The notes under the pieces are model-generated. The model was not told where the DNA came from. It saw only the letters and a program-made list of their open reading frames with translations, and ran no database searches. From a virus: a stretch of 64,000 nucleotides of DNA. A program made the position numbers and the translations under genes. The stretch spans positions 11,421-75,420 of the IMG/VR virus record IMGVR_UViG_3300017989_005036. The stretch is one strand, 5' to 3'. Numbering within the stretch: the first letter of the stretch is position 1; each line of letters begins with the position of its first letter. Shown one piece after another: positions 1 through 64,000 of the stretch.

Positions 1-654
1 CTCCGGGGAACATCCAGCACAAAATCAAAGTGCTACCGAGAACGACAAAGTTTTTATTTTCTTCTGCCTGTTTTTTCAGATAGAAGTATCGTCCAAGAAA
101 CATAACTCCAAGAACGAGAAATAAGGTTGCGAGTAAAGACATATAAACCTCCTTGGTTTTAATTATCTATTGATTGATAGTCCTTTCACATATGTTGTTG
201 ATAAGGATAGCCGAACTTCTTGTAACGTTCTTCTCGCTCTTTGCGAAGTTTTTCTATTTTTCTTTTATCAATCTCTTCCTGAGAAAGTGGCTTTGGGATA
301 ATCGGTTTTTCTTTTTGGCAATCAGGTTTCTCTTCATGCTTTTGGAAAAAACGTTGATCCATTTCTTGATAGCGTTCGTTATATCTTTGGTAGTCGTTGT
401 ACATTTTCATGTGTGGAACAACAAATTGGCAATACGCCAAGAAGCCGCTGAATAAAATGAGCCAACCAATCAAAGATACAACAACAAAGATTGTAATCTT
501 GTTCAAAAAATCCTCCTTGAGTTTCAGATGAGGCAGATGCCAAAAAATGTGCACATGATAATTCTGACAATCCACCAAATGGCAACACCTAAAATTCCGA
601 AGCCAAGAATCCAATTTTTGAATTTCAGCAATGTATCGATTATTTTTTGCATTT

Positions 655-816
655 TCAGTCCTTTGAAAGGATCACATACAGAGCGTGGATCAATCCCGGA
701 AAATACCCGAAAATGGTCAGCAATATATTGATCCAAAAATGTACACCCAAACCGACTTGCAAAAGCACGCCGAGGGGTGGTATAAAGATGGAAAGGATGA
801 TTCTCAAAACATCCAT
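655..816 (-). CDS. yqaE: YqaE/Pmp3 (UPF0057) small membrane protein, 53 aa (not in ORF track)
   Basis: Hand translation MDVLRIILSIFIPPLGVLLQVGLGVHFWINILLTIFGYFPGLIHALYVILSKD matches the Pmp3 pattern (PPLGV...INILLT..GY.PG.IHA); GGAGG RBS upstream. Confidence 0.9.
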   Translation of the reverse strand: MDVLRIILSIFIPPLGVLLQVGLGVHFWINILLTIFGYFPGLIHALYVILSKD

Positions 817-1090
817 TTTTGGTCCTCCCAGTAAATCAATGTATATATTATTGATAGGAGCATTACAGTGCGTTATATCCTGATTCGATATTTTGCTTTT
901 GCTTATCTTGCTATGGGCATTTTCATTGGTGCCATGTGGGGTAATTTTGCAGAGAAAAATAAAACATTTTGGTTCATTGCTTGGTTGTTTAGCCCAATTT
1001 CTATCATCATTGTTTTTCTGTATTCCGCTGGATACACCCTTGCTACGCTGTTAGGTCTGACAAAAGAAGATTCAGATCCCTAAATAATGC

Positions 1091-1813
1091 ATGCTCAAAT
1101 CGTTGAATAAATGGATTAACGAAAACAATCTTCGAGGTGAATACTGGATTGATGAAGGTGGTGGCACCTATTACGCCGATGGTGATGTTGGTGATTACAA
1201 CCATGAAGCTCACGTAATCAACATTGTTTCACAAAGCGTTGCTGAACAACTTGAAGATTACGATGGAACTTATGACGAGGTTGACCTTGATCACCTTCTC
1301 AATTTTATCGATGAAAATGAACTGGAAGATCAAATAGACCCAAATGAACTGGAAGTTTTATACGGTTCAGTTGATGCTCGTGAATATGCCATGAAGCATT
1401 GGGGCTGGAAAAGAGTTGTCAACCATGATGTTGAAACATGGAATGCCTCACCAGCAGATTTAAAAACAATAGGGTCTGGTTTAGGTGACATTATGTCTCA
1501 AGAAGGCATATTTGATGCACCTGAAAATGTCATAAATCAAATGGAATTTTATGTGTATTCCTACGCTACCGGGCAATCAAAAACATACACATTGTCTCAA
1601 CTCGAAAACGGAGGCATGTCCCCGGATATGCCGACTATGCAATTACCTTCCCAAACAGCCATTGCAATGAAAAATCAGGGGCAAACCAATATTGCCCGCA
1701 ACCAATTGAAAGACATAGATCTGCAAGGCATGCACCCATATTATCAGGGAAAAACTTTTCCATTTGGTGATCACGTCATTGGTTTCAAACATTTTATGCA
1801 GATGTTCGACTAA
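1091..1813 (+). CDS. hypothetical acidic protein, candidate virion-internal protein
   Basis: 240 aa ORF, N-term KSLNKWINE, preceded by CTAAATA. Confidence 0.6.
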   Translation: MLKSLNKWINENNLRGEYWIDEGGGTYYADGDVGDYNHEAHVINIVSQSVAEQLEDYDGTYDEVDLDHLLNFIDENELEDQIDPNELEVLYGSVDAREYAMKHWGWKRVVNHDVETWNASPADLKTIGSGLGDIMSQEGIFDAPENVINQMEFYVYSYATGQSKTYTLSQLENGGMSPDMPTMQLPSQTAIAMKNQGQTNIARNQLKDIDLQGMHPYYQGKTFPFGDHVIGFKHFMQMFD

Positions 1814-2549
1814 TATAATGTCGCAACTCAATAACTAATAACAAGGTAACAGTTATTGGGGGAAAGATATGGCTTGGTGGAAATTCTGGAAGAGATTCCA
1901 GCATAAAGACACATTGCTTCCACACGAGCGTCTTCCTAGAAGGAGAAAAATGGACGCAGATGTAATTAGAACACGATTAGCTAACTTAGGATGGAACGTC
2001 AAGGAACTTCCTATTCGAGAAAAATTCGCTGGCAGTGGAGCACACAAAGTGATTATGTGGAAGCTTGTTGCAATTAAAGGTGACAGATCATTTGAAGTTG
2101 CAGGAAAAACTCTTCCTGAAGCTATGACAAATTTAGGACGCTCCCTTGGGGTAGTCCCACAAAATGCAAATTGATTCCATAAATACTTCCACACAAAGGA
2201 GGTGTATAATGGAAAAGAAAGAATTCATTTTTGGTTGGGGTGATCGCAAATTCACAGAAGATGAAATCAAGGTTTTACTTGATAAAATTGCGGCCTTCAA
2301 TTGTGGGGCCATCGACCAATATTTGACAAATCACATACATCGTGCATTTGAAGAATGGAAACAAGAAATGGAATAATACTCTTTACATTCATGTTTAATT
2401 TGAATATATAGAGTTAGCCGAGTGTTGATGAACATTTCGTATAAATGAAGCCCCATAAAGGCCAGAGTTCAACTCTGTTAACCACGGGGGAGGCGGCAGG
2501 AGAGATGTTTCTTAGCGCTGTAAAACGGTTCAATAAAACTGCCGTCTAT

Positions 2550-2582
2550 GAAGCCCTGTGAGATAATTCCTCACAGGGCTTC
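2550..2582 (+). terminator. 13-bp hairpin closing intergenic ncRNA candidate
   Basis: gaagccctgtgag-ataattc-ctcacagggcttc perfect inverted repeat. Confidence 0.6.
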
Positions 2583-2593
2583 TCCTTTATACC

Positions 2594-4021
2594 ATGAACA
2601 TCTGGGGCATTACAGCTACAACTCACGACGCATCTTTATCTGTCATCGAAGATGGTGAGATTCTTTTCGCAGCACACTCTGAGAGATACTCCAAAAAGAA
2701 GTTCGACCCAGAGCTGAATTTCGACATCATCATTGATGCGATGCAATATGGTAAACCCGACGTTGTTTGTTTCTATGAAAATACATGGAAAAAGAAGTGG
2801 AGACAAATTCGATGCGGAAATTTCTCTTACGCTTTCAATCGACAGAAGCTTCCTCGAAACTACCTGAAGCAATTCGGTATCAAAGCTCCCATAAAATACA
2901 CAGATCACCACTTGTCGCACGCAGCAGCAGGTTACTACACATCGTCATTCGATGATTGCGTTGCCGTCGTAATCGATTCTGTTGGTGAGTTCCAAACAAT
3001 GTCGATCTGGGATGTCAAAGATGGCCAGTTCTCCCTGAAACATGAAATGAACTTCCCTCACTCAATTGGCCTTCTGTATTCAGCGTTCACCAAGAGGTGC
3101 GGTCTCAAACCCAACAGCGAAGAATATATTCTCATGGGAATGGCTGCTTATGGACAACCAATGCATGTTGATGACATTGCCAATGATTTTCTTTGTGATT
3201 GGATGCCAAACAAAGATATTCATTGTGGAATTGGAGACTGGAAGCCCGAGGCCAAGAAAGAAGATTTGGCAGCAAGTATTCAGATCGTCTGCCAAAAACA
3301 AATTGAACAGGCGATGAACCTCGCCAGACGGTATTCCAAGAACTTGGTTTACATGGGCGGTGTGGCACTGAACTGTTTGGCGAATTCCACCATTGAGGAC
3401 TTCGACAATATTTGGATTATGCCGAATCCCGGTGATGCAGGATCATCTTTGGGTGCAGCAGCTTATCACTACGGACAAAAGTTAAACTGGAAAGGGCCTT
3501 ATCTGGGAACAGACATTCCGGGCAATTACAGTTGCGAAGAAGCCTGCGACAGACTTTTGAAAGGTGAAATCATAGGTGTTGCAAACGGCAGGGCAGAGTT
3601 TGGCCCTAGAGCTTTTGGAAACAGGTCATTGTTGGCTGATCCGAGATCACATGACATGAAAGATCAAGTCAATGTGATCAAGAGGAGACAAAAGTTCCGT
3701 CCGTTTGCTCCATCGGTGTTGGCTGAACATGCTGAGGATTGGTTTGAGATCAATCATCCTTCTCGATACATGCAGTTTGTATCGAAGTGCAAGAGATCAG
3801 ATGATGTCCCTGCGATTTGCCATGTTGATGGAACTTCTCGGGTTCAAACTGTGTCTCGAAATGACAACGCCAAATACCACGAACTTTTGAGTTTATTTTT
3901 TGAGAAGACGGGTTGCCCAATGTTGCTGAACACGAGCCTGAACATTCGAGGGATGCCATTGGTCAACGATGAAAGAGATGCAAGGATGTTCTCTGAAAGA
4001 TACAATGTTGTTGTGTTTTGA
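2594..4021 (+). CDS. CmcH/NodU/TobZ-family O-carbamoyltransferase
   Basis: HDAS..., ERYSKKK, HHLSHAA, GGVALNC, PNPGDAGSSLGAA, EFGPRAFGNRS, RPFAP, HVDGTSRVQTV, LNTSLN motifs. Confidence 0.93.
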   Translation: MNIWGITATTHDASLSVIEDGEILFAAHSERYSKKKFDPELNFDIIIDAMQYGKPDVVCFYENTWKKKWRQIRCGNFSYAFNRQKLPRNYLKQFGIKAPIKYTDHHLSHAAAGYYTSSFDDCVAVVIDSVGEFQTMSIWDVKDGQFSLKHEMNFPHSIGLLYSAFTKRCGLKPNSEEYILMGMAAYGQPMHVDDIANDFLCDWMPNKDIHCGIGDWKPEAKKEDLAASIQIVCQKQIEQAMNLARRYSKNLVYMGGVALNCLANSTIEDFDNIWIMPNPGDAGSSLGAAAYHYGQKLNWKGPYLGTDIPGNYSCEEACDRLLKGEIIGVANGRAEFGPRAFGNRSLLADPRSHDMKDQVNVIKRRQKFRPFAPSVLAEHAEDWFEINHPSRYMQFVSKCKRSDDVPAICHVDGTSRVQTVSRNDNAKYHELLSLFFEKTGCPMLLNTSLNIRGMPLVNDERDARMFSERYNVVVF

Positions 4022-4044
4022 TTCGATTTTGATACAATGAAATG

Positions 4045-4278
4045 AATCCCCCATGTCATCGCAGCACTCCCAGAGGGTGTTGAGGAAGGTCAGGGCATCA
4101 TTGCTTAAAGTGGGAGAGTTCGCTCGTCAATACCACTGAGGATGCAATCCCAAGCAGGCTGAGCAGGTGAGCAATGCTATGAAAGCCGGGTGAGGAGCAG
4201 CGGCAAACCCGCAAGGGACCGCCAGTGAAAGCTGAGATAAATGATGGCACACGACAGAACCCTGCCTATCGGGGGATT
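4045..4278 (+). ncRNA. rnpB: minimal RNase P RNA (catalytic domain, S-domain nearly absent)
   Basis: CR-I GAGGAAGGUCAGGGC (4082-4096) and CR-V ACAGAACCCUGCCUAU (4254-4269) form P4 with compensatory changes relative to the usual AAGUCCGGG/CCCGGCUU; P1 aatccccc/gggggatt; P2 tgtcatc/gatggca; P3 hairpin; P5 gcatc/gatgc; CR-IV AGAUAAAUGA; extended -10 TGaTACAAT at 4030-4038. Confidence 0.9.
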
Positions 4279-4294
4279 TTTTGACAAACAAGAT

Positions 4295-4438
4295 TTGAAA
4301 GAAGCCATTGATAATCACATTCGTGTTCTAAGTGATTTTCGAAGCACATTGTTTTTAGACCCAAATTTTCTTGACCAAATAATGAACGATCATCCCAAAC
4401 GACCAATTGAAAAAATTGATTGGAAACAAGGCTTTTAA
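4295..4438 (+). CDS. small protein with C-terminal IDWKQGF motif
   Basis: ORF track 4241..4438 overlaps the RNase P RNA, so the start was moved to an in-frame TTG (uncertain). Confidence 0.5.
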   Translation: MKEAIDNHIRVLSDFRSTLFLDPNFLDQIMNDHPKRPIEKIDWKQGF

Positions 4439-4502
4439 AATGGAAAACGAAGAACAATGATGTGCAAGCTAAAAATTAGACCACCAATTATGGACAAGTA
4501 AC

Positions 4503-4856
4503 ATGAAGAAAATTGAACGCCAAGGAACAGAAACTTTAACTATACAAAACTGCCCTTGTTGCAATGGAGAGATTGAAGTCAGTGAATGTGGTTATTCAAG
4601 TTTCAATCCCGGAACAGCAAAGTGTGTTGGAAAATGCAAACGTAAATGGGATCTTGGTTATGTGAATAATGAATGGGATTGTGGCGAAAGGTGGAATGAA
4701 CTTTCCCGAGAAATTAAGCGAAAACTAAAAGCTTTCAAATTACTGGAAGTCAATAATACACTCGCTTCTTCACGTGATTTTGAACGTGAAGCTTTAGCAG
4801 AAGAAGCTGAGCTACTTTTAAAAGAACTTGAAGAACAAATCATTGATGCTTCTTAA
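4503..4856 (+). CDS. hypothetical Cys-rich (zinc-binding) protein
   Basis: CPCC...C..KC motifs. Confidence 0.5.
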   Translation: MKKIERQGTETLTIQNCPCCNGEIEVSECGYSSFNPGTAKCVGKCKRKWDLGYVNNEWDCGERWNELSREIKRKLKAFKLLEVNNTLASSRDFEREALAEEAELLLKELEEQIIDAS

Positions 4857-5242
4857 CCAACTTTTTGCTTCCACATATCAGCATTCCAATGAATAGCAGG
4901 AACACTGGTTGTTCTCATTTTGTTATCAGACCCAATGATGTCTGCAACTTTTTGCCAATCTTCAAATGGCGGAAATTTAGGTTCTGGAGTTAATTCTTTC
5001 TCTCCTTGATAGAATCTCATGTTAAGTTTAGGGTTGGTACTGGGAGCATTGATCCAACCATTTTTAGTCAATAAGCTCACGCCGGTAATTGATGGTTTTT
5101 TATCTGCGTAAGCTCCCCACAATTCTATTCTCAAGTCAATTATTTTGACCTCTTGCGGACCATTACCGATATCTATCGTAACTGGTTCATCAAAATGGAT
5201 ATAACCATCTTCGTTCAATATTAGCCATTCCTTGAAGTTCAT
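4853..5242 (-). CDS. hypothetical protein with MNFKEWL N-terminus
   Basis: ORF with recurring N-terminal motif; TATATA just upstream. Confidence 0.6.
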   Translation of the reverse strand: MNFKEWLILNEDGYIHFDEPVTIDIGNGPQEVKIIDLRIELWGAYADKKPSITGVSLLTKNGWINAPSTNPKLNMRFYQGEKELTPEPKFPPFEDWQKVADIIGSDNKMRTTSVPAIHWNADMWKQKVG

Positions 5243-5656
5243 AGGAATATATACATACGATATGTCCGAATTTGCTCCTCAACTTATACCGAAGACTTGG
5301 TATGTCTACGATTTTCCGTTGACAGCCACAAAACCGCATCCTTCTACAGCCACTTATGGTGGGTCTAGAACAGATGCTTTGATCAAAAGTGCTGCAACGA
5401 TGCTCAGCATAGATCCAGAACGTGTTACGCTCCGATACGACAACAATAAACCTGATAGATCTGATCAAATTGATGTGACGTATGGTGGAAACCCTAAAGC
5501 ATGTTCCGTAAAGCCAAAACATCCTGAATTGCCGGGGACAAATCCTATGGCAAAATATAACAAAAGAGCAAAGAGATCAAAAACGCTTAAGAAATTTCAA
5601 GACAACTCTCCAGCAAACATTGAATATTTTCAACCATTTAATCCTTGTGATGCTTT

Positions 5657-5911
5657 TTAATCTTGAATCATTTGATCATCAGTCGTATTTGACACAACAT
5701 CAGCAATTATATTTGAAGACCGAACGTCGGAAGTGGGCTCTGATTTCTTTTTTTCGCTTGCCCATACCTGTGACAGCATCCAACCAATAGCAGTAAAATA
5801 AGCAGCGGTAATGATCCCAATCCACTCAAGATAGAGAAAACTATACCATCCCATTACGGCAGCCATGCCGATTATAACAAGTGTTTGAAAAAGCTTCCAC
5901 AATGTTTTCAT
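5657..5911 (-). CDS. small two-TM membrane protein
   Basis: two hydrophobic segments; GGAGG RBS. Confidence 0.6.
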   Translation of the reverse strand: MKTLWKLFQTLVIIGMAAVMGWYSFLYLEWIGIITAAYFTAIGWMLSQVWASEKKKSEPTSDVRSSNIIADVVSNTTDDQMIQD

Positions 5912-6048
5912 GATCCTCCTTGAACGGATGCGGAACCACTTATGTTAACTCCACCAGTTGCTTTTATTGAAACAACTGGTTTCTTTTTTCTTTTGAACCT
6001 ACGAGAACGACCTCGTGATCCACCTCTACTTCTGCCGCACCCACACAT
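5908..6048 (-). CDS. 46-aa basic Arg/Gly-rich protein (not in ORF track)
   Basis: MCGCGRSRGGSRGRSRRFKRKKKPVV...; stop overlaps next ATG (ATGA); CTAGATA upstream. Confidence 0.55.
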   Translation of the reverse strand: MCGCGRSRGGSRGRSRRFKRKKKPVVSIKATGGVNISGSASVQGGS

Positions 6049-6067
6049 GAAAATATCTAGGTGTTAT

Positions 6068-6346
6068 TTAGAAGCCTTCCAAAAGCCAATTTTGGTTTGA
6101 AGGTTTCACAAAACAATTGCTCATTGCCCCTAAAATTTCACGCCAATTAGGCCCAAGATTTTTCTCTATACGAGAACTCCAAAAGTCATTTCTTTCATTG
6201 AGGGTCATTTCTTGAAATTCTTCTGGTTCAGGAAAGGTACCGGAAATTGCAAAAACCTTCAAAAACTCATCTGAGACTTCTCCTTTTTGGTGACGAGCCA
6301 CAATTGAATTTGCCATTTTTGTGGTCAAAACCCCTCCTTCTTCCAT
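6068..6346 (-). CDS. small protein with C-terminal NWLLEGF motif
   Basis: ORF track; true start probably ~6316. Confidence 0.6.
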   Translation of the reverse strand: MEEGGVLTTKMANSIVARHQKGEVSDEFLKVFAISGTFPEPEEFQEMTLNERNDFWSSRIEKNLGPNWREILGAMSNCFVKPSNQNWLLEGF

Positions 6347-6459
6347 GCTACATTTACAGGTTTTAATTCTAACGGAGTTCCTTCAATACAAGGAACAGAA
6401 CCTTGTTCAATAAAAACATCCAAGATATCATTTATCCGTCTTAATTCTTCTTCATGCAT
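6325..6459 (-). CDS. 44-aa protein with C-terminal VAWKKEGF motif (not in ORF track)
   Basis: Hand translation MHEEELRRINDILDVFIEQGSVPCIEGTPLELKPVNVAWKKEGF*; TATATA upstream. Confidence 0.65.
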   Translation of the reverse strand: MHEEELRRINDILDVFIEQGSVPCIEGTPLELKPVNVAWKKEGF

Positions 6460-6475
6460 TTCCAATATATAGGGA

Positions 6476-6673
6476 TCAAAACCCATCCTTCTGCCAATTT
6501 ACTTTATTAACAGAGAAAGGCAGATGGGGGATTTGTACGACAATTCCAGAAACTTCTGGATTATCTGATGTTCGCCAACCATATCTCAAAGATAGTGGCG
6601 TTGTTTCTTCCCGCCGACGATCAACAATGTCTTGACGGGTCAATTGGAGCGGATTTTGTCGATGATTAAACAC
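6476..6673 (-). CDS. small protein with C-terminal VNWQKDGF motif
   Basis: ORF track. Confidence 0.6.
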   Translation of the reverse strand: MFNHRQNPLQLTRQDIVDRRREETTPLSLRYGWRTSDNPEVSGIVVQIPHLPFSVNKVNWQKDGF

Positions 6674-6686
6674 ATGTTATGTAGAC

Positions 6687-7304
6687 TTAATGAGCCAATG
6701 TGTTTTTGATCAACTTTTCTGCATTGAAGAGACGACCACGCTGAAAATCAGGTCGTACAATTTTGTACCGATTTGTAATCCATTTGCCATTACAAACCTT
6801 TACATAGATGCCTTCACGAAGGCCAGTGCCGCCAAATGAAGCAGGTTTTTCTATTAAATCAATATATCCTGAAAAATCTTTATTTAAAGGTATTTCAGAG
6901 AGCTTAGGAGACGTACTAAAGCCAGATTCCTGAAGAGCCCTTCGAGCCATTCTTGGTGAATAAAAATCATTATTTGAATGAAGAAATAAATCAAAAGCAA
7001 TTAACCACGATGGAAGCTCTGTGTATTCCATTCCATGTTGCATGACCATCCATTCGCCATAAACGCTACATGGTCCTACAAGCTCTTCCAGAGCCTCAAA
7101 TTGGCTTTTATGATCGTAGACCCAGTTCCAGATACTGGCAAATTGTCGTTGTGAAGAAGCCTGAGAAGGATTTCGGCCTTTTCGGAGGATTTTATCTTTG
7201 ATCCGAATTTTAGGATGCCCTTCGTGGAAGCACATTCCTACCATAGCACCATCAATTTTTTCCTCCACATTCACATACCCAATTGGATCACAAAGACGTT
7301 TTAT
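6687..7304 (-). pseudogene. ATP-dependent RNA ligase family, 3' part (interrupted by IS)
   Basis: nucleotidyltransferase motifs EEKIDG, YGEW, AFD, REGIYVK, YKIVRPDF. Confidence 0.8.
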
Positions 7305-7458
7305 CCCTAAAGCGGCGTGAAAACCCCTACCAATTCTAAAAAAGAATTGGCTGGTCATAAGCGAAGCGACCGAAGGGAGCAAGCATGACCAGCCCTTTAG
7401 GGTAGGGGATGAAACGCCGTGAGCTAGAAATGGTCTAAAAATGGGTTTCACCTAACCG

Positions 7459-7731
7459 CTAATCAACTGATCTTACGGTTGGTTCACACTCGACAACATC
7501 CATTCCGTTAGAAGTTGCCTCAAAGTCTTTTCCTTCTTCCCTACCATACAACTTCCACAACGTATCCTGATATTGCTGCTCATCGCAGTCAGGGTTTGTC
7601 TCTTGGAAGTGCCGCTTCCCAATATGGCTTTCCATGTATTCTCTAAGACGAACCACTGCTTCACCTTCATCCTTGCCCACAGGACCGTTCACGCCAGCAA
7701 TGGTTGCTACAAATTTTACACTCATGTTCAT
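7459..7731 (-). CDS. IS passenger hypothetical protein (90 aa)
   Basis: ORF inside the IS ends, downstream of tnpA, with AAGGAG RBS. Confidence 0.65.
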   Translation of the reverse strand: MNMSVKFVATIAGVNGPVGKDEGEAVVRLREYMESHIGKRHFQETNPDCDEQQYQDTLWKLYGREEGKDFEATSNGMDVVECEPTVRSVD

Positions 7732-7740
7732 ACTCCTTAT

Positions 7741-8148
7741 TTAGCCTTGTTCTTCAATGTATTGTCTAATCGTATCGGTCGAGGCATCGCCTGTCGTGCA
7801 GACAAAGTATCCATCACTCCAAAACGTCTTCTCATTCCAGAAGTGCCGAGACAAGAATGTATCAAATTTCTTCCAGATATGGAATGTTGATTGCGACTTC
7901 AACCGATTGACTATATCGAACGCAGACAAGGTTGGCGGTGCATCTACCAGAACGTGGATGTGATCTTTGTCCGTTTCGAGAACATCAATCGTAAAACCCG
8001 ACTTCTCAGCGATCTCATAGAACAATCTCTTGATCTCATCATCAATTACCTTCGTCCAGAGCAATTTCTTACGATACTTCACACAAAAGACGAAATGATA
8101 TTTCATCAAGTATTTGCTGTGCGAGCCGTGATGATATTTTTTCTCCAT
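7741..8148 (-). CDS. tnpA: IS200/IS605 Y1 HUH transposase
   Basis: YHFVFCVKYR, DHIH (HUH), LKSQS, FWSDGYF, YIEEQ. Confidence 0.95.
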   Translation of the reverse strand: MEKKYHHGSHSKYLMKYHFVFCVKYRKKLLWTKVIDDEIKRLFYEIAEKSGFTIDVLETDKDHIHVLVDAPPTLSAFDIVNRLKSQSTFHIWKKFDTFLSRHFWNEKTFWSDGYFVCTTGDASTDTIRQYIEEQG

Positions 8149-8228
8149 TTTGTCCTCAGAAATTTTGAGCCAACATACTACATAATTATGCCCAAGAAGA
8201 ATTATAGCATAATTGGTGGTAAAAAGGA

Positions 8229-9398
8229 ATGGCTCATTACACTTACAAGTTCAGACTCTATCCTAATAAAGAACAGCAACGACGGTTCGCTGCTCACTTT
8301 GGTTGCGTCCGCTTTGTGTATAACCACTTCCTTGATGAACGTAAAACTGCTTATGAGCAAAATGGCGAGAGTCCAAACTACTATGACCAAGCGGCAACGC
8401 TCACTAAGTTGAAGAAAGAAAAAACTTGGTTGAAGGAAACTAATAGTCAAGTATTGCAATTCTCGCTCAAATGTTTGCAGGCAGCATACAACAACTTCTT
8501 TGCGAAACGAGCGAAGTTTCCTCGTTTTCACGCCAAGAAAAACAAGCAATCGTTCACTATTCCACAACATGTCAAAGTTCAAGATGGCAAGTTGTATTTT
8601 CCGAAGTTTAGTGATGGAGTGAAAGTCAAGCTACATCGCCAGATTGATGGAGAAATCAAACATGCTACGGTCAGCAAGAATTGTGCTGGTCAATACTTTG
8701 TCTGTATTCTTGTAGAACGAAACATCAAATCACTTCCCAAATTAAAGAGAGAAGTGGGAATTGATCTTGGTATTACTGCATTGGCAACACCTTCTGTCGG
8801 CAAGGCGTATGAGAACATCCGACCTTACAAGACATTGCAACGAAAGTTGCGAAAGTTGGACAAGGACTTAGACCGCAAGGAACTTGGCAGCAAGAACCGA
8901 GAAAAAGCACGGCTCAAACTGGCTCGCCTACATAACAAGATAGCAAACATTCGTAATGACCACTTACACAAAGTTAGTCGCCAGATAGTTGATGAAAACC
9001 AAGTCATTTGTCTGGAAGACCTGAATGTGAAGGGCATGATGAAGAACCGTTGTCTTGCAAAATCAATCGCCGATGTATCGCTGTCGGAATTGGTTAGACA
9101 GATTGAATACAAGGCTGGCTGGTATGGTCGGCAAGTAATCAAAATAGATCGTTGGTTTCCGTCGAGTAAGATGTGTTCATCTTGCGGATATGTGATGGAA
9201 ACATTACCATTAGATGTTCGTTCGTGGTGTTGTCCTCGTTGTGAAAGTAAACATAACCGAGACAAGAATGCAGCGAAGAATATCTTGGTTGAAGGAAAAA
9301 GAACCGTAGGAACTACGGAGTTAGCCTGTGGACTTGGCGTAAGACTTGAGAGCAATCGAAAGCGGCTAAGGGTGAAGCAGGAAGCCCCGACCCTTTAG
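8229..9398 (+). CDS. tnpB: TnpB RNA-guided endonuclease
   Basis: YKFRLYP, GCVRFVYN, GIDLG (RuvC I), LEDL (RuvC II), CSSC...CPRC zinc ribbon, RDKNAAKNI (RuvC III). Confidence 0.96.
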   Translation: MAHYTYKFRLYPNKEQQRRFAAHFGCVRFVYNHFLDERKTAYEQNGESPNYYDQAATLTKLKKEKTWLKETNSQVLQFSLKCLQAAYNNFFAKRAKFPRFHAKKNKQSFTIPQHVKVQDGKLYFPKFSDGVKVKLHRQIDGEIKHATVSKNCAGQYFVCILVERNIKSLPKLKREVGIDLGITALATPSVGKAYENIRPYKTLQRKLRKLDKDLDRKELGSKNREKARLKLARLHNKIANIRNDHLHKVSRQIVDENQVICLEDLNVKGMMKNRCLAKSIADVSLSELVRQIEYKAGWYGRQVIKIDRWFPSSKMCSSCGYVMETLPLDVRSWCCPRCESKHNRDKNAAKNILVEGKRTVGTTELACGLGVRLESNRKRLRVKQEAPTL

Positions 9399-9415
9399 GG
9401 TCGTGGGTAGTTCAC

Positions 9416-9520
9416 TGAAGCATCTCGTGAACAAAGTGTATCCCAGTTGATATCAGAATCGCAAGGTAGCTGAATAGCTTTAGGTAATTGAGGAAGAATG
9501 TATTGAATTGGGGTTTTCAT
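9416..9520 (-). pseudogene. RNA ligase 5' part (35 codons)
   Basis: MKTPIQYILPQLPKAIQLPCDSDINWDTLCSRDAS joins in frame to the 3' part across the IS; ATG overlaps upstream stop. Confidence 0.75.
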
Positions 9521-9834
9521 CGTGGGCCTACAGAATTTGTCCAACCTGCTTTACGTTGGTTGACACCAAGAATCTTCTCTCCAAAATATAATGAGGCGTA
9601 AAAGAAAAATATCAAAATTCGAAAAAGAAACCATGACGGACTGGTTGCCCGCAGGACAAAAGCCGCAATAACAAAAAATACTCTGTCAACAGTGTCAATT
9701 GGTTCTCTGAATTTGTCTATTTGATTTTGAGCTTCTTTACGCCCCCAAGTGAACATGCCAAGTACATAAAGGCTAATCCATAACCATGGATTATTCACAT
9801 TAACGGTCATTTGTGACAGTTCTTCCAAATTCAT
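9517..9834 (-). CDS. hypothetical membrane protein
   Basis: hydrophobic segments, translationally coupled to neighbours. Confidence 0.5.
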   Translation of the reverse strand: MNLEELSQMTVNVNNPWLWISLYVLGMFTWGRKEAQNQIDKFREPIDTVDRVFFVIAAFVLRATSPSWFLFRILIFFFYASLYFGEKILGVNQRKAGWTNSVGPR

Positions 9835-10580
9835 TAGAGAAATTTCCTTACGAATTCACTGTATTCCTCTTTCATCGGAAGTTCAAACTCTCGCTTGACC
9901 CGACGACGTTGAGCAACAACTTCTTCTTTAGAAACCGGATTAAATGCCTGTTTCTCATATTGCTCCCAATAAAGTCCAACACCACGCTTCTGCCAGTTTG
10001 GAACATTATTGAAATTGATGCCATTATGGTGCAACAATTCGTTCTTGCTACTCACCGATTTGTTCAGAAGAGTGTTAGATGCTGCTCTGGCACTTAATTG
10101 TTTTCGGAGAGTCCAGTAACAGTAAGAATTCAACGCATTCCTAGCTGCGTCTTCGTTTCTCCATCGAAAATAATCAACTACCAAATTGGTATTAGGCAAT
10201 TGAGAGATACGACAATCAAATGTTGCCACTTCTCCCATTGCCAAAGAGAATCTGGCACTCGCTTCACCTGCCAACGTGGAATTAAGTTTCCTGAGTTTTC
10301 TGTTAAACAGATTCTCTCTCAAGCCAAACAGAAGTGAAATTTCATCACTTTCGGTATAAGCGTACACAATCTCAAAGCCGCAATTCATGAGAGCTTCTGT
10401 TGTGTCTACCATCATGTCACGAAAACGAACATCGAAAGGAACTTCAAAGTTGCCAGTTTTAGTCAGCTTTGTGAAACCACGTCCATCGAGACGAGCAACC
10501 ATGTACATGCCCGGCAAGACACATGCATCTGCTGCTGTCTCGAAGACACGCATTTTGTTGTCAAGTTCTTTGAACTTCAT
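9834..10580 (-). CDS. tRNA(His) guanylyltransferase / Thg1-like 3'-5' polymerase
   Basis: ARLDGRGFTKLT, YTESDEISL, FDCR, DYFRWRNEDAARN, GINFN..P.WQKRG. Confidence 0.95.
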   Translation of the reverse strand: MKFKELDNKMRVFETAADACVLPGMYMVARLDGRGFTKLTKTGNFEVPFDVRFRDMMVDTTEALMNCGFEIVYAYTESDEISLLFGLRENLFNRKLRKLNSTLAGEASARFSLAMGEVATFDCRISQLPNTNLVVDYFRWRNEDAARNALNSYCYWTLRKQLSARAASNTLLNKSVSSKNELLHHNGINFNNVPNWQKRGVGLYWEQYEKQAFNPVSKEEVVAQRRRVKREFELPMKEEYSEFVRKFL

Positions 10581-11850
10581 CTTTTCTCTCTGTGACGCTT
10601 ACAAATCCGCCAGTCTTTTGACTGAGATCAAAGTTTTCATCAATGAAGTTAATGACCTCATCAGGAGAGACACTGCGATTGAACACAATGTTCGGTCCAT
10701 GTTCCTCTAAATAGACAGCCCAGAGATTCCCAAACTGTTTGAGCCCTTTGCTCGTGTTCTCCCCGCATTGGTGGCTGCCGCACTCAAATTCTCTCTGAGA
10801 GACAGTTGGAACTTGAGAATCTTCTTTCAGGGGGCAATGAAAATGCACGATGCAATCAAGGTCTGGGTGATCCTCAAACACAATTCGTTGTGACTGACCA
10901 CCCACACTCGGTTTTGCGCCATAAGCGAGAACAGTGTCTGGTCCATCGGTTACAATTTTCACCAGACCAATATCTTTCAGGTCATTGAAATTCGTCCGAC
11001 GCTGACTGGTTAAGAAAGTAGTGTCAGACAGTTTGCAAGCAAAATGACCAACTGTTGCACCGTTGAAGGGTTTGTATGCACCACTCATAATGCAATGATC
11101 CACAACTGCACGAAGTGAATCAGGAACCTGATTAGAATTCCAAGAAACAGGCTCGCCTTCAACAACAGTCGAACGTGTGAAGGTCAGATGGGATCTGAGC
11201 TTAGCCATTTCAACCAAATTAGTCAGTGCTTCATCACGATTTGTTGTCACATGATATCGAGCTTCTTCAGGAGTAATAATCATGTTGAGACGAGACTTTG
11301 TGTCATTGGCAAACACAAGGTTACAACTAGCTTTTTTACACAAGCCCAAACCAGCAATGTATTGTTCATCTTCAGTGGCTCCGCATGTTTGTTTGAAACC
11401 AACGAGGAAGATGTCTTTTCGTTTTTCACGAACCTTTCTGATGACTTTGTCAGCAGGCGTTAAATCAATGCTATAACTCTTGCTAGAAGAGAGTCTGGCA
11501 CCATACTTACCAGCTTCCAAAGTCTCATCTGGGTTTTCTTGCGTGTAAACTTTGCCATCAAAATCCACCATCGCCGCTGAGAAGAACACAATCTTTGTGA
11601 CATCATCGTTGATGATGCGATCAATCAGCTTGGCGACATCTTCATTGGTTTCTAAACGAAAGTCTGTCCAATTTGAACCGCCCGCCATTCGTGTCAGATA
11701 GAGTTTCGAATCCATTTCTGGAATTGTCGATTCACAAATTTGCTTGATAGCTCGTGCAGTGCTTCCGTAAGCAGGAGCTGTCAAAGCTAAATGAGAACTG
11801 ATCCAAGAAACAGTTCCGCCACCAATAATTGCAATTTGTTTTTTGTCCAT
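10561..11850 (-). CDS. fusion: CoaB (PPC synthetase)-like N-domain plus class II aldolase/adducin-like C-domain
   Basis: IIGGGT..., FSAAMVDF, LVGFK, LVFAND (CoaB-like); FLTS...KPS...HPDLDCIVHFH...HG (aldolase II-like). Confidence 0.65.
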   Translation of the reverse strand: MDKKQIAIIGGGTVSWISSHLALTAPAYGSTARAIKQICESTIPEMDSKLYLTRMAGGSNWTDFRLETNEDVAKLIDRIINDDVTKIVFFSAAMVDFDGKVYTQENPDETLEAGKYGARLSSSKSYSIDLTPADKVIRKVREKRKDIFLVGFKQTCGATEDEQYIAGLGLCKKASCNLVFANDTKSRLNMIITPEEARYHVTTNRDEALTNLVEMAKLRSHLTFTRSTVVEGEPVSWNSNQVPDSLRAVVDHCIMSGAYKPFNGATVGHFACKLSDTTFLTSQRRTNFNDLKDIGLVKIVTDGPDTVLAYGAKPSVGGQSQRIVFEDHPDLDCIVHFHCPLKEDSQVPTVSQREFECGSHQCGENTSKGLKQFGNLWAVYLEEHGPNIVFNRSVSPDEVINFIDENFDLSQKTGGFVSVTERKDEVQRT

Positions 11851-11977
11851 GTCTATCTCCTTTTGAACCAACCGGGGCGGCTCCCAACACACCTGCACAT
11901 CCCCGTGACCCTTTCCCGCTTCAAATCATCAGTCACCAGTATGTCGGCAGTTCGATGCTGTGCTCGTCAGGATTGGT

Positions 11978-13030
11978 TCATTTGATTCCGAACTTGTCTG
12001 AAAATTGGTCGGCCAGTTGAATGAGTTCTTCAACATCCTCAAGGCCGTGGAGTAAGTGTTTGTTTTCACTTGTTTCAAAAAACTCAAGACCATGCAAAGC
12101 ACCAAGCATTTCACCAACAAGCTTAGCGTTTGTATCAGTATCACCACCCGCCATCACAACATTGTAGAGAGAATCTATGGTGTAGGGGTTTTTCAAGAAG
12201 AAATAATAAGCAAAAGGCATGCTGTGGACAACGTAACTTTTGCCATTTCCAAATTGTTTTCGAACATCATCAAAAGTCCAAGAGTCAATCAAATGAAGCA
12301 GCGACAGATTGACCATCAGATTTTCCCAAGAGTTATCTGGGTTATTCAGATGACCTACACAATAATGCAATTTGTGCTTGCTATCTCGTTTATATTTTCG
12401 GCCATCCATTCCACGATGAATAGCCATAAAGGTCTGAGACTTGTGATATGAGATTGGAGTTTGCAACAGAAGGTTGCCAATTACTCCAGTGTGGACTACA
12501 CCCGAAAGAGCCGCAGCAGCGGTGTAATGGGTCATAGCAGAAAACTGTACAACTTTATCTGCAAAGCGAGGCCAAGGAAGTTTGTTTTTAACAGCATGCC
12601 ATGCACCAATGGGTGATATTCGCATCAAAACTCCATTGCCAACGCCAAGTCCCTTTTTATCGGTTTTACCGGATTCAGACCACCTGACGCCTTCTGAGAG
12701 TTTCTTGATGGACTCTCGTAAAGAGCCTCCCCAACCTTCTGTGGACTCTTTAAATGCTTTGACGTGATATGATGCCTGAGTCCCCATTCCGAACCCGTTG
12801 GCTCGAATCAGAGCTTTGACAACAGCAAGGCCAAGCTGAGTATCATCAGTAATGACGCCGGTTTTATCGTCCTTGAACCATTTGTTGTTTTTTGGGGCAA
12901 CATATGTGGTGACGCCATCAGGGTGATTCTTAAGAATATCTTCGTAAGACATACACTCTACAGGACGACCAAGAGCATCACCAATGGCCCCACCGACAAG
13001 CATTCCTCTAATTTTGCTGCGAGTTAGCAT
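11978..13030 (-). CDS. ADP-ribosylglycohydrolase (DraG/ARH family)
   Basis: GAIGDALG, TDDTQL, GNGVLMRISP, TH, GGDTDT. Confidence 0.93.
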   Translation of the reverse strand: MLTRSKIRGMLVGGAIGDALGRPVECMSYEDILKNHPDGVTTYVAPKNNKWFKDDKTGVITDDTQLGLAVVKALIRANGFGMGTQASYHVKAFKESTEGWGGSLRESIKKLSEGVRWSESGKTDKKGLGVGNGVLMRISPIGAWHAVKNKLPWPRFADKVVQFSAMTHYTAAAALSGVVHTGVIGNLLLQTPISYHKSQTFMAIHRGMDGRKYKRDSKHKLHYCVGHLNNPDNSWENLMVNLSLLHLIDSWTFDDVRKQFGNGKSYVVHSMPFAYYFFLKNPYTIDSLYNVVMAGGDTDTNAKLVGEMLGALHGLEFFETSENKHLLHGLEDVEELIQLADQFSDKFGIK

Positions 13031-13079
13031 GTTTTCTCCTTCTCACAGCATTTTACGTCAATTTATCGAAAGTGTAAAG

Positions 13080-14981
13080 TTACGCACTGGAATCGGAATC
13101 GGAATCCACATACACATAAAGATGCCCATGGTATTCATCCGCATTTTTGAAATAGACATTACCAAATTTTCTGACATTGTATGTTCTGCCACACCAAGAA
13201 ACTTTGTCCTCAATGCCAACAGCTTGCATTCTTCTTCTTTCAGAAGAAGGTACTTCTAAAACTTCTTCCCCTTTTTTACTTTTCTTTTTGTGTGCACTGG
13301 CAAATGCGAACACGCCTTGTTTTGCCATCAAATATCTTTGAATTGCGTGATATAACCCCGTGTGATGAGTAAAGTGTTTTGGTTCACGTCCAAGGATATC
13401 ACGTCGAAAAACACAAACATTGTTTTCTTCAGGAAGGAATTTACTTTCAAATTCATGAACAAATTTAGACTTTTTAGCGTTATCGTGATTGTTCCATTCT
13501 TTGATAAACTTCATGTACTCATCAAAGACCACTTCCTCATCAGAGATCTTTGAAAGATCTTCATGACCATTGCAATGATCACCATAAGGAAGATCAAAAT
13601 AGGCCGCTTCATCTTCAGCTTCAATTTCACGATCAATTACATGTTTTTCTGGTGTTAATTTGTGACAAATCGGTTTACGGTTTTTGTCTTCTCCCAAATA
13701 ACGACATTGATCATGACCACAGTTTATTTTGCAAACATGAACAACATGCATAGGAGTGTTGTCAACTTCAGCAACTGTCTCATTGGGCACATCAAAAGTT
13801 GAATTCGCCTTAATCAACCATTCGTTTTCTTTAAGGAAAGCCCAAATTTCCCTCAGAGGATTTTCATGTCCTCTAAGCAAATCGATGTGGAATTTGAAAT
13901 TTTGACTTGGAAGTTCAAGCTCTACTTTGGTCCCATCATTAATCGTTTTGAATGATCCCCATTTTTTGTCGTTACGTGTTATCCATCCTTCGCCAAGAGT
14001 AGATGCTCCATCAAGATCATATGATTCCTTGAATCCTGAATAACCTACAGGAAGATCAATGTTGTTTAGGGAATTCGAAACAAAACTACAAGCACCCGCT
14101 CTGGCTTTATCTAGGTCGTCATAAACCCTCAAAAGACCACTTCTTGTTACATTAGCAGCACGGTAACAAATAAGACGATATGTGGTCCAATTTTTGGTAA
14201 TTGAATCTTTGGCTGAATTTCTACCTTCAACAAATTCAACTTTGTGATCCACTTTGACAATTGCACCCCAACATTGACGATTTTGAGAGCCCAGCTCCAA
14301 ATAGCTTATCTCTGTTCTGTCGCCTGTTTTGTCAAAGAACACACGTGCATTGGGGATAGCGTTGGAGTGTTTAAACTCCATGTCGAAATCATGTCTAAAT
14401 TTTTCATTCTCTTCTTTTAGCTTATCTCTCTCCGCTGTTAGCGTTTCGATTTCTGAACACTGTTTTTCTTGTACTTTTTCGTTTAGAGACTTCAACCTCG
14501 ATTCGAACGTATCTCTGTCCAAAAGAGCAGCATAAAGTTCTTGTTTGCGATGAGAAAGTTCTTCTTGAGTTTCTTTGAGAAGTTCTCTGAGTTGTTCTTT
14601 TTCAGCATCAGATAGCTCAATTCGCTTTGAAGATTCAACAAGATCATTTTTGAGCACGCTAATGGCGTGATTAGCTTCATTTAATTGGCATTGAAGTACG
14701 CCATTGCTTTCTTTTGCAGTGTTGAATCTTCGCTCCAAGCGATGAAGTTTCATTTGAAGGCAACCTGCTCTTTCTTTGTCATAAGCTCCTTCTGTTTTTT
14801 GATCTTCAAGGTTTTTCTGCAATCGGCGAAGTTTTGCCTGAAGATTGCTTACTCTTTCTTTTTCATAAGCTTCTTCTGTTTTTTGATCTTCAATGTTTTT
14901 CTTTCTGCGTAGGAAAACATTGTGCACTGAAACTGCAATGCTGCCGCCAAGGAAAACTGCAATTAAATTAATCCAATTCAT
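13080..14981 (-). CDS. membrane-anchored coiled-coil hypothetical protein
   Basis: N-terminal TM, long coiled coil, internal 27-aa duplication, Cys/His cluster. Confidence 0.6.
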   Translation of the reverse strand: MNWINLIAVFLGGSIAVSVHNVFLRRKKNIEDQKTEEAYEKERVSNLQAKLRRLQKNLEDQKTEGAYDKERAGCLQMKLHRLERRFNTAKESNGVLQCQLNEANHAISVLKNDLVESSKRIELSDAEKEQLRELLKETQEELSHRKQELYAALLDRDTFESRLKSLNEKVQEKQCSEIETLTAERDKLKEENEKFRHDFDMEFKHSNAIPNARVFFDKTGDRTEISYLELGSQNRQCWGAIVKVDHKVEFVEGRNSAKDSITKNWTTYRLICYRAANVTRSGLLRVYDDLDKARAGACSFVSNSLNNIDLPVGYSGFKESYDLDGASTLGEGWITRNDKKWGSFKTINDGTKVELELPSQNFKFHIDLLRGHENPLREIWAFLKENEWLIKANSTFDVPNETVAEVDNTPMHVVHVCKINCGHDQCRYLGEDKNRKPICHKLTPEKHVIDREIEAEDEAAYFDLPYGDHCNGHEDLSKISDEEVVFDEYMKFIKEWNNHDNAKKSKFVHEFESKFLPEENNVCVFRRDILGREPKHFTHHTGLYHAIQRYLMAKQGVFAFASAHKKKSKKGEEVLEVPSSERRRMQAVGIEDKVSWCGRTYNVRKFGNVYFKNADEYHGHLYVYVDSDSDSSA

Positions 14982-15292
14982 GATTACGCTTCCTGCGAAT
15001 TGTAGTGAAAACGAAGATTTACAATATCTCCATTTTCATGAAGCCACAAAAGATAACGTCTGCACTTTTCTTCGTGGCTCAAATTGAAAAAAACGAAAGG
15101 AGTTCTGTTGAATTCCCGTTCAATTCCAGCAGTGATTTGAACTAGGAAATGGTCTTGGTTTGCCGAAAAGTAATATTCGTCCCTGTCGGGGTAAAGGTTG
15201 ATAAACCATTCCATCAGGGCCATGTGTGCAGAATTTGTATTGCACTCGAAATTACTTTTCGTCGTGTAAGAAATCTTCACAATAATCCTTCC

Positions 15293-16048
15293 TCATATGA
15301 CGGTGACATGGTTGGGATGAACAGGCACCCCTCTCAACAATGTAAAATATTGAGTTTCTTGGTCTTTTTCGATCCAAAGAAGCTCAGTGTCTTCTTCCCC
15401 ATCATCCTGCACGATGATGCGACTGAAGTCCCAATACATTGTATCACTGTGTGACAGCTCATCATCTTCAATGGTGCCACTGCCATCGTCATCAAGAAGG
15501 CTGGTTACTCTGGCCTCATAAGGCTCAACAGCACCGTCAACACGCCAATATCGCCATGGCTCATCCATTTCATTATCATCGTCATCGTAATTGACCTTGA
15601 AGGTGACTTCACCTTCTTCGTCCCAATTGGGATCATTGCAACCATTGTTCATACAATAGGAATAAAACTCTTCATCCCAAACAAATTCAGCATAAGCTTT
15701 AAGTAGCTGAAATTCATGACCCAATGGATTGTTTGAATCTTCATCGGGAGTCAGACGCATCCTGATGCGTCTTGGTTTATCCCAATCTCTGGCATTTCCT
15801 TTGCAGCAATAATCAGTATGGTAAATGTCCCTACCACGTAATGTGGTTTTATAAACATGAATCCCTTCAATAACAAAATTGACACCTGCGTATTCTGGGA
15901 TTGTAGAAAACTGTACTGTACAGCCGACTTTTGCTTCAAGCGGATTGTGATATTGAAGTTCAAGTGGCGTTAAATCTTTTTTGTTTTTACCAGTGAGTAT
16001 TTCCCAGATGGTTCTTCCACGACCATCTGCTGATGGGTGTATATCCAT
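15293..16048 (-). CDS. acidic hypothetical protein (possibly DUF4178-like)
   Basis: ORF; C-term YWDF...LWIEKD...LLRG pattern; context near PspA. Confidence 0.4.
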   Translation of the reverse strand: MDIHPSADGRGRTIWEILTGKNKKDLTPLELQYHNPLEAKVGCTVQFSTIPEYAGVNFVIEGIHVYKTTLRGRDIYHTDYCCKGNARDWDKPRRIRMRLTPDEDSNNPLGHEFQLLKAYAEFVWDEEFYSYCMNNGCNDPNWDEEGEVTFKVNYDDDDNEMDEPWRYWRVDGAVEPYEARVTSLLDDDGSGTIEDDELSHSDTMYWDFSRIIVQDDGEEDTELLWIEKDQETQYFTLLRGVPVHPNHVTVI

Positions 16049-16075
16049 TTTTACATTCCTTTATAGACAAATAAA

Positions 16076-16102
16076 GCCGGGGGCGGATGGACCGCCCCCG
16101 GC
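16076..16102. terminator. GC-rich hairpin
   Basis: gccgggggcgg-atgga-ccgcccccggc. Confidence 0.6.
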
Positions 16103-16128
16103 AGGTTCTTGTTGCCGAGGATCATTGC

Positions 16129-16779
16129 TTAAGCATGATCGTGCATAATCGGCTTATCAAACTTGTTGCCCTGAATTCGTCGGAAGAACGTGACCATGCT
16201 TGTCAAAACGATTCCAGTGCTGGCAAAGAGCAATCCGTATGTTGCCTGAATTGGCAACACTGGATTATCTTCTTTGATTTGAAGCGGTGTGATTCCTGTT
16301 GGCTCATAAGAAACCAGCTCAACATCGCTTTCGTAGAGTTCTGTCGGAGTAGGTGCAACGGAAGCAGTGGATTCTTCTCTGAGAAGACTCCAAACAAACT
16401 TTCGTTCTTCGTCCGACATGTTACTCCAAGATGAACGTTGTTCATCTGTATTCACGCTGATCGGGTAGATGACCTTTGACTCTTTGTCGAGACGAGCGAC
16501 AACACCATCAAATTTCACAAGTTCCCGATCCACATCAATGCCATTAGCATCGACTTCTCGGATGGTCTCGCCACGTGAAGCAAGATCACCAATTCCTGTT
16601 CCCACACCACCCAAACCGAGGATGGCCATGAGAGACGCTGCGATCATTCCGTAGCCGAACTTCTGTCCAGCTTTCATGCCGACTGAAGCGACATTTTTAA
16701 ATGTCTTCCAGCCAACGACCAGTGCGGCACCTGCTGCGAGGTACATAATCGGAATCTCTGTGTTGAAGAGATTTTCCAT
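16129..16779 (-). CDS. membrane protein
   Basis: three hydrophobic segments; AAGGAG RBS. Confidence 0.6.
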   Translation of the reverse strand: MENLFNTEIPIMYLAAGAALVVGWKTFKNVASVGMKAGQKFGYGMIAASLMAILGLGGVGTGIGDLASRGETIREVDANGIDVDRELVKFDGVVARLDKESKVIYPISVNTDEQRSSWSNMSDEERKFVWSLLREESTASVAPTPTELYESDVELVSYEPTGITPLQIKEDNPVLPIQATYGLLFASTGIVLTSMVTFFRRIQGNKFDKPIMHDHA

Positions 16780-16794
16780 GAAACAACTCCTTAA

Positions 16795-17901
16795 TTACTT
16801 TCCAAGACGAACACGTGTTAAGATAAGATATCCGCCGACCAAAATCAAGGTCAACAGAAAGACCCACATGAGAAACTTACCAACCCCTGAGCCAGTTGAA
16901 GCGGGAGCAACCGTTGGGTTGTAAGCAGCTTCAATGTACTCTTGGCTGTACATATCACTTGGATTCTCTGCAAATTCCGGGTCTATGTAATCAGCGTTTC
17001 GTTGCAGATTCTGGGCTTCCATTTGTTTGATTTGGGCAGCCACCTGTGCATCTTGCAAACCACGCTGGTAAGCTGAAGACTCAATATTGTGTTGATTGTG
17101 ATAAAGCCAACGAGCACGTCTTTCTGCGCTCCACTCCATCATCATCCACCAAAAAGCCGAACTGTATCCACCGCCTACATGGTAATATGGTTGACCATAG
17201 TAGTAACTGTAAGGATGGCTGTAGCCATGATTGTGAAAATGAACGTCCATACGGCTTTCTCTTGCCGCAGGAGTGTGATAATCGGATGACTTTGAACGAA
17301 TGGACTCAACAGTTTTTGAATCTTTACGGACATTAACTGTCTTACCATCTTTAGTTGTGTAAGAAGATTTTGGCGGTTTTGTTGCTTTTTGTTGAGCAAC
17401 ATATTTTTTCTGGCTTGCTTGCTGTCGATTTAAACGTGCCTTATCCGAACTGCTTGACGATGGCTTCTTGCTGGTACTTGGCTTCCGACTCGTTGGTGGC
17501 GGTTGAGTTGTTTGGTTCCCTGTGCCGAATTTAGGCTTTTGTCCGTTTCCACTTCCAAAACGTGGCTTTGGAGTATTGTTAGAATTTGGAGCAGTTGATT
17601 TTGGCTTTGATGGAGAACTGGAACCAAAACGTGGTTTTGAACCAGTGGTTGGACCTTTAGGTTTTGTTTTGTTGCTGGAACCAAATCTTGGCTTTGAACC
17701 CGAAGATGGCTTAGACGGAGTACGAGCTTTTGGCTTGCTGTACGAAGGTTTGCGAGAAGTAGAGGGACGGCTGCTTCGTGAAGCACTGCTGCGACTGCTA
17801 CTACTTCTTGATTTGCTTTTTGCTTCTACGGCTGTTTCACCAATTGTGGTGAGCACAAAACCCAAGCAAACAAGAATGATAAATCTACGGCCAAATTTCA
17901 T
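16795..17901 (-). CDS. exported low-complexity protein with C-terminal TM anchor
   Basis: signal peptide (AVEA|K), Ser/Lys/Pro-rich region with four KP[RK]FG repeats, Tyr/His-rich segment, C-term TM. Confidence 0.65.
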   Translation of the reverse strand: MKFGRRFIILVCLGFVLTTIGETAVEAKSKSRSSSSRSSASRSSRPSTSRKPSYSKPKARTPSKPSSGSKPRFGSSNKTKPKGPTTGSKPRFGSSSPSKPKSTAPNSNNTPKPRFGSGNGQKPKFGTGNQTTQPPPTSRKPSTSKKPSSSSSDKARLNRQQASQKKYVAQQKATKPPKSSYTTKDGKTVNVRKDSKTVESIRSKSSDYHTPAARESRMDVHFHNHGYSHPYSYYYGQPYYHVGGGYSSAFWWMMMEWSAERRARWLYHNQHNIESSAYQRGLQDAQVAAQIKQMEAQNLQRNADYIDPEFAENPSDMYSQEYIEAAYNPTVAPASTGSGVGKFLMWVFLLTLILVGGYLILTRVRLGK

Positions 17902-18047
17902 TTACATAACTCCATCAAAAACCAGCAATCCATTCCAAGGAAATTATCAAAGGGACAAAGTGAATGCAACCCCTTTTTGTAGAAAAACTCATGTTTTTAG
18001 TTTCATGAGTTTTCGCTAGAATACTCCGTTATTCCAAGGAAGGATAA

Positions 18048-19475
18048 ATGGCAAACGTAATACGAGTACAAAATGTTTACAGTTGGCTTCTCTCTACAGA
18101 TCGTGATCTGAAATCGAAGCTACACAAGTCTCTGAGGTTTAGGGACAAAAACTACTACCACAACGCTGCCTACAAAAAAGGCAAGTGGGATGGGTTCACA
18201 GAGTTTTTCACTGAAAACAACGGGAAGTTTCTCACTGGTCTTCTTCCAGAAGTGGAAGCTGCCCTTAAAAAACAACACAAGCAATATCAAATTGTCGATG
18301 AACGCAATAACAACATACAGTGGGAACACTCATCAATAAATGAACATTTCTTGGACCCATGGATTCCAGATGGGCATCCAGCCATCACGCTTCATGATTA
18401 CCAGCCGGATTTGGTAAATCGAGCTATTGCAAACAACCGAGGACTTGTTCAGGCTCCTACGGCTGCTGGCAAAACATTCATTATGATCTCACTTTTGAAG
18501 TGTCTTCCACCAAAGACTCCTGTTTTGTTTTTGACCAAAAACAAAGCATTGGTCCATCAGAACTACGAAGACATGATTGCTTGGGGAGTTCCAAATATTG
18601 GGCGATGGTACGGCAACTACAAATCACCCAATTTCATCACTTGTGCAAATTCAAACGTTCACACATTGAAAGGTCTCGATAATTTACTGCCGAAAATCAA
18701 AGTCTTAATTGTCGATGAAATTCATGAATGCATGTCCAAAGTTCCAATTGGAGCATACAAAAAAATGAAAAAAGCGTGCATTCGATTTGGAATTTCCGCT
18801 ACTCCATTCAAAGACAAACGTGTTCATAAATTCACAGTCAAAGGACACTTTGGCCCTGTCTTCAAAACATCAACGACCAAAAGTGGATTTTTGACCACTA
18901 AAGAACTGCAAAAAAGAGGAATTCTTTCTGCCAGCAACTGTACGTTTTACAGAATCGAAGAGCCATCGATCCCTTACGAGCCATACATCGATGCTGTCAC
19001 TTTGGGGATCGCCGAAAACTACTCCTTTCACAACATTGTTCGAAGATTAGCCCGTTCGCTAAAAGGTCGATCATTGATACTGGTGGAAAGAAGAGATCAG
19101 GGTGAATACCTCAAACAACTCATGCCTGAAGCTCATTGGGTAAATGGTGACGACAGTCTTGATGTTCGCAAACCTGTCATTGAAGCTTTGAAAAGCGACG
19201 AAAATGTAACAGCAATTGTTATGCGTCAAATCATCACAGCGGGCATCAATGTAAAAGTCCACAACCTAATTAACGCTGCTGGTGGTGACGCCAGTTACAA
19301 CGTCATACAACAAATAGGTCGTGGACTCAGGTGTGCTGAAGATAAAGACATCTTGCAGTACTATGATTTCATTTTTGAAATCAATGAGTATCTTTACAAA
19401 CACTCGAAGAATCGAATGAAAACATTAGAAGAAGAAGGTCACACAGTAAAGGTTAAACCTGAACTGGACTTTTGA
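18048..19475 (+). CDS. SF2 helicase, UvsW-like
   Basis: DYQ, APTAAGKT, DEIH, SATP, QQIGRGLR. Confidence 0.85.
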   Translation: MANVIRVQNVYSWLLSTDRDLKSKLHKSLRFRDKNYYHNAAYKKGKWDGFTEFFTENNGKFLTGLLPEVEAALKKQHKQYQIVDERNNNIQWEHSSINEHFLDPWIPDGHPAITLHDYQPDLVNRAIANNRGLVQAPTAAGKTFIMISLLKCLPPKTPVLFLTKNKALVHQNYEDMIAWGVPNIGRWYGNYKSPNFITCANSNVHTLKGLDNLLPKIKVLIVDEIHECMSKVPIGAYKKMKKACIRFGISATPFKDKRVHKFTVKGHFGPVFKTSTTKSGFLTTKELQKRGILSASNCTFYRIEEPSIPYEPYIDAVTLGIAENYSFHNIVRRLARSLKGRSLILVERRDQGEYLKQLMPEAHWVNGDDSLDVRKPVIEALKSDENVTAIVMRQIITAGINVKVHNLINAAGGDASYNVIQQIGRGLRCAEDKDILQYYDFIFEINEYLYKHSKNRMKTLEEEGHTVKVKPELDF

Positions 19476-19693
19476 GCATTTCTTCAATGGGTGTGGCTTT
19501 TGGTTTTGGAAGTTCGCCAAAATCATCATCGAAAATGTCATTGTCCAAAATTGGCTTGGGAGTGTCTTTGGTCACACCACAATCACAGTCAATTTCGCCA
19601 CATTCAAAACATGTGCCCGAGAAAATATCTTTCCCGGTTTCATATCTCCATGTGTACAAAATGACTCTTTGCTCACTGATTCTTTCCGATAGC

Positions 19694-21406
19694 TTAACCA
19701 ACGTTCTTCCTTTCCAACTCAGCAATTCTTCTTCTCCATTCAGATCGGAGTCGAAAAATATCATCTCTGCTTTTTGGTTCATCAAAAAGTAAAGATTGCC
19801 GAGTGCAGTTAATCTTTGCCTGAAGTGTTTGATACTCCCTAGTTTCTCCTATGTCAGGGGGTATCAGGTCATTCACTACTTCCATGACTTCATCTATCGT
19901 TGTGCAATTTGCAGATTTAATTTGACTTCTAAGAGAAGCAAATGCTGCTGCTGAATAACCTTCTGTTATCTCAATCAGCATTTCGAAAACCTGATTGTCA
20001 ATGTCATCTCTGTTTTCATCAAGAGGAGCATCAATGTTGTTTAGCATGTCTCCAAAAACCCATGTGATGAATTCATGAACATCATCACCTTCTGGGTCAA
20101 GCACAGGGATAATCAAATCCCCAACTCTGCCCGGACGACGAATGTCTGGAGACAAATTGTTGATTCGTGCTGTCATTAAAAGCCAAACAACTCGACCTCT
20201 CAATTGAGGATCGCTCATCATGGCTTGAATTTTTCCAGTTAAACGACGTTCTGTATCATGGGTTCCTTCTGAAACGCCTCCAAATTGAGTGTCTGCCTCA
20301 TCAACAAATATGACCACTTTGTCGAGCGCAGAAATTGCTCTTTGCAATCGTTCTAAAATAACATCTGTTTGTCCAAACCACATAGATCGCAGGTTTTTGA
20401 GAACTAAAACTGGAACTCCCAATTCAGATGCTACTGCTTCGAAAATAAATGTTTTCCCGCCGCCAATTGGACCGCCAATTGCGGCTCCCGGTAAAGAACC
20501 ATCATCATCACGTGTGATGCGTGGCATCATTTCTTTTCTGAGGAAGCTCTTTAATCGCCTAAACCCCACAACGTCATCAAGATTGTGTGTAGGCTTTTTG
20601 AATTCTACAGCATCGCCTAACTGAGATGTGATGTATTCTTCAACTTTACTGATCACATCTGATTGCGTTATTTCTCCACGACATAAAAGCTGCCTCAAAG
20701 CATGAATGGACAAACTGGCTGTATTTTTAATGAAGTCCGGTGGCAGTTTGGCTTCTGGACCCCAATTTACAAAGTGTTTTCTTTGTTCAAAGTTCGGAGA
20801 AGGAACATCTACAGCAAGAACCTGTGGCAATCTGGAAACATGAGAATGAATCGCACTTTGCGATTCTGAAATCAGAATGACCGAATCTCCTCCATGAATA
20901 AAATCTGGTTCTGAAAACCAGTCATGGATGATTCCTACACGTCTTCTATCTGCAAGAGACATTCTGGAAAATTGATCTTCTGGAAGAAGCATGTCTGCTG
21001 CTTCGACAATCACCAATAGATCGTTTGTGCTTTCTCCTTTCTTAAATGCTTGTCGAGAACAGTAGGTTAATTGACGCAAAAACTCCAAAGCCCCCGTTGG
21101 GTTACCAACGGCATTCATGCAAATCTCTTCAAACTTCTTCTCTGTTCTTGGTCCATATTTCTTCCAAGCAGCTTCAAGTTCTGTTCTGTCTCCTATTGTT
21201 TTGACAGGATTGTTAACTTCGTAAATAATCTGAGTGATTCCATTACGCTTATCGTTTGGCTCCACTTTGTACGAAGAAGACAAAAAGTCAATCAGAGGAA
21301 CATAACCGCTTCCATCAAAGAAAAGATCATACACATTACCCGTCAATATCACGGATCGTGCCTGATTTGTATTGATGATTCTTGAAAGTTTGGGAATAAA
21401 AGTCAT
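19694..21406 (-). CDS. classical AAA+ ATPase with degenerate N-terminal AAA module
   Basis: GPIGGGKT, WFGQT pore loop, VIFVDEAD, RRPGR second region of homology. Confidence 0.85.
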   Translation of the reverse strand: MTFIPKLSRIINTNQARSVILTGNVYDLFFDGSGYVPLIDFLSSSYKVEPNDKRNGITQIIYEVNNPVKTIGDRTELEAAWKKYGPRTEKKFEEICMNAVGNPTGALEFLRQLTYCSRQAFKKGESTNDLLVIVEAADMLLPEDQFSRMSLADRRRVGIIHDWFSEPDFIHGGDSVILISESQSAIHSHVSRLPQVLAVDVPSPNFEQRKHFVNWGPEAKLPPDFIKNTASLSIHALRQLLCRGEITQSDVISKVEEYITSQLGDAVEFKKPTHNLDDVVGFRRLKSFLRKEMMPRITRDDDGSLPGAAIGGPIGGGKTFIFEAVASELGVPVLVLKNLRSMWFGQTDVILERLQRAISALDKVVIFVDEADTQFGGVSEGTHDTERRLTGKIQAMMSDPQLRGRVVWLLMTARINNLSPDIRRPGRVGDLIIPVLDPEGDDVHEFITWVFGDMLNNIDAPLDENRDDIDNQVFEMLIEITEGYSAAAFASLRSQIKSANCTTIDEVMEVVNDLIPPDIGETREYQTLQAKINCTRQSLLFDEPKSRDDIFRLRSEWRRRIAELERKNVG

Positions 21407-21564
21407 CGTTTTAACCATTCCACAGGCACAGATGTGCAACTCTTAAAGTTGCGTTTTTGACAAATGCAACATTCTAAGGCATTCGGCCAATAATTGATGT
21501 CCCTTGGAGTAATAGCAAGAACCGATTTACATTTTTCACAAGTCAGAGTTGTTTTCGAGCACTC

Positions 21565-22500
21565 TCATGAGAAGAAATCCTTTTGGTCTGCGTATTGAAA
21601 CCCACAACGTCCAGCAAATGTTTTATCTGAAGTCTGATCGCCTACCATAATACACTGGCTTGGATCAAGGTGGTACTTCCATATAAAATATGCACCGCTG
21701 CCGGGATGTGGTTTGCGGCAATAACATTTCACTGGCGGAACGGAATGGGGACAATACTTATACTCAATATCAAAACCCAACAGTTCATTGGTCTTTTCAA
21801 AGCAATCAATAGCTACATCTTCATCAAGACCCTTAGAAATTGCTGACTGATTACTGACCCCCAATAGGAGGTAGCCATCATCTTCATACTTGGCCAACAC
21901 TTTTTTTCGGTTAGGTAAGATTTCGACATGAGAAGGATCTTCTGGCCATTTTTTAGGACCAGTGGATCGACGCAGAGTGTCGTCATAATCCAACAGCAAA
22001 GCTTTGTTGGTCCAATGAGATGGATTCTTTCGCACAAATTTAACCACTTCGATTTCAGAAAAACCTTCTGTTTTTGCAGGTTTCTCAAACCGATTCTTGT
22101 AAGCAAAGATCACAGCAGGTGGAAATAAATTAGGGTCATTGATTTTTGATAACTCTGCTGCGTCTGCGATGCGACCAATACGATCCATCATTCGAAGACA
22201 CGCATTCATTTGAGAATCTGCAAGAGATGTATTTAAATAAACACAACGGACAGGAATACTAAGTCGTTTTCCAACAGCAATGACTTCGGCACGTTGTTCG
22301 ACAGTGCCATAAGTGTTGTCGAGTACAACTTTGTTTTCGCCATTCTTGAGAGCAATTTCAGCTTGTTTAACTACTCCTGATAGGTTGCCACCAATTTTAT
22401 CACGATTGAATCTTATGTAGCCCTCATTAACGAATCCTTCTGTAATGGTGGTTTTGCCCGCTGCCGGGTACCCCATGACAATGACGATTTCCTTTGTCAT
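21565..22500 (-). CDS. P-loop kinase + HAD-IIIA phosphatase (polynucleotide kinase/phosphatase-like)
   Basis: GYPAAGKTT, NRD, LDNT; DYDDT, SNQ, CYCRKP, MVGD..SD. Confidence 0.85.
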   Translation of the reverse strand: MTKEIVIVMGYPAAGKTTITEGFVNEGYIRFNRDKIGGNLSGVVKQAEIALKNGENKVVLDNTYGTVEQRAEVIAVGKRLSIPVRCVYLNTSLADSQMNACLRMMDRIGRIADAAELSKINDPNLFPPAVIFAYKNRFEKPAKTEGFSEIEVVKFVRKNPSHWTNKALLLDYDDTLRRSTGPKKWPEDPSHVEILPNRKKVLAKYEDDGYLLLGVSNQSAISKGLDEDVAIDCFEKTNELLGFDIEYKYCPHSVPPVKCYCRKPHPGSGAYFIWKYHLDPSQCIMVGDQTSDKTFAGRCGFQYADQKDFFS

Positions 22501-22503
22501 ATT

Positions 22504-22998
22504 TCAATCCAATATGTTGATTGTGAAAAGAATAACCTTCCATACGGCTTCTTCCATACGGCTTTTACGACCTTCTGTGTTCAGTTGTATTTTTCTTGTA
22601 TCAATTTTGTCTCCTGATCGAACTGAACACCAGATCACACCATCTTTGTCTTCAGGTGCATTTGGCCCAAGATGCCCAACTACAGAAACATAGACATCAG
22701 CTTCTGGAGAAAGTTCGGAGATGCTGCCAGAAACCATTGCCTCTGCCATCTCTGGACTTTCTGTTGTGTATTTGTCAATTGTTTCCTGTTTGACGTTAAG
22801 CACCGACTTCTTTTGGCTGGCACGATAAACAACAAAAGACCCACATAAATTTGACGATATGCCCGGAATTTTGCCCATCGTTGCAGCTACAAGGCCCGCC
22901 GTGCAGCTTTCGGCGAAAACAATTTTCTTGTCTAATTCAACAAGAAGTGCAGCAAGAGTTCCTGAATCATATTCTAACTGCATTTTTTTCACCTTCAT
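22504..22998 (-). CDS. CinA C-terminal / PncC (NMN deamidase) family
   Basis: AESCTAG, PGISS, Y....K...L.V, S...AEAM. Confidence 0.85.
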   Translation of the reverse strand: MKVKKMQLEYDSGTLAALLVELDKKIVFAESCTAGLVAATMGKIPGISSNLCGSFVVYRASQKKSVLNVKQETIDKYTTESPEMAEAMVSGSISELSPEADVYVSVVGHLGPNAPEDKDGVIWCSVRSGDKIDTRKIQLNTEGRKSRMEEAVWKVILFTINILD

Positions 22999-22999
22999 T

Positions 23000-23042
23000 A
23001 AAAACGCCCCGTTTGGAAAACCTTAGCTTTCCAAACGGGGCG
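23000..23042 (-). terminator. intrinsic terminator
   Basis: cgccccgtttggaaa/tttccaaacggggcg hairpin followed by T-run on minus strand. Confidence 0.7.
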
Positions 23043-23068
23043 AATCCATTCATCCCCGAACACAGTCT

Positions 23069-24031
23069 TTATTCTTCAACTTCACCTGTGTCAAACACTT
23101 GGTATTCTGTTGAAAAGTTTAGACTTTTTGTTGAATCGTTGTAACCAACATCAATTGGTTTTTTGATGATTCCAACTTTAACTGCTGTATCAACAACAGT
23201 AGTTGACATCAATTTTTGCCAGTCTGAATCATCAAATAGAGCGTGTATTTGGGATGTTTTACTCAACCTGTCAAACAAGCAATTGATACACAAAGCAGCT
23301 TGTTTTCCACCCTCTTTCTCAAGAGAGTCATTGCTCCAAACAATGCAATCAACAATTTCATTTGGAACAATCGTGTTGTCAAATTTCAAGTCTGCTTTTG
23401 TTTGTGACAAAAATGGTTGTCGTAAACTTGTTGATTGGACCTTAGATGTTTTATTGCTTGACTGAATAGCCATTGAAGCGGCATCAGCCTCCATGTGAAC
23501 AAAATCAACATCAGATTCCAATTTACCTAAATCACAAGCACGTTGAACAAGATATTCTGAAACGCAATTTTCTGGACCATAAATCACATTACTCTCAAAA
23601 TCATCAATCGAGGCAATGCCATCAATACATGCTTCATTTGAGGCACGTATGACCGTGCACGGTCTGTTGTTGGCAAGGTTCAAAGCATCAACATTTGTGT
23701 AGCACACTGCATCACAAGTATTGCCGGAGAAATCAACTCCGCTTTGAATGTAATCCCTTCGCCTTAAAACAATATCCACACCATGTTCAATTTCAAGCGA
23801 ACCATGTTCTCCACCTGATTTTGGATTTATGAGACCTTCAAGATTGTCAGCATTAAGAGCTGGCCAACTTGTTGACTCAGACCAAACCAAAATAAAGGAA
23901 GGAAAAGATTTACTTGATGATTCAACTTGGTCTGGTTGTTTAGTTTCAACAGACTTAGCTGATTCCTTATCTCCACCGCAACCAACGGCTAAGGAGATTA
24001 AGATCAATCCAAAAATTGCATTTTTCATCAA
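23069..24031 (-). CDS. lipoprotein, periplasmic substrate-binding-protein-like
   Basis: lipobox LAVG-C; DY..S...F.....DAV..TNVDAL, EIVDCIV pattern of NMT1/PBP2-like proteins. Confidence 0.6.
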   Translation of the reverse strand: MMKNAIFGLILISLAVGCGGDKESAKSVETKQPDQVESSSKSFPSFILVWSESTSWPALNADNLEGLINPKSGGEHGSLEIEHGVDIVLRRRDYIQSGVDFSGNTCDAVCYTNVDALNLANNRPCTVIRASNEACIDGIASIDDFESNVIYGPENCVSEYLVQRACDLGKLESDVDFVHMEADAASMAIQSSNKTSKVQSTSLRQPFLSQTKADLKFDNTIVPNEIVDCIVWSNDSLEKEGGKQAALCINCLFDRLSKTSQIHALFDDSDWQKLMSTTVVDTAVKVGIIKKPIDVGYNDSTKSLNFSTEYQVFDTGEVEE

Positions 24032-24037
24032 AAACCT

Positions 24038-24319
24038 TTATTCAGTTGTTGCAGCTTCTTCAGTTGCAGCTTCTTCAGTTGCAGCTTCTTCAGTTGCAGC
24101 TTCTTCAGTTGCAGCTTCTTCAGTTGCAGCTTCTTCAGTTGCAGCTTCTTCAGTTGCAGCTTCTTCAGTTGCAACTTCTTCAGTTGCAACTTCTTCAGTT
24201 GCAGGCTCCACAGTACCCGGTGTTTCTGGTCCTGTCACAGGACGTGAACAGCCCACAAATACCACAACTGCAAAAATCACCAAAAAACTCACGAACTTCT
24301 TCATCAAACAATTCTCCAT
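24038..24319 (-). CDS. small lipoprotein with (ATEE[AV])10 acidic tail
   Basis: lipobox VFVG-C; tandem repeat. Confidence 0.65.
   Translation of the reverse strand: MENCLMKKFVSFLVIFAVVVFVGCSRPVTGPETPGTVEPATEEVATEEVATEEAATEEAATEEAATEEAATEEAATEEAATEEAATEEAATTE
24048..24203. repeat. 15-bp tandem repeat x10 (cagttgcagcttctt)
   Basis: 8 gcagc units plus 2 gcaac variants. Confidence 0.95.
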
Positions 24320-24375
24320 CTAACTTGCGGAATGTGTCCCACTTTAAACATTTTCAAGCAACAACTACACCGCTG

Positions 24376-25182
24376 TTACTCAGGCAACTGAGAAGATTCT
24401 CTTTCAGTTGTTTTATCTGTTGCATCTTCGTCCCAATCCATGAGAGAGTCAAACTCAGATGCAGCTTCTTCATTAGAAGCAAATTCAAGAAAGGCATCAG
24501 TGGCAACTTTGTTGTCTGTGCCTGCCAATTCCTGAGTGGCTTTGGCTCGACCAGCGACATTTCGTCGTGCTTTTCTGATTTCTGCCAAATCGTTATCAAC
24601 ATTATCATTGGCAATTCCAGCCAATGCTGAACTAGCTTCTTCAAGAGCCTTATTGCTTTCAAGATCTGCAATATGCTCATTTTCTTCTTCATGAAGCCTC
24701 TGAAGATCAGACTGCAAAGTCTGAAGTTGTACCTGATGATCAGCAATTAGTGATTGTGAGTCATCAATATCCTGTTCAAGAGAGGCAATTCTGGCTCTTT
24801 TCTCTTTGAGAGTAGATTCAGCATCACGATGGCCAGTTGCACATTTAATAAATTCAGGATCTGCTTGAATTTGTTCTTTTGAAAGACCCTGTTTGACAAG
24901 TTCATCTTTTCTTTTCCTTGCCATTCCTTCAGCACCACGTTTGGCTTTTTCAAGCGTAGCACATTCTTCTTCAAGGTCTTTGATTTGTCGAAGTTTGGCT
25001 TCTCGATTAGCAATCAATTTACCAACAGCATTTTTGAGTGTAATGACTCGATTTTTGCCTTTCGCTTGAGCACGGTCAAACGTGGCACGAACAACATGTT
25101 CGTTTTCATTGAGCTTTTCATTCTTTTTGAGAAACACACCAGTGAGAGCCGCAAAAACTTTACGCAACCATTCAAACATCAT
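24376..25182 (-). CDS. PspA/IM30 (ESCRT-III superfamily)-like coiled-coil protein
   Basis: amphipathic N-helix MFEWLRKVF, long helical hairpin, C-terminal RAKATQELAG...FLE...A.SEFD pattern. Confidence 0.65.
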   Translation of the reverse strand: MMFEWLRKVFAALTGVFLKKNEKLNENEHVVRATFDRAQAKGKNRVITLKNAVGKLIANREAKLRQIKDLEEECATLEKAKRGAEGMARKRKDELVKQGLSKEQIQADPEFIKCATGHRDAESTLKEKRARIASLEQDIDDSQSLIADHQVQLQTLQSDLQRLHEEENEHIADLESNKALEEASSALAGIANDNVDNDLAEIRKARRNVAGRAKATQELAGTDNKVATDAFLEFASNEEAASEFDSLMDWDEDATDKTTERESSQLPE

Positions 25183-25235
25183 TATCTCCTTTTTGAGAGG
25201 CAGGGATTGTAGCCTCTCGATTTTGTTTGTAAAGC

Positions 25236-26036
25236 CTAATCGTTGGCTTTGGATTGAAAATCAACAAACTCGCTCAAATGAGTATGTTCACCCAAATTAC
25301 GCATTTCACGTTGAGTGTTTTGAGCAACCTCAAGTCGTTTGGCAAGCAACTGCTGCATTTGAGTCGCCTCTTCTTTTCGATCCTGTAACTTCAATGCCCT
25401 GATGCCATTGACCGTTTCAGTAAAGCTGATGACGCTTTTCTCTACGCTGGCAAGAATGTCTTCTCTGTCTTTGAGAACACTTTCTTTTATTGAACTGGTT
25501 AAGCTTTTAGAAGAAGTCAAAAGATCAAAAGAAAACTCGATTAATTTAACGCATTGACTAAACATTGCGTTGATATCAGAAATCATTTGAGATGTAACAA
25601 ATGCCCCCAAATTGTCCTCTTCGACATCCTTGGTGAAAGCATCATGTACAGATCTCAATGAACGAAGGTACTCTTCGTCTCGGGAGTCGCCGTCTTTAGA
25701 AAGTTTTTCATCCAATTCATCAAGACGATGGTGTTCTTCGACCATTTTCTGTAACTGAATATACTTAGAAGCACGTTCAGTGACTTCAGCCATATTGAAT
25801 CGAAACCTCCAAGCAGCACCTACGATTGTGACCAAAAATCCACAAAGGCCCAAAAGAACAAGCGTGCTGGATTTCACAGCAAACCCAAGAGTAAAGGCAG
25901 CTAAGCCTGTCAGACCGGGGATAACTGTAATTGGTGCTACGAACAAATCTGACATGATTTGCGATTGAAGGCCACGGTCGCTCACTGTAATTCCTCTATC
26001 TTTCTTTGAATTTCTTCTGCTGATTCCCAACGCCAC
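25236..26036 (-). CDS. two-TM membrane protein with helical C-domain
   Basis: two N-terminal TMs; directly upstream of pspA-like gene. Confidence 0.6.
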   Translation of the reverse strand: MALGISRRNSKKDRGITVSDRGLQSQIMSDLFVAPITVIPGLTGLAAFTLGFAVKSSTLVLLGLCGFLVTIVGAAWRFRFNMAEVTERASKYIQLQKMVEEHHRLDELDEKLSKDGDSRDEEYLRSLRSVHDAFTKDVEEDNLGAFVTSQMISDINAMFSQCVKLIEFSFDLLTSSKSLTSSIKESVLKDREDILASVEKSVISFTETVNGIRALKLQDRKEEATQMQQLLAKRLEVAQNTQREMRNLGEHTHLSEFVDFQSKAND

Positions 26037-26515
26037 ATTTTTCGTTCAATTGCCCAGTAAGGAACATCGTGAAGGCCCTTGGAACATTCTTCCAAGTCTT
26101 TTGCCCATCGTTTCAATTCTCTTTTGAACCTTCTGGTATCTTTGAGGTAAGGAGAATTTTCCAACCAAGTTTCTGAAGTGGGTTCTTGAAGAATTACCTC
26201 GTAATCTTGTGGCAATGAATATTCAACATAAGGTCTAAATTCATCAAAACACACATTTGTGTTGTCAATGAGAATTGGCGTTTGTCCTGCTTCAATGGCT
26301 CGAAATGCACGTTGTTGATTCCAGTCATGTGCTATTCCAACGTACCTTGGGATGTAATTGTAAGTATCAGGTTGATCTGGTTTGACGACTTCATACCAGT
26401 AATCATCTGTGCTGAAAATGACCCCTTCAGGATTTTTCTCAATGATTTCTTTTGCAGTATAGCTTTTGCCACAACAAGGCAAGCCACGCATTATCACAAG
26501 TTGTTTGGAGGTCAC
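25982..26515 (-). CDS. AAA_33 / N4BP2-like polynucleotide kinase
   Basis: MRGLPCCGKS, FSTDDY, AHDWNQ.R, IDNTN, H.VP...IER. Confidence 0.85.
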   Translation of the reverse strand: MTSKQLVIMRGLPCCGKSYTAKEIIEKNPEGVIFSTDDYWYEVVKPDQPDTYNYIPRYVGIAHDWNQQRAFRAIEAGQTPILIDNTNVCFDEFRPYVEYSLPQDYEVILQEPTSETWLENSPYLKDTRRFKRELKRWAKDLEECSKGLHDVPYWAIERKMWRWESAEEIQRKIEELQ

Positions 26516-27326
26516 TTCTTTTCCTTTGGCGGAAATGCTTCATCAAGCATACTTCGAATTGTATCTGCGTCCCTTTGATTCAAAGGGACGCTTCAGCAAA
26601 TTCTCTGAACTACCGTTGTATTTTGGTCCTGCAAGGCGATATCCACCACTTTCTGGAACACAGATATTCACTTGCAAATTACCGGTCCATCCATCTTTAT
26701 CAACTCGAATTTCACAAATGACAGCATCTTCATCAATCATGTTGAAACCTTTTTCTCTGTTCTGTCACGAAAAATATAATACCCAACAGGGACTAAAGGC
26801 CAAAGAATTAAACAAAAACAAAACATGAATATTTTTTCATCGAGTTCTCGCTTTGTCTCACCTACTCCCGAAAGGAAACAACAATATCCTGAATATAAAT
26901 AAACTGCTACAGAGGAGATATTTCCAATCAAGAAACCAAAGAAAGACCATGCCAAAAAACAGCATATAATGAAAGCGAAAATAATAAGAATTCTCATTTC
27001 AGGGTTCTGTCCTTTACATCCTCGATGATTTCCAATACCTGACCAACATGATCAGGATTCGATGGAGCGATATATCCTATTGGGCTTATGATGTACCGAC
27101 TGCCTTTGTAGTCAAATTCACGCCATCCCATGCCAATATCTGTAACGTTTTTTGATCCCGGTGGGATCAAAATTGAACGTGACAATATCAACACCAGCGC
27201 CAAAGTCGCCAAAGCAAACAAGACAGTGGCCAAAAAATCCCTGACGAATTTCATGCCAAAAATCCTTTCTGTGCATTCTACGGAAGAATTTTTGGATTGT
27301 AAAGAAAAATGCAATCCAAAAATTGG

Positions 27327-28115
27327 TTAAAGCTTCAAAGTCAGGCATTTACAAGCTCCACCTGACTTGATGTATTCACTCATCTCGAATTCATGAGGAG
27401 TGTAACCATTTTTACGCAATTTGTCGATAGTTTGAGGACATCCAGACGGAATCATCACATCTTCTTCATTGATCAATACTGCGTTACAAGCAAATCGTCT
27501 TGCTTCATATTTTGGAACTTTAATGACATTCAATTCATGTTCAGGTTCATATCGATGACCAATGCCGAAAGCATCTTCATACCACAAAGCATCACGATCT
27601 CTCAAAGGACAAAAACATGTATCGAGGTGATAGAAATATGGATCACAAAGCGGAGACCAAACTGGACGGGTATTTGAAATGATTTCAAGAATTTCAATGT
27701 AGGCATGTTTTGTCGTTCTTTGACCATACCCAACATACAAATCATTTTCAATTTTAAAGCAATCACCTGCTCCCTCAAATGGTTTTTGTATTTTGTGGAC
27801 ATCAAATCCATCTTCCTTAAACCACTTTTCAAACAAAGGTTCTTCTTTCTTTCGTTCCTCATGAAGAAAATTGGAAAGAATGACCTGTTTTTCACCAAAA
27901 ACAAATCCAGCATTCGCTGTAAAAACCATATCTGGGAGATGAGGCTGCGGATCGATAAGTTCAACAGATGACAAAGACGATATTTTGTTGTAAAGATTGT
28001 CCCATTGTTTAACGGCTTTGTCATGATCAACATTGTTTTTAGAATCCATCCAAGGGTTGATTTCATAAATCACCCCAAAATGATCAGGAGGACACATCAA
28101 AAACCGTTCATTCAT
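27327..28115 (-). CDS. amidinotransferase/pentein family (arginine deiminase/DDAH-like)
   Basis: MCPP..F.V.YEINPWM, PDMVFTANAG, FEGAGD, YHLDTCFCPL, FACNA, GGACKCLTL. Confidence 0.92.
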   Translation of the reverse strand: MNERFLMCPPDHFGVIYEINPWMDSKNNVDHDKAVKQWDNLYNKISSLSSVELIDPQPHLPDMVFTANAGFVFGEKQVILSNFLHEERKKEEPLFEKWFKEDGFDVHKIQKPFEGAGDCFKIENDLYVGYGQRTTKHAYIEILEIISNTRPVWSPLCDPYFYHLDTCFCPLRDRDALWYEDAFGIGHRYEPEHELNVIKVPKYEARRFACNAVLINEEDVMIPSGCPQTIDKLRKNGYTPHEFEMSEYIKSGGACKCLTLKL

Positions 28116-28127
28116 ATAATCACCGTA

Positions 28128-28682
28128 TCAAGTTCTTAAACCTGCTGAATTTGCATTGATTCCTTGACCTATTGGTTCTTGTGAAATTTGTTGTTGATTT
28201 GGAGGCTGAAAAGGTGTTGGAGGACTTTGTGGATGCGGATTCTCTTGTTCAGGAGATTCAACTGCATCTTGTCCAGCATCTGGAACAGGCTCATTTATAT
28301 CTGTAGTTGGAGGAGTATCTCCAGTTACAGATTGGTAAATTTCTGAACCAAAAAGTTTATTGAGCAAATGGCCAACTGTTGAATTTACCTGATGACCTTC
28401 AGGTGATTTTTGGCTAATTCTTTGCAGCCAATTGATCGTATCATTCACTTGAGATCCAAAGCCCATTTGTTGTAGATTTTGAAAAATGCTGCTGAGAGCA
28501 TTTTTCGCAGCCATTGGACCTTTTGGCGAACCGCCATCTTTATTGCCGCTCTCAATTTTACTCAAAGGTAAACTGAGATTAGGATTGTGCCCAACAAGTT
28601 CCTGCATAGCACTTCGGAACATTTGTTCTAGTTTTTGTTGGGTTAATTGTTGATCTGATTCAAGCCAAGTTCGAAAATTCAT
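28128..28682 (-). CDS. hypothetical protein with MNFRTWLE N-terminus, Pro/Gln-rich tail
   Basis: ORF; CTATATA upstream. Confidence 0.6.
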   Translation of the reverse strand: MNFRTWLESDQQLTQQKLEQMFRSAMQELVGHNPNLSLPLSKIESGNKDGGSPKGPMAAKNALSSIFQNLQQMGFGSQVNDTINWLQRISQKSPEGHQVNSTVGHLLNKLFGSEIYQSVTGDTPPTTDINEPVPDAGQDAVESPEQENPHPQSPPTPFQPPNQQQISQEPIGQGINANSAGLRT

Positions 28683-28705
28683 AACATTCTATATAGAGCT
28701 TTGAA

Positions 28706-29590
28706 TCAGTAAAAAATCCAATCAAGAATCGCCATTCTTACTGGCACTCCATTTTTACTTTGCTGAAAGTATATGCAACGAGGATCTTCGTCAAACTTAG
28801 GATGAAGTTCTGATGTTCTTGGCATCGGGTGCATAATCAATGAATCTTCTGATAAGAGATTCATGTGTTTTTCTGACAACTGAAATTTGGGTGGAATTTT
28901 ACCATCACGTTCAGTTTGAGTCCTTGTCAGGTAAAGGATGTCAATTTTTGGCAAAATATCAAACAAGTCATCTTCAGATTGAAGTTTAATTGTTTCTGCA
29001 TATCTTGAATATCGCTCCGGTAAATCATTTCCATAAAGAAAAAATCTATTATTAAAATTCCTTCTCGAAACTTCTATCAAAGAATGAACAGTTCTTCCTT
29101 TCTCCAAATCACCAACAATAGCAATATCCAAATTGGAAATTCTTCCAAATTCTTTTTCGATAGTATAAACATCTATCAAAGCTTGTGTAGGATGTTCAGC
29201 ATCACCATCCCCTCCGTTAATAACACGGCAACCCCATTGATGCGTGCTTCCCCATGATTCAACATGCGAAGGTGTTCTTGTAACTAAAACATCAACATAT
29301 TGAGACATTGTTTTAATTGTATCAAGAAAACTTTCGCCCTTTAAAGAAGAGTTGTGATCTGGAATTCGAACAACTTTCCCGCCCATTCTCATCATTGCAG
29401 TTTCAAAACTCACTTGAGTTCTGGTTGATGGTTCTAAAAACAAAGTTCCCATAATCCTATCTTCCATGAAGTTAATGGGGATATTGTGACCTTTTTCTCT
29501 AAGATTCAAAATGTTATCCATGTCAGAAACTTTAGACAAAATTGATCTAAGCTGCCCGGCAATCTCACTGGACCTAAGTAAGTTTCTCAT
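28706..29590 (-). CDS. pyrB: aspartate carbamoyltransferase catalytic subunit
   Basis: EPSTRT, SSLKGES, NGGDG..HPTQAL, GDL..GRTVHSL, TRTQTER, HPMPR. Confidence 0.93.
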   Translation of the reverse strand: MRNLLRSSEIAGQLRSILSKVSDMDNILNLREKGHNIPINFMEDRIMGTLFLEPSTRTQVSFETAMMRMGGKVVRIPDHNSSLKGESFLDTIKTMSQYVDVLVTRTPSHVESWGSTHQWGCRVINGGDGDAEHPTQALIDVYTIEKEFGRISNLDIAIVGDLEKGRTVHSLIEVSRRNFNNRFFLYGNDLPERYSRYAETIKLQSEDDLFDILPKIDILYLTRTQTERDGKIPPKFQLSEKHMNLLSEDSLIMHPMPRTSELHPKFDEDPRCIYFQQSKNGVPVRMAILDWIFY

Positions 29591-29604
29591 TTTTTCAGCC
29601 TTCC

Positions 29605-30414
29605 ATGGTAAATAAAGAAATGAATGATCTGAATTTCAAAACATGGTTTGAAGCAACTGACATTTTTGGTTTTGATCCCGAAATACGGGATGAAGCTATA
29701 AGTGACAATATGCTTGCACGTCCAATTTCACAGTTTAACATTGAGCTGATGATGGAGTTTCTCAACAACAAACGAGTTGGACTTCATACAGCTAATTGTC
29801 CTTTTGTGAATGAAATTCAATGGGGGACTGAACCGGGTTCAGCAATCAAACTGGAAGTTGATACAGGATACAGTTTTCATCTTAAGAAATTAGTCGTGGA
29901 TCTCCAAGGTCAAAAAAGATGGATCACGAAAAAACTGTTTCAGTTAAATCGACACGGCTATGGTGGACATGAAGACTCTGTCGCAAGTGAAGTTCATGAG
30001 CACATTCAAAAAGCAATGGAGTCTCCTATGGAATCTCCTGTCGAAGAATATGGAGATGGAGAGCTGCAAAAATTAGTGGTTCATTTGGCTGGTAGAATTC
30101 GCAGGGTTGCCAAAGAAGTATTCTTGTACCAAGGCGTGAAAAAAGTAGATGAAAACAATTACCTGATTATGTTTGAGTGCCGTGGTGGTGGAGTTGAAGC
30201 TCCAGATCAAAGAAGGGTAGAGAAAAACTTAACTCAAGTCACTTACGACAAAGAAGGCGGCACAATACGAATTCAAAACTACAATGTTGAAAGCCCGGTA
30301 GGGGGGCCTCATGAATGGGCTATTTCGCCGCAAGACATTGATTTGTATTTTCTCCCAACACAGCCAAGAGATGAAATTGCAGAAGTTGTTGGTGTTCATT
30401 TCAAGTATTATTGA
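29605..30414 (+). CDS. hypothetical protein (NFKTWFE N-terminus)
   Basis: 269 aa ORF. Confidence 0.6.
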   Translation: MVNKEMNDLNFKTWFEATDIFGFDPEIRDEAISDNMLARPISQFNIELMMEFLNNKRVGLHTANCPFVNEIQWGTEPGSAIKLEVDTGYSFHLKKLVVDLQGQKRWITKKLFQLNRHGYGGHEDSVASEVHEHIQKAMESPMESPVEEYGDGELQKLVVHLAGRIRRVAKEVFLYQGVKKVDENNYLIMFECRGGGVEAPDQRRVEKNLTQVTYDKEGGTIRIQNYNVESPVGGPHEWAISPQDIDLYFLPTQPRDEIAEVVGVHFKYY

Positions 30415-30601
30415 TTCTGTTTGAAAAACGACCATACCATGCGTATGTCATATTTTCCATTCTTTCCTGAATCAGGTCTTGTGCCCAATCAAACCACGTG
30501 TCTGCGAGTAGAATGCCTGCTATGATAAATATAATGGTAAGTAACTTCATGGTAATTCTCCAGTAATTCAATTTCATTATCGAAACCAGAGACATTAAAC
30601 T

Positions 30602-31087
30602 TTAGAAGCCTTCTATTGCCCATTCTATTTTTCCTTCTAAATCCATTTCATATGGATTATCCCTTAACTCGATAGCCAAAAAGATATCATCTGGATGATT
30701 CCAGTGTCCAGCAGGATGACCTGTGTCAATGCAATCTTCACAAGTAATGTATAATCTTCTTTCGCCTCGATATTCTCTTCGAAAACTATAGTTTCGACAA
30801 ACAGGACATTCTATGTTCGGAATAGGGTTTTCTGAATGGTAATTGTTGATTCCCCAACGCCATAGATTGGGAGTAGTACAATAATCACGAAAAACAGGTG
30901 GCATCCATTCATTTATACGTTTTTGTTCGATTCTAAAATTCACCCATCCACCGTTTAATGTCATTTGATGATATTGAATTGAACTGTTTAAAGGAGAACA
31001 CAATAAGTTCATTAACCCTTCAACAGTTTGGGCCATGCGTTCAGGTGTAGTTTGAAAAACTTCTTCTCCAACAGGATAAACAACCAT
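30602..31087 (-). CDS. hypothetical zinc-ribbon protein ending IEWAIEGF
   Basis: CPVC...CEDC; C-terminal motif. Confidence 0.6.
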   Translation of the reverse strand: MVVYPVGEEVFQTTPERMAQTVEGLMNLLCSPLNSSIQYHQMTLNGGWVNFRIEQKRINEWMPPVFRDYCTTPNLWRWGINNYHSENPIPNIECPVCRNYSFRREYRGERRLYITCEDCIDTGHPAGHWNHPDDIFLAIELRDNPYEMDLEGKIEWAIEGF

Positions 31088-31443
31088 CAGAACCCCTCAG
31101 TGGCCCAATCAACTATTTTCAAAGCTCGTGCCCATAATGGTTTTCTCGTAAAAAACACACATTCAGAGTCATCAAAGCATACAACTTTGAAATGCACCTC
31201 TGTTGGCAACCAATCATTATATTCAACACGCCTGACAACATTTTCGGCAGAATAGAAAAGCCATTCCAGCCCATCTTCTAAAAGACATCGCTTTCCTTCG
31301 TCTTCTCCTGCTCTAAGAAGAACTTCTCTATTTATAACCAAAGGAGTCAATTGAAAACCTGTTTTCCAGCTTTGTTTGTTGTTGAAGGTTATTCCAGAGA
31401 TCCAAAAAACATCGAAATATTTGATATTCTTTGCCATCTTCAT
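31087..31443 (-). CDS. hypothetical protein ending VDWATEGF
   Basis: ORF; start uncertain (overlaps upstream ORF). Confidence 0.5.
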   Translation of the reverse strand: MKMAKNIKYFDVFWISGITFNNKQSWKTGFQLTPLVINREVLLRAGEDEGKRCLLEDGLEWLFYSAENVVRRVEYNDWLPTEVHFKVVCFDDSECVFFTRKPLWARALKIVDWATEGF

Positions 31444-31562
31444 CAGTTGTTAAAAAGTAAACATATCTTCCATCGTCACTTAAACAATAAAGAACTGTTG
31501 TTGAGTTTGTAAGAAAGTGATCTAAAAGATCATATGATGTAATAACAATACTTCGTTGTCTT

Positions 31563-32267
31563 TTAACAACCGTCTTCAAATTCGCAGCCAAATTCGTATT
31601 CAAAAAAACGTACTGTGTCATCTGTGACATCTTTCTTGTACAAAGTAGGATCAAATTCACATTCTTTAGACAAGCGTTCTATGTATGGTTTCACAAAAGG
31701 TGAAAGCATGACATAAATCATTGAAATTTTACCCTGCATGATCCAGAGTTTGAAATAACCATTGTCTATGAATTCTGCAATTTTGCTTTCTGTGGGTTGT
31801 CCTTCACACCTTTCATAAACAAATTTTTTCGTCCTTAAAAGTTCACGATTAAGTTTAGTGTCAATCACTGGAGGAGGTTCTTTGTGATTGACTTGAGCCA
31901 TCTTTTTATCGTAAAGTCTCTTCCAGATTTTCCAACGAATCCATGCTTTGTCACCACACAAAGTGTTGATTTCCATGTAACCTTTGTATGCCTTTAAAAC
32001 AGTCAGGTTTGCTGTAATATACAGCGGCATTTCTTCTGCTGTGAGCAGACCTCTGGTTTCTCGTCGAAGTTTCCAGCAGTAGCGGAAAAGATGAGAGGTT
32101 CTTGGATCTCTTTTCTTTGGAAGCTTGTTCCTTCTTCGCCATTCTGCGGTCTTTAGGTTATTTGGAGTGTGTTTTTCGACTTCTTTCTCCCAAAGAAGGG
32201 CAATTTTGTACGTCTCCGCTTCAGGAGTCGTCATGTTCCATTGGAAGATTGGGTCGTATTGAGACAA
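31563..32267 (-). CDS. hypothetical protein divergent from ncRNA/polA
   Basis: 234 aa ORF with AAGGAG RBS. Confidence 0.65.
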   Translation of the reverse strand: MSQYDPIFQWNMTTPEAETYKIALLWEKEVEKHTPNNLKTAEWRRRNKLPKKRDPRTSHLFRYCWKLRRETRGLLTAEEMPLYITANLTVLKAYKGYMEINTLCGDKAWIRWKIWKRLYDKKMAQVNHKEPPPVIDTKLNRELLRTKKFVYERCEGQPTESKIAEFIDNGYFKLWIMQGKISMIYVMLSPFVKPYIERLSKECEFDPTLYKKDVTDDTVRFFEYEFGCEFEDGC

Positions 32268-32340
32268 AATTTACTCCTTTGGCGGCAATCATAGCAACGA
32301 AAAAGATAGGATGCAACAGAATTATCTATCGATATTAGTG

Positions 32341-32369
32341 TTGCAGAACTTAACTGATTTTACTATGAT
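32341..32369 (+). promoter_or_regulatory. sigma70-type promoter
   Basis: TTGCAG-N17-TATGAT. Confidence 0.6.
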
Positions 32370-32375
32370 GTTCGT

Positions 32376-32770
32376 TGAATTACTGTGAAGTTACGTTACT
32401 CCGATGAGAAGGCTTTGATAGTCGCTGGACTTGGAGAGAAAACCATAGGGAGGCGGGTGGTTCTTACCGTGCAACAGCAGACTTTACAAGAGTCTAAGGC
32501 TTACTCCCTGTACCGAGGTAATCCTTATGAGACGCCCTCAGTAGCGTTGTCTAACTTAGAACTTTAAGTTGGGTTAGAGGGCACCTTTAGACGAACTCAT
32601 AAGGTTAGCAGGGCAAACAACTATCTTCGAAAACTCGCCATTGTTGTGAGCAAGGTGCGGTACGCCATGAAATTATCATGAGTGAACCGTTTGGGATCGA
32701 GGTACGCACTGTACCTTCTCTATTTGTCCCCGGAAACAAGGAACTTATATTAGTTCTTTATTTTCTTTTA
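32376..32770 (+). ncRNA. structured ncRNA candidate (~390 nt)
   Basis: promoter upstream, nested helices (ccttatgag/ctcataagg, gccctc/gagggc, ctaactta/taagttgg, tagggag/ctccctg, agact/agtct), hairpin plus T-run at end. Confidence 0.5.
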
Positions 32771-32921
32771 CTTTGTTCATTAACAACGCTACTTGGTATG
32801 CGCAGAGAAAACTTAAGTAGCTGAATTGACTTTGAAAAACTCCTCTTCCAAGATCTTTTCGATCTTGTTATCTTGTTGCTTCAATCGAAGGAGGGTTTTG
32901 GGATATTGGTGGAATTTTTTG

Positions 32922-34238
32922 ATGAGCAAACTCTATGAAGCAGCATGGCACTTGGGAGACTTGCTGGAAAATTCCACCAGAGCTTATCTGCGGGTGGAAC
33001 CTGAATTTTTGGATTATTCCATTCATAAACCCGGCAAGATCATCATTGAAGGCAAGGGCCGAGTTGAAATCGAATTGAATCGCAATAATGTTGCTCAGGT
33101 TGCTGGCATGTTGGAAGCGACGATTTTTGACAAAGAACAGCTTCCGGTTTTGTTGTGTTACAACATCAAACCACTTTTTAGTTATTTTCGTTTTTATCTC
33201 CAAAGAGAGATTATCCCGTCCACGGCTATCGTAGACCTCAATGTCATCGAAAGCTTCCTGAACCTTAATAAAAAACGGCCAGAAAATTTAGTAGAAGCGA
33301 TAAATAGATCAGAGGTGGCATCCAAATACAAAAGTTGGATCAATGTGTACAAACAAGTTCATCTCCCCTTCATTTTACGGGTCATGCCGTCCATTGAAAC
33401 GAACCCGTTGCTCGATACGGCAGACAAAACACCAAGATACCCATACTATGAAATTGAAGGGCAAGTCAGTGGTCGTTTGAATTGTCTCAAGAAATTCAAC
33501 AAAGGTTATTTGCCACACAATCTAAGTCTTGAACAAAAACAAAAATTGAAACCCAGAGGAGATGCGAGAATATTTTTCTCAGCAGACTACCGTCACTGTG
33601 AGGTTACAGTTCTTCAATGGTTGTCTAAGGACGAAGTCCTGAAAGGAATCATAGAATCAGGTGAAGATTTACACTCTGAAATTTTTCGGATCATTTTAGG
33701 GGAAAAATGCGATACTCCTAAGAAAAGAAAAATATCCAAGAGAATGTTTCTTCCAGTCATGTATGGATTGGGAGGAAAAGGTTTGTCCAAGATGCTGGAA
33801 GTCTCAGAAGAAGTGGGATTCGAGATAGTAGACAGAATACATCGAAAATTTGTTACTGCATCAAGGTGGATGCAGGCCCAACAGGATAAAGCCAAAGAAA
33901 AAGGCATGACCATTGACTGTTTGGGAAGACCCCGTAAGTATGCGGAAAATGAATGGTACAAAGCACGCAACCATGCAGTCCAAGGTCCAGCCGCCTCAGT
34001 TTGTGCTGAGAAAGCAATTCAACTACATAATGATCTTATCCCTACTGGGGGTAGAATTTGTTATACAGTTCATGATGGATATGCTTTAACATGTCCTGTT
34101 CAAGAAGCAAAAACAATGCCTGAGATCATTTGTGGGGCTTTGGAGTCCGAGTCTAAATTATGTCCGGGCTTGAACATGGGAGTGGAAATATGTTATGGTA
34201 AGAGCCTTGACCAAATGAAGGTCTTGAAGGGAGGGTAA
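32922..34238 (+). CDS. short family-A DNA polymerase (degenerate exonuclease, thumb apparently missing)
   Basis: motif A SADYRHCEV, motif B RKISKRMFLPVMYG, motif C TVHDG, SGRL, NHAVQG.AA. Confidence 0.85.
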   Translation: MSKLYEAAWHLGDLLENSTRAYLRVEPEFLDYSIHKPGKIIIEGKGRVEIELNRNNVAQVAGMLEATIFDKEQLPVLLCYNIKPLFSYFRFYLQREIIPSTAIVDLNVIESFLNLNKKRPENLVEAINRSEVASKYKSWINVYKQVHLPFILRVMPSIETNPLLDTADKTPRYPYYEIEGQVSGRLNCLKKFNKGYLPHNLSLEQKQKLKPRGDARIFFSADYRHCEVTVLQWLSKDEVLKGIIESGEDLHSEIFRIILGEKCDTPKKRKISKRMFLPVMYGLGGKGLSKMLEVSEEVGFEIVDRIHRKFVTASRWMQAQQDKAKEKGMTIDCLGRPRKYAENEWYKARNHAVQGPAASVCAEKAIQLHNDLIPTGGRICYTVHDGYALTCPVQEAKTMPEIICGALESESKLCPGLNMGVEICYGKSLDQMKVLKGG

Positions 34239-34795
34239 TGAAATCGATACAAAAATCGTTTCCAGTAACAGAGGAAGAGTACGAACTGTTACATAAAAAG
34301 TTTGGTAAATATTGTTACTACATTGCTTGGCAACTGAAGAGAAATAATACCAAGAATAATTCTACGGATGACTTTGACGACATAACGCAGCAACTTCAAA
34401 TTGCGTTGATCAGAGCAGCTTCATACTACAAGCGGCAGTGTTACATAGAAGCCAGCCTTGAAAGCTTAAAACCAAGAATCAAAGATGAGTTCAACAAAAA
34501 GATTCTTCAATCACTTGAGAAACTTTGGAACAATCGAACTCGTCATGGAGCAAACCGGCAGAAATTTGGTGAGTTTCAGGAAATGATTTTGGATGGTCTT
34601 CTTAAGAAGTACGTTCCTAAAAAGTTTCGACCTGATAAAGAAGCTCAGTTGGTAATGGACTCTAAGTTTGCGACCTATTGCAAGCAGATTGCTTGGAATG
34701 AGCAGCGGTCGATGGGCAAGAAAATTACCAGAGAGAAATCTTGGAGAACTGGTCTCGTTTCGTTATCAGAATTTGACTATTTAGGGTCTCATTAA
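34238..34795 (+). CDS. sigma-factor-like protein (region 2)
   Basis: DDFDDITQQLQIALIRAA ... KFATYCKQIAWN resembles sigma70 regions 2.2/2.3 with an insertion; no region 4. Confidence 0.55.
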   Translation: MKSIQKSFPVTEEEYELLHKKFGKYCYYIAWQLKRNNTKNNSTDDFDDITQQLQIALIRAASYYKRQCYIEASLESLKPRIKDEFNKKILQSLEKLWNNRTRHGANRQKFGEFQEMILDGLLKKYVPKKFRPDKEAQLVMDSKFATYCKQIAWNEQRSMGKKITREKSWRTGLVSLSEFDYLGSH

Positions 34796-34827
34796 TTTAG
34801 CAACAATTGAACTGTTGAAAGACATTT

Positions 34828-34857
34828 AACCCGATCATTTTTGTGATCGGGTTTTTT
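34828..34857 (+). terminator. intrinsic terminator
   Basis: aacccgatca/tgatcgggtt plus T-run. Confidence 0.8.
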
Positions 34858-34940
34858 GTTTGAAAAATTGAGTAGAGGTGTCATAGAATTTCTGTTATGC
34901 TTCTATGATGTAAGAATTGATGTTAGATTGAGGAGGTGTT

Positions 34941-36485
34941 ATGACAGACCAAGCACACATTGAAGACTTAGTGGACCCTGATGCAGAGGGAGATGCTCGC
35001 TATTCTTGGGATGAAGATTTTCAAAGACATATTATTTCTATGCTGCTTTCAGATAAGCAGTTTTTGTTGCAGGGCATGAACCTTGTTAAGCCTTCGTATT
35101 TTACAAATAAAGCACATTCAAAAGTTTGTGAGATCCTCTTCTCATATTTCGAGAAGCATAAAGGTCAGCCAACTCGTATTATCCTCACTCAGGAATTGAA
35201 AGATGATTTCAAAGGCAATAAAGCGTTGCCATATTATCTTGGCGAATTAAATGCTGTTTATGATTATTACCAACCCGGTCTTGATGCCAGAGATTACCTA
35301 ACTGACAAGATCGCTTACTTTGCAAAAATTCAAGCTCTAAAATCGGCTTTTAAAAAGTCGATGGATGAAATTAATGCTAATCCCGAACAGGCTGAAACTT
35401 GGGATAAGGTTTACGAGATGTTGCAGAAAGCAATGATCGTAGACAGGACATTTGAAATTGGTACAAGCTATTTAAAAGAAGCTCGTGATCGATATGATCG
35501 AATGGCAGAAGTAGAAGATACAGGCGATGTTTTTCCTATTGGTCTCCACAGTGTGGATTCCAGTCTCAAAGGAAACGGATTCCGAAGAGGGCAATCTATT
35601 GGAGTCATGGCTGACTCTGGTGTTGGTAAGTCGGTTATGCTGGCCTGTATTGGTGCTTATAATGCCTTACGTGGTCATAAAGTTCTTTATTTGTCATGTG
35701 AAAACTATGAGGATGAAATTGCTGAAAGACTGGACTCTATTCTCACAGGGGCTCCTATTCGGTCTCTTTGGGATCACCGAGAAGATGTATTTGAAAAGCT
35801 CGAAGGTAAAGTTTCAGTAGGGCAAAGAGATGATGGTGAGCCTGTTTATTTTAATCCTGAAGAAGATTTGATTATCATTAAGAAATTTGCACAGAAAACA
35901 GCAACTCCAAATACAATATTAGCTTATTTAACTCAGTTGAAATATAGGGGTTGGACGCCAGACGTAGTTATTTTAGACTATATTGGTGAAATGAAAGACT
36001 ATCCTAACATGAAAACCTATGAAAGTCGTGAGCGTATGGCTGGCGAACTTCAAGGTCTTGCCGATGAGTGGAAGTTCTTTTTAGCAACAGCCGTTCAGCC
36101 AAACAGATCAGGCAAAGAAGCTCAAGAGAGTGGTCACCTGTCTCAGGCTCATATGGCAGATGCTTTTGGTCAAATGCGGCCATTGTATTGTTGTATTACA
36201 TTGAACCAAAATGACAGAGAGTCGGCTGTATTTTGTGGTCGTGGATGGGTTGAAAAACAAAGAAACGGTCCCAAACATTATCAGTTCTATTTGGACTTTA
36301 ACCCTAAGACTTTGAAAATCACTGAAATATCGAAAGAGACATATCGAGATCGAATGCAGGGTCAACAAAGCCAAGTAGTTAGTGAAGTTGAGACAGATAC
36401 GATTAAGTCAATTGAGAGTAGTGTCGAAGATGCTGCTGTAGATAATGCAAAGAAAAATTTTCAACCACCTGATGAAGAGGAATAA
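34941..36485 (+). CDS. DnaB/gp41-like replicative helicase
   Basis: DSGVGKS Walker A, YLSCE, VILDY, TAVQPNR, KQRNG. Confidence 0.88.
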   Translation: MTDQAHIEDLVDPDAEGDARYSWDEDFQRHIISMLLSDKQFLLQGMNLVKPSYFTNKAHSKVCEILFSYFEKHKGQPTRIILTQELKDDFKGNKALPYYLGELNAVYDYYQPGLDARDYLTDKIAYFAKIQALKSAFKKSMDEINANPEQAETWDKVYEMLQKAMIVDRTFEIGTSYLKEARDRYDRMAEVEDTGDVFPIGLHSVDSSLKGNGFRRGQSIGVMADSGVGKSVMLACIGAYNALRGHKVLYLSCENYEDEIAERLDSILTGAPIRSLWDHREDVFEKLEGKVSVGQRDDGEPVYFNPEEDLIIIKKFAQKTATPNTILAYLTQLKYRGWTPDVVILDYIGEMKDYPNMKTYESRERMAGELQGLADEWKFFLATAVQPNRSGKEAQESGHLSQAHMADAFGQMRPLYCCITLNQNDRESAVFCGRGWVEKQRNGPKHYQFYLDFNPKTLKITEISKETYRDRMQGQQSQVVSEVETDTIKSIESSVEDAAVDNAKKNFQPPDEEE

Positions 36486-36742
36486 GAGGAATAAGATGAG
36501 TAATATGATAAAAAGAAGATTAGTTACATTACGTGTTATGATTGATTCGCTCATTATGTTAACGGCTTTGTATTCATTTTCACAAAATGCAGTAATGAAG
36601 GATGGAGTATTGAAAGGTTGCTTCATGCTTCTGTTCATAATTGCCAGTCATAGCTGCACTGATCACTTCGGCAAATATTTACCACCCAAAGAAGATAAAC
36701 AAGGGATAGGTAAGTTGGATAAAAACACATTGGGGATAAAAA

Positions 36743-37312
36743 ATGATCGATAAAGAAACAATCAAAATCGCTGATCGAGAAGTAACGATTGATCCAACAA
36801 TTCTGAAATTTGATGAGTCAACTCTCACGAATTATATTCAAACAGAAGGTGGGTATTATGACAATTACGGAGCGTATTTGGCATTGGCAGAGAAAGCGTT
36901 ACATTTATGTGAGATGCAATACGACCAGATTTACACTGAGCGATTTGCTGAAGCAAAAGACAATGGCGGAAGCGACAAATTGGCTGAAGCAAAAGCTAAA
37001 TCTGATCCCGAAGTAGTCAATGCTCGGGAATATGTCATTGAAGCAAAATACAAAGTAAAGAGACTTCAGCAGCACTTGAGAGCATGGGACAAAAACCATG
37101 ATAACGCTCAAAGTCTTGGCCATATGATTCGAAAAGAGATGGATAAATTAAACGCTGATATTATGGGTCGTGCCAGCGGTCTTGATATTGAAAGGTTTAA
37201 AGAAGAACGTCGTTTGGAGCAAGGTGTTGCTCCAATTGAGGAACAAATCGAGGAATCTAAAGGTATTGAAGATGGTCTCGATATGGACGATCTTCGGTCT
37301 TTGGTGGGTTAA
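36743..37312 (+). CDS. UvsY-like recombination mediator
   Basis: helical protein with K..G.SDKLAEA...DPEV pattern, downstream of helicase. Confidence 0.55.
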   Translation: MIDKETIKIADREVTIDPTILKFDESTLTNYIQTEGGYYDNYGAYLALAEKALHLCEMQYDQIYTERFAEAKDNGGSDKLAEAKAKSDPEVVNAREYVIEAKYKVKRLQQHLRAWDKNHDNAQSLGHMIRKEMDKLNADIMGRASGLDIERFKEERRLEQGVAPIEEQIEESKGIEDGLDMDDLRSLVG

Positions 37313-37648
37313 ATGGACATTGGCGGAATTGACATTTGGTTCAATTATGCAGATCACAAGAAGTTCATAACAGCAGCTTATGAAGCATCACGTGAGATTT
37401 GGCCTAAATTGTTTCTTGAACACATGGATGCTTCAGAAGTTTTTATCTTCAAAGACAGGACTTCTTTTGAAGCTTGGGGCTCAGGGCCTTATGAGGATTT
37501 TCATAATACGATGATTCACGTTGTTTGCAATAAGGGTTGTACTGTTGTTGTGGATGACAAAGATCACCCAGATAATCAGCATGTTCTCACCGCTTTGGAA
37601 ACTTTGTTGTGATGATTTTGGCAGTTTGCTTCACTACAATACAAAGTT

Positions 37649-38170
37649 ATGAAGTTTAGTGAATTCATTCAGGAAAACATCTTTGATGACGATTTTGACA
37701 TTAGTCAATGGCGTGAAAAAATAAAACGTCGAGGGAAAGAAGTTCAAAGAAAAAGAATCACACAACCTGATGTATTGGTCGTTTATCATGGTTTCAATGT
37801 AGACCCTGCGAGTATTGATTACACTTTTGACCCAAGTAAATCAGAGCAAGGATTATTGTGGTTCACACACAAATACGTTCGAGGTCATGATTATCGAGAT
37901 TACGCAAAAGGGAAAGGTGGATATGTTCTCCAATACCCATTGCAAATTCAAAGGCACACTGATATTGTGACCTATGAAAATGGTTCGCAGGAAAATAAAA
38001 TTCCAGAAGATCTTTTTAATCAAATTGATTCAACTTCTAATGGAAGATTCATGGGTGATTTTGACAATGTCATGGAATTGCCCCAAGGTTGGTTTTTCAC
38101 GTACAAATATGAAAAATTCATTGGAACAAATCAGGTTTTAAAGGTTAAACCAGAACAAATCACTTCATAG
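37649..38170 (+). CDS. possible ADP-ribosyltransferase-fold protein with MKFSEFIQE N-terminus
   Basis: VVYHG...FDP....GLLWFT pattern. Confidence 0.4.
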   Translation: MKFSEFIQENIFDDDFDISQWREKIKRRGKEVQRKRITQPDVLVVYHGFNVDPASIDYTFDPSKSEQGLLWFTHKYVRGHDYRDYAKGKGGYVLQYPLQIQRHTDIVTYENGSQENKIPEDLFNQIDSTSNGRFMGDFDNVMELPQGWFFTYKYEKFIGTNQVLKVKPEQITS

Positions 38171-38190
38171 TTTTTTGCAAGGAAGCAAAA

Positions 38191-38772
38191 ATGATCGACC
38201 CGGTTAGGTTCACTAATTACAATTTGGATGATCAAGGTTTACAGGAATACATACTTTTCGCCATTTCGGCAGCAGGAAAAAACGCAACAACGGCAGCCAG
38301 AATCTTAGATGAATTTTTAAATCATGCCAAAGAGACAACAGGTGGAAAAGATCATTTTGATTGCGTGCTAAAAATTGCCAAAGATAAATCATTGCCATCT
38401 GTTTTAAAAAGCTTTGGGTTTGGTTGTTTTAATTTGAAGGGCCAAGGATTTCTTGAGATTGCCCAAAGTGGGTTGGATTTAAAAAGTTGTTCTGTTGTTG
38501 ATCTTGAAAAGATCAAAGGCATTGGAATGAAAACCAGCAGGTTTTTTGTGATGCATACACGACGCAACGCAGGTGTAGCTTGTCTTGATGTTCATATTCT
38601 TCGTTGGATGAAGAAACGAGGCTTTAAGAACATTCCCCAGCAGACACCAACAGGTAAGCGTTATTTGGAAATCGAGAAGAAGTTTTTGGATGTAGCGAAA
38701 CGTCTCAATAAAGAAGTTGCAACTTTAGATTTGGCAATTTGGAATGATGAACGAGGAAGTTTTGATTCTTAA
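38191..38772 (+). CDS. HhH-GPD DNA glycosylase-like (OGG/endonuclease III fold)
   Basis: IKGIGMKTSRFF, ACLDVHILRWM, YLEIEK, LDLAIW. Confidence 0.8.
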   Translation: MIDPVRFTNYNLDDQGLQEYILFAISAAGKNATTAARILDEFLNHAKETTGGKDHFDCVLKIAKDKSLPSVLKSFGFGCFNLKGQGFLEIAQSGLDLKSCSVVDLEKIKGIGMKTSRFFVMHTRRNAGVACLDVHILRWMKKRGFKNIPQQTPTGKRYLEIEKKFLDVAKRLNKEVATLDLAIWNDERGSFDS

Positions 38773-41513
38773 TCTTCGTCGTCAATGATGTGATAATCAC
38801 TCCTAGGTCTTGTGTGACCTACATACCAAGCATTATCTTCCTGATCTAAGTCAGCCGGAAGTTTTGCTTTTGGATGAGGGTATAAACTTGGGGTGATTTC
38901 AAAGACTCTGTCAAACTCTAATCCTTTAGATTTGTGAGCAGTTGTTAGAATAACTGGATTAAGTTTTCTGAGTTTTTCTTTGTATTCCATTTTTTCTTTC
39001 TTGCTCTTGAATTTTTCTTTCATTCCACCAAGTCTTTGTCTTAGCCAATCTTTAAGTTCTTTGACTGTGATATCGTGTTTGTCTTTGTTTTCGATATCTC
39101 CGATCATATCGATGGCTGATGAAATAGCTTTGTGACCTTCGATCATGTCTTTAAGGTCGCCTTGTTTTTTGACTTGATTACCCCATTTATTTCTTTTCTC
39201 ATCAACAAAATCATTCATGATGTCTTGGAAATCTGCAATGTTGATGTCTTCCCAAACACCTTTTTGCCAGTTCAATACACGATTTATCAAATTGATGACT
39301 TCGTTAGACAAATCCCATCCCATGATTTCAAATGGGATGCCTGCTTTCATAAGTTCCATTGCAGTTTTTGCTAATGGTTCGTTGGTACGTGCCAGAACAG
39401 CAGTTTGTTTTTGAAGTTCTCCTAAGTGTTCCATTTCATTTCCCAATAAATCCATCATGCCAGAAACATCCATTTCACGATTTGTATAGATTTCTGGGTC
39501 AAATGGATCATCTTCTAAACCAGCTTCGATGTCGTTTACAACAGTTCCTTGGTTTGCTCTGTTGATCAATCCCGGTTTTGATCTGAAGTTTTTGGTAAGT
39601 TGTTTAGAGACAGCATTAGGATTTTCTGAATTCGATTTAAGCATATCAGCAATGTCTTGAAACGAAGTTTCTGATGCTCCACGAAATCGATATAAAGATT
39701 GTCTTGGATCGCCTACGGCAACAATTTTAGCACCTGACTCCAAGAGCTTTTCGAGAATCTTTTTCTGAGCAATATTGAAATCCTGAACTTCATCAGCCAA
39801 TACGAAATCGTATTTCTTTGGTTTTGTCCAATCAATTTCATCAGCGTGCATAGCAGCAAACCATAGGTCATCGTCAAAGTCACGCATGCCACGTAAGTTT
39901 TGGGGAATTGGTTGATCTAATCTGGTTGGCATTCCACCATTTCTGGACTTTTCATGTGTCTGGTGAAACTCCTGATCGATGCCATGTGGTATGGATTTTT
40001 GCATGATCCATGAAGCGACTTGAATCATTTCTTCAACAAAATCATGTCCTAGAAAATCATCTATTCCCATAACCTGAGACAGATTATCATTATGGAAATC
40101 TTTGTTAGGGTCTTTTTCTAATTGTTCTTTTGTTTGCTCTAAGGAGCTGTTGATTTCATATTCGCCAATAACTTTTCTTAAATCTTCTTCGTATGTGTTA
40201 CTGGAGGGATTTAAGTTAAATGATTTTAAAAGACCTACTATTTTTTCAACTTCTTTGTTGAATTCTCTCCATATTTTCTTGACCCATTTCTTGGCATATT
40301 TTTCATCTTGAGAGCCTCCCATGTCATCAACATGAAGTATGTTGGCTCCTTTTGTTACAGCACGGTATTGTGGGCCATCCATGATCATTCCCAGTTTGTT
40401 TCCTTTTTTAAGGTTGGGAATGTAATCATAAATCCTTTCTGTAGGATTAATGTTATTTGCATCTAAGACTTTGCCAGCATAGCTGTGCGTGGTCATAATG
40501 TCAGACTTCATGAATTCCGGGAAAGATTCACGTGCTTCTTCTCCATTTTTTGTTCCAAAGACGAGGTAGATCCAATTTTGTCTTTTTCCTCCGAATTCCT
40601 GAGCTAAGTGTTTCAACATTGTTGTTTTGCCGGTTCCAGCTCTAGCCCCAATCATCATGTGAGAATCTTCGCCATTGTGGATTCTTTCAAACTGATCATG
40701 GATTTCTTGTTGCTGAGCGGTTAATTCAAAATTCTTGGACTCTTCTTTGGGGTGATAAAGGTCAATTCCTTCACTTGGTTTTTTGGCTCTTTGTAAAGAG
40801 CCATCAGCTTCTTCACGAGTAAAGATTCTTCCAACTTCTGATGTTGGAACTTCTCCAAAATTATGTATTTTTCCTTTGTAATATGATGCAAAGATCCAAC
40901 TGTTATTGGTTGGATGTTTTTTCAACATCGCCAATTGATCTTTTCTCAGTTTTAATTCTTCATTGTCTACTTGAGATTTTGCCAATATCCAAGGTTGTTC
41001 TTGTTGTTGTGGCTGTTGTTGGCTAATCCCTTGTTGTGGTCGCTGTTGCTGTGGAATTTGAGGTTTATCTGGCTGTCCAACCATTGAGTCAGGAATGATG
41101 TCCTTGGTTTCAGGATGCCACCAGCCTGATTGTCCTGCATATGGTCCGAATTGAATATTGCCTAATCTTCTGTAGCCTTTTTGAGAAGGATCTTCTGATA
41201 ACAAAAAGTACGAAGTGTCATTTTTCATCCATTCACGAAAAGACAATGTTTTTTGAACCATTTTTTTAGGTTCAACTGGTCCTGTGACTGGTTTACTCAT
41301 TTTTACTTTTCTTCTTTTTTCGGCATGATCTTTGATGTCATTCAATACTTTTCCGGGTCTCCACTGAGACATACGTTGCCATCTTTCGAAGTTTACAGGA
41401 TCAACTTCAAATCGGTAGTTTTTACCTTTTATGTTTACGCCGACAGTTCCATTGCCAAAACCATCATTTGACCAAAGAGTAAATACAATGTTATTATTAG
41501 CTTCAACCCACAT
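38769..41513 (-). CDS. UvrD/SF1 helicase with long N-terminal extension
   Basis: ARAGTGKTT, DEVQD, VGDPRQSLYRFRGA, NFRS, ARTN, TAHKSKGLEF, YVGHTR. Confidence 0.9.
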   Translation of the reverse strand: MWVEANNNIVFTLWSNDGFGNGTVGVNIKGKNYRFEVDPVNFERWQRMSQWRPGKVLNDIKDHAEKRRKVKMSKPVTGPVEPKKMVQKTLSFREWMKNDTSYFLLSEDPSQKGYRRLGNIQFGPYAGQSGWWHPETKDIIPDSMVGQPDKPQIPQQQRPQQGISQQQPQQQEQPWILAKSQVDNEELKLRKDQLAMLKKHPTNNSWIFASYYKGKIHNFGEVPTSEVGRIFTREEADGSLQRAKKPSEGIDLYHPKEESKNFELTAQQQEIHDQFERIHNGEDSHMMIGARAGTGKTTMLKHLAQEFGGKRQNWIYLVFGTKNGEEARESFPEFMKSDIMTTHSYAGKVLDANNINPTERIYDYIPNLKKGNKLGMIMDGPQYRAVTKGANILHVDDMGGSQDEKYAKKWVKKIWREFNKEVEKIVGLLKSFNLNPSSNTYEEDLRKVIGEYEINSSLEQTKEQLEKDPNKDFHNDNLSQVMGIDDFLGHDFVEEMIQVASWIMQKSIPHGIDQEFHQTHEKSRNGGMPTRLDQPIPQNLRGMRDFDDDLWFAAMHADEIDWTKPKKYDFVLADEVQDFNIAQKKILEKLLESGAKIVAVGDPRQSLYRFRGASETSFQDIADMLKSNSENPNAVSKQLTKNFRSKPGLINRANQGTVVNDIEAGLEDDPFDPEIYTNREMDVSGMMDLLGNEMEHLGELQKQTAVLARTNEPLAKTAMELMKAGIPFEIMGWDLSNEVINLINRVLNWQKGVWEDINIADFQDIMNDFVDEKRNKWGNQVKKQGDLKDMIEGHKAISSAIDMIGDIENKDKHDITVKELKDWLRQRLGGMKEKFKSKKEKMEYKEKLRKLNPVILTTAHKSKGLEFDRVFEITPSLYPHPKAKLPADLDQEDNAWYVGHTRPRSDYHIIDDED

Positions 41514-41575
41514 GTTCTTATATATTAGCTGGGGGAGCAAAAGTGATTGATACTTAATTAGACTACCTAAATAGG

Positions 41576-42010
41576 TTGCAAAGGAGTTTGATTATGAAAA
41601 ACCAATGGCTTTTAAGAAACAAACAAAGAGCATCCAAGTGGATGTTTTCAGTTAGTGAAAATGCCACGTGGAAATTAAAACCCAGAATTGTTGGGGTTCC
41701 CAATAAACCTAGTTGTCAATTTGTTCTTGGCGAACAAATGAGTGTTGTTTTCCCGGATGTTGTCAATGACATTGAACTCATTACATTTCTGGCTGATTGC
41801 CATTTATCTTTTAACAAAAAGACAAGATTCACTGGTTATTTGAAGCTTTTGGATGCTTCGGTTCAATCGCTGGAAACATGGATGTTCACAAAAATCACAC
41901 CTGTGTCTATCAATTATGCTGATCCAACCGGAATTTATAATGGTGATATTGAGTTAACTTTTCATTTTGATACGAAAGAATATCGAGACTTTAGAGACAG
42001 TTCTTCATAG
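41576..42010 (+). CDS. T4 gp19-like tail tube paralog
   Basis: LKLLD....LETW.F....PVSINY.D......IELTFHFD. Confidence 0.5.
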   Translation: MQRSLIMKNQWLLRNKQRASKWMFSVSENATWKLKPRIVGVPNKPSCQFVLGEQMSVVFPDVVNDIELITFLADCHLSFNKKTRFTGYLKLLDASVQSLETWMFTKITPVSINYADPTGIYNGDIELTFHFDTKEYRDFRDSSS

Positions 42011-42499
42011 ATAAGATTAGTCCGTCTGGTTGTAGCGATGGATAGTTACATCTGTCCGCATGTATGTTGTATCTTGACGCTATAACGAGGTTGTTGTTTA
42101 TGCGGGTTTTGGATCATTCTTAGTGAGTGACAGAACATACGATGCCTCAAAGGCAACAAAAGCCATTAGGAGCCAAAATTGTGTTGATTTTGGTTCCTTT
42201 TTTATTGGCAAAAGACTATCATGTGGTATGATGGTAAATCATTGGATAAAAACCCGATCAAAAAGAGAGCAGCTAAAAGTTGGCGATTGGGTTTATTGGA
42301 AAAGAGAAATCTTTACAGACACTGAATGGACCACCATACTTCTTCAATATGGTGTTGAGCCAATGCGTGTTGTGCAATTCTATTATGACACTAATTTTAG
42401 ACAAGTTAGATTAGAAGTCATTGATTGTAACGGAAATAGCATTATAGGCGTTCGTGCAGATCGTCTTAGGAAAGTAGATAAGGATTTTGAGGCAAGGCT

Positions 42500-43159
42500 A
42501 TGATTGAGGAAATTGATCCTTTTGAACGATTTATTTACAAGATAGCAAATGAGCCTCTGAGGACATATCCATACCCACATTTGATAGTACCATATTCAAT
42601 TGAAGGTCCAGAGTATTATCGCATGATGGGTGACCTGCCTGAAAAATTTGGTGTTCGTCGAGATGAAGTTTATGGAACATCAATAGCAGAAGAGTTGCCT
42701 GACAGGTGGCAACGTTGGTTGGATTTTTTGGAGTCTGATCGTGTGGCGAATTTGTTTTTGAAAAAGTTTGGTTTGTTGTTAGATAGCCATTCAACAAGAT
42801 TTCGATTCCATAGGGATCGGCCCGGATATGAGGTTTCGCCTCATTTAGATGTTTCTACAAAAGCAATCAGTATTTTGATTTATCTTCCCAAGGGAGGTGA
42901 ACCTGATAGGAAAAAATGGGGAACTTCTATTTGCACGCCTAAATGTAACAAAGAATTTGACAGAGGTCACCATAATTGGAGTGATTTCAATGTTGTTGAA
43001 AGGGTTCCTTTTGAACCGTCTATGTTGTTTGCTTTTGCTCCCGGTGAAGATACTTATCACGGAATTAAGGTTAAAGGTGGGATATTGGCACCTGATCGTA
43101 TGGCTTTGAAAGGTTTTATTTTCAGGGAAACAAAGGATCAAAATCCTATTCTAATGTGA
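42500..43159 (+). CDS. 2OG-Fe(II) oxygenase family
   Basis: PYPH, PHLD (HxD), GTS, TYHG, R. Confidence 0.8.
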   Translation: MIEEIDPFERFIYKIANEPLRTYPYPHLIVPYSIEGPEYYRMMGDLPEKFGVRRDEVYGTSIAEELPDRWQRWLDFLESDRVANLFLKKFGLLLDSHSTRFRFHRDRPGYEVSPHLDVSTKAISILIYLPKGGEPDRKKWGTSICTPKCNKEFDRGHHNWSDFNVVERVPFEPSMLFAFAPGEDTYHGIKVKGGILAPDRMALKGFIFRETKDQNPILM

Positions 43160-43336
43160 GAATTTGTTTGAAAGTACTATTTTATGAAGACAAGATGGTG
43201 TGTAAATGCGGCTAACATAGGGACATGGAATGTTCCTCAACACCATGAGGAGTGTTCGATTTTTCGGGCACTCCTTTATTTTTTGCCTTAAACTAATAAC
43301 TATGATTAAGGTAATAGAATTTTTAGGGGGTAAAAG

Positions 43337-44221
43337 ATGGGGTTTGAAGTCACATACCACTATCATGAACGTCAGCAAGACGGAAAATATAACATGGAGG
43401 AAACTAAGGAGTTAAAGAAGCGTATTGGCAAAGCTTTTGAAGAACTCCCGATGGAAAAATTAGCCGCAGTCATTATGGGTGAGTTGGCTCGTAGAGACAT
43501 TTGGATTGTCGATGTAGAAGTCGAAGAATTCATCAAGAAAAAACTGAAGTTCAAAGAATCAAGTGATGGTAAAGGAATCATCATCAAAGGTAAGAAGTTT
43601 TCTTTTGGACAATCTGCTGAATTGATTGCTCAAGATGTTCAGGTAACCGATGCAGATTATGATCCCAGTATGGCACCGGCACCACAGCAATCACAACAGA
43701 TTCAACAGCCGGGAACTGTACCAAAATCACAAAACAAGATTCCTTTGAAGTGGATGATTTTTGATCCACTTCCAGAACTTCAACATGAAGTACAGGCTAA
43801 ACAGCTTGCATTTACAACTGGCAAGAAATACCCAGTATTTGATACACAGGATATGCCAATTGGTTCAAAGGACGGTACACCTGTTTATGGAGAAGTTCTT
43901 TCGACCAGAGACGACAAACATGCTACTGTAGTGGTTTCTGAGAAATACTTTGTACCAGTTCAAAAACTGGTTGGTGATGATGAAGTGGAAGGTGGTTTTG
44001 GAGCCCAGTCAGCTCAATCAGGAGGACCACGGTTGAGTTATTCTAATGAATTGAAAATTGATGCTCCTCAATCAGTTCAAGGTGGCGGGGATATGGGAGG
44101 GATGCCAAATATTAGATCAAGTGCATCTTTGCCAGAAGCTTATAAAGACATACCAATTGATACAGGAGACATACCAGCCGAATATGCTGCTATGCCTGAT
44201 TTAGGAAGGAACGTTCAATGA
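43337..44221 (+). CDS. hypothetical protein
   Basis: 294 aa ORF. Confidence 0.65.
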   Translation: MGFEVTYHYHERQQDGKYNMEETKELKKRIGKAFEELPMEKLAAVIMGELARRDIWIVDVEVEEFIKKKLKFKESSDGKGIIIKGKKFSFGQSAELIAQDVQVTDADYDPSMAPAPQQSQQIQQPGTVPKSQNKIPLKWMIFDPLPELQHEVQAKQLAFTTGKKYPVFDTQDMPIGSKDGTPVYGEVLSTRDDKHATVVVSEKYFVPVQKLVGDDEVEGGFGAQSAQSGGPRLSYSNELKIDAPQSVQGGGDMGGMPNIRSSASLPEAYKDIPIDTGDIPAEYAAMPDLGRNVQ

Positions 44222-44697
44222 ACAGTGAACAACGAAAGCAACAGAAAAAGAAAAAGCGTGAGGAGAAAGTGAAAGCTGCTCTAAGACGCCGTCGTGAAAA
44301 GACACGTCAGGAAGTCAAAGAAGATCGTCAACAGGCATTAGCTGATCGTGAGTTCAGAAAAGAACAAAAACAAATTGAGAAGTTGGAAATGTTGGCAGAT
44401 GAGATCTATGAAAAGTTACCAGCAGAAGTTCAGTCTCAAATTGAGCACAATGTAAAGATTCTCAAGGCTCTTGAAGAAGAGTATGAAAAAGAATTGAGTG
44501 AAAAAGAAAAACTTAATCAGGAACTTGAAGAGCAGGGGCATATTACTCCTGAAGACAAAATGAATGCTTTGAGAGAAATGCATTTGGGTGAAACAGAAGG
44601 CACCGCAGATGTGGAGCTTTTAAAGTCAAAAGCGGATGATCCTAAGAAAATTGGCATGGGCGGGAGTGCAGATTGCACGTTTTCGGTCAATGATTAG
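44218..44697 (+). CDS. hypothetical charged coiled-coil protein
   Basis: ORF coupled to upstream gene. Confidence 0.6.
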   Translation: MNSEQRKQQKKKKREEKVKAALRRRREKTRQEVKEDRQQALADREFRKEQKQIEKLEMLADEIYEKLPAEVQSQIEHNVKILKALEEEYEKELSEKEKLNQELEEQGHITPEDKMNALREMHLGETEGTADVELLKSKADDPKKIGMGGSADCTFSVND

Positions 44698-44737
44698 TGT
44701 TCTAATACAGAATCATAGAATTTTCTACTAAAGTCTA

Positions 44738-44766
44738 TTGACCCTTCTTTCGAAAACAGATATAAG
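44738..44766 (+). promoter_or_regulatory. sigma70-type promoter
   Basis: TTGACC-N17-TATAAG upstream of SSB gene. Confidence 0.55.
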
Positions 44767-44826
44767 CTCACACATCACATCAATGTTGATGAGAGCGATG
44801 TTAAATTTGTTTTACGGAGGACTACT

Positions 44827-45825
44827 ATGTCAGAATTTGGAACGTTAGACCTTGAAGGTGTACAGGAAGAAGAAAAGCGTCTTAAGACAAAGGGCCAAGG
44901 TTCATTCTTGGATCAATTTGTCCCGATGCCGGAAATTAAGCCCGGTGAAGTCGGAACAGTTGAAGTAAGAATTTTGCCTCCCGTCAAAGGTGGAAAGCTT
45001 TTCCAGTACAACCGAGTTCACTCAATCAATGGCCGAAAGGTGAATTGCCCACGACCACTGGTTAATGGTAAATGGGACAGAAACACACCTTGTCCTATCT
45101 GTGATTACTACAATTCTCTCTGGCGTCAGATTGACAAGCTGGAAGATGAAGGTGACACAGATGAAGCAGAACGCCTCAGAAAAGAGGCAAGATCAATCAA
45201 GCCTATTGAACGTTATTACTACAACGCCATTGTCAGAAAGATGACTGTTGATGGTGAACAGCAGCTTAACGTTGGACCAAGAATTCTGTCTGTTGGTAAG
45301 ACAGTTCACCAGATGATCATCCGAGCGATTGTTTCAGATCGACCGGAAGAAAAGCTGGGCGACATTACCAATATCAAGAGTGGCTTTGATTTCATTATCA
45401 AGAAAGAGCTTCGTAGTGGGTATCCCAATTACGACCGCTCTGTGTTTGCCAGAGAAGCAAGCCCACTGGGCGATCAGGAACTTGTTGATCGAATCGTTGA
45501 AAACATGCACGATCTGACCAAGTTCAGAAATCTCAAGCCCATTGAAGAGTTGAAGAAGGAATTGGCTATTCATCGTGGGTTGATTCCTGATGATGCTGAT
45601 ACATTCAATGTCGATGAATTCGATGCTGAATATCAGGGTTCTGACAGCGTCACTAAGACTACTGTCAGCGTGCCGGAAACTGTTGTTGAAGCAACTTCTA
45701 CCGAAACAACCGTTTCGGAAGCACCAGCCCCAACAACAGAAGATGTCGCCACAGAAGACATCTCAGTGGAAAGTGCAGAGTTTCTCGAAACTCTGACTGA
45801 AATGGAGAAAGAACTCGAAGCATAA
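44827..45825 (+). CDS. T4 gp32-like single-stranded DNA-binding protein
   Basis: VRILPP, H...C....CPIC, RYYYNAIVR, G.DF.IKK, PNYDRS.F, acidic C-tail. Confidence 0.85.
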   Translation: MSEFGTLDLEGVQEEEKRLKTKGQGSFLDQFVPMPEIKPGEVGTVEVRILPPVKGGKLFQYNRVHSINGRKVNCPRPLVNGKWDRNTPCPICDYYNSLWRQIDKLEDEGDTDEAERLRKEARSIKPIERYYYNAIVRKMTVDGEQQLNVGPRILSVGKTVHQMIIRAIVSDRPEEKLGDITNIKSGFDFIIKKELRSGYPNYDRSVFAREASPLGDQELVDRIVENMHDLTKFRNLKPIEELKKELAIHRGLIPDDADTFNVDEFDAEYQGSDSVTKTTVSVPETVVEATSTETTVSEAPAPTTEDVATEDISVESAEFLETLTEMEKELEA

Positions 45826-45855
45826 GCTTTGAGTAAACCTCCTGTTGAAGGTCTG

Positions 45856-45887
45856 AAGAGGGCCGGGTTAGCCCGGTCCTCTTTTTT
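45856..45887 (+). terminator. intrinsic terminator
   Basis: gagggccggg/cccggtcctc plus T-run. Confidence 0.8.
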
Positions 45888-45889
45888 CA

Positions 45890-46906
45890 TTGGTGATCAT
45901 GAAATTTGAACAAATAAAATCAAAACCAAATTATACCAATCTTGTTAAAAGCGGATTAGCTGCATGTGATATTTGTGGTGATTTCACAAGATGGATTGAT
46001 ATAGAGCTAAATAAAGCCGTTTGCAGTGAAGCCTGTTGTGAAGCAGCATGGAGAGAATACCTTTCAGGAAATCAATTTCAAACCCTTCAACAAAGATTGA
46101 GATTTTACCAAACTGAAATCAACGCCGAGAATGATCTCATAGAAAAATACAGAGATCGTGTTTATCGACCTTCTATTGATATAAACATTGTTGTCCATAA
46201 TGAATTGGACTATCTCAAGCAATGCATTGAATCCATTGAAATGCATACTGAAAATTACCAGCTATACATTTGGGACAATGGATCTAACGAAGAGACAGAA
46301 GATTATCTGAATTCATTATATGCTCGTGTGATACGCTCTGAAGAAAATGTTGGATTCATTACATCCAATAACATTTTGGCTGCTGAAGGTTCTGGTGACT
46401 ACATTGTTTTGCTGAATTCAGATACTGAGGTTTCCCCGAATTGGGATGTTGCTCTTTGGTCAAGATTGCATGAATTTTCAAATGTATCTCAGGTCGGATA
46501 TTTGGGTGGGTTGCTGGAAGAAAATGGAACAGGTGGTTATACGAATTTTGGAAGTGATATAGATTACGTTTTAGGTTGGGGCTTTTGTATACCTCGTGGC
46601 ATTTATCAAACTTATGGTTTGTTTGATTCAGGGTATCAGTTTGCATATTTTGAAGATGCCGATCTTAGTCTAAGATTGAAAGACACAGGGTCAGAAATTT
46701 ATGCTTTGTATACACCTTTGGTTCATCATTATGGCAATAAGACTGCAAGCAATGTTGAACTTGACTTAAAGAGTCATATTATGTTTAATCATGCACGGTT
46801 CAAGGAGATTTGGAAACATTACTTAGACGCACAGCGTGTATCAGCTCCTCGTGGTCCTAAGATTTGGGGATCACCCGGATTTTCCAAAAAACCAACTCAA
46901 GCTTAA
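45890..46906 (+). CDS. GT2 glycosyltransferase with N-terminal CxxC/CSxxC zinc-finger
   Basis: WDNGS, LLNSD, YFEDAD; N-term CDICG...CSEAC. Confidence 0.85.
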   Translation: MVIMKFEQIKSKPNYTNLVKSGLAACDICGDFTRWIDIELNKAVCSEACCEAAWREYLSGNQFQTLQQRLRFYQTEINAENDLIEKYRDRVYRPSIDINIVVHNELDYLKQCIESIEMHTENYQLYIWDNGSNEETEDYLNSLYARVIRSEENVGFITSNNILAAEGSGDYIVLLNSDTEVSPNWDVALWSRLHEFSNVSQVGYLGGLLEENGTGGYTNFGSDIDYVLGWGFCIPRGIYQTYGLFDSGYQFAYFEDADLSLRLKDTGSEIYALYTPLVHHYGNKTASNVELDLKSHIMFNHARFKEIWKHYLDAQRVSAPRGPKIWGSPGFSKKPTQA

Positions 46907-46956
46907 AGACACAGGCATCGAATATAAGGCGTCATAATTATACAGGGAGAAAAAAT

Positions 46957-48174
46957 ATGGCCAAAAAGAAAACGGTTTCAGAGGAAGATTTGTTTGCGGA
47001 AATTGCGTCTAATACAAACGGCGAGGTTCTTGATCACATAAAGTCAGTAGACTATTATGTCGATACAGGGAATCTCGCCTTTAATTATGTTTGTTCAGGA
47101 AAGTTTATTACCGGAGGAGTTCCGGGCACGAAGCTTGTCGAGATTTACGGGCCATCATCTTCAGGGAAATCATTGGTTGCAAACAATGTTTTGCACGGCT
47201 GTCAGGCAATCAATGGGTGGGCAATTATCCTTGACTGTGAAAATGCAACCAACAAAGAGTTTATGCAGAGAGCTTCTCACGTGGACCCCAAGAAACTTCT
47301 GCGTTACGAGCCACGTACTTTGGAAGAAGCTTTTTTGAAGATTCACAATGTTTGTAGGTGGATTCGAGATTTTGAAGAGAAGAAGAAAATTGAAAAACGG
47401 CCAATTGTTATTGTCTACGACTCTTTGGCATCTTCTCCATGTGCACGTGAGTTGAGAGAAACTGATCTTCCCGAAGATTATAAACCTTCAGATTGGAAGA
47501 AGGTTGTAGGCCGTCAGGAGCAACCGGGTGAACGTGCTCGTGTAATCAGCAATGAACTTCGCAAGTTGAACGCTGTTGTTGGTGAATACGAAGCAACAGT
47601 ATTGTTCATTAATCAGACTCGTGAAAAAATTGGCGTGATGTATGGAAGCCCTGAAACCCGACCGGGCGGTAAGGCTTTGGAGTTTTACGCAACCTGCATT
47701 CTTCGCACACAACAGAAGAAGAAGATCGAAAACAAGCGATTGGAAACTTATGCTGGTGTGAACATGCATTGCAAAAACACAAAGAATCGTACATTTAATC
47801 CATTTGTAGAAGCTGAAGACATAAAGGTTTACTTCAAGACAGGGATTGATCCTGTCAGCGGTTTACTGAAGTGCCTCATTCAGGATGAGCGAATTAACAT
47901 GTATTCAGCAGGCCGATTTGAAGTTCTTCCTGATTATCTTCCTGAAGGCGTTAAAGAATACAAGTTTCAAGCCAAGAAGACCGACAACATTATGAAGGTT
48001 GATCCGATCTTGGATTGTCCGAAACTGGTGGACGCTGAAACCCGAGAGGAAGTGGAAGCGTATTTGGCTCAATTTTCATCGGCTATGGTAAATGCGAGCA
48101 GCGATGACTTTGAAGAAACCGCTGTCACTTATGATGCTGATGGAAATGTTGTTGATGTCGAAGAAGAAGTTTGA
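46957..48174 (+). CDS. RecA/UvsX recombinase
   Basis: DTG, EIYGPSSSGKS, VYDSLA, FINQTREKIGVMYGSPET.PGG.ALEFYA. Confidence 0.93.
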   Translation: MAKKKTVSEEDLFAEIASNTNGEVLDHIKSVDYYVDTGNLAFNYVCSGKFITGGVPGTKLVEIYGPSSSGKSLVANNVLHGCQAINGWAIILDCENATNKEFMQRASHVDPKKLLRYEPRTLEEAFLKIHNVCRWIRDFEEKKKIEKRPIVIVYDSLASSPCARELRETDLPEDYKPSDWKKVVGRQEQPGERARVISNELRKLNAVVGEYEATVLFINQTREKIGVMYGSPETRPGGKALEFYATCILRTQQKKKIENKRLETYAGVNMHCKNTKNRTFNPFVEAEDIKVYFKTGIDPVSGLLKCLIQDERINMYSAGRFEVLPDYLPEGVKEYKFQAKKTDNIMKVDPILDCPKLVDAETREEVEAYLAQFSSAMVNASSDDFEETAVTYDADGNVVDVEEEV

Positions 48175-48182
48175 TTTGACTT

Positions 48183-48210
48183 AAAACAGGGGAGATTGCT
48201 CCCCTGTTTT
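48183..48210. terminator. bidirectional terminator between convergent genes
   Basis: aaaacagggg/cccctgtttt. Confidence 0.75.
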
Positions 48211-48676
48211 ATTTTTTCAAACAATAAGAGCCTGCACCCTTTTTGACGATAGAGTGCCCATCTTTTGTAAGCTCTTTTCTAACAACTGCTAAATGATTGC
48301 AAAGACAAGCGTCAGTGACAGCAAGTGCTTCTTTGAATCTTTCTTTGAGTTCTTTAAGAGACACTGTTTTTCCGTTGAGAAATTGATTTTTAATGTATTT
48401 TTTGATCTTTGCTGCATCTTTAATGATGTTTGATCGAGTCCGCTTTGGGAGCACACGAGAAATCATTTCATATTCAGGATTCTGATTGAAACTTGAATCA
48501 CAAAAAGCTGGTGCTAATTTTTTCAACGGCAATATTTTTTGCTTTTCTTCAAGCAATCTTACCAAAAGAACTTCTGCTTTAAATGTTTCTGAAAATTCTT
48601 CCAACATAGGAAGATTATCCTCTTCTGTCAGAAACTTTCTTTTATCTTTGGTTTTTACTAATAAGCAGGTTTTCAT
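48209..48676 (-). CDS. hypothetical protein, possible C-terminal winged helix
   Basis: ORF (MKTCLLVK start); C-term SLKELK...LC.HL...RK.L...G. Confidence 0.5.
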   Translation of the reverse strand: MKTCLLVKTKDKRKFLTEEDNLPMLEEFSETFKAEVLLVRLLEEKQKILPLKKLAPAFCDSSFNQNPEYEMISRVLPKRTRSNIIKDAAKIKKYIKNQFLNGKTVSLKELKERFKEALAVTDACLCNHLAVVRKELTKDGHSIVKKGAGSYCLKK

Positions 48677-48812
48677 AATATGTTCCTTGGCTAAAATGAG
48701 GTTGACAAGTTCTTGTATTTTAACACACAGACAATTCTGTGTACAGGTCTGTATGATATTCAATATTGTTACTCATACATACAGTACTCTTAAACACCAC
48801 AAGGAGGATTAA

Positions 48813-49115
48813 ATGAGGAACATTTTGATAGCAATTGCATGTGTGGCTGCTTTTGGATTTACGGCATCATCAGCATCTGCCGATGTGCTTTCTATTGATG
48901 TTGGGCCACGTCATCGTCACCACCATCATCACTATTACCGTCACCATGATTATCGACGTGATTATCACCATCATCATTATCACAGGTATAATCGACCTTG
49001 GTATCGTCGATCTTGGAGACCGGATTGCGATAGACGTGATCGATACCGAAATCGCCATCATCACCATTACTACCATAATCGCAGACCCGGTTTACGTTTC
49101 CATTTTAGCTTCTAA
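48813..49115 (+). CDS. secreted His/Arg/Tyr-rich small protein
   Basis: AGGAGG RBS, signal peptide ending ASA, His-rich body, C-term LRFHFSF. Confidence 0.7.
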   Translation: MRNILIAIACVAAFGFTASSASADVLSIDVGPRHRHHHHHYYRHHDYRRDYHHHHYHRYNRPWYRRSWRPDCDRRDRYRNRHHHHYYHNRRPGLRFHFSF

Positions 49116-51005
49116 GAAAATGGATATTTGGTAGAATAGAATTCATAGAAGCCCGTGGATGAAAGTCTGTGGGCTTTTGTTTTTAAATCACTAAATAAGT
49201 GTGATGAAAATGAACAACAATGTTTTAAGACAACATGTCAGAGAAATGAAAAGTATGGCAAGTATTTTAATGCCACATACATTTCCTTTAGTTGATTTTG
49301 AGGAAGAGCACGATACTCTCTTTTTGAAACAGCGTACAATTACTGTAGATGGTTATGAATTAGAAGTAATTCTTAGCAAAGCTGACTACAAAAAACATCA
49401 TATGATTACGCTGAATATTAAGTCTGCTCAATCTCCATTTCTTCCATTTAATCTTGTCTGTAAAGTAGCCCAAGCGTTTCTTGGAAAACGCCATCTGGCA
49501 TATGCGGAATTTTTGAAAGACAACAAAAAAATCTATTGTTGGACGTTAAAAACCACTTCTCAAGGAAGGGTTGTTCCAACAAGTAAAGACTTAGAAACAA
49601 GCAGTTACGAGGGTTTTGAATACAATGTCTTAAATCAAAAAAGTGTTGGGTAATGTCTTGCTTATTCATTGTAAATACGTTTGGTTATCTTTCACAAAAG
49701 GGGAAGCGAACAATGAACGACGTAAAGCTCAGAAAGCTTCAATATTTGCTTATCAACCATCTGCTGGACCACGGTACAGTAGAGCTTCTATTGCCAGACG
49801 GAATGACCGTTGAAATTGGCATTGTGCAAGAAACAGATGGAGGAAATGTAAAATCTGACGATTATTGCTATGTGGTGGCATCAAAAGACTGCAAAGCCGC
49901 TCTTATCGACTCTTATAATTTGGGGTTGAAATTTGAGAAAGAAGATGACACTATTCTCTACGAAGATGAAATCTTAGATGATGACGGAAGAGTCATCAGT
50001 CGATTTGATGTAGTCTAAGATTTAGGCAGAAAAAACGTTCCAAAGCTCTCCTCAAGGGAAAGTTCACCATTTAATGTCATAGAAAAAGTGTGTGTTCCTA
50101 TGACCACACCTTCTTCTTTTGGCACTGTGAATTCTGCCCAAACAGAGAATTTGTTGCCTTCGGGACGAAATCTGGTAATCATTATCTTGGTGTTTCTTGG
50201 AGCGATTTCCTCTTGTGTGATACAGGGGAATTCGTTAGAACGTGCGTGTTCAAGGACAATTCTCATTAATTGGGTTGTATCTAATACACTGGCCCAATTG
50301 GCTAAGAGAAGTTCTTCAAATTTTTCGTTAATCAGTATTCTTTTCATAGGATGCACTAATGAGTAAGACTGTTATAAAAGAGTTTCTTAATCGAAGCTCT
50401 GATGATGAAATTCGATTTTTGGGCATGAGATTGGTAGAACGTCTGCAAGACGACCTTGCCGAGGTATTCAACTACGTCAGCAAAGGCAATAGTCGAAATA
50501 TAGGTTTGGACGATCTTTTTAAGTCCACCACAACAGCAAACGAACTGTATCAATACTGTGATGATCTTCAGCAGGAGATTGAAAAAGAGGCGAGCAAAAG
50601 AAATGTCTCTTTGAGTCGTGGCAAGCCTTCCTGATCCTACTATTACATGTTGTGGGCAATAACGCCCGGAACAGAGAGGATCACATGAATGCACAGGAAG
50701 TGTGCGATAAGTACACAAACGGACTTTTCGGCCAAAAATATTTGGGCGGAATCACAGAATTTGTTACTGAGTTCGAAAATAAGGTCATAGAACCTATTCA
50801 AGCACCGAACTACAAGGACAAAAATGCGGAAACCTACAAAGATAAAGTAGAGAATTTCCGCAACTTTGTTCTGGATGCTGTTAATCTTTCTTGGATTCGC
50901 AATAATGGCCCTTTGGAATGGGATTCTGTTCCTGAAGTCAAAGAGGCTATCGAAAAATACTTAGAAAAATAACAGATAAGGTGCTTCTGTTGTTAGGAGA
51001 GTTTA

Positions 51006-53042
51006 ATGCCAGAAGTCATTAAAGTAAGTGACACTGAAGACCTTGTGCCTACAAAAAAGTACAAGTATGCCACTTGGCCTTTTGAAAATTTCAATCCAGT
51101 TCAAAGTACTGTTTTTCAGCACTTCAAAGGAAATAGCAATATTGCTATTGCGGCTGCCACTTCAGCCGGGAAAACCGTTTGTTCTGAAATTTACATGGCT
51201 TATGAAGTTCGGAAGCGAAAAGGTAAGGCAATCTATGTTGGCCCTCTTAAAGCATTAGCAAAAGAGAAAGAAGAAGATTGGAAAAGTGATGAACATCATT
51301 TCAACGATCTGAATGTTTCTATTTGCACAGGTGATTACAAGTTAACACAAAAGCGAGTCCAAGAATTGGACGACGCTGATGTGATTGTGATGACGCCTGA
51401 AATGCTGGCAAGCCGTTGTCGAAACCATGAATCTGAGAAAAGTCATTTTCTTCAGAATGTGGGAACAATTGTCTTTGATGAAAGCCATCTGTTAACTGTT
51501 CCCAATCGTGGAGATCACATTGAAGTCGCTTTGATGCAGATGGTTGACATTAACCCAAATGTCAGAATTGTTTTGCTTTCAGCGACGATGCCCAATGTAG
51601 ATGAAATTTGCGGTTGGCTATGTGAGTTGACAGGACGAGATACATATTATCTTGAGTCTGATTACAGGCCATGTCCTTTGAATATCCATTACCAAATTTA
51701 CTATGATGCTGAAAATTCCTATGATAAAGTTGAAGCTCAAAAAGTAGGAACCGCATTGGGGATCATTGAATATTATCCTGATGATAAGTTCTTGGTTTTT
51801 GTACACACCAAACGAACCGGCAAAATGATGCTGGAACATTTGAAGCGGCATAAAATTGAAGCTGAGTTTCATAATGCTAATCTGGGTTTGGCAGATCGCA
51901 TGAAACTCGAAAACAAGTTCAAGAATGACCCAAATTTCAAAGTGATTGTTTCCACATCAACTTTGGCATGGGGTCTTAACTTACCAGCAAGACGTGTAAT
52001 TGTCACAGGCGTCCACAGAGGACTTACAGAGGTTGAAAACTACGATATTCGACAAATGGTAGGACGAGCAGGAAGACCTGCTTACGACCCTCGTGGGGAT
52101 GCTTATGTTTTGATTCCTGAGAGGACAGCAAAAGAAACTTTACAGAAGCTGAAAAGAGAGCCAAAGATTGAATCACAACTTCTGAGTTTTGTGGGCACTG
52201 TAGATAAACCTCATTACAAAGTTTTGGCTTTCCATTTGGTCGCTGAAATTTATCAAGGAAACATTACCACAAAGAAAGGTCTTCAGGAATGGTTCAGTAA
52301 TAGTTTGGCTCACTATCAGGACCATGATTTTGATGATGGTTTAATTGATACAGTGATGGATCAATTGACAAAATGCTACGCTGTTAAAGTTGAGAATGGG
52401 GAATATTCTGCTACAAACATTGGCAAAGTAGCTTCCATTTTTTACTTCAGTCCTTTTGATGTATCTGATCTTAGAAGGAATTTCAAACGACTGTTTGAAG
52501 AGGGAACAGAAGGAGATGACCACTCTGTTGCAATGGCTCTTGCTAACATCGACACATGGCGATGGGGAATTACCAGTCGTGATGAAAGAAATCAAATGGG
52601 TGTATTTGCAGCTATGATTAAACGAAGGTTTGGAGAATATGCATTCACTGACTCTGTGATTAAAACAGGGTATGCATACCATAATATGTTGCATGGAAAA
52701 TACAACGTGCCTGCATTTGCGGGTCTTCAGGGGACACTGCGTGTTGATTGTGACAGAACGATTCAGGTTTTGAAGGCTTTGGATAGTTTTAGTGGTCGTT
52801 GGGGCAAACAGGATTATCTTAAGTTGTTGCAGAAACGATTGAATTATGGTGTTTCGAATAACTTGCTGGATTTGTGTTCAATTCCAAATATTGGAAAGGC
52901 ACGAGCTGAACGTTTGTATCGAGCTGGCATTAAAAACAAGAGTGATTTTGTGACAGCCGATATTGGCAAATTGGCAACTACAATGAAAGTGAGTGTGGCA
53001 AAAGCCAAACAATATCTCAAAGAAGCTCAGGGGGATGGTTGA
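51006..53042 (+). CDS. Ski2/Hel308-like SF2 helicase
   Basis: FNPVQ, TSAGKT, PLKALA, MTPE, DESH, LSAT.PN, STSTLAWGLNLPA, QMVGRAGRP, C-term HhH IPNIGKARAERLYRAG. Confidence 0.9.
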   Translation: MPEVIKVSDTEDLVPTKKYKYATWPFENFNPVQSTVFQHFKGNSNIAIAAATSAGKTVCSEIYMAYEVRKRKGKAIYVGPLKALAKEKEEDWKSDEHHFNDLNVSICTGDYKLTQKRVQELDDADVIVMTPEMLASRCRNHESEKSHFLQNVGTIVFDESHLLTVPNRGDHIEVALMQMVDINPNVRIVLLSATMPNVDEICGWLCELTGRDTYYLESDYRPCPLNIHYQIYYDAENSYDKVEAQKVGTALGIIEYYPDDKFLVFVHTKRTGKMMLEHLKRHKIEAEFHNANLGLADRMKLENKFKNDPNFKVIVSTSTLAWGLNLPARRVIVTGVHRGLTEVENYDIRQMVGRAGRPAYDPRGDAYVLIPERTAKETLQKLKREPKIESQLLSFVGTVDKPHYKVLAFHLVAEIYQGNITTKKGLQEWFSNSLAHYQDHDFDDGLIDTVMDQLTKCYAVKVENGEYSATNIGKVASIFYFSPFDVSDLRRNFKRLFEEGTEGDDHSVAMALANIDTWRWGITSRDERNQMGVFAAMIKRRFGEYAFTDSVIKTGYAYHNMLHGKYNVPAFAGLQGTLRVDCDRTIQVLKALDSFSGRWGKQDYLKLLQKRLNYGVSNNLLDLCSIPNIGKARAERLYRAGIKNKSDFVTADIGKLATTMKVSVAKAKQYLKEAQGDG

Positions 53043-53245
53043 CATTTGAAGTCAGGCATGTAGACACAGGTCATGGTATAGCTCGATTTAATACGGCTCA
53101 GGAAGCAATAAACTTTATGGGTCGTTATGACAGAGATGGACAGGTGCCGCTTGAGATTTTCAATGTATATGAAAATCGACCATTAGTGTTTATGGTTGGA
53201 GAGCACAAAAACCCCAAGAGAATAAATTGGAAAGAGGGTTTTTAA
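53039..53245 (+). CDS. small protein ending INWKEGF
   Basis: ORF coupled to helicase stop. Confidence 0.6.
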   Translation: MTFEVRHVDTGHGIARFNTAQEAINFMGRYDRDGQVPLEIFNVYENRPLVFMVGEHKNPKRINWKEGF

Positions 53246-53957
53246 TTTTCGATATTTAACTCATCAGGCATTTCAATTTTGACAATGCCATCACCGCTGG
53301 TCTTAGCTCCTGTTTCGTCTTCTACCCACATTTTAATCTCTTTGATTTCATTGAAGCTTTCCATTGCTTTGGTGGTTGGATCAAAATACTCCTGTTCAAA
53401 AAAACAATCATCTTCAGGATCAACTGGAAGATTTAACTTCTGTCCTTCATGGATGATGATCACTGAACAGTGATTTTGTGATGGGTCATAAAGCTTGCAA
53501 TTACCGCAAATTCTCTTAATGTTTTTCATATTGCCTCTCTGTTACTAATCTACTATATTGTATGATAAATCTAAGAAAAATGGGAGACTAAGATGGGCGT
53601 CAGGCTTTTTGGGTCTTCATGTTCTTGTGACCCCGGATCAAATACAGTTCCACAGAAGCAATCTTTGCCTAATCCCAATCCGAAAAATTGGGAATTTTTA
53701 GATCATTGCCAGAAAGGTAATTATCTTGCTCTCAGACTGAGATACCCAGACTGTACAAATTTTGAAGGTGAAAAGATTTTGGTCTTTGAGGCAAAGTTGA
53801 AAGAGGTGATTTCTTTTAAGGAAATTGATCCTCATTTTTGTGAAAAAGGCCATTTGTCACCGGTAGCTAGATTTCAACCAACAGAAGAAGGCTGGCGTGA
53901 TGCATGTTCTTATTGCAATAGAAAAAACAAAAACAAACCGTTATTTGGAGTAAAGAA

Positions 53958-54266
53958 ATGATTGAACTCAATGAAAGTGCTGATTTTCAGGAGGCTGTTT
54001 TGGAATCCCCCGGATTGGTACTGGTGGACTTTTTCACTACATGGTGTGGTCCGTGTCGTATGCTGGCTCCAGTTTTGGAACAGCTCAATAATGTCAAGAT
54101 CGTTAAGGTTGATGGTGATCAGCATCAGAATATAGTTGTTGATCAAGGAGTAGCAGCTTATCCAACTATGATTTTCTATAGAGATGGTCAGGTGGTTGGG
54201 AGAGAGGTAGGAGTTCAATCTCTTGATTATCTTCAAGATAAAGTGGATGAGTTGAACGGAGGCTGA
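53958..54266 (+). CDS. trxA: thioredoxin
   Basis: LVDFFTTWCGPC. Confidence 0.93.
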   Translation: MIELNESADFQEAVLESPGLVLVDFFTTWCGPCRMLAPVLEQLNNVKIVKVDGDQHQNIVVDQGVAAYPTMIFYRDGQVVGREVGVQSLDYLQDKVDELNGG

Positions 54267-54267
54267 A

Positions 54268-54366
54268 ATGCCCATTTATGAATATCGTTGTGAAGCTTGT
54301 GATAAGGTCTTTAAAATATGTACCATCCATATGCTGACGGAAAATATAGTGTTGCTCCCGGTTTGA
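54268..54366 (+). pseudogene. truncated FmdB-family zinc-ribbon gene
   Basis: MPIYEYRCEACDKVF then runs out of frame into next gene. Confidence 0.55.
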
Positions 54367-55127
54367 GCCCTTTGGGAAAAGATTTTGGTCATGGAGAAAT
54401 GGACCAAAAGTATTTTCAAATTGATGAAACATATCCGTTTTACAGAGAGATGAAGTTTGGCAGAGTCGGTGGCCCTGTTTGTTTTGCCACATATGATCTT
54501 GATTGGCAAACTAGCGATCATATACGGGATTGGATTCACAATAAAGTTCATGAAGAATACCCAGATTTCAAGGAGCTTCCTGAGACTTTAGATGGCACAT
54601 GTATGAACCTTCCTGAAGATGTCGCTATTTTGAAGTATGATGACGATCACGATTGGCTTGCTTATGGTTGCATATTTTTTCCTAGTGGCTGGTGTGTAGG
54701 TGAAAAAATTGGAAAGAGTTACCGAGAGGTTCATGAAGGAATTCCCGGAATGAAACTGGATCGAGCAGAGGGCTTTGTTAAAAATATTATGTCCAAAGGT
54801 CCATTTGTGCGTTTTGTTTGGTCACCTATGTTTGAAAACACATTGAACTCCCATCCGTCTATTGAGAAAAAGCCATTTGATCCTGATAACCCTCAATTGT
54901 TCATGAAGGTGGAAAGACAGGTTACTCAGCCTTTTCCAGAGAAAAAGGCGATGTTGTTTCTGATCCGTTCGTATGTGCTTATGCCTGAAGAGATTCAGAT
55001 AAAACCTCTTATTTCCGCTCTTGAATCTATGACAAAAGAGCAGCGACGATACAAAGGAATTGACGAATGTTATGATCCTTTGTTAGAATATCTTTCCTCA
55101 TTGGAGGAAAAGGATGGGTCATCTTAG
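54318..55127 (+). CDS. DUF3445 / heme-dependent oxidative N-demethylase alpha-like
   Basis: EDVAIL, FPSGW...KIG.....H..IPG, RFVWS, VERQ, LFLIRSY. Confidence 0.7.
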   Translation: MYHPYADGKYSVAPGLSPLGKDFGHGEMDQKYFQIDETYPFYREMKFGRVGGPVCFATYDLDWQTSDHIRDWIHNKVHEEYPDFKELPETLDGTCMNLPEDVAILKYDDDHDWLAYGCIFFPSGWCVGEKIGKSYREVHEGIPGMKLDRAEGFVKNIMSKGPFVRFVWSPMFENTLNSHPSIEKKPFDPDNPQLFMKVERQVTQPFPEKKAMLFLIRSYVLMPEEIQIKPLISALESMTKEQRRYKGIDECYDPLLEYLSSLEEKDGSS

Positions 55128-55557
55128 AAATATAAACATGAGTTACACCAATCACATGTTTCGTGCATTGGGTCATGTTTATCATTTAACCATAGCAGTT
55201 GTTGCTTTGATGATTCATGCAATCATTCCCTCTGTTTTTGAAAATGTAGCATCTAACAAAGTAAGTCAAATTCATTGGTCTATGCGATATGCCAGACCCG
55301 GATCACATCGGATTTTGATAAGACGAAACGCTCAAGTAAATCAGCCAAATTGGGCTGTTTATGTGATAGGCGTGAAAGAGGTTATGGTGGATCATGTTTC
55401 TATTGATGTTCCATGTGAAACATGTTTTCTTCCAAGTCAAAGTGGCGAATTACAATATCATATATTGTGTATGGGCGATGTAATGTTTGAAGGTAATGAA
55501 ATAGCGGTGATAACATGAGTGATAAAGTTTATAATTGGTTAGTGGGTTTGCTTATTG

Positions 55558-56223
55558 TTATTCAATTGATTTTCGGAATATGGGCATTTTTTGGATAACC
55601 TCTTCGTAATTTTCTACCACTTCCTTTATTGGCCTTGTTTCTATTTTCTTTGTTGCGGGCGAAAGTTTCAACTTTCTGACTTTCAGAAATTCCTGTATCA
55701 GATACATTTGTTCATCGAAACTTTCACAAAGATCTTCGTAGTGAATTGTTATTTTAGGGTTTTTCAGATGTGCACTTATTGCGTTAAAGTAATCTAGTTC
55801 TTCAAACCATTTGACCATTTTCTTAGTGTTGATTTTAATGGCTTGTGTAGGTGTGTAGTTTTGGTTGTTTCTTAAGTGAAAAACATACGTCTTTTTTGAT
55901 AACTGGTAAGACACATATTGTTTGAATTGATCTCTTCTAAGAAGTCGAATGATCTTTACGTTGGTTGATTCAATTGCATTCCAGAATCCATCGTGTTGTG
56001 GCGTTTGATGGTGATGAATCACAAATCCGCCTTTTTTTATACCCCATTTGATCATTTCTAATGTATTGGGGAATTTTTTGTGAAGATTCAAGTGGTCTTC
56101 GTTGAAGGGTTCTCCAATGTTCCATAGGTTAGGGTGGGTCTGAAGTGTTCTTCTAAGAAGATTTGTGCCACATCTATAGTGCGAAAGAATAACTACGGGT
56201 TTGATAAAGGGCATTTTTAGCAT
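55558..56223 (-). CDS. Stf0-like sulfotransferase
   Basis: RCGTNLL...L..HP, GEPF, L.RRD...QYVS, YEDL. Confidence 0.8.
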   Translation of the reverse strand: MLKMPFIKPVVILSHYRCGTNLLRRTLQTHPNLWNIGEPFNEDHLNLHKKFPNTLEMIKWGIKKGGFVIHHHQTPQHDGFWNAIESTNVKIIRLLRRDQFKQYVSYQLSKKTYVFHLRNNQNYTPTQAIKINTKKMVKWFEELDYFNAISAHLKNPKITIHYEDLCESFDEQMYLIQEFLKVRKLKLSPATKKIETRPIKEVVENYEEVIQKMPIFRKSIE

Positions 56224-56247
56224 GTTTTATTTATGATGAATATTACC

Positions 56248-56278
56248 ATTGCAGACTCTTTGGTTTTTATTTAGAATC
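56248..56278 (+). promoter_or_regulatory. sigma70-type promoter
   Basis: TTGCAG-N17-TAGAAT upstream of dNMP kinase. Confidence 0.5.
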
Positions 56279-56303
56279 TAATAAACAGCTAAGGAGAGCT
56301 TTT

Positions 56304-56957
56304 ATGTTAGTGATTGGAGTGGGAGGCCAAGCCCAGCATGGTAAAGACAGTCTTGCGGACTATCTCTATGAAAAAATCAACCTTTACAAAGGGGTTTCTT
56401 GGCAAAGAGTAGCTTTTGCTTACGGCGTAAAGAATATTTTCAGTGATGCTTTTGGTGTAAGTCGTGAGTTTATTGAAGAGTGGAAAGCAAATCCAGAAAC
56501 TCCACCCGGATTTGACATGAATGTTCGCAAAGGTCTCCAGTTTATTGGAGATGGATTCAGGACTATTCGGTCAAGCGTCTGGGTTGACCAGCCTTTTAAA
56601 ACTTCTGATCCTAAAATCATTAGTGATGTTCGTTATCCAAATGAATGGCAAAGAGTGTATGAAGAAGGTGGTCTCAATATTCTTGTAGGGAGAAAACAGA
56701 AGTTAAACAATGATCCTAATGGATCAGAGGCTTTGATTAGACCATATGTTGAATGGGCTTTGAGTTTTGATGACGATGAAGAAGTGAATCTGCAACTTCA
56801 ATCTTCAAGAGAACTGAATCAAAAAATCAAAGGTGCACCTGATGATATGAATCTTTTTCATTTATTCGTCAGCAACAACAAGGGTTTGGAAGAATTTTAC
56901 TCTAAGATCGATAGAGTGGTTATTCCATTTGTAAACAATTTTAAATTCGGAGAGTAA
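56304..56957 (+). CDS. deoxynucleoside monophosphate kinase (T4 gp1-like)
   Basis: GQAQHGKDS, AFA..VK, R..LQ.IG, ISDVRYPNE. Confidence 0.85.
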   Translation: MLVIGVGGQAQHGKDSLADYLYEKINLYKGVSWQRVAFAYGVKNIFSDAFGVSREFIEEWKANPETPPGFDMNVRKGLQFIGDGFRTIRSSVWVDQPFKTSDPKIISDVRYPNEWQRVYEEGGLNILVGRKQKLNNDPNGSEALIRPYVEWALSFDDDEEVNLQLQSSRELNQKIKGAPDDMNLFHLFVSNNKGLEEFYSKIDRVVIPFVNNFKFGE

Positions 56958-56960
56958 TAG

Positions 56961-57548
56961 ATGCCTTACATCAAACAATCAGATCGTGAAAAGTACACCA
57001 AACAAATTACAGAAGCTGTTGAACAAATCATTCTTGGTCCTGAGCCTGACCATATCAAAGGAGAATTGTTTGGTTATTGGGCTAATCGTCTTGTAAAGAA
57101 ATATGTTCAAGACCCAAGAGCAGAAGATCAGACTTTCAATTCCAGTGGGTTCAACAAAGATAAGGTCACCAAGGTAAGCGCAAATGCTGATCGATTGGCT
57201 GTTTTAATTGGTGCGAGTTCACCAACAGAAACAGCAGGTGATTTGAATTTTTGTTTGAGTGCAGTTTACTGGGGGATTCTTGGTGACGATCCAAGAGTAA
57301 AGGATGCTCGTTATGGAATGCGAGCTTACCTTAAAGGGATTCTTCATAAAATCATGGAGAGTGTAACAAGTCGATCAACAGGGAGTCAAAGTGATGCAGC
57401 CATGTCTTTTCGTAGACATCTTGTTGCGAAAGGGGTTCTGTCTGATGTAATGGATGAAGCTTATGCTAGAAAAACCAGAATTTACGAAGACGGAAAAATC
57501 AGAGAGAATGGCGATCTTTGGAATTCTTGGAACGAAGGCTCACCTTAG
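56961..57548 (+). CDS. conserved phage hypothetical protein
   Basis: MPYIKQ...GDLNF...YED.KI.ENGD pattern. Confidence 0.55.
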   Translation: MPYIKQSDREKYTKQITEAVEQIILGPEPDHIKGELFGYWANRLVKKYVQDPRAEDQTFNSSGFNKDKVTKVSANADRLAVLIGASSPTETAGDLNFCLSAVYWGILGDDPRVKDARYGMRAYLKGILHKIMESVTSRSTGSQSDAAMSFRRHLVAKGVLSDVMDEAYARKTRIYEDGKIRENGDLWNSWNEGSP

Positions 57549-57928
57549 TGGTTGTCTTTTCCTAAAATATCCATAGTGTTAATTGCTTTTACACCGTGAT
57601 CTTTTACTGATTGAAGTTGTTCTTCATTGTCATCAACGTGCAGTTCGGCCCCTATTTTTTCTAAATAGGGGCCTTTTAGTTCCATGTTTGTACAAATGAT
57701 ATCTTCAACAGGGAGTTCCCAAGATTCCACAAAGTGTTCTACTTCACTTTTTTGATAATTGTCTCTGGCTGTTACTATAACAATCTTGTAGCCTTGATTG
57801 GAATAATCAATAAGAGCTTCAATGCATTCCCATATTGGCTCCATTTCAACGGCTAATGTTTCATCGAAGTCAAAAGAAGCAATTTTGCTTTTTTCGGTGC
57901 TGTCTATAAAGTTTTTGAAATCAATCAT
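57545..57928 (-). CDS. HAD-superfamily hydrolase
   Basis: FDFDETL, VTAR, K, HVDD. Confidence 0.8.
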   Translation of the reverse strand: MIDFKNFIDSTEKSKIASFDFDETLAVEMEPIWECIEALIDYSNQGYKIVIVTARDNYQKSEVEHFVESWELPVEDIICTNMELKGPYLEKIGAELHVDDNEEQLQSVKDHGVKAINTMDILGKDNH

Positions 57929-57939
57929 TTGGAGGCCCT

Positions 57940-58332
57940 TTGAGAAGCGAAAATCACATTAAACCACAAGATATGAAATTCGTTCCTAAATCATGGGGTT
58001 GGGAATTATGGATCGTGAATAATGAAATGTATTGTGGTAAAATCCTGTTTATCAAACAGGGAAAATATTGTAGTTACCATTATCACGAAATTAAAGACGA
58101 AGTGTTGTATATCCAACAAGGAAAAATAAATTTCACCTATGAAGAAGATGGAGTTGATTTTGAACATGGTGAATTAGGTGTTGGTGAAGCTTTTCATGTT
58201 ATTCCCGGTGTAAAACATCAAATGGAAGCATTAGAAGACACGTACATTATAGAATTTTCTACTCAACATTTCGACGAAGACAGCAAACGTGTTACACGAG
58301 ATTTACAAGTTAAAGACAAAGGTGTATTTTAA
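57940..58332 (+). CDS. cupin (mannose-6-P isomerase-like)
   Basis: K.WGWE.WI, YCGK, SYHYH..KDE, H. Confidence 0.8.
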   Translation: MRSENHIKPQDMKFVPKSWGWELWIVNNEMYCGKILFIKQGKYCSYHYHEIKDEVLYIQQGKINFTYEEDGVDFEHGELGVGEAFHVIPGVKHQMEALEDTYIIEFSTQHFDEDSKRVTRDLQVKDKGVF

Positions 58333-58341
58333 GGAGCATTT

Positions 58342-59280
58342 GTGAAAAACTTTCATCTTGATTTAGTTAGAGTTACTGAAGCTGCCGCTATTGCAGCAGC
58401 AGAATGGGTTGGACGAGGAGAAAAAGAGAAAGCTGACGAAGCTGCTACCAAAGCGATGCAGGACCGTCTGAATAGAATTGATTTCAGGTCTGTGATTGCT
58501 ATTGGTGAAGGCAAGAAAGACAAATCTTTTGGGTTGTATGAAGGTGAAGTTTACGGATTGAATGTTGTTGAAGAGGAAAAGACTTACAGTATCGCTGTAG
58601 ATCCAATTGAAGGAACAACGCCAACAGCAAAAGGTGGATATGAGGCAATGTCTGTTTTAGCTTTAGCTGGAAAAGATTGTTTTTACAAAACCGAAGTTCA
58701 TTATATGAAGAAGATTGCTGTTGGGCCAAAAGTTGCAAGTAAAGTCAATGTAACTTTGAAGAATCCTATTGCAGCAAATGTGGAATTGGTAGCAAATGCT
58801 TTGGACAAATCAATTAAGCATGTCGATGTTTGTGTGCTTGACAGACCACGGCATGGTCTCTTGGTTTCTGAGCTAAGGAAACTTGGTTGTCGAATTAAAT
58901 TCATTTCTGATTGTGATGTATCTGCCTGCATTGCTGCTTGTGAGCCAGACTCCGGGATCGATATGTATGTTGGAATTGGTGGATCACCTGAAGCTGTGAT
59001 TACAGCAGCAGCTATGAAATGTATGGGTGGTTATCTTGAGTGTCAGCTTTGGGATAAAGCAGGTGAAGCTGGTTATCATCCTACACCAGATGAAAAAGAA
59101 CATCTCCTTTCCATTGATGATTTGGCTAAAGGAGATGTTATGTTTGTTGCAACAGGTATCACTGATGGAAAATTACTCAAAGGTGTTAGGTTTAAGTCCA
59201 GAGGTCCGGTAACTCAGTCAATTGCAATGCGTTCACCGAGTCAAACGGTTCGACGTATTGAAACTCGTCACGGAAATTGA
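58342..59280 (+). CDS. glpX: class II fructose-1,6-bisphosphatase
   Basis: VRVTEAAA, IGEG, AVDPIEGT, YMKK, LDRPRH, DCDV, GIGGSPE, ATGITDG.LLKGV. Confidence 0.93.
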   Translation: MKNFHLDLVRVTEAAAIAAAEWVGRGEKEKADEAATKAMQDRLNRIDFRSVIAIGEGKKDKSFGLYEGEVYGLNVVEEEKTYSIAVDPIEGTTPTAKGGYEAMSVLALAGKDCFYKTEVHYMKKIAVGPKVASKVNVTLKNPIAANVELVANALDKSIKHVDVCVLDRPRHGLLVSELRKLGCRIKFISDCDVSACIAACEPDSGIDMYVGIGGSPEAVITAAAMKCMGGYLECQLWDKAGEAGYHPTPDEKEHLLSIDDLAKGDVMFVATGITDGKLLKGVRFKSRGPVTQSIAMRSPSQTVRRIETRHGN

Positions 59281-59281
59281 A

Positions 59282-59950
59282 TCAATAACCATCTTTGCTT
59301 TGAAAGCTAGGTGCAGGGAGTTGATGAAACATCATTTCTTGTTCTTGGCTTATGCTGCCACCGCCGTTCATTCCCTTGTTTTTACCTTTGCCCTCACGTC
59401 CACCCTTGCTTTTGCCTTGGCCCTTGCCTTGCCCTTTTCCTTTTCCTTGTGGTCCTTGAATTCCTTCTTTTTTAATTTCTCCAAAGAAGGGTCTTCCTGA
59501 AGCAATTTGTTTTTTGATAGCCGCAGCTTGTTGATGAGTTTTTCGAGAATAAGGTATTTTGTGAATTCGAGGTTCGTCGCTTGACTCTTTAGTGTGAAGT
59601 CTGACAATAATTGATTTTTTTGTTTTTTGGGGCTCCATATATTTTACCCAAATGTAAATTGCTCCCGGTTCATATGTTTTCTTATTTGGCTCTTTGACAT
59701 CTACCCATAGAATTTGAACCTTTTTACCAACAACAGATTCAGCACTGGGCCATCCAAGTAAACTGTTTAAAGAACTCCAAGCACAGATTGCAAAGTAAAT
59801 TGTCAAACCGGTTATAAAAGCCTTTATGGCCCAGTTGCCTTTGGTGCCTATGAGAAACCATAGTAAAATTATAGACAATGATAGAGTTGCAATCGGAATG
59901 CCAAGTGTGTTAATGTCGGTAAATATTTTTACAGCTAAAATTTCATTCAT
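59282..59950 (-). CDS. membrane protein in MotA/TolQ-like cluster
   Basis: two TMs, LGWP, IYIWV, PR.H.IPY, Gly/Lys-rich linker. Confidence 0.6.
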   Translation of the reverse strand: MNEILAVKIFTDINTLGIPIATLSLSIILLWFLIGTKGNWAIKAFITGLTIYFAICAWSSLNSLLGWPSAESVVGKKVQILWVDVKEPNKKTYEPGAIYIWVKYMEPQKTKKSIIVRLHTKESSDEPRIHKIPYSRKTHQQAAAIKKQIASGRPFFGEIKKEGIQGPQGKGKGQGKGQGKSKGGREGKGKNKGMNGGGSISQEQEMMFHQLPAPSFQSKDGY

Positions 59951-60641
59951 AGTTTTCACCTTCTGGGATGGCGAATTCTGAGGATTCACCATATGTTGGA
60001 GAAATATGATTTACAGCCAAAGGTTTTTCTATTTCGTTAACATAGGTTACATCACCTTCTTCATTGATCTTGAATCTAAAAGCTGTAATTTCTTCACCTG
60101 TACTAATAAACTCAGAATGAGTCAGGGCAATAGTTTCGACTTGCGGGTTTAGTTTTTGCAAGTGAATTTTAACCTTTGTAGGATTGCCATCTGTTTTTCT
60201 GTACATGTGAGTGTTGACAACGTATTCCCCCGGAATAATACCTCTGATTGTGACAATTTCTTGGTTTTCCTGTATTTCGATTATGTTACCAAACACATCT
60301 TTTACACGATCATTTCTTTTCCCAAGGTCATCTCTGTCAAGATGCATCAATCCTTCTTCTCGTCGCCTGAAGAAGACAAGGTTTCCCATAGGATCTTCTG
60401 CATATGTGTCAACATCATCACCGCTTTCTTTTGGCCATGATACTGTGATCATAAATTCTGCTTTGGCGTCAATCTTTTTGGATTTTTCAATCTTGATTCT
60501 CATTGCCACAAACGCCAATATAAACATGCCTATGAAAGCTAAAAGCATATTCATGGTGATGTCAACTTGAGATGTTGTTGAACCGTATTCTCTTCGTCCA
60601 CCTTTACACTTCATTTTCCAGCTCCCTGATAGCTTGGCCAA
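59943..60641 (-). CDS. single-TM partner protein (MotB/ExbD-like TM Asp; beta-sandwich domain)
   Basis: VDITMNMLL TM, W....DDVD, LDRDDLG, PGEYVVN.H.Y. Confidence 0.55.
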   Translation of the reverse strand: MAKLSGSWKMKCKGGRREYGSTTSQVDITMNMLLAFIGMFILAFVAMRIKIEKSKKIDAKAEFMITVSWPKESGDDVDTYAEDPMGNLVFFRRREEGLMHLDRDDLGKRNDRVKDVFGNIIEIQENQEIVTIRGIIPGEYVVNTHMYRKTDGNPTKVKIHLQKLNPQVETIALTHSEFISTGEEITAFRFKINEEGDVTYVNEIEKPLAVNHISPTYGESSEFAIPEGENYE

Positions 60642-61125
60642 GGTTATAATACTGATACGACAAAAGATGACTACAAATTAAACCAACTAAGGTTGTGTAA
60701 AGAGCGGTAGCCATTCCGGCACCAAGGCTGACAATCAGAGCTTGAAGCGATTTAAGTTGACTTGGATCAATGTTGGCAAATCCTGCCAACATAATGATAA
60801 ATCCAATAAGGGTTCCAACATATCCGATTTGTTCAAACTTAGAACATGCAAACCAACCATGTTCTTCTTGTTTGATTGCTTTTTCTAATCGTTTGCCCTC
60901 TTGGGCAAAATATGGTTTGGAGTTTAAGGCTTTACTGACTGTGAAGGTTATTTTTCCACACCAGATAGACATGAAAGCAAACCCTGCCATGATTACAAAG
61001 CTAAGTTTGCTGGAGTCTTTTTTGTAAATTTCTTCGAAGATGCCGAGCTGATAGGCAATGTAAATTCCAGCACATGTAGCAGCGAAGTAAAGCCACCACT
61101 TAAGAAACAATGCGTGTTTGACCAT
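60604..61125 (-). CDS. MotA/TolQ/ExbB proton-channel family
   Basis: IGYVGTLIGF, GMATALYTTLVGL. Confidence 0.8.
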   Translation of the reverse strand: MVKHALFLKWWLYFAATCAGIYIAYQLGIFEEIYKKDSSKLSFVIMAGFAFMSIWCGKITFTVSKALNSKPYFAQEGKRLEKAIKQEEHGWFACSKFEQIGYVGTLIGFIIMLAGFANIDPSQLKSLQALIVSLGAGMATALYTTLVGLICSHLLSYQYYNLGQAIRELENEV

Positions 61126-61167
61126 ATAAATCTTCCTTTCGCTAATAATATGTTAGTGAAAGAAAGA

Positions 61168-61845
61168 TTATTTTTTACGCTGACGTTGCCTTTTGATCTT
61201 AGCTTGAAGTTTTCCTTTGCCAACTTCTGTGATCACTTTGAAGTCCCATCCTACGTTTTCTGTGTAGTTTTTCGCAGCAGCCCATTTTGCGTTATTTACT
61301 TCATAGTGAGTTTGACTAGCAGGTTTGATTTCCCATATTTCAATGCTATTGTCAATGTAATGAATTTTTATATCTGGAATGTAATTGTGCCATCCACCTT
61401 TAAAATGATATGGAATCTTAAAAGGTTCAGCATAATATGCAGCGACATCAGCATCTTCTTCTAACAAGCTGTAAATGTCTCTTTCGTAACCAGATCGGTA
61501 GTAAAACAAAGCTCCATTCATTTTTTTTGACTCAAAGTAACCTTTTTGAAAAGTAGGTTTTTTGGTCTTTTTCTTTTTGCCACCGGGTGCGAAATCTTTC
61601 CAAACAGCAACTGTTTGTTGAGTGTTTTTGGGCATCGCTCGTTTGGGGTGCTTAATCCGATAATGCGATTTGAGATCTCTCACAGGGGCTTTGCAGGAAG
61701 GGCAAGAAATGTATTCTCGACCCTCCTCGTGCTCTGTGATGATATGGTTTTTGTAATCTTGGAATTCAGTATACTGCTTTCCACATACAAAACATTGCCA
61801 TTTTCTTTTTTGCTGTTTTCCAGCATCTTCAAATAATCTTGACAT
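61168..61845 (-). CDS. C2H2 zinc fingers + TnsA/gp4-like PD-(D/E)XK endonuclease
   Basis: CFVC..H...H, CPSC..H...H; YRSGYE, EP..IPY, YIPD, EIKP, KW.AA. Confidence 0.8.
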   Translation of the reverse strand: MSRLFEDAGKQQKRKWQCFVCGKQYTEFQDYKNHIITEHEEGREYISCPSCKAPVRDLKSHYRIKHPKRAMPKNTQQTVAVWKDFAPGGKKKKTKKPTFQKGYFESKKMNGALFYYRSGYERDIYSLLEEDADVAAYYAEPFKIPYHFKGGWHNYIPDIKIHYIDNSIEIWEIKPASQTHYEVNNAKWAAAKNYTENVGWDFKVITEVGKGKLQAKIKRQRQRKK

Positions 61846-62734
61846 ATTAGCTTGAACAATCGTCCAGACCCTTGAGGGCATCGAGAGTTTCTTTGAGTTT
61901 GGCATCCAGCTCCAAAGTCACAATCTCTACCAATTCGTACAGGTCTTTTACGACACTATCACGTTCTGTAAATGGAAGCGGCCCATCTTCAACGGTAACA
62001 TAAGATGCTCCATCTTTTTTGACATCAAGTGTGTATTTGTAAGTCAGATTGCCAATTTGTGTTTTGGTGATAAAAGTTGACCAAGTCGAACCACCAGCAG
62101 AACCTTCTGCTGAGAATTGGGTTCCTCCAAGGTGTGCCCAGCTCATGCCGCAACTTTTTGTTTTTTCGATAATTTCACGCACAAGTGCTTCGTGATATAA
62201 ATCCTGTAATTCTAAGAGGCTATTAGGCATTTAATCTCTCTCCTTAGTGTATATGAAGTTTGGAGCTTCGTCTGGGTCTTTGTTTTTACCCAACATAGAG
62301 TCTAAATTGAACATGTTGACTTGAGGAGAGTCTAATTCACCCACTGATTTTCTAAGCTTGTCATACGCTTCTTCTCTGTCAATGACATTAATATTTTTAA
62401 CCCCTTCTTTGTCAAAGACATGATGGGCGTTTTGGCCACTCAGCAGTTTATTCAGATTATAAGCTGAAAAGTTTGCTTCATCTTCCCATCCACTGGGAAG
62501 TTCATCATCTGGGTTTTTAAGCTTTGCAAAAACAACTCGACTATCTTCTCCTGCTCCAAAGATTTCTTTGTCTTTTTCGAAGAAAAGAATTAGTCCTAAT
62601 CCATCTAATAGGGTGGTAAGCTTGTCATTTGCGACTTCTTCGTCCCATCTATCGATAAGCTCTCGGAAATTTGAAAAACGTGGTGAATCCAAAACATACC
62701 TCATTTTGTTCTTTTGACAGTATATACATATGAT

Positions 62735-63253
62735 ATGATCAGTTTTCGTGAATTTGTAGAACAAGAATCCGCCCCAGTGATGGGCAGTGGAAGCACACAG
62801 CCTCCTAATCCAGATCAAGGTACGCATGATGATTTAAGGGTTATGAGTAAAGAATTGGATATCAGCCCGGAAGAACAGGCAGCGGCTGATATGGCCACGA
62901 CATTTACTCTTTATCAGCCTTTGGAATTCAAAAGCACATTGAGTGGCAAAAACTTTAAGGTCATGCCGCCCACAGAAGTTGCTTTTGAAAAAATCAATGA
63001 CGAATCTTACAAATTGAAAGTATTTGCTGGTTCTGGAGGCACAAACAGGCAAAAAGTTCAGGATATGAATGGGAATGATTATCGAGGTGAGCTTGAAGAC
63101 TTGGAAAGAGTCATTGGAAGAGGTCATTTTGAAAAACTGAAAGCTCATTCACTGAAAGCTATGGCTTCTGGAGGAGGAATGGGAGCTGATCCAATGGGTG
63201 GTATGATGGTAGGCCCACCAATGGGCGGTGCACCTCCAATGGGGATGATGTAA
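62735..63253 (+). CDS. hypothetical protein with MISFREFVE N-terminus, Gly/Met/Pro tail
   Basis: ORF; TATATA upstream. Confidence 0.6.
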   Translation: MISFREFVEQESAPVMGSGSTQPPNPDQGTHDDLRVMSKELDISPEEQAAADMATTFTLYQPLEFKSTLSGKNFKVMPPTEVAFEKINDESYKLKVFAGSGGTNRQKVQDMNGNDYRGELEDLERVIGRGHFEKLKAHSLKAMASGGGMGADPMGGMMVGPPMGGAPPMGMM

Positions 63254-63465
63254 TGATAACATTTAAAAAATTCTTAGAAGCTAAAGCTTGTTGCTCAAAT
63301 TGTGAAAAAGGCGATACAGATCTTTGTTTAAAGCCTTCAAAAAAGAAAAGCGAGATTAAGGGTGGATTTAATAAAAATCAAGCTGCAATACTGGGAATGA
63401 TTGGTTTTCCAAAGCAGGGACAAAGTCAAAAACAGGCTATTTTGAATCAGATAGGTCGTAAATGA
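63253..63465 (+). CDS. small protein, MITFKKFLE N-terminus
   Basis: coupled ORF. Confidence 0.55.
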   Translation: MITFKKFLEAKACCSNCEKGDTDLCLKPSKKKSEIKGGFNKNQAAILGMIGFPKQGQSQKQAILNQIGRK

Positions 63466-63677
63466 AAAATCAATTACTTGACATGGTAACTTTTGATGAG
63501 TGGAAACAACTTAGAGAAACTTCCACGACAACTGCGGATGTAGCGGGATTTCAGAGAATTGCTATTCCTTTGGTTCGAAGACTTTTTCCACCGCAAATCA
63601 CATTTGAAACTAAGAAGAAAAAGAAAGAACCACGTTGGCAACCGCAAGTTAAAGAGTCAAATGGAGACATTAATTAA
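63462..63677 (+). CDS. small protein, TFDEWKQLRE motif
   Basis: coupled ORF. Confidence 0.55.
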   Translation: MKNQLLDMVTFDEWKQLRETSTTTADVAGFQRIAIPLVRRLFPPQITFETKKKKKEPRWQPQVKESNGDIN

Positions 63678-63855
63678 CTTTTATTTGATGTTGTAAACCA
63701 ATTCAGAAGGCTCTCTAAAAGTAAAACCAAAGAAGATATAGCAGATGACATTGTGTTTAAAATGCATTCAGTGGGAGGTTTACAACAGTTTCAAAAATCT
63801 TGAACAAAATTAGAAAAACTACCCCAAAAATGCAAAGTAAATGCATAGATAAAGT

Positions 63856-64000
63856 ATGGGAAAAGAAAAAGCAACTAAAGATGTAAATTTAAGAATCCAA
63901 CCTTCACTTTATCAAAAGTTTACTGAAGCTTGTGATAAAAACTACAAAAAGAAAAGTGAAGTCATTCGTGAATTGATGTTAAGATACATTGAGGAGAATA
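63856..64000 (+). CDS. ribbon-helix-helix DNA-binding protein (runs off window)
   Basis: MGKEKATKDVNLRIQPSLYQKFTEACDKNYKKKSEVIRELMLRYIEE. Confidence 0.7.
   Translation, partial: MGKEKATKDVNLRIQPSLYQKFTEACDKNYKKKSEVIRELMLRYIEEN

Follow-up and report, generated by a model that had tools for sequence, protein, structure and literature searches.

A putative miniature RNase P RNA of the bacterial type A encoded by a very large uncultured phage

The window, that is the whole 64,000-nt stretch of viral DNA analysed here, carries on its plus strand, at positions 4045-4278, the gene for a 234-nt miniature RNase P RNA that extends from the 5′ strand of helix P1 to its 3′ strand. Comparison with known RNA families and with relatives from other phages supports its placement among the RNase P RNAs as a homologue with the architecture and ancestry of bacterial type A, and the RNA probably acts as a functional catalytic subunit in the maturation of phage tRNAs, together with the RnpA protein of the host. 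A sequence-only reading of the same DNA had proposed a catalytic-domain RNase P RNA of ~235 nt, a proposal borne out by an end-to-end match to the Rfam family RF00010 (RNaseP_bact_a). In a cmscan search of window positions 3900-4450 this match covers 4043-4284 (+) with 67.4 bits (E 2.3e-20), and the alignment is global, model positions 1-367 all being spanned by the miniature RNA. The same match was obtained when the whole 75,420-bp record was searched (E 7e-22). Its score is below the Rfam gathering score of RF00010, which is 100 bits, because the S-domain model positions ~73-213 (~140 positions) are spanned by just ~37 nt, and the window as a whole has no Rfam match at or above the gathering score of the family concerned.

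The covariance-model check proposed with that earlier reading thus came down on the side of RNaseP_bact_a, which is the sole Rfam RNase P model to match. The type B, archaeal and type T models gave zero matches, and the type T model (RF02357) had none at E ≤ 10 in the record. The minimum free energy of the single sequence is not better than that of shuffled sequences (z -0.33), so the case for the miniature RNA is one of comparison with relatives and not of thermodynamics.

The helices of the RNA were read from the sequence and their canonical pairing was checked by script, while the joining and conserved regions were placed with the RF00010 alignment. The features, in 5′ to 3′ order of their first strand, are as follows.

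4045-4052/4271-4278 (+): P1, 8 bp (sequence, script)
4054-4060/4243-4249 (+): P2, 7 bp (sequence, script)
4063-4069/4075-4081 (+): P3, 7 bp (sequence, script)
4082-4095 (+): CR-I, consisting of J3/4 GAGGAA and the P4 5′ strand AGG(U)CAGGG (RF00010 alignment)
4087-4095/4260-4267 (+): P4, 8 bp, AGG(U)CAGGG / CCCUGCCU, with bulged U4090 (sequence, script)
4096-4099/4141-4144 (+): P5, 4 bp, CAUC/GAUG (sequence, script)
4101-4105/4170-4174 (+): P6 pseudoknot, UUGCU/AGCAA, with its 3′ partner in the P17 loop (98.5% paired in 41 RNAs)
4109-4113/4133-4137 (+): P7, AGUGG/CCACU (98.5% paired)
4109-4137 (+): S-domain remnant, P7 enclosing 19 nt (covariation, loop-motif conservation)
4145-4196 (+): J5/15 CAA (3 nt), then the P15-P16-P17 arm (RF00010 alignment; P15, P16 and P17 98-100% paired and covarying)
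4189-4191 (+): L15 GGU (in all 36 sequence variants of the segment)
4200-4234 (+): two hairpins in the P18 position, both with GNRA loops (compensatory changes against L116, L076 and L054)
4235-4243 (+): CR-IV, AGAUAAAUG (RF00010 alignment)
4254-4259 (+): CR-V, which is J2/4 ACAGAA (RF00010 alignment)
4235-4267 (+): CR-IV, the P2 3′ strand, CR-V and the P4 3′ strand CCCUGCCU as one segment

The elements named in the sequence-only reading (P1, P2, P3, P4, P6, P7, P15-P17 with GGU, a P18-like arm, CR-IV and CR-V) are all located here with canonical pairs. The double compensatory change it described in P4 is likewise present, in the form of two compensated changes relative to the bacterial consensus AAG(U)CCGGG / CCCGGCUU. 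P5 had been drawn with five pairs (gcatc/gatgc); the four pairs CAUC/GAUG stand and the fifth was dropped, as it would compete with P4. In bacterial RNase P enzymes the L15 GGU pairs with the 3′ CCA of the tRNA. The two hairpins in the P18 position have the form GCGG..CCC-GCAA-GGG..CCGC and CAGU-GAAA-GCUG, and most relatives have no hairpin at this position.

Both the sequence and the RF00010 alignment show the S-domain to be reduced to P7 and a 19-nt insert. Missing are P8-P14 with CR-II and CR-III, the part of the RNA that stacks on the tRNA elbow. The ~19 nt previously estimated between the P7 strands is exactly 19 nt by count. The S-domain had been described as absent, which is correct for nearly the whole domain, but P7 and a small conserved hairpin stub are kept. 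The insert holds a 3-bp hairpin, GAG-UUCG-CUC, and the stub contains a GGAG / YCG..AC internal loop that is conserved across the subfamily. Four of the five P7 pairs covary in an alignment of 41 distinct RNAs. An S-domain supplied in trans, for which a search had been recommended, was not detected in the window's record or in the complete relatives.

True relatives were recovered with a motif-plus-spacing pattern from IMG/VR (L007, L008, L010) and from metagenomes. A covariance model, R1, was seeded by the window RNA and its 95% identical relative L116, using a hand-drawn nested structure from which P4 and P6 were left out, and the broad set assembled with R1 comprises 26 non-redundant RNAs. 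A second pattern pair, aimed at the subtype of the window, added 41 viral loci that were confirmed by R1. There are 47 further R1 hits at E ≤ 1e-10 from viral and metagenome loci, including LR756502.1 and LR756511.1, and the subtype alignment contains 48 hits with 41 distinct RNAs of 180-262 nt. The family defined by R1 accordingly consists of RNAs of 180-262 nt in phage DNA that have a type A C-domain and an S-domain reduced to the P7 stub; the window RNA, itself a seed of R1, fits this description.

Pairing of the nested helices was counted on R1-fitted alignments and is therefore inflated: in the broad set of 26, 94.9% of cells pair compared with 64.9% when shuffled, with 57 of 68 pairs changing on both sides, and in the 41 distinct RNAs of the subtype 96.2% are paired compared with 64.0% when shuffled, with a covariation score of 0.633 versus 0.158. 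Sliding the partner columns by 1-3 positions lowers these pairing values to 34-45% in the broad set and to 32-44% in the subtype alignment. P4 and P6 are exempt from the inflation, both lying outside R1. P4 is 97-98% paired (97.2% in the 41 RNAs) and six of its eight pairs change on both sides, while P6 is 98.5% paired in the same RNAs with two of five pairs changing on both sides through UA/CG and GC/UA exchanges. The window RNA and L116 differ at 25 columns, affecting eight base pairs, four of them by double compensatory change and one of them broken; this pattern of change rules out a decaying pseudogene or an assembly artefact.

While the helices drift, the L15 GGU is found in every variant, ACAGAA is found in most and the AA of J5/15 is conserved. 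The motifs GAGGAA..UC, GUGAGMA and AGAnAAAUG were demanded by the search patterns, such that their constancy in L256-L299 is by construction. P4 occurs in ~30 sequence variants among the 41 RNAs, 97% paired throughout, and is fixed only in its first A-U pair, the bulged U and the next C-G pair. To our knowledge the P4 sequence is almost invariant in cells. In the tertiary structure of type A RNAs the L8-P4 contact constrains the base identity of P4, and it is plausible that loss of the S-domain, which removes this contact, has led to the drift of P4 in the phage RNAs.

One complete phage genome of 488 kb (L290, G043) has two matches to the miniature RNA ~300 nt apart, at 2376-2617 (-) and 1884-2063 (-), the second copy being weaker (42 bits) with an aberrant CR-I region. 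There is also a separate metagenome group (L013, L015, L024, L035, L039, L069, L073, L080, L091, L108, L115, L121 and L124) whose members share GAGGAAAGUCCGG and, ~165 nt on, GCGCACCGCGG..CUGG..ACAGAACCGGCA. This group is hardly matched by R1, with only L115 giving a hit (21 bits), and may represent another RNase P type.

Other candidates were set aside. An exact 18-mer from CR-I/P4 retrieved only L002 and L003 among viral contigs, both chance matches in coding sequence, and L005, L006, L009 and most of the pattern matches in metagenomes and genomes were also due to chance. A related phage reached through the carbamoyltransferase gene (L004/G001) is a fragment without an RNase P match. Searches by blastn of GenBank phages with the window RNA and with L007 gave nothing, and only the L008 query led to LR756502.1 and LR756511.1. 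For cellular genomes, no phage-like miniature RNA was present among the 80 pattern matches listed. Cellular loci L187 and L190 are ordinary full-length rnpB genes; L179 is a weak partial match (20 bits) in a genome with an ordinary rnpB on another contig; and the rnpB of a metagenome-assembled genome (MAG), L163, has an NN scaffold gap exactly at the S-domain site and is an artefact. Contig NCEH01000129.1 of a Rhizobiales MAG (L169:7567-7794) carries an otherwise canonical rnpB, scoring 163.5 bits and so above the Rfam cut-off, in which a 9-nt loop closing P5 stands in place of the whole S-domain. It has no N's, is the sole RNase P match in that MAG, and is explained either by collapse of the assembly or by a cellular RNase P that lacks the S-domain.

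The gene for the miniature RNA sits between a carbamoyltransferase gene and small unannotated ORFs. The signals around it and the neighbouring genes are listed here.

2594-4021 (+): carbamoyltransferase, upstream neighbour (PF16861, PF02543)
4030-4038 (+): extended -10 box TGATACAAT, 7 nt before A4045, the first base of P1
4277-4282 (+): U-run at the P1 end and just beyond it, a likely stop of transcription
6687-7451 (-): RNA ligase (PF09414, E 1e-16)
9834-10580 (-): Thg1-like tRNA-His (5′-end) guanylyltransferase / 3′-5′ polymerase (PF04446, E 4e-33; PF14413)

The extended -10 promoter pointed out earlier at the 5′ end is thus in place, and the box is identical in L116. It was not called in a sigma-70 promoter scan owing to a weak -35 element. 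Several stand-alone relatives have TGnTAnnAT-like boxes upstream, and members lying in arrays have no promoter of their own. At the other end, a terminator-like site at 4260-4274 with a T-run was reported by the scan, and the U-run is kept in L116, where a different gene begins directly after it. The miniature RNA gene appears best explained as independently transcribed. A 65-codon ORF at 4241-4438 (+) has as its start the AUG of CR-IV inside the RNA and extends 160 nt beyond it; its 5′ part is almost certainly non-coding.

Genes for the Thg1-like protein and the RNA ligase lie within 6 kb of the miniature RNA, downstream of the tRNA region, and together give the impression of a neighbourhood for the maturation or repair of tRNA. 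Thg1 was found in LR756511.1 and not in four other carrier genomes, and a general co-occurrence of Thg1 with the miniature RNA was rejected on this count (one of five genomes). The phage genome contains an inserted element of the IS200/IS605 type at window positions 7741-8148 (-) and 8229-9398 (+), with a Y1 transposase TnpA and a TnpB/OrfB that has a Cas12f-like TNB domain. The replication region of the phage also has a gene of the ADP-ribosylglycohydrolase family at 11978-13030 (-) (PF03747, E 6e-48).

The window is a replication module with phage-type helicases, a DnaB-like helicase, a DNA polymerase and a UvsX-like recombinase, and its miniature RNA is carried by a very large uncultured phage, of which the source record is estimated by CheckV to be ~15% complete. 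Relatives are mostly found on viral contigs of 100-530 kb. Complete or near-complete genomes of carrier phages range from 183 to 532 kb and include complete ones with direct terminal repeats. Among the carriers are also two published genomes of uncultured huge phages, LR756502.1 (642,428 bp) and LR756511.1 (595,163 bp), whose GenBank records are unannotated and whose copies RF00010 fails to detect. The nearest relative by far of the window's DnaB-like helicase is in LR756511.1 (36-38% identity).

No tRNA gene is present inside the 64-kb window. A search of the remainder of the record, as had been suggested, identified 11 tRNA genes in the 11.4 kb upstream (record positions 1-11420), all on the strand of the miniature RNA. 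They are two Tyr, one Phe, five Leu and three Ser genes, spread out and not tightly packed, and the 3′ CCA is encoded in none of the 11. The miniature RNA here does not lie within a tRNA array, the nearest tRNA gene being ~7 kb upstream. In the broad set tRNA genes are present at 19 of 25 loci, often directly flanking the RNA. In the subtype they are present at 29 of 47 loci, at 15 of these within 1 kb, and at 28 of the 29 all are co-oriented with the RNA; the retrieved flank of the other 18 loci has none.

With regard to a protein partner, RnpA (PF00825) was not found in the 75-kb record. The absence of rnpA from the window, already remarked upon, is hence correct, but carries little weight as the record is ~15% of the genome. 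The suggestion that RnpA is borrowed from the host finds better support in its absence from six complete carrier genomes, while two carriers depart from it in encoding RnpA homologues of their own (PF00825, 50-53 bits), namely L253:1687-1989 (LR756502.1) and L300:1501-1794 (G038). Both are small with the RNR motif intact (AVDRNR[VI]KRL), and their genes are not adjacent to those of the miniature RNAs. Two viral fragments (L254 and L255) also encode RnpA relatives, with 37-41% identity; these fragments (G010 and G011), 8% and 52% complete, have no miniature RNA match. No conserved neighbour protein emerged as a new cofactor, the best cluster being present at 8 of 47 loci. The simplest reading is that most miniature RNAs use host RnpA and that a few phages bring their own.

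Taking these features together, a role in the maturation of phage tRNAs is the probable one. During infection, the miniature RNA would fold into the RNase P catalytic core and bind RnpA, which in the lineage of the window would most likely be that of the host, a few related phages encoding their own. The complex would then cut the 5′ leaders from precursor tRNAs, chiefly those of the phage, with the substrate recognised by its acceptor stem, cleavage site and 3′ end (through the L15 GGU) and by its leader (through RnpA), and not by the T-loop or elbow. [quoted passage not shown] In the phage RNAs P6 is retained and P18 frequently missing, as that work on C-domains would predict. Since the phage tRNA genes have no encoded CCA, the GGU-CCA contact would need prior addition of CCA.

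The RNA might also be a catalytically active core that, having no domain to read the elbow, would mainly process RNAs other than tRNAs, be they hairpin-type or further RNAs of phage or host; examples are stems of the pre-4.5S kind, polycistronic transcripts of the phage and tmRNA-like RNAs. An E. coli RNA from which residues 94-204 had been deleted lost cleavage of pre-tRNA-Tyr and, with protein, retained only that of pre-4.5S RNA (PMC11143913), from which it follows that tRNA need not be the substrate, and the lack of tRNA genes in the window and in the flanks of the 18 subtype loci mentioned above points the same way, as does the unencoded CCA. However, most relatives are situated within co-oriented tRNA arrays or next to them, pre-tRNAs are cleaved in vitro by C-domain constructs (PMC11143913, PMC5839562), and the GGU that binds CCA is retained in every variant. 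Non-tRNA molecules as the main substrates are improbable.

Somewhat less probable again is a non-catalytic decoy or regulator that titrates host RnpA or another RNase P ligand, so that host tRNA maturation would be lowered or redirected to the phage tRNAs. This titration and a relaxed specificity were both suggested in the sequence-only reading, and both are speculative. The RnpA-binding region of bacterial P RNA lies in the C-domain, the part that is kept, and most of the complete carrier phages encode no RnpA. In addition, an inactive RNase P-like RNA has been reported from camelpox virus, although that RNA did not sequester human RNase P proteins (both as cited in PMC3001073). Against a decoy, the elements of catalysis and docking (the bulged U of P4, ACAGAA, the L15 GGU, the J5/15 adenines and P6) are conserved in divergent members, and the two carriers that add their own RnpA argue for the building of an enzyme over the starving of one. 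A functionless, decaying remnant of a captured host rnpB, or an assembly artefact in which the S-domain was dropped, is scarcely credible, for while such artefacts exist (the NN gap of L163, and L169 with its 9-nt loop), the present architecture is seen again in 41 distinct sequences, which stem from independent samples and show compensatory changes in each of the helices, a P7 that covaries and a conserved stub close the deletion, the window has no N's, the promoter box and U-run are common to the window and L116, and complete genomes with direct terminal repeats carry the miniature RNA.

Type A RNase P RNAs of bacteria include M1 RNA of E. coli (rnpB, ~377 nt) and the P RNA of T. maritima. 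The phage RNA has in common with this type (RF00010) the entire catalytic domain, including P1-P5, P4 as a pseudoknot with a bulged U, a P6 pseudoknot that reaches into the P17 loop, the P15-P17 arm and its L15 GGU, a hairpin capped by GNRA in the P18 position, P2 of 7 bp, J5/15 of 3 nt, and CR-I, CR-IV and CR-V. It differs in having the 19-nt insert inside P7 instead of P8-P14, CR-II and CR-III, in being encoded by a phage, in scoring below the family cut-off, in the variability of P4 within the subfamily, and in the number of hairpins in the P18 position, with two in the window and none in most relatives.

Like the archaeal type T RNAs, the phage RNA occurs naturally, is ~200 nt long and combines an intact C-domain with an S-domain of which little but P7 and short remnants is left. 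However, the C-domain of type T RNAs is archaeal, with P2 of 3 bp, a P5/P15 linker of 2 nt and L18 missing (PMC3579882), and these RNAs are products of a cellular, essential gene with Pop5, Rpp30 and Rpp29 as partners. The window RNA has a 7-bp P2, a linker (CAA) of 3 nt, P6 and P16-P17, and is not matched by RF02357. Membership of type T was rejected on these four points, and the likeness is one of convergent reduction.

Engineered C-domain constructs of the E. coli and B. subtilis RNAs (such as Eco CP RPR) have the same parts list as the phage RNAs and act on hairpin substrates as well as on pre-tRNA, whether or not C5 protein is present (PMC5839562, PMC11143913). They are laboratory deletions of reduced efficiency and affinity that lack the P7 stub, whereas the phage RNAs are natural, are under selection and possess a conserved P7 stub. 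The RNA of camelpox virus and other orthopoxviruses is also virus-encoded with some resemblance to RNase P RNA. It was reported to share only some secondary structure and to lack activity in pre-tRNA processing (cited in PMC3001073). It further differs in belonging to a eukaryotic virus and in the absence of a tRNA context.

RNase P RNA is generally regarded as a ribozyme universal to cells. No published description of a phage RNase P RNA was found in the full-text literature outside subscription journals, and the only viral RNase P-like RNA found there in print is the camelpox RNA, reported as inactive (PMC3001073). RNase P is not mentioned in the paper on huge phages (PMC7162821). As the Rfam cut-off hides the miniature RNA genes and RF00010 misses the most divergent of them, they are absent from phage annotations, including those of published reference genomes.

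A bolder interpretation, to which we assign only a small chance of being right, is that large phages carry a self-contained, streamlined RNase P, a ribozyme of ~180-260 nt that works in vivo with no domain for reading the T-loop and, in most carriers, no RnpA of phage origin, perhaps acting free of protein or with an unrecognised phage protein. If so, these phages would mature their tRNA arrays without depending on the host enzyme or in rivalry with it, the drift of P4 would reflect the lost S-domain contacts that fix P4 in cells, and the RNA would rank as a minimal trans-acting ribozyme of natural origin and would add a new layer to the viral takeover of translation.

With a virus-encoded RNase P RNA of bacterial type from which the specificity domain has naturally gone, a ribozyme would join the translation-related functions that huge phages bring to infection. 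The miniature RNAs would be nature's counterpart of the C-domain-only constructs, hitherto studied as laboratory deletions only, and would offer dozens of natural variants of the catalytic core, including a freely varying yet paired P4, with which the nucleotides that catalysis needs may be dissected. The independence of these phages from host tRNA processing, or their competition with it, would then become testable.

What the first reader, a model, noticed from the sequence alone, without database searches (positions are those of the whole stretch)
4295..53245. Shared C-terminal tag W-x(1-2)-[EDQ]-G-F-stop on at least seven unrelated small proteins
Seen: KIDWKQGF* (ends 4438), NQNWLLEGF* (6068), VNVAWKKEGF* (6325, missed by the ORF track), KVNWQKDGF* (6476), KIEWAIEGF* (30602), KIVDWATEGF* (31087), RINWKEGF* (53245). 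Three are consecutive (6673-6068) and two adjacent (31443-30602). The proteins show no other visible similarity, and the codons and stop codons differ, so conservation is at protein level rather than a DNA repeat. Inference: an undescribed C-terminal docking or sorting signal recognised by one partner (phage or host protease/adaptor, clamp or RNA polymerase surface, packaging or export machinery). It would be analogous to T4 C-terminal clamp-binding peptides or the SSB tail, and would define a family of interchangeable small effectors.
Basis: partly seen in the sequence, partly recalled or inferred. Interest (0 to 1): 0.85.

Follow-up and report, generated by a model that had tools for sequence, protein, structure and literature searches.

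The report
Shared C-terminal tag on huge-phage proteins
Seven otherwise unrelated small proteins of this giant uncultured phage, and hundreds more in related phages, end in the same eight-residue tail (V/I-N/D-W-x-K-E-G-F), which selection keeps at the very end of the protein; it looks like an address label read by a partner that is still unknown, and I found no description of it.

Summary
All seven ORFs end in W-x(1-2)-[EDQ]-G-F-stop; simulated sequence of the same composition gives 0.02 such ORFs per window. The window is part of a 75-kb fragment of a huge T4-related phage. The tag recurs in many viral and metagenomic contigs: 238 distinct tagged ORFs, arrays of 3-5 tagged genes, and one run of 27. 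It marks 3-8% of predicted genes in six contigs. It is a protein-level signal: third codon positions are free and all three stops are used. It is strictly terminal (42 of 57 core matches are followed by a stop; 3.6% expected). It sits on a predicted disordered tail behind a linker that varies by insertions and deletions. In the family of window ORF 2, all 73 homologues that reach the C-terminus end in W-x-x-x-G-[FLY].

Two related huge phages lack the tag and the tagged families I searched for. Two Planctomycetes chromosomes carry one tagged gene each. Tagged proteins are enriched for excerpts of the phage's own capsid protein.

The best reading is a docking handle for one common, unidentified reader. 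Clamp, PDZ and AAA+ candidates found no support. Other agents of this scan noted the same tag and capsid-excerpt mini-genes on other DNA. No paper I searched describes it.

The parts
4241..4438 (+). Tagged ORF 1, 65 aa, ends IDWKQGF-TAA (short-spacer variant). Next start is 65 nt downstream.
   Evidence: coding score z 3.5. Its 5' end overlaps the RNA gene noted by another agent at 4045-4278.
6068..6346 (-). Tagged ORF 2, 92 aa (probable start at 6316, 82 aa), ends NWLLEGF-TAA. It is a short form of a roughly 179-aa family.
   Evidence: 79 homologous clusters; all 73 that reach the C-terminus end in W-x-x-x-G-[FLY].
6325..6486 (-). Tagged ORF 3, 53 aa, ends VAWKKEGF-TGA. Its start lies inside the tag codons of ORF 4.
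   Evidence: coding score z 4.6.
6476..6673 (-). Tagged ORF 4, 65 aa, GTG start, ends VNWQKDGF-TGA. First of three consecutive tagged genes downstream of an RNA ligase gene (6687-7451).
   Evidence: coding score z 2.2.
30602..31087 (-). Tagged ORF 5, 161 aa with CxxC...CxxC cysteine pairs, ends IEWAIEGF-TAA. The next long ORF (29605-30414) is on the other strand, so I found no coupled downstream gene.
   Evidence: Only itself in the 5.8-billion protein set.
31087..31443 (-). Tagged ORF 6, 118 aa, ends VDWATEGF-TGA, with the stop overlapping the ATG of ORF 5 (TGATG).
31354..31371 (-). Internal tag-like SWKTGF at residues 25-30 of ORF 6; possibly the relic of an upstream tagged mini-gene fused by loss of its stop.
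   Evidence: read from the sequence; inference only.
53039..53245 (+). Tagged ORF 7, 68 aa, TTG start overlapping the stop of the DEAD-box helicase gene, ends INWKEGF-TAA (short-spacer variant).
   Evidence: A homologue in contig G003 (1219-1497) also carries the tag.

Best explanation
The tail [V/I]-[N/D]-W-x-[K/x]-[E/D]-G-F-COOH is a short linear docking peptide, a 'handle'. It is carried on a flexible C-terminal tail by many unrelated small, soluble, mostly acidic accessory proteins of one clade of huge T4-related phages.

Shown:
- It is encoded in each gene, kept by selection on the protein, and always the last residues.
- It is separated from the folded body by a poorly conserved linker that varies by insertions and deletions.
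- It is present in some genomes and wholly absent from two related ones, which also lack the tagged families I searched for.

Inferred:
- One common reader recognises the Trp at -6, the Glu at -3 and the terminal Phe with its free carboxylate. All tagged proteins are thereby brought to the same place or machine.
- The variable bodies bind different targets. Some are capsid-protein excerpts, and one array holds at least 27 fast-diverging paralogues.
It may be phage-encoded (positions -5/-4 differ between genomes) or a host protein, possibly of Planctomycetes.
For: - Excess over chance: 7 observed against 0.02 expected; 4-11 pattern hits per related contig, 0 for the reversed control.
- Terminal position: (42 of 57 core matches followed by a stop, against a 3.6% stop frequency; strict motif 57 terminal, 1 internal).
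- Protein-level selection: (all four Gly codons, both Phe codons, all three stops; 30 of 79 tags have no ATG within 15 nt downstream).
- Conservation in homologues: six aligned members, 34-57% identical to the reference; the tag W, E, G, F are invariant and the linker has indels; 64 of 79 clusters end in the strict tag, 9 in near variants, 6 are N-terminal fragments.
- Flexible tail: (body pLDDT 77-88, last 11 residues below 50).
- Genome-specific flavour: (identity at -5/-4 is 0.75 within genomes and 0.37 between; 0 of 2000 permutations reached this).
- All-or-none distribution.
- Constant tail on diverging bodies: (the only invariant columns are W, E, G, F).
Against: - No reader was found. 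A PDZ family (PF13180) and the T4 clamp family gave nothing in eight records.
- The Cdc48-like AAA+ ATPase also occurs in tag-less genomes.
- Comparing tag-bearing contigs with two tag-less genomes gave no family common to all. The tag-bearing contigs are only 10-67% complete.
- No binding was tested.
- The within-genome similarity of the tags could come from gene conversion rather than co-evolution with a reader.
- Later checks of comparable 'one reader' claims elsewhere in this scan put them at 10-33%.
Confidence: 0.5

Rival explanations
1. The tag is a degron or processing signal. It marks a set of proteins for timed removal or cleavage by one protease or unfoldase, rather than recruiting them to work somewhere. 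This still needs a reader, but the outcome is destruction or maturation.
For: Strictly C-terminal and exposed on a disordered tail, as C-terminal degrons are. Several relatives encode a Cdc48/VAT-like AAA+ ATPase.
Against: The AAA+ gene is also present in the tag-less 436-kb genome G008 and in G009. The tag does not resemble known bacterial C-terminal degrons such as the LAA end of ssrA (my knowledge). A 27-gene diversifying array fits target-binding adaptors better than a set of substrates.
Confidence: 0.15
2. The tag is a nascent-peptide signal that acts inside the ribosome at the stop codon. It would slow termination so that the ribosome restarts on the overlapping start of the next gene in tightly packed arrays.
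For: The peptide always abuts a stop. 26 of 79 tags have a TRATG stop-start overlap and 23 more have an ATG within 15 nt. GGA is over-used for the Gly codon (about 42% against 21% genome-wide), which gives a purine-rich, Shine-Dalgarno-like AAGGA/GGAGG.
Against: 30 of 79 tags have no ATG within 15 nt. Window ORF 5 is followed by a gene on the other strand, and ORF 1 is 65 nt from the next start. Codon bias is the same in coupled and uncoupled tags. Positions -8 and -7 and the genome-specific positions -5 and -4 are not explained.
Confidence: 0.12
3. The tail works on its own, without a dedicated reader. It could be a weak interfacial membrane anchor or a self-association strand (Trp, Phe, Lys) that gathers the tagged proteins together.
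For: The aromatic-plus-basic composition recalls short amphipathic C-terminal membrane anchors (my knowledge). A profile of the tail resembles the strand-C motif of I-set immunoglobulin domains, although the best E-value is only 0.25.
Against: Eight residues containing a Gly and a conserved Glu are short for a membrane anchor. An invariant free C-terminus and Gly-Phe point to pocket recognition. The genome-specific flavour is not expected for lipid binding.
Confidence: 0.08
4. The tag is a by-product of DNA or RNA constraints (a ribosome-binding site for the next gene), or a relic of one ancestral 3' gene end spread by recombination, with no function of its own.
For: SD-like purine bias and frequent stop-start overlap. 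Some arrays are paralogous.
Against: Third positions vary freely while W, G and F are invariant in the family and the array, and across the 73 homologues. All four Gly codons, both Phe codons and all stops occur. The motif is almost never internal.
Confidence: 0.04

Closest known systems
Tethering tails of AAA+ protease adaptors (E. coli SspB: substrate-binding domain, disordered linker, C-terminal ClpX-binding peptide)
   Same: The architecture matches: a folded variable body, a flexible linker with indels, and a short peptide at the extreme C-terminus.
   Different: The sequences are unrelated. Here dozens of different bodies share the tail. No unfoldase or protease could be tied to the tag; the AAA+ gene also occurs in tag-less genomes. 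The comparison rests on my knowledge of SspB.
T4-type clamp-binding C-terminal peptides (gp43 polymerase, gp33, gp55 on the gp45 clamp)
   Same: Several unlike phage proteins share a short hydrophobic or aromatic C-terminal peptide read by one ring protein, and these phages are T4-related (gp23-, gp32- and RecA/UvsX-like genes).
   Different: No polymerase or other replisome protein carries the tag. No gp45-type family was found. The consensus differs. Carriers include capsid excerpts and acidic proteins next to a methyltransferase.
Acidic C-terminal tails ending in Phe (T7 gp2.5 and gp4 docking on the polymerase; E. coli SSB ...DDDIPF)
   Same: A terminal Phe with a free carboxylate, preceded by an acidic residue, on a flexible tail.
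   Different: The tag is not an acidic run; Lys dominates -4 and -5. It has an invariant Trp, and it sits on small accessory proteins rather than on DNA-handling hubs.
Encapsulin cargo-loading peptides and T4 capsid-targeting sequences
   Same: A short peptide on a flexible tail would address unrelated proteins to an HK97-fold shell. Tagged proteins are enriched for pieces of the HK97-fold capsid protein.
   Different: The consensus is different, and the T4 signal is N-terminal and cleaved. No virion data exist. The tag-less relative LR756511 also has capsid-excerpt mini-proteins, without any tag.
Class III PDZ ligands ([D/E]-x-hydrophobic-COOH) and the OMP Y-x-F-COOH signal read by DegS
   Same: E-G-F-COOH fits the pattern, and a free C-terminus is required.
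   Different: The one PDZ family I searched (PF13180) was not found in eight phage records. The proteins lack signal peptides or membrane segments, whereas DegS-type readers are periplasmic.
Other shared C-terminal tags and capsid-excerpt mini-genes noted by this scan (e1-831089, e1-4772764, e1-173140, e1-5817517, e1-5725538, e1-4035658)
   Same: Unrelated small phage proteins share one short end peptide that is uniform within a genome. Several giant T4-like phages join capsid excerpts to a shared module.
   Different: Most of those tags have different sequences. They are unchecked AI notes, and no reader was identified there either.

Membership tests
T4-type clamp-binding C-terminal peptides | Carried by the replicative DNA polymerase and other replisome or late-transcription proteins | tested here: not met
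   PolA pieces, helicases, gp32-like SSB and RecA/UvsX-like protein of the window do not end in the tag.
T4-type clamp-binding C-terminal peptides | A gp45-type sliding clamp encoded by the phage | tested here: inconclusive
   PF09116 gave no hit above cut-off in eight records, but the tag-bearing contigs are only 10-67% complete.
SSB / T7-type acidic C-terminal tails | A run of acidic residues before a terminal hydrophobic residue | tested here: not met
   Positions -4 and -5 are mostly Lys; only -3 is acidic. The terminal Phe is present.
AAA+ adaptor tethering tails (SspB-like) | Folded body, disordered linker, short peptide at the extreme C-terminus | tested here: met
   AF2 model: body pLDDT 77-88, last 11 residues below 50. 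Indels in the linker.
AAA+ adaptor tethering tails (SspB-like) | A cognate unfoldase whose presence tracks the tail | tested here: not met
   The Cdc48-like AAA+ ATPase is present in the tag-less G008 and G009. Host unfoldases were not testable.
Capsid or encapsulin cargo-targeting peptides | Tagged proteins are found inside or on the HK97-fold shell | not testable with these tools
   Only indirect: capsid-protein excerpts are enriched among tagged proteins (4 of 42 against 4 of 694, p 5e-4).
PDZ class III C-terminal ligands | [D/E]-x-hydrophobic-COOH at the free C-terminus | tested here: met
   E/D-G-F-COOH in nearly all copies. This is a pattern match only.
PDZ class III C-terminal ligands | A PDZ-domain reader in the same system | tested here: inconclusive
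   PF13180 was absent from eight phage records while the control genomes were positive. Other PDZ families were not searched, and a host PDZ protein cannot be excluded.
Immunoglobulin I-set strand-C motif (P-x-[VI]-x-W-x-K-[DE]-G) | Significant profile match and an Ig fold around it | tested here: not met
   Best E-value 0.25 against PDB sequences. The tail is predicted disordered, not part of a fold.

The most novel reading that the evidence does not exclude
The tag is the constant handle of a phage-encoded programmable adaptor system. Fast-evolving or excerpt-bearing bodies each grip a different phage or host target: copies of capsid-protein contact segments, a run of at least 27 diversifying paralogues, and acidic proteins beside a methyltransferase. 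The invariant W...EGF-COOH tail plugs all of them into one machine, such as a protease or unfoldase, the assembling head, or a Planctomycetes host factor. This would be a bacterial-virus counterpart of the poxvirus ankyrin/F-box adaptor families.
Probability: 0.2. Interest if true: 0.85.

Novelty: new variant of a known kind. Interest (0 to 1): 0.62.

Why it matters
Huge phages are full of small genes of unknown function. A single eight-residue tail that marks 3-8% of predicted genes groups many unannotated proteins into one functional class, and it offers one experimental handle (the peptide) to fish out their common partner. The link with capsid-protein excerpts and with rapidly diversifying arrays suggests a targeting or mimicry system that has not been described. 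The two chromosomal copies in Planctomycetes give a first host lead for a clade that has no cultured member.

Tried and rejected
- **Close relatives:** megablast of 4 kb against 50,697 phage records found nothing. Single-protein locus searches with ORF 5 and the helicase found nothing. Word-based homologue searches for ORFs 5 and 2 found only the proteins themselves.
- **Family libraries:** Pfam, PHROGs and NCBIfam gave nothing for the window's seven tagged proteins. Across the 76-protein set, the only recurrent hit was Pfam Gp23.
- **Literature:** searches for the tag strings and for shared C-terminal docking motifs in phages found nothing relevant.
- **Solved structures:** a profile of the tail gave only insignificant Ig-domain look-alikes.
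- **Candidate readers:**
  - The AAA+ ATPase is rejected as a dedicated reader because it occurs in tag-less genomes.
  - A PDZ family and the T4 clamp family were not found.
  - The UvrD-like helicase lies within 2 kb of tagged genes in three of four contigs; I did not follow this up.
- **Presence/absence comparison:** comparing tag-bearing contigs with the two tag-less genomes gave no family shared by all tag-bearing contigs.
- **Fold of the 27-gene array protein:** the model is confident (pLDDT 88), but no clear structural match was found (Foldseek E > 0.001; best Z 5.9).
- **Readings rejected:**
  - Shine-Dalgarno artefact.
  - +1 frameshift at TTT-TGA: more than half of the Phe codons are TTC.
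  - A gene split by introns: the capsid excerpts are not collinear with the capsid protein.
  - Ribosomal bypass joining the pieces: only one internal tag in about 12,000 ORFs.
- **Metagenome records** could not be searched as a whole.
Full report
**1. The observation**

There is no further copy in the extra 11 kb of the same record. Third-order Markov simulations of the window give 0.02 such ORFs on average and never more than one.

With the tag removed, the seven proteins show no similarity to one another (best E 0.19). They match no Pfam or PHROGs family. Their stops and synonymous codons differ. Their codon usage is that of real genes, z 2.2-4.6 above non-coding ORFs. They have no membrane segments, and six of the seven have a pI below 7.

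**2. What the window is**

The window is 64 kb of a 75,420-bp IMG/VR virus record that CheckV rates 15% complete. It encodes:
- a split family-A DNA polymerase, several helicases and a RecA/UvsX-like recombinase;
- a gp32-like SSB;
- an RNA ligase and an IS200-like transposase;
- a Cdc48/VAT-like AAA+ ATPase.

Relatives carry a T4 gp23-type capsid protein. No cultured phage is close. The nearest public genome is the 595-kb uncultured phage LR756511.1. Its capsid protein is 76% identical to that of contig G001, and 28 of the 67 long ORFs of this record match it at a median identity of 39%.

**3. The tag is widespread**

- **Viral contigs.** Two degenerate DNA patterns for the tag retrieved 29 and 52 viral loci. 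Most are true ORF ends with the consensus [V/I]-[N/D]-W-x-K-E-G-F, and three to five consecutive small genes are often all tagged.
- **Whole contigs.** Five contigs of 51-239 kb carry 4-11 pattern hits each, against none for the reversed control.
- **Gene fraction.** In the six contigs including this one, 3-8% of predicted genes carry the tag, or 4-12% of those up to 220 aa. That is one tag per 9-22 kb.
- **Metagenomes.** A narrow pattern found 87 loci and 178 more distinct tagged ORFs. One stretch of 12.7 kb consists of 27 head-to-tail tagged genes.
- **Total.** I saw 238 distinct tagged ORFs in DNA loci.

**4. It is a protein-level, strictly C-terminal signal on a flexible tail**

- **Codons.** All four Gly codons, both Phe codons, both Glu codons and all three stops are used, while W, G and F do not vary.
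- **Position.** In six-frame translations of 685 kb, the core motif is followed directly by a stop in 42 of 57 cases, against a stop frequency of 3.6%. The stricter motif is terminal 57 times and internal once.
- **Linker.** The residues before the tag are rich in E, K, P, T and S.
- **Family of window ORF 2.**
  - It occurs in seven contigs, all tagged.
  - In the six aligned members, the linker before the tag is poorly conserved and varies by insertions and deletions, while the tag W, E, G and F are invariant.
  - An AlphaFold model gives a helical body (pLDDT 77-88) and a last 11 residues below 50.
  - A profile search of 1.84 billion proteins found 79 homologous clusters. Sixty-four end in the strict tag, nine end in W-x-x-x-G-[FL] variants, and six are N-terminal fragments.

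The motif is therefore constrained to the C-terminus in homologues.

**5. The ribosome-binding-site rival**

K-E-G codons can spell AAGGAGG, and 26 of 79 tags have a stop that overlaps the next ATG. However:
- 30 of 79 have no ATG within 15 nt;
- the GGA bias is the same in coupled and uncoupled tags;
- window ORF 5 is followed by a gene on the other strand, and ORF 1 is 65 nt from the next start.

An RNA-level constraint may ride along with the tag, but it cannot explain the conserved Trp, the V/I-N/D positions or the Phe.

**6. Distribution between genomes**

Positions -5 and -4 are more alike within a genome than between genomes (0.75 against 0.37; none of 2000 permutations reached this). 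G001 uses V/I-K, G005 uses K/Q-K/R, and G003 uses an acidic residue at -4.

Two related huge genomes have no tag at all: LR756511.1 (595 kb) and G008 (436 kb, 85% complete). They also have no orthologues of the tagged families I searched for. The tagged set therefore behaves as an accessory system that is present or absent as a whole.

**7. Bacterial genomes**

A specific pattern scanned over 596 Gb of bacterial and archaeal genomes gave only two hits. Both are in Planctomycetes: a Planctomycetales MAG and Rhodopirellula sallentina. By my rough estimate, about two hits is what chance alone would give, but several things point to real copies:
- Each is the true end of a roughly 200-aa ORF just upstream of a D12-class adenine methyltransferase. 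The Rhodopirellula protein is visibly very acidic.
- The two tagged proteins are unrelated apart from the tail.
- The Rhodopirellula methyltransferase is 36% identical to one in LR756511.1, and a neighbouring gene matches a gene of G002.

This is a lead that the clade infects Planctomycetes. It is not proof.

**8. The capsid link**

Seven of the 76 tagged proteins scanned match Pfam Gp23. In G001, three consecutive tagged genes carry excerpts of the phage's own capsid protein:
- residues 52-111, 58% identical;
- residues 256-311;
- residues 460-485 followed by 407-454.

Each excerpt lies about ten residues before the tag. Other contigs show further excerpts. In the six contigs taken without selection, 4 of 42 tagged small genes carry an excerpt, against 4 of 694 untagged ones (Fisher p 5e-4).

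Excerpt mini-proteins are not tied to the tag absolutely. Tag-less LR756511.1 has five of them, with unrelated ends. The window itself has an untagged one at 63462-63677. Other agents of this scan noted such capsid-excerpt mini-genes, some with this kind of end tag, on other DNA. Those notes are unchecked leads.

**9.

- No replisome protein carries the tag, which argues against a clamp-binding peptide.
- The T4 clamp family and one PDZ family (PF13180) were not found.
- The AAA+ ATPase was absent from LR756511.1 and from all public phage records. It is, however, present in tag-less G008 and G009, so it is not a dedicated reader.
- Comparing gene families between tag-bearing and tag-less genomes gave no clear candidate. 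The tag-bearing contigs are too incomplete.
- The 27-gene array protein folds confidently (pLDDT 88) but matches no solved structure clearly. In that array the only invariant columns are W, E, G and F.

**10. Reading**

The anatomy is a variable body, a floppy linker and an invariant peptide that needs a free C-terminus. This is the anatomy of tethering tails such as the ClpX-binding tail of SspB, the clamp-binding ends of T4 proteins, or encapsulin cargo peptides (my knowledge).

I therefore read the tag as a handle for one common reader, with confidence 0.5. Which machine reads it is open. The capsid excerpts point weakly to head assembly, or to mimicry of unassembled capsid protein. The diversifying array points to adaptors with different targets.

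The rivals are a degron, a nascent-peptide termination signal, and a reader-independent anchor. None is excluded.

**11. Novelty**

No paper in the library holds the tag strings or describes such a tail. No family library or solved structure contains it. The principle of a shared C-terminal docking peptide is known. This peptide, its breadth and its association with capsid excerpts appear to be undescribed.

Noticed in passing
window 63462-63677 (+): An untagged 71-aa ORF whose residues 16-47 copy the conserved N-arm motif of the T4-type capsid protein (...DVAGFQRIAIPLVRR...). A similar protein lies at G002 230236-230655. It belongs to the capsid-excerpt mini-gene class.
   Followed up: partly
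L087 18936-19881 (= G001 18936-19881): Three consecutive tagged mini-genes carry excerpts of the phage's own capsid protein (residues 52-111, 256-311, and 460-485 followed by 407-454). The order is N, middle, C, but the last is permuted. This is not a split gene.
   Followed up: yes
L175 1-12339 (metagenome contig MDTG01031237.1, GC 34%): 27 head-to-tail genes of about 150-170 aa all end in the tag. They are extremely diverged paralogues whose only invariant residues are W, E, G and F. The fold is predicted confidently but has no clear structural match. The array runs to the start of the locus and may continue upstream.
   Followed up: partly
L107 3513-4133 (-) and L108 2088-2681 (+): Two Planctomycetes chromosomes (a Planctomycetales MAG and Rhodopirellula sallentina) each hold one tagged protein of about 200 aa just upstream of a Dam-like methyltransferase. 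This is a possible host lead and a possible anti-restriction module.
   Followed up: partly
LR756511.1 (L111-L122) and G008 (L134-L155): Two related huge phage genomes (595 kb and 436 kb) have no tag at all and no orthologues of the tagged families I searched for. LR756511.1 nevertheless has five untagged capsid-excerpt mini-proteins.
   Followed up: yes
window 19694-21439 (-): A 581-aa protein with a single Cdc48/VAT/p97-like AAA domain behind an unknown N-terminal region of about 300 aa. It is absent from all 50,697 public phage records but present in several IMG/VR relatives.
   Followed up: partly
window 38769-41540 (-): A UvrD-like helicase with an extra N-terminal region of about 270 aa. 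In G001 and G005 that region is a separate small gene. In G001, G002 and G005 tagged genes lie within 2 kb of this helicase.
   Followed up: no
window 7741-8148 (-) and 61168-61905 (-): An IS200-like Y1 transposase and a TnsA-like endonuclease with zinc fingers: mobile-element genes inside the phage genome.
   Followed up: no
L009 3988-4215 (+), 6689-7168 (-): In the sugar-gene contigs (aldehyde dehydrogenase and UDP-glucose dehydrogenase), a 75-aa ORF ends inside the capsid N-arm motif, and an HNH endonuclease gene sits directly upstream of the tagged capsid-excerpt gene.
   Followed up: no
window 31354-31371 (-): An internal tag-like SWKTGF at residues 25-30 of tagged ORF 6; possibly an older tagged mini-gene fused by loss of its stop.
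   Followed up: no

Follow-up and report, generated by a model that had tools for sequence, protein, structure and literature searches.

A predicted structured RNA of a new family, encoded beside a short family-A DNA polymerase gene in huge phages

Locus and flanking genes

The locus described here lies in a 75-kb IMG/VR virus record (IMGVR_UViG_3300017989_005036), which has a CheckV completeness of 15% and is thus a fragment of a huge phage. The stretch analyzed, referred to as the window, comprises 64,000 nt of this record (positions 11,421 to 75,420), and coordinates are those of the window. A gene for a 234-aa protein on the minus strand (31563-32267) is arranged divergently from a gene for a short family-A DNA polymerase on the plus strand (32922-34238, 438 aa; Pfam DNA_pol_A, 6e-27, matching the C-terminal half only). 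The latter is followed by a 185-aa gene and then by a gene for a DnaB-like helicase, and the polymerase, the 185-aa protein and the helicase make up a replication module. The polymerase start is most likely the ATG at 32922 (MSKLYE...), by match to the N-terminus of the family. Between the two divergent genes, positions 32268-32825 (558 nt) form the biggest internal gap in the window free of ORFs of at least 90 aa, in agreement with an earlier sequence-only reading that had called it the longest non-coding gap; extended to the polymerase ATG, the gap measures 654 nt. As judged from comparative sequence analysis, the plus strand of this gap at about 32377-32803 is the gene for a structured non-coding RNA of ~430 nt, representing a new family.

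The divergent 234-aa gene is the partner of the RNA on its other side, and this arrangement is kept in every locus with enough upstream DNA, at 43-48% protein identity. Its product matches no Pfam or PHROG family. The AlphaFold model is predicted to be all-helical (pLDDT 84); a Foldseek search with this model had no match at E<=0.001, the weaker ones including sigma-factor-like rows, and the best VIA-align Z score of 5.0 is at background level for helical proteins.

Promoter, extent and architecture of the RNA

The RNA gene is preceded by a sigma-70-type promoter at 32341-32369, consisting of TTGCAG (32341-46), a 17-nt spacer and TATGAT (32364-69), with a predicted start near 32377. This element had been pointed out in the sequence-only reading, and a promoter of the form TTG(C/A)nn-N17-TAnnnT is present at the equivalent site upstream of helix P1 in nearly all relatives. 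Host RNA polymerase is therefore presumably able to make the RNA early. A stricter promoter scan missed the TTGCAG/TATGAT pair, the -35 hexamer of which fits at 3/6 positions only. The 5' leader (32377-32398) carries three copies of an (A/U)UAC(U/A)G-like motif (AUUACUG, GUUACG and GUUACU). By eye, relatives carry two to four copies with a period of ~11-13 nt between the promoter and P1; a 10-nt form of the motif shows no enrichment in the rest of the window (6 matches vs 4.7 expected).

The predicted fold, all on the plus strand, comprises about twelve helices joined by two long-range pseudoknots, PK-A and PK-B, with strong conservation of loops and junctions. Helix P1 (32399-402/32433-36; CTCC with GGAG) encloses the P1a hairpin (32411-13/32424-26; GGC with GCT), the 10-nt loop of which contains the 5' strand of PK-A (32417-22/32620-25), where GATAGT would pair with ACTATC in the segment following the conserved GGUUAGCAGG. 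A single-stranded AAAACC junction (32439-32444), conserved in the element alignment A2, leads to a three-way-junction domain (32446-32510) formed by P2 (32446-52/32504-10), P2a (32453-56/32467-70), which is capped by the conserved 10-nt loop GUGGUUCUUA, and P2b (32476-83/32491-501) as a further arm. The next junction, CCGAGGUAA (32513-32521), is highly conserved and includes the invariant A2 columns A136, G138 and T139 (numbered by the first sequence). It is followed by P4 (32523-31/32596-604), which encloses P3 (32534-39/32577-82) and a local hairpin, P3a (~32551-58/32565-72). The conserved GGUUAGCAGG (32603-32612) closes P4 with its leading GG, and A2 columns T225-G231 are invariant or nearly so. 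In PK-B (32540-50/32783-93), AGTAGCGTTGT in the P3 loop would pair with ACAACGCTACT near the 3' end. The P3a region is poorly aligned, and the hairpin is drawn from a single-sequence fold. The helix 32550-58/32565-73 of the sequence-only reading is indeed present in this sequence, but overlaps by one base with a stronger long-range pairing.

The 3' part of the RNA is organized by a long-range helix, P-C (32647-55/32771-79), which pairs TGAGCAAGG with CTTTGTTCA (family consensus TGATCATAG for the 5' strand and CTATGATCA for the 3' strand). A tentative hairpin, P5 (32634-32650; CTCGC/GTGAG), shares 4 nt with the 5' strand of P-C, and at this site relatives show, by eye, a short hairpin with a GAAAUU-containing loop. 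P-C encloses a variable 3' domain (32656-32770) with local hairpins, including 32732-45/32752-65, in which a purine-rich 5' strand pairs with a U-rich 3' strand. Single-sequence folds of 25 relatives give this domain a common layout of a variable hairpin and a long hairpin, the latter ending in a U-rich strand. The sequence-only reading had taken the hairpin and T-run at 32732-32765 as the 3' end of the RNA. This boundary falls too early, as two downstream segments covary with upstream partners: 32771-79 pairs with 32647-55, and 32783-93 with 32540-50, and the RNA therefore reaches at least ~32803. The 3' tail (32794-32803; family consensus CCCUUAUGCGC) is the last conserved block, and the nhmmer profile match ends at 32807. 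Further downstream, a terminator-like hairpin with a T-rich run (32849-32877; CAAGATC/GATCTTG) may be a terminator of the RNA or an attenuator ahead of polA; it is not conserved in relatives, the spacers of which differ.

Comparative evidence for the fold

Folding of the single sequence is unremarkable (z = -1.7 for the plus strand and -1.9 for the minus strand). The evidence for structure is therefore comparative, one sequence being insufficient for the claim. Alignment A2, made with MAFFT, contains 25 distinct sequences of the element. RNAalifold, applied to it unaided, identified P2 and P2a together with part of P2b and the PK-B core. The remaining helices were derived by eye and then counted, giving 63 pairs in 11 helices; P5, P3a and the 3'-domain hairpins come from single-sequence folds or inspection by eye and stand outside this count. 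Across the 63 pairs and 25 sequences, 79.9% of cells are paired, compared with 64.0% in shuffled alignments and 33-43% when partners are slid. Changes on both sides occur in 57 of the 63 pairs, compared with 41 in shuffles of the 25 distinct sequences. The covariation score is 0.438. Shuffles score 0.194, with 0/500 as high as the real alignment, and alignments with slid partners score 0.09-0.14. The compensatory pairs expected of a structured non-coding RNA are thus found well beyond both the shuffled and the slid controls.

A test less dependent on the alignment compares the duplex energy of a sequence's own two strands with that of permuted partners. Cognate pairing is favored at p<=0.0002 for P1, PK-A, PK-B, P-C, P4, P3 and P2, and the same test is not significant for control pairs of unrelated segments. 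For PK-B, the cognate duplex has an energy of -16.2 kcal/mol, compared with -9.4 kcal/mol for non-cognate partners. A further test, based on the longest complementary run with G-U permitted, has too high a background to discriminate.

The changes are spread over the whole fold. P1 remains complementary despite changes in both strands (CCTTAG/CTAAGG, CACCAG/CTGGTG, AGTCAGA/TCTGACT), and all three pairs of P1a are changed on both sides. The same holds for all six pairs of PK-A (89% of cells paired), for which relatives contain ~16 different complementary sequence pairs, and for every pair of P2, P2a (97% of cells paired) and P2b. Both-sided changes are found for eight of nine pairs in P4, five of six in P3, nine of 11 in PK-B and seven of nine in P-C (80% of cells paired). 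Four helices listed in the sequence-only reading, 32523-31/32596-604, 32534-39/32577-82, 32446-52/32504-10 and gatagt/actatc (32417-22/32620-25), are thereby borne out by covariation in relatives. Two others, gtgcggtac/gtacgcac and gagaagg/ccttctc, are present in this sequence and have no matching pairing in relatives as inspected by eye, outside the count. Three further candidate pairings were dropped: the 3' tail UGCGC with an internal GCGCA, for which relatives have one side changed without compensation, and the P2a loop CUUACC with the junction GGUAAG and AACC with GGUU, neither of which covaries.

Exceptions in otherwise well-formed helices are G-U in 28 cells and A-C in 19, and in P2a, P2b and P3 the counts are 11 and 0. 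This excess modestly favors an RNA of the plus strand. The earlier argument that G-U pairs point to RNA rather than DNA structure thus holds in direction, its effect being modest, with nine of the A-C cells falling in PK-B. Population variants were taken from contigs of four public DNA runs. A ~99%-identical strain has A>G at 32476 and at 32481, each converting A-U into G-U on the plus strand. A ~83%-identical contig from the same samples carries two compensatory changes, 32413 C>T with 32424 G>A in P1a and 32450 G>A with 32506 C>T in P2.

Coding potential and known RNA families

Covariance models of Rfam 15, which we take to include GOLLD, ROOL, HEARO and OLE, gave no match at the gathering score in the whole 64-kb window. 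When matches with E up to 10 were admitted for 32200-32950, three chance-level matches to eukaryotic or archaeal small RNAs appeared (E 7-10). The element accordingly lies outside the Rfam 15 families, including RNase P, tmRNA, 6S RNA, group I and II introns and riboswitches, and ARAGORN found 0 tRNA or tmRNA genes in the window, in line with the earlier reading, which had not recognized the element as a tmRNA, 6S RNA or intron. A tblastn search of relatives with the 60-, 44- and 48-aa ORFs within it gave no match below E 0.04, although the nucleotide sequence is conserved. This includes the 60-aa ORF at 32385, which the sequence-only reading had considered as the possibly conserved feature. 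With no conserved ORF or peptide in the sequences compared, the element does not read as a small protein-coding gene. Strong covariation, a conserved promoter, and the lack of a conserved ORF or of an Rfam or literature match together uphold the proposal of a novel non-coding RNA, the family being undescribed within Rfam 15 and the literature that could be searched.

Distribution and linkage to the polymerase

Homologs of the polymerase are numerous (433-459 aa, 42-68% identity) and occur on contigs of up to 693 kb. Thirty of them were aligned (alignment A1), and 14 viral and 37 metagenomic loci were compared. Where upstream DNA suffices, these loci share one layout: a divergent gene of ~240 aa, an ORF-poor gap of 530-970 nt, and the polymerase gene. 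An nhmmer search starting from the gap of the window detected the element in five loci in its first round (E 4e-9 to 2e-7). After one round of iteration, 35 of the 37 loci that have 600 nt or more of upstream sequence were positive, rising to 36 with filters off; the polymerases of these related loci show 43-68% identity. The sole locus lacking the element is the one whose polymerase is most distant (35% identity). A single copy of the element is present in the window, as it is in G001, a relative of 458 kb and 91% completeness. In 17 of 25 distinct loci, less than ~110 nt separates the last conserved block from the start of the polymerase match. In eight distinct loci, other ORFs intervene (HNH-like in two, encoding small acidic proteins in three, and of 150-195 aa in three).

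The element was also sought in other contexts. A scan of 2.9 million viral contigs (IMG/VR) with the motif CCGGGTRRRTCTTACCGG found it in no other context; three new viral loci containing the motif were set aside as chance matches, having neither a match to the RNA profile nor a polymerase. In 596 Gb of prokaryotic genomes the motif has 93 matches, compared with ~140 estimated by chance, and none of the 93 fits the RNA profile beyond the motif itself. Neither the polymerase clade (profile search) nor a relative of the RNA was found in 185,579 prokaryotic species genomes. Exact 25-mer and single-protein scans of viral contigs and blastn of the gap against 50,697 phage records gave no match. Wherever it was found in the collections searched, the RNA immediately precedes, on the same strand, a gene from one clade of short family-A polymerases.

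Polymerase start and replication context

Most relatives have a -10-like TAnnnT hexamer, in many cases with a TGn extension, that ends 6-7 nt ahead of the polymerase ATG, and they lack a Shine-Dalgarno run there. We read this arrangement as a separate promoter that would give a leaderless polymerase message, which makes a leader role for the RNA less likely. The TTGACT-N17-CAAGAT element that the sequence-only reading had assigned to polA as its promoter is accordingly doubtful. The window deviates from the common pattern, with TGGAAT or GATATT at this place and a GGAGG run that lies at too great a distance upstream for a start at 32922.

Both G001 and the GenBank phage LR756511.1 have a Pol III alpha-type gene and a Toprim/DnaG-like primase gene elsewhere, no family-B polymerase, and one Pfam DNA_pol_A match each. 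The short PolA is therefore an accessory enzyme, as is Pol I in ColE1 replication. The motif-A Glu of the polymerase, E235, is invariant in the 30 homologs of A1. From a by-eye alignment we take it to be the steric-gate Glu by which Pol I discriminates against rNTPs, and the enzyme would therefore be a DNA polymerase. The cumulative GC skew of the window has its minimum exactly at the locus, which is also the strand-switch point; the V shape of this curve can be explained by gene orientation alone. GC skew had been proposed as a check for an origin, and it does not single out the locus in G001: cumulative skew there rises nearly monotonically, with a minimum at ~55 kb and no inflection at the RNA locus (76.1-76.6 kb).

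A polymerase-like gene in place of the RNA

LR756511.1 (595 kb) keeps a homolog of the 234-aa protein (33% identity, E 7e-30) and the PolA (29% identity) in the same divergent layout, with no RNA between these two flanking genes. Elsewhere in this genome, one loose match to the motif (one mismatch) equals the number found with a reversed-pattern control. The slot is occupied by a 387-aa ORF, the stop of which overlaps the polymerase start. The 387-aa family has 184 members at E<=0.001, one of them named in UniRef as a family-A palm protein, and its invariant residues are Asp217, Lys280 and His352-Asp353-Ser354. The AlphaFold model of the protein (pLDDT 90.6) is predicted to resemble family-A polymerases, which are its only Foldseek matches (152 at E<=0.001; best 5e-6, probability 1.00). 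Alignment of its profile to that of the polymerase by hhalign is not significant (probability 0.25%), and the family-A placement is that of the fold search. By eye, the steric-gate Glu is missing from motif A, and motif C is HDS, the form found in T7-type RNA polymerases; these features hint at RNA synthesis. The 387-aa family is absent from G001, which has the RNA, in a search with a working positive control. Thus an RNA gene and a polymerase-like gene have apparently been exchanged at one genomic slot, as seen in a single comparison rather than a census.

Possible roles of the RNA

We tentatively propose, as a best guess held at clearly less than even confidence, that the RNA works with the adjacent accessory polymerase in starting DNA replication, either as a pre-primer or as an RNA subunit. 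The sequence-only reading had suggested a replication primer, an origin RNA or a polymerase cofactor, roles that would fit the genomic context. By analogy with ColE1, where RNA II acts with Pol I, the RNA could be a folded pre-primer, the 3' part of which would be extended by the short PolA before the Pol III-type replicase takes over. Alternatively, as a subunit, it could position the primer-template for an enzyme said to lack the thumb. Replication partnership is suggested by the strict synteny of the 234-aa gene, the RNA and the polymerase with a DnaB-like helicase downstream, by the accessory status of the short PolA beside a Pol III-type replicase, by the retention of E235, by the coincidence of the locus with the strand-switch point and skew minimum of the window, and by the polymerase-like protein in the slot of LR756511.1, a family that RNA-bearing G001 lacks. 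Several observations speak against it. The ornate, pseudoknotted fold with its conserved junctions far exceeds the needs of a primer; the skew minimum of G001 lies away from the RNA, and that of the window follows gene orientation; relatives have a DnaG-type primase, leaving no priming gap to fill; and the replacement in LR756511.1 is a single comparison, in which the 387-aa protein is itself a predicted polymerase. Nothing in the analysis points to an R-loop-prone sequence, an antisense regulator or binding of the RNA by the polymerase; the only promoter-like site on the minus strand (32389 to 32362) faces the divergent gene, and the Rfam scan gave no match. In its strongest form the proposal makes the RNA an integral subunit of the polymerase, that is, of a ribonucleoprotein DNA polymerase, in which it would replace the primer-template grip of the missing thumb or supply an internal primer or template; in the sister clade, this role would fall to a second miniature polymerase-like protein. 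This stronger form we consider quite unlikely.

The constant position of the RNA upstream of and co-oriented with the polymerase is also what would be expected of a cis-acting leader, the 5' UTR of the replication-operon mRNA, which would sense a metabolite or a replication protein and thereby regulate the polymerase and helicase genes at the level of transcription read-through or translation, in the manner of riboswitches and of the T4 gene 32 and 43 operators. The short distance to the polymerase in 17 of the 25 loci, the lack of a strong terminator in the spacer of most relatives, and the conserved junctions and loops, which would suit a ligand or protein pocket, are compatible with such a role, and in the window a reading of the sequence suggests that CUCCUCUUC could pair with the Shine-Dalgarno-like run GAAGGAGGG. 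However, the -10-like box before the ATG would place a leaderless message beyond gating by the RNA, other ORFs intervene in eight loci, the spacers are unconserved and offer no conserved expression platform such as a terminator or a sequestered ribosome-binding site, and known leaders fall well short of 430 nt and two pseudoknots. We regard a leader as unlikely. Similarly improbable in our view is an autonomous ornate RNA, stable and with a job of its own, which would lie near the polymerase by synteny only; candidates are a self-assembling multimer like GOLLD or ROOL, a host-defense decoy or a ribozyme. Such an RNA would explain the conserved promoter of its own and the size, pseudoknots and conserved loops, which resemble those of large phage RNAs without assigned function. 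Its tie to the polymerase is by gene linkage, and PK-A and PK-B could be intermolecular contacts, as in phi29 pRNA, covariation being blind to the difference. Against it, 36 of 37 loci keep the RNA at exactly the same place, the motif scan found no other context among the viral contigs, and the distant clade without the RNA has a polymerase-like gene in its slot. Least probable, and to be given little credence, is an element acting as DNA, the pairings of which would form in single-stranded DNA at an origin, as in a primosome-assembly or single-strand initiation signal. Watson-Crick covariation is identical for DNA and RNA, the locus is a strand-switch point inside a replication module, and short direct repeats (period ~11-13 nt) adjoin it. 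This reading is opposed by the promoter, conserved in position and orientation, by the excess of G-U over A-C, most evident in P2a, P2b and P3, by the natural A-U to G-U variants of the plus strand, and by the two long-range pseudoknots and conserved loops typical of folded RNA.

The significance of this RNA lies in its linkage, locus by locus, to an unusual, stripped-down DNA polymerase in the replication module of huge phages, which gives experiments a concrete starting point on the initiation or control of DNA replication in these phages. The apparent exchange of RNA for protein at the slot is a natural experiment on what the RNA supplies. If the RNA works with the enzyme, it would represent RNA-dependent DNA polymerase machinery beyond telomerase and retrons.

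Relation to known systems

Large, intricate bacterial and phage RNAs are rare, and most of those that are understood are ribozymes or the cores of ribonucleoproteins. One close parallel is ColE1 RNA II with Pol I, which likewise involves an RNA several hundred nucleotides long, made by host transcription in the direction of replication, and an accessory family-A polymerase beside a Pol III-type replicase, here with a helicase gene downstream. RNA II stays hybridized at a mapped origin, where RNase H cleaves it and Pol I extends it, and an antisense regulator, RNA I, overlaps its 5' part. In contrast to RNA II, to which it has no sequence or Rfam relation, the phage RNA has no RNA I-like antisense partner that could be found, has a putative link to an origin or R-loop, and is far more intricately folded and conserved; the phage also encodes its own polymerase adjacent to it.

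GOLLD and ROOL, large ornate RNAs from phages and prophages, often lie near tRNA genes. Like the RNA described here, they are phage-borne, several hundred nucleotides long and rich in covarying helices and pseudoknots, and the pairings described here could likewise be intermolecular. The full Rfam 15 scan, taken to include both families, gave no match to the phage RNA, which sits by a polymerase and replication module and shows nothing suggestive of multimers. For GOLLD and ROOL, RNA-only complexes are reported from cryo-EM (bioRxiv 10.1101/2024.12.08.627333).

The T4 gene 32 pseudoknot, the T4 gene 43 operator and riboswitch leaders are also same-strand structured RNAs directly upstream of a replication gene. 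By contrast, the phage RNA is about ten times larger and has its own promoter, and most of its loci have a -10-like box before the polymerase ATG, with inserted ORFs in eight cases. Telomerase RNA with TERT and retron msr/msd resemble the present system as dedicated structured RNAs beside, and co-inherited with, a polymerase gene. Here, however, a family-A DNA polymerase (Pfam PF00476) takes the place of the reverse transcriptase, and the RNA showed no recognizable template region, priming guanosine or flanking inverted repeats.

As described in the divPolA section of Yutin et al. (Virol J 2024, PMC11348598), divPolA1 and divPolA2 of large phages are additional, divergent PolA genes in which the thumb is truncated or absent and the exonuclease domain inactivated. 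The phages concerned have a regular replicase as well, and divPolA1 lies beside replication genes. This section mentions no associated RNA. Among the best 20 polymerase matches listed, there are no phage records named in that source, and only LR756511.1 reaches a coverage of at least 80%. Compared by description, the polymerase of the present locus fits the divPolA genes in length and context.

Upstream of the polymerase gene

In most of the related phage loci that carry the same family-A DNA polymerase (L002-L043), the 60 nt preceding the polymerase ATG contain a -10-like hexamer placed 6-7 nt upstream of the start codon (TAAGAT, TATGAT, TAGAAT, TATAAT and similar forms, frequently with a TGn extension), and in most no Shine-Dalgarno run is found over the same 60 nt. 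Together, these two features of the upstream sequence suggest that the polymerase mRNA of most relatives is leaderless and made from its own promoter. The window departs from this hexamer-before-ATG pattern at 32900-32924, around its own polymerase ATG at 32922.

Some relatives contain additional ORFs between the RNA gene and the polymerase gene (coordinates local to each locus). Those in L023 (1239-2462) and L035 (1798-2619) are Cys-rich and look like HNH or homing endonucleases inserted 5′ of the polymerase gene. In a subclade, a small acidic protein is encoded at this position, in L034 (2199-2465), L028 (2252-2461) and L019 (1160-1315); the three proteins, 51-88 aa as called, have in common a DLxRAAxESEDH motif.

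Repeats and neighbors of the RNA

Between the RNA promoter and P1, the first helix of the RNA, an (A/U)UAC(U/A)G-like motif is present in 2-4 direct copies with a period of ~11-13 nt, as noted in the window (32377-32398) and in the equivalent leaders of L003, L016, L019 and L040. These repeats may serve as an array for protein binding to the RNA, or at the DNA level as operator- or iteron-like sites. The divergently encoded 234-aa protein (31563-32267, minus strand) is conserved at 43-48% identity, is all-helical and is assigned to no family; its weak structural matches, mostly to sigma factors, fall far below significance. Elsewhere in the window, at 4045-4278, no Rfam family, RNase P RNA included, has a match at gathering score in a scan of all 64 kb.

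In the more distant phage LR756511.1 (L082), the syntenic slot of the RNA is occupied by a gene for a 387-aa miniature family-A polymerase-like protein (1829-2992, plus strand, local coordinates), whose translation is coupled to that of the short PolA. Its family, comprising 184 members at E<=0.001 and bearing no Pfam annotation, has invariant catalytic-type residues, including HDS as motif C, and by eye the LR756511.1 protein lacks the steric-gate Glu.

Related genomes

In G001, a 458-kb relative carrying the RNA, a Pol III alpha-type gene matches its Pfam model in two pieces (C1:120666-120974 and 126354-126866) ~5.4 kb apart, each within an open frame of its own (875 and 1352 aa); the gene may be split, or broken by an intein or insert. 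The two DNA runs that are the likeliest sources of the window DNA both contain a 943-nt contig ~83% identical over 32323-32557, so that a second phage related to that of the window co-occurs in both.
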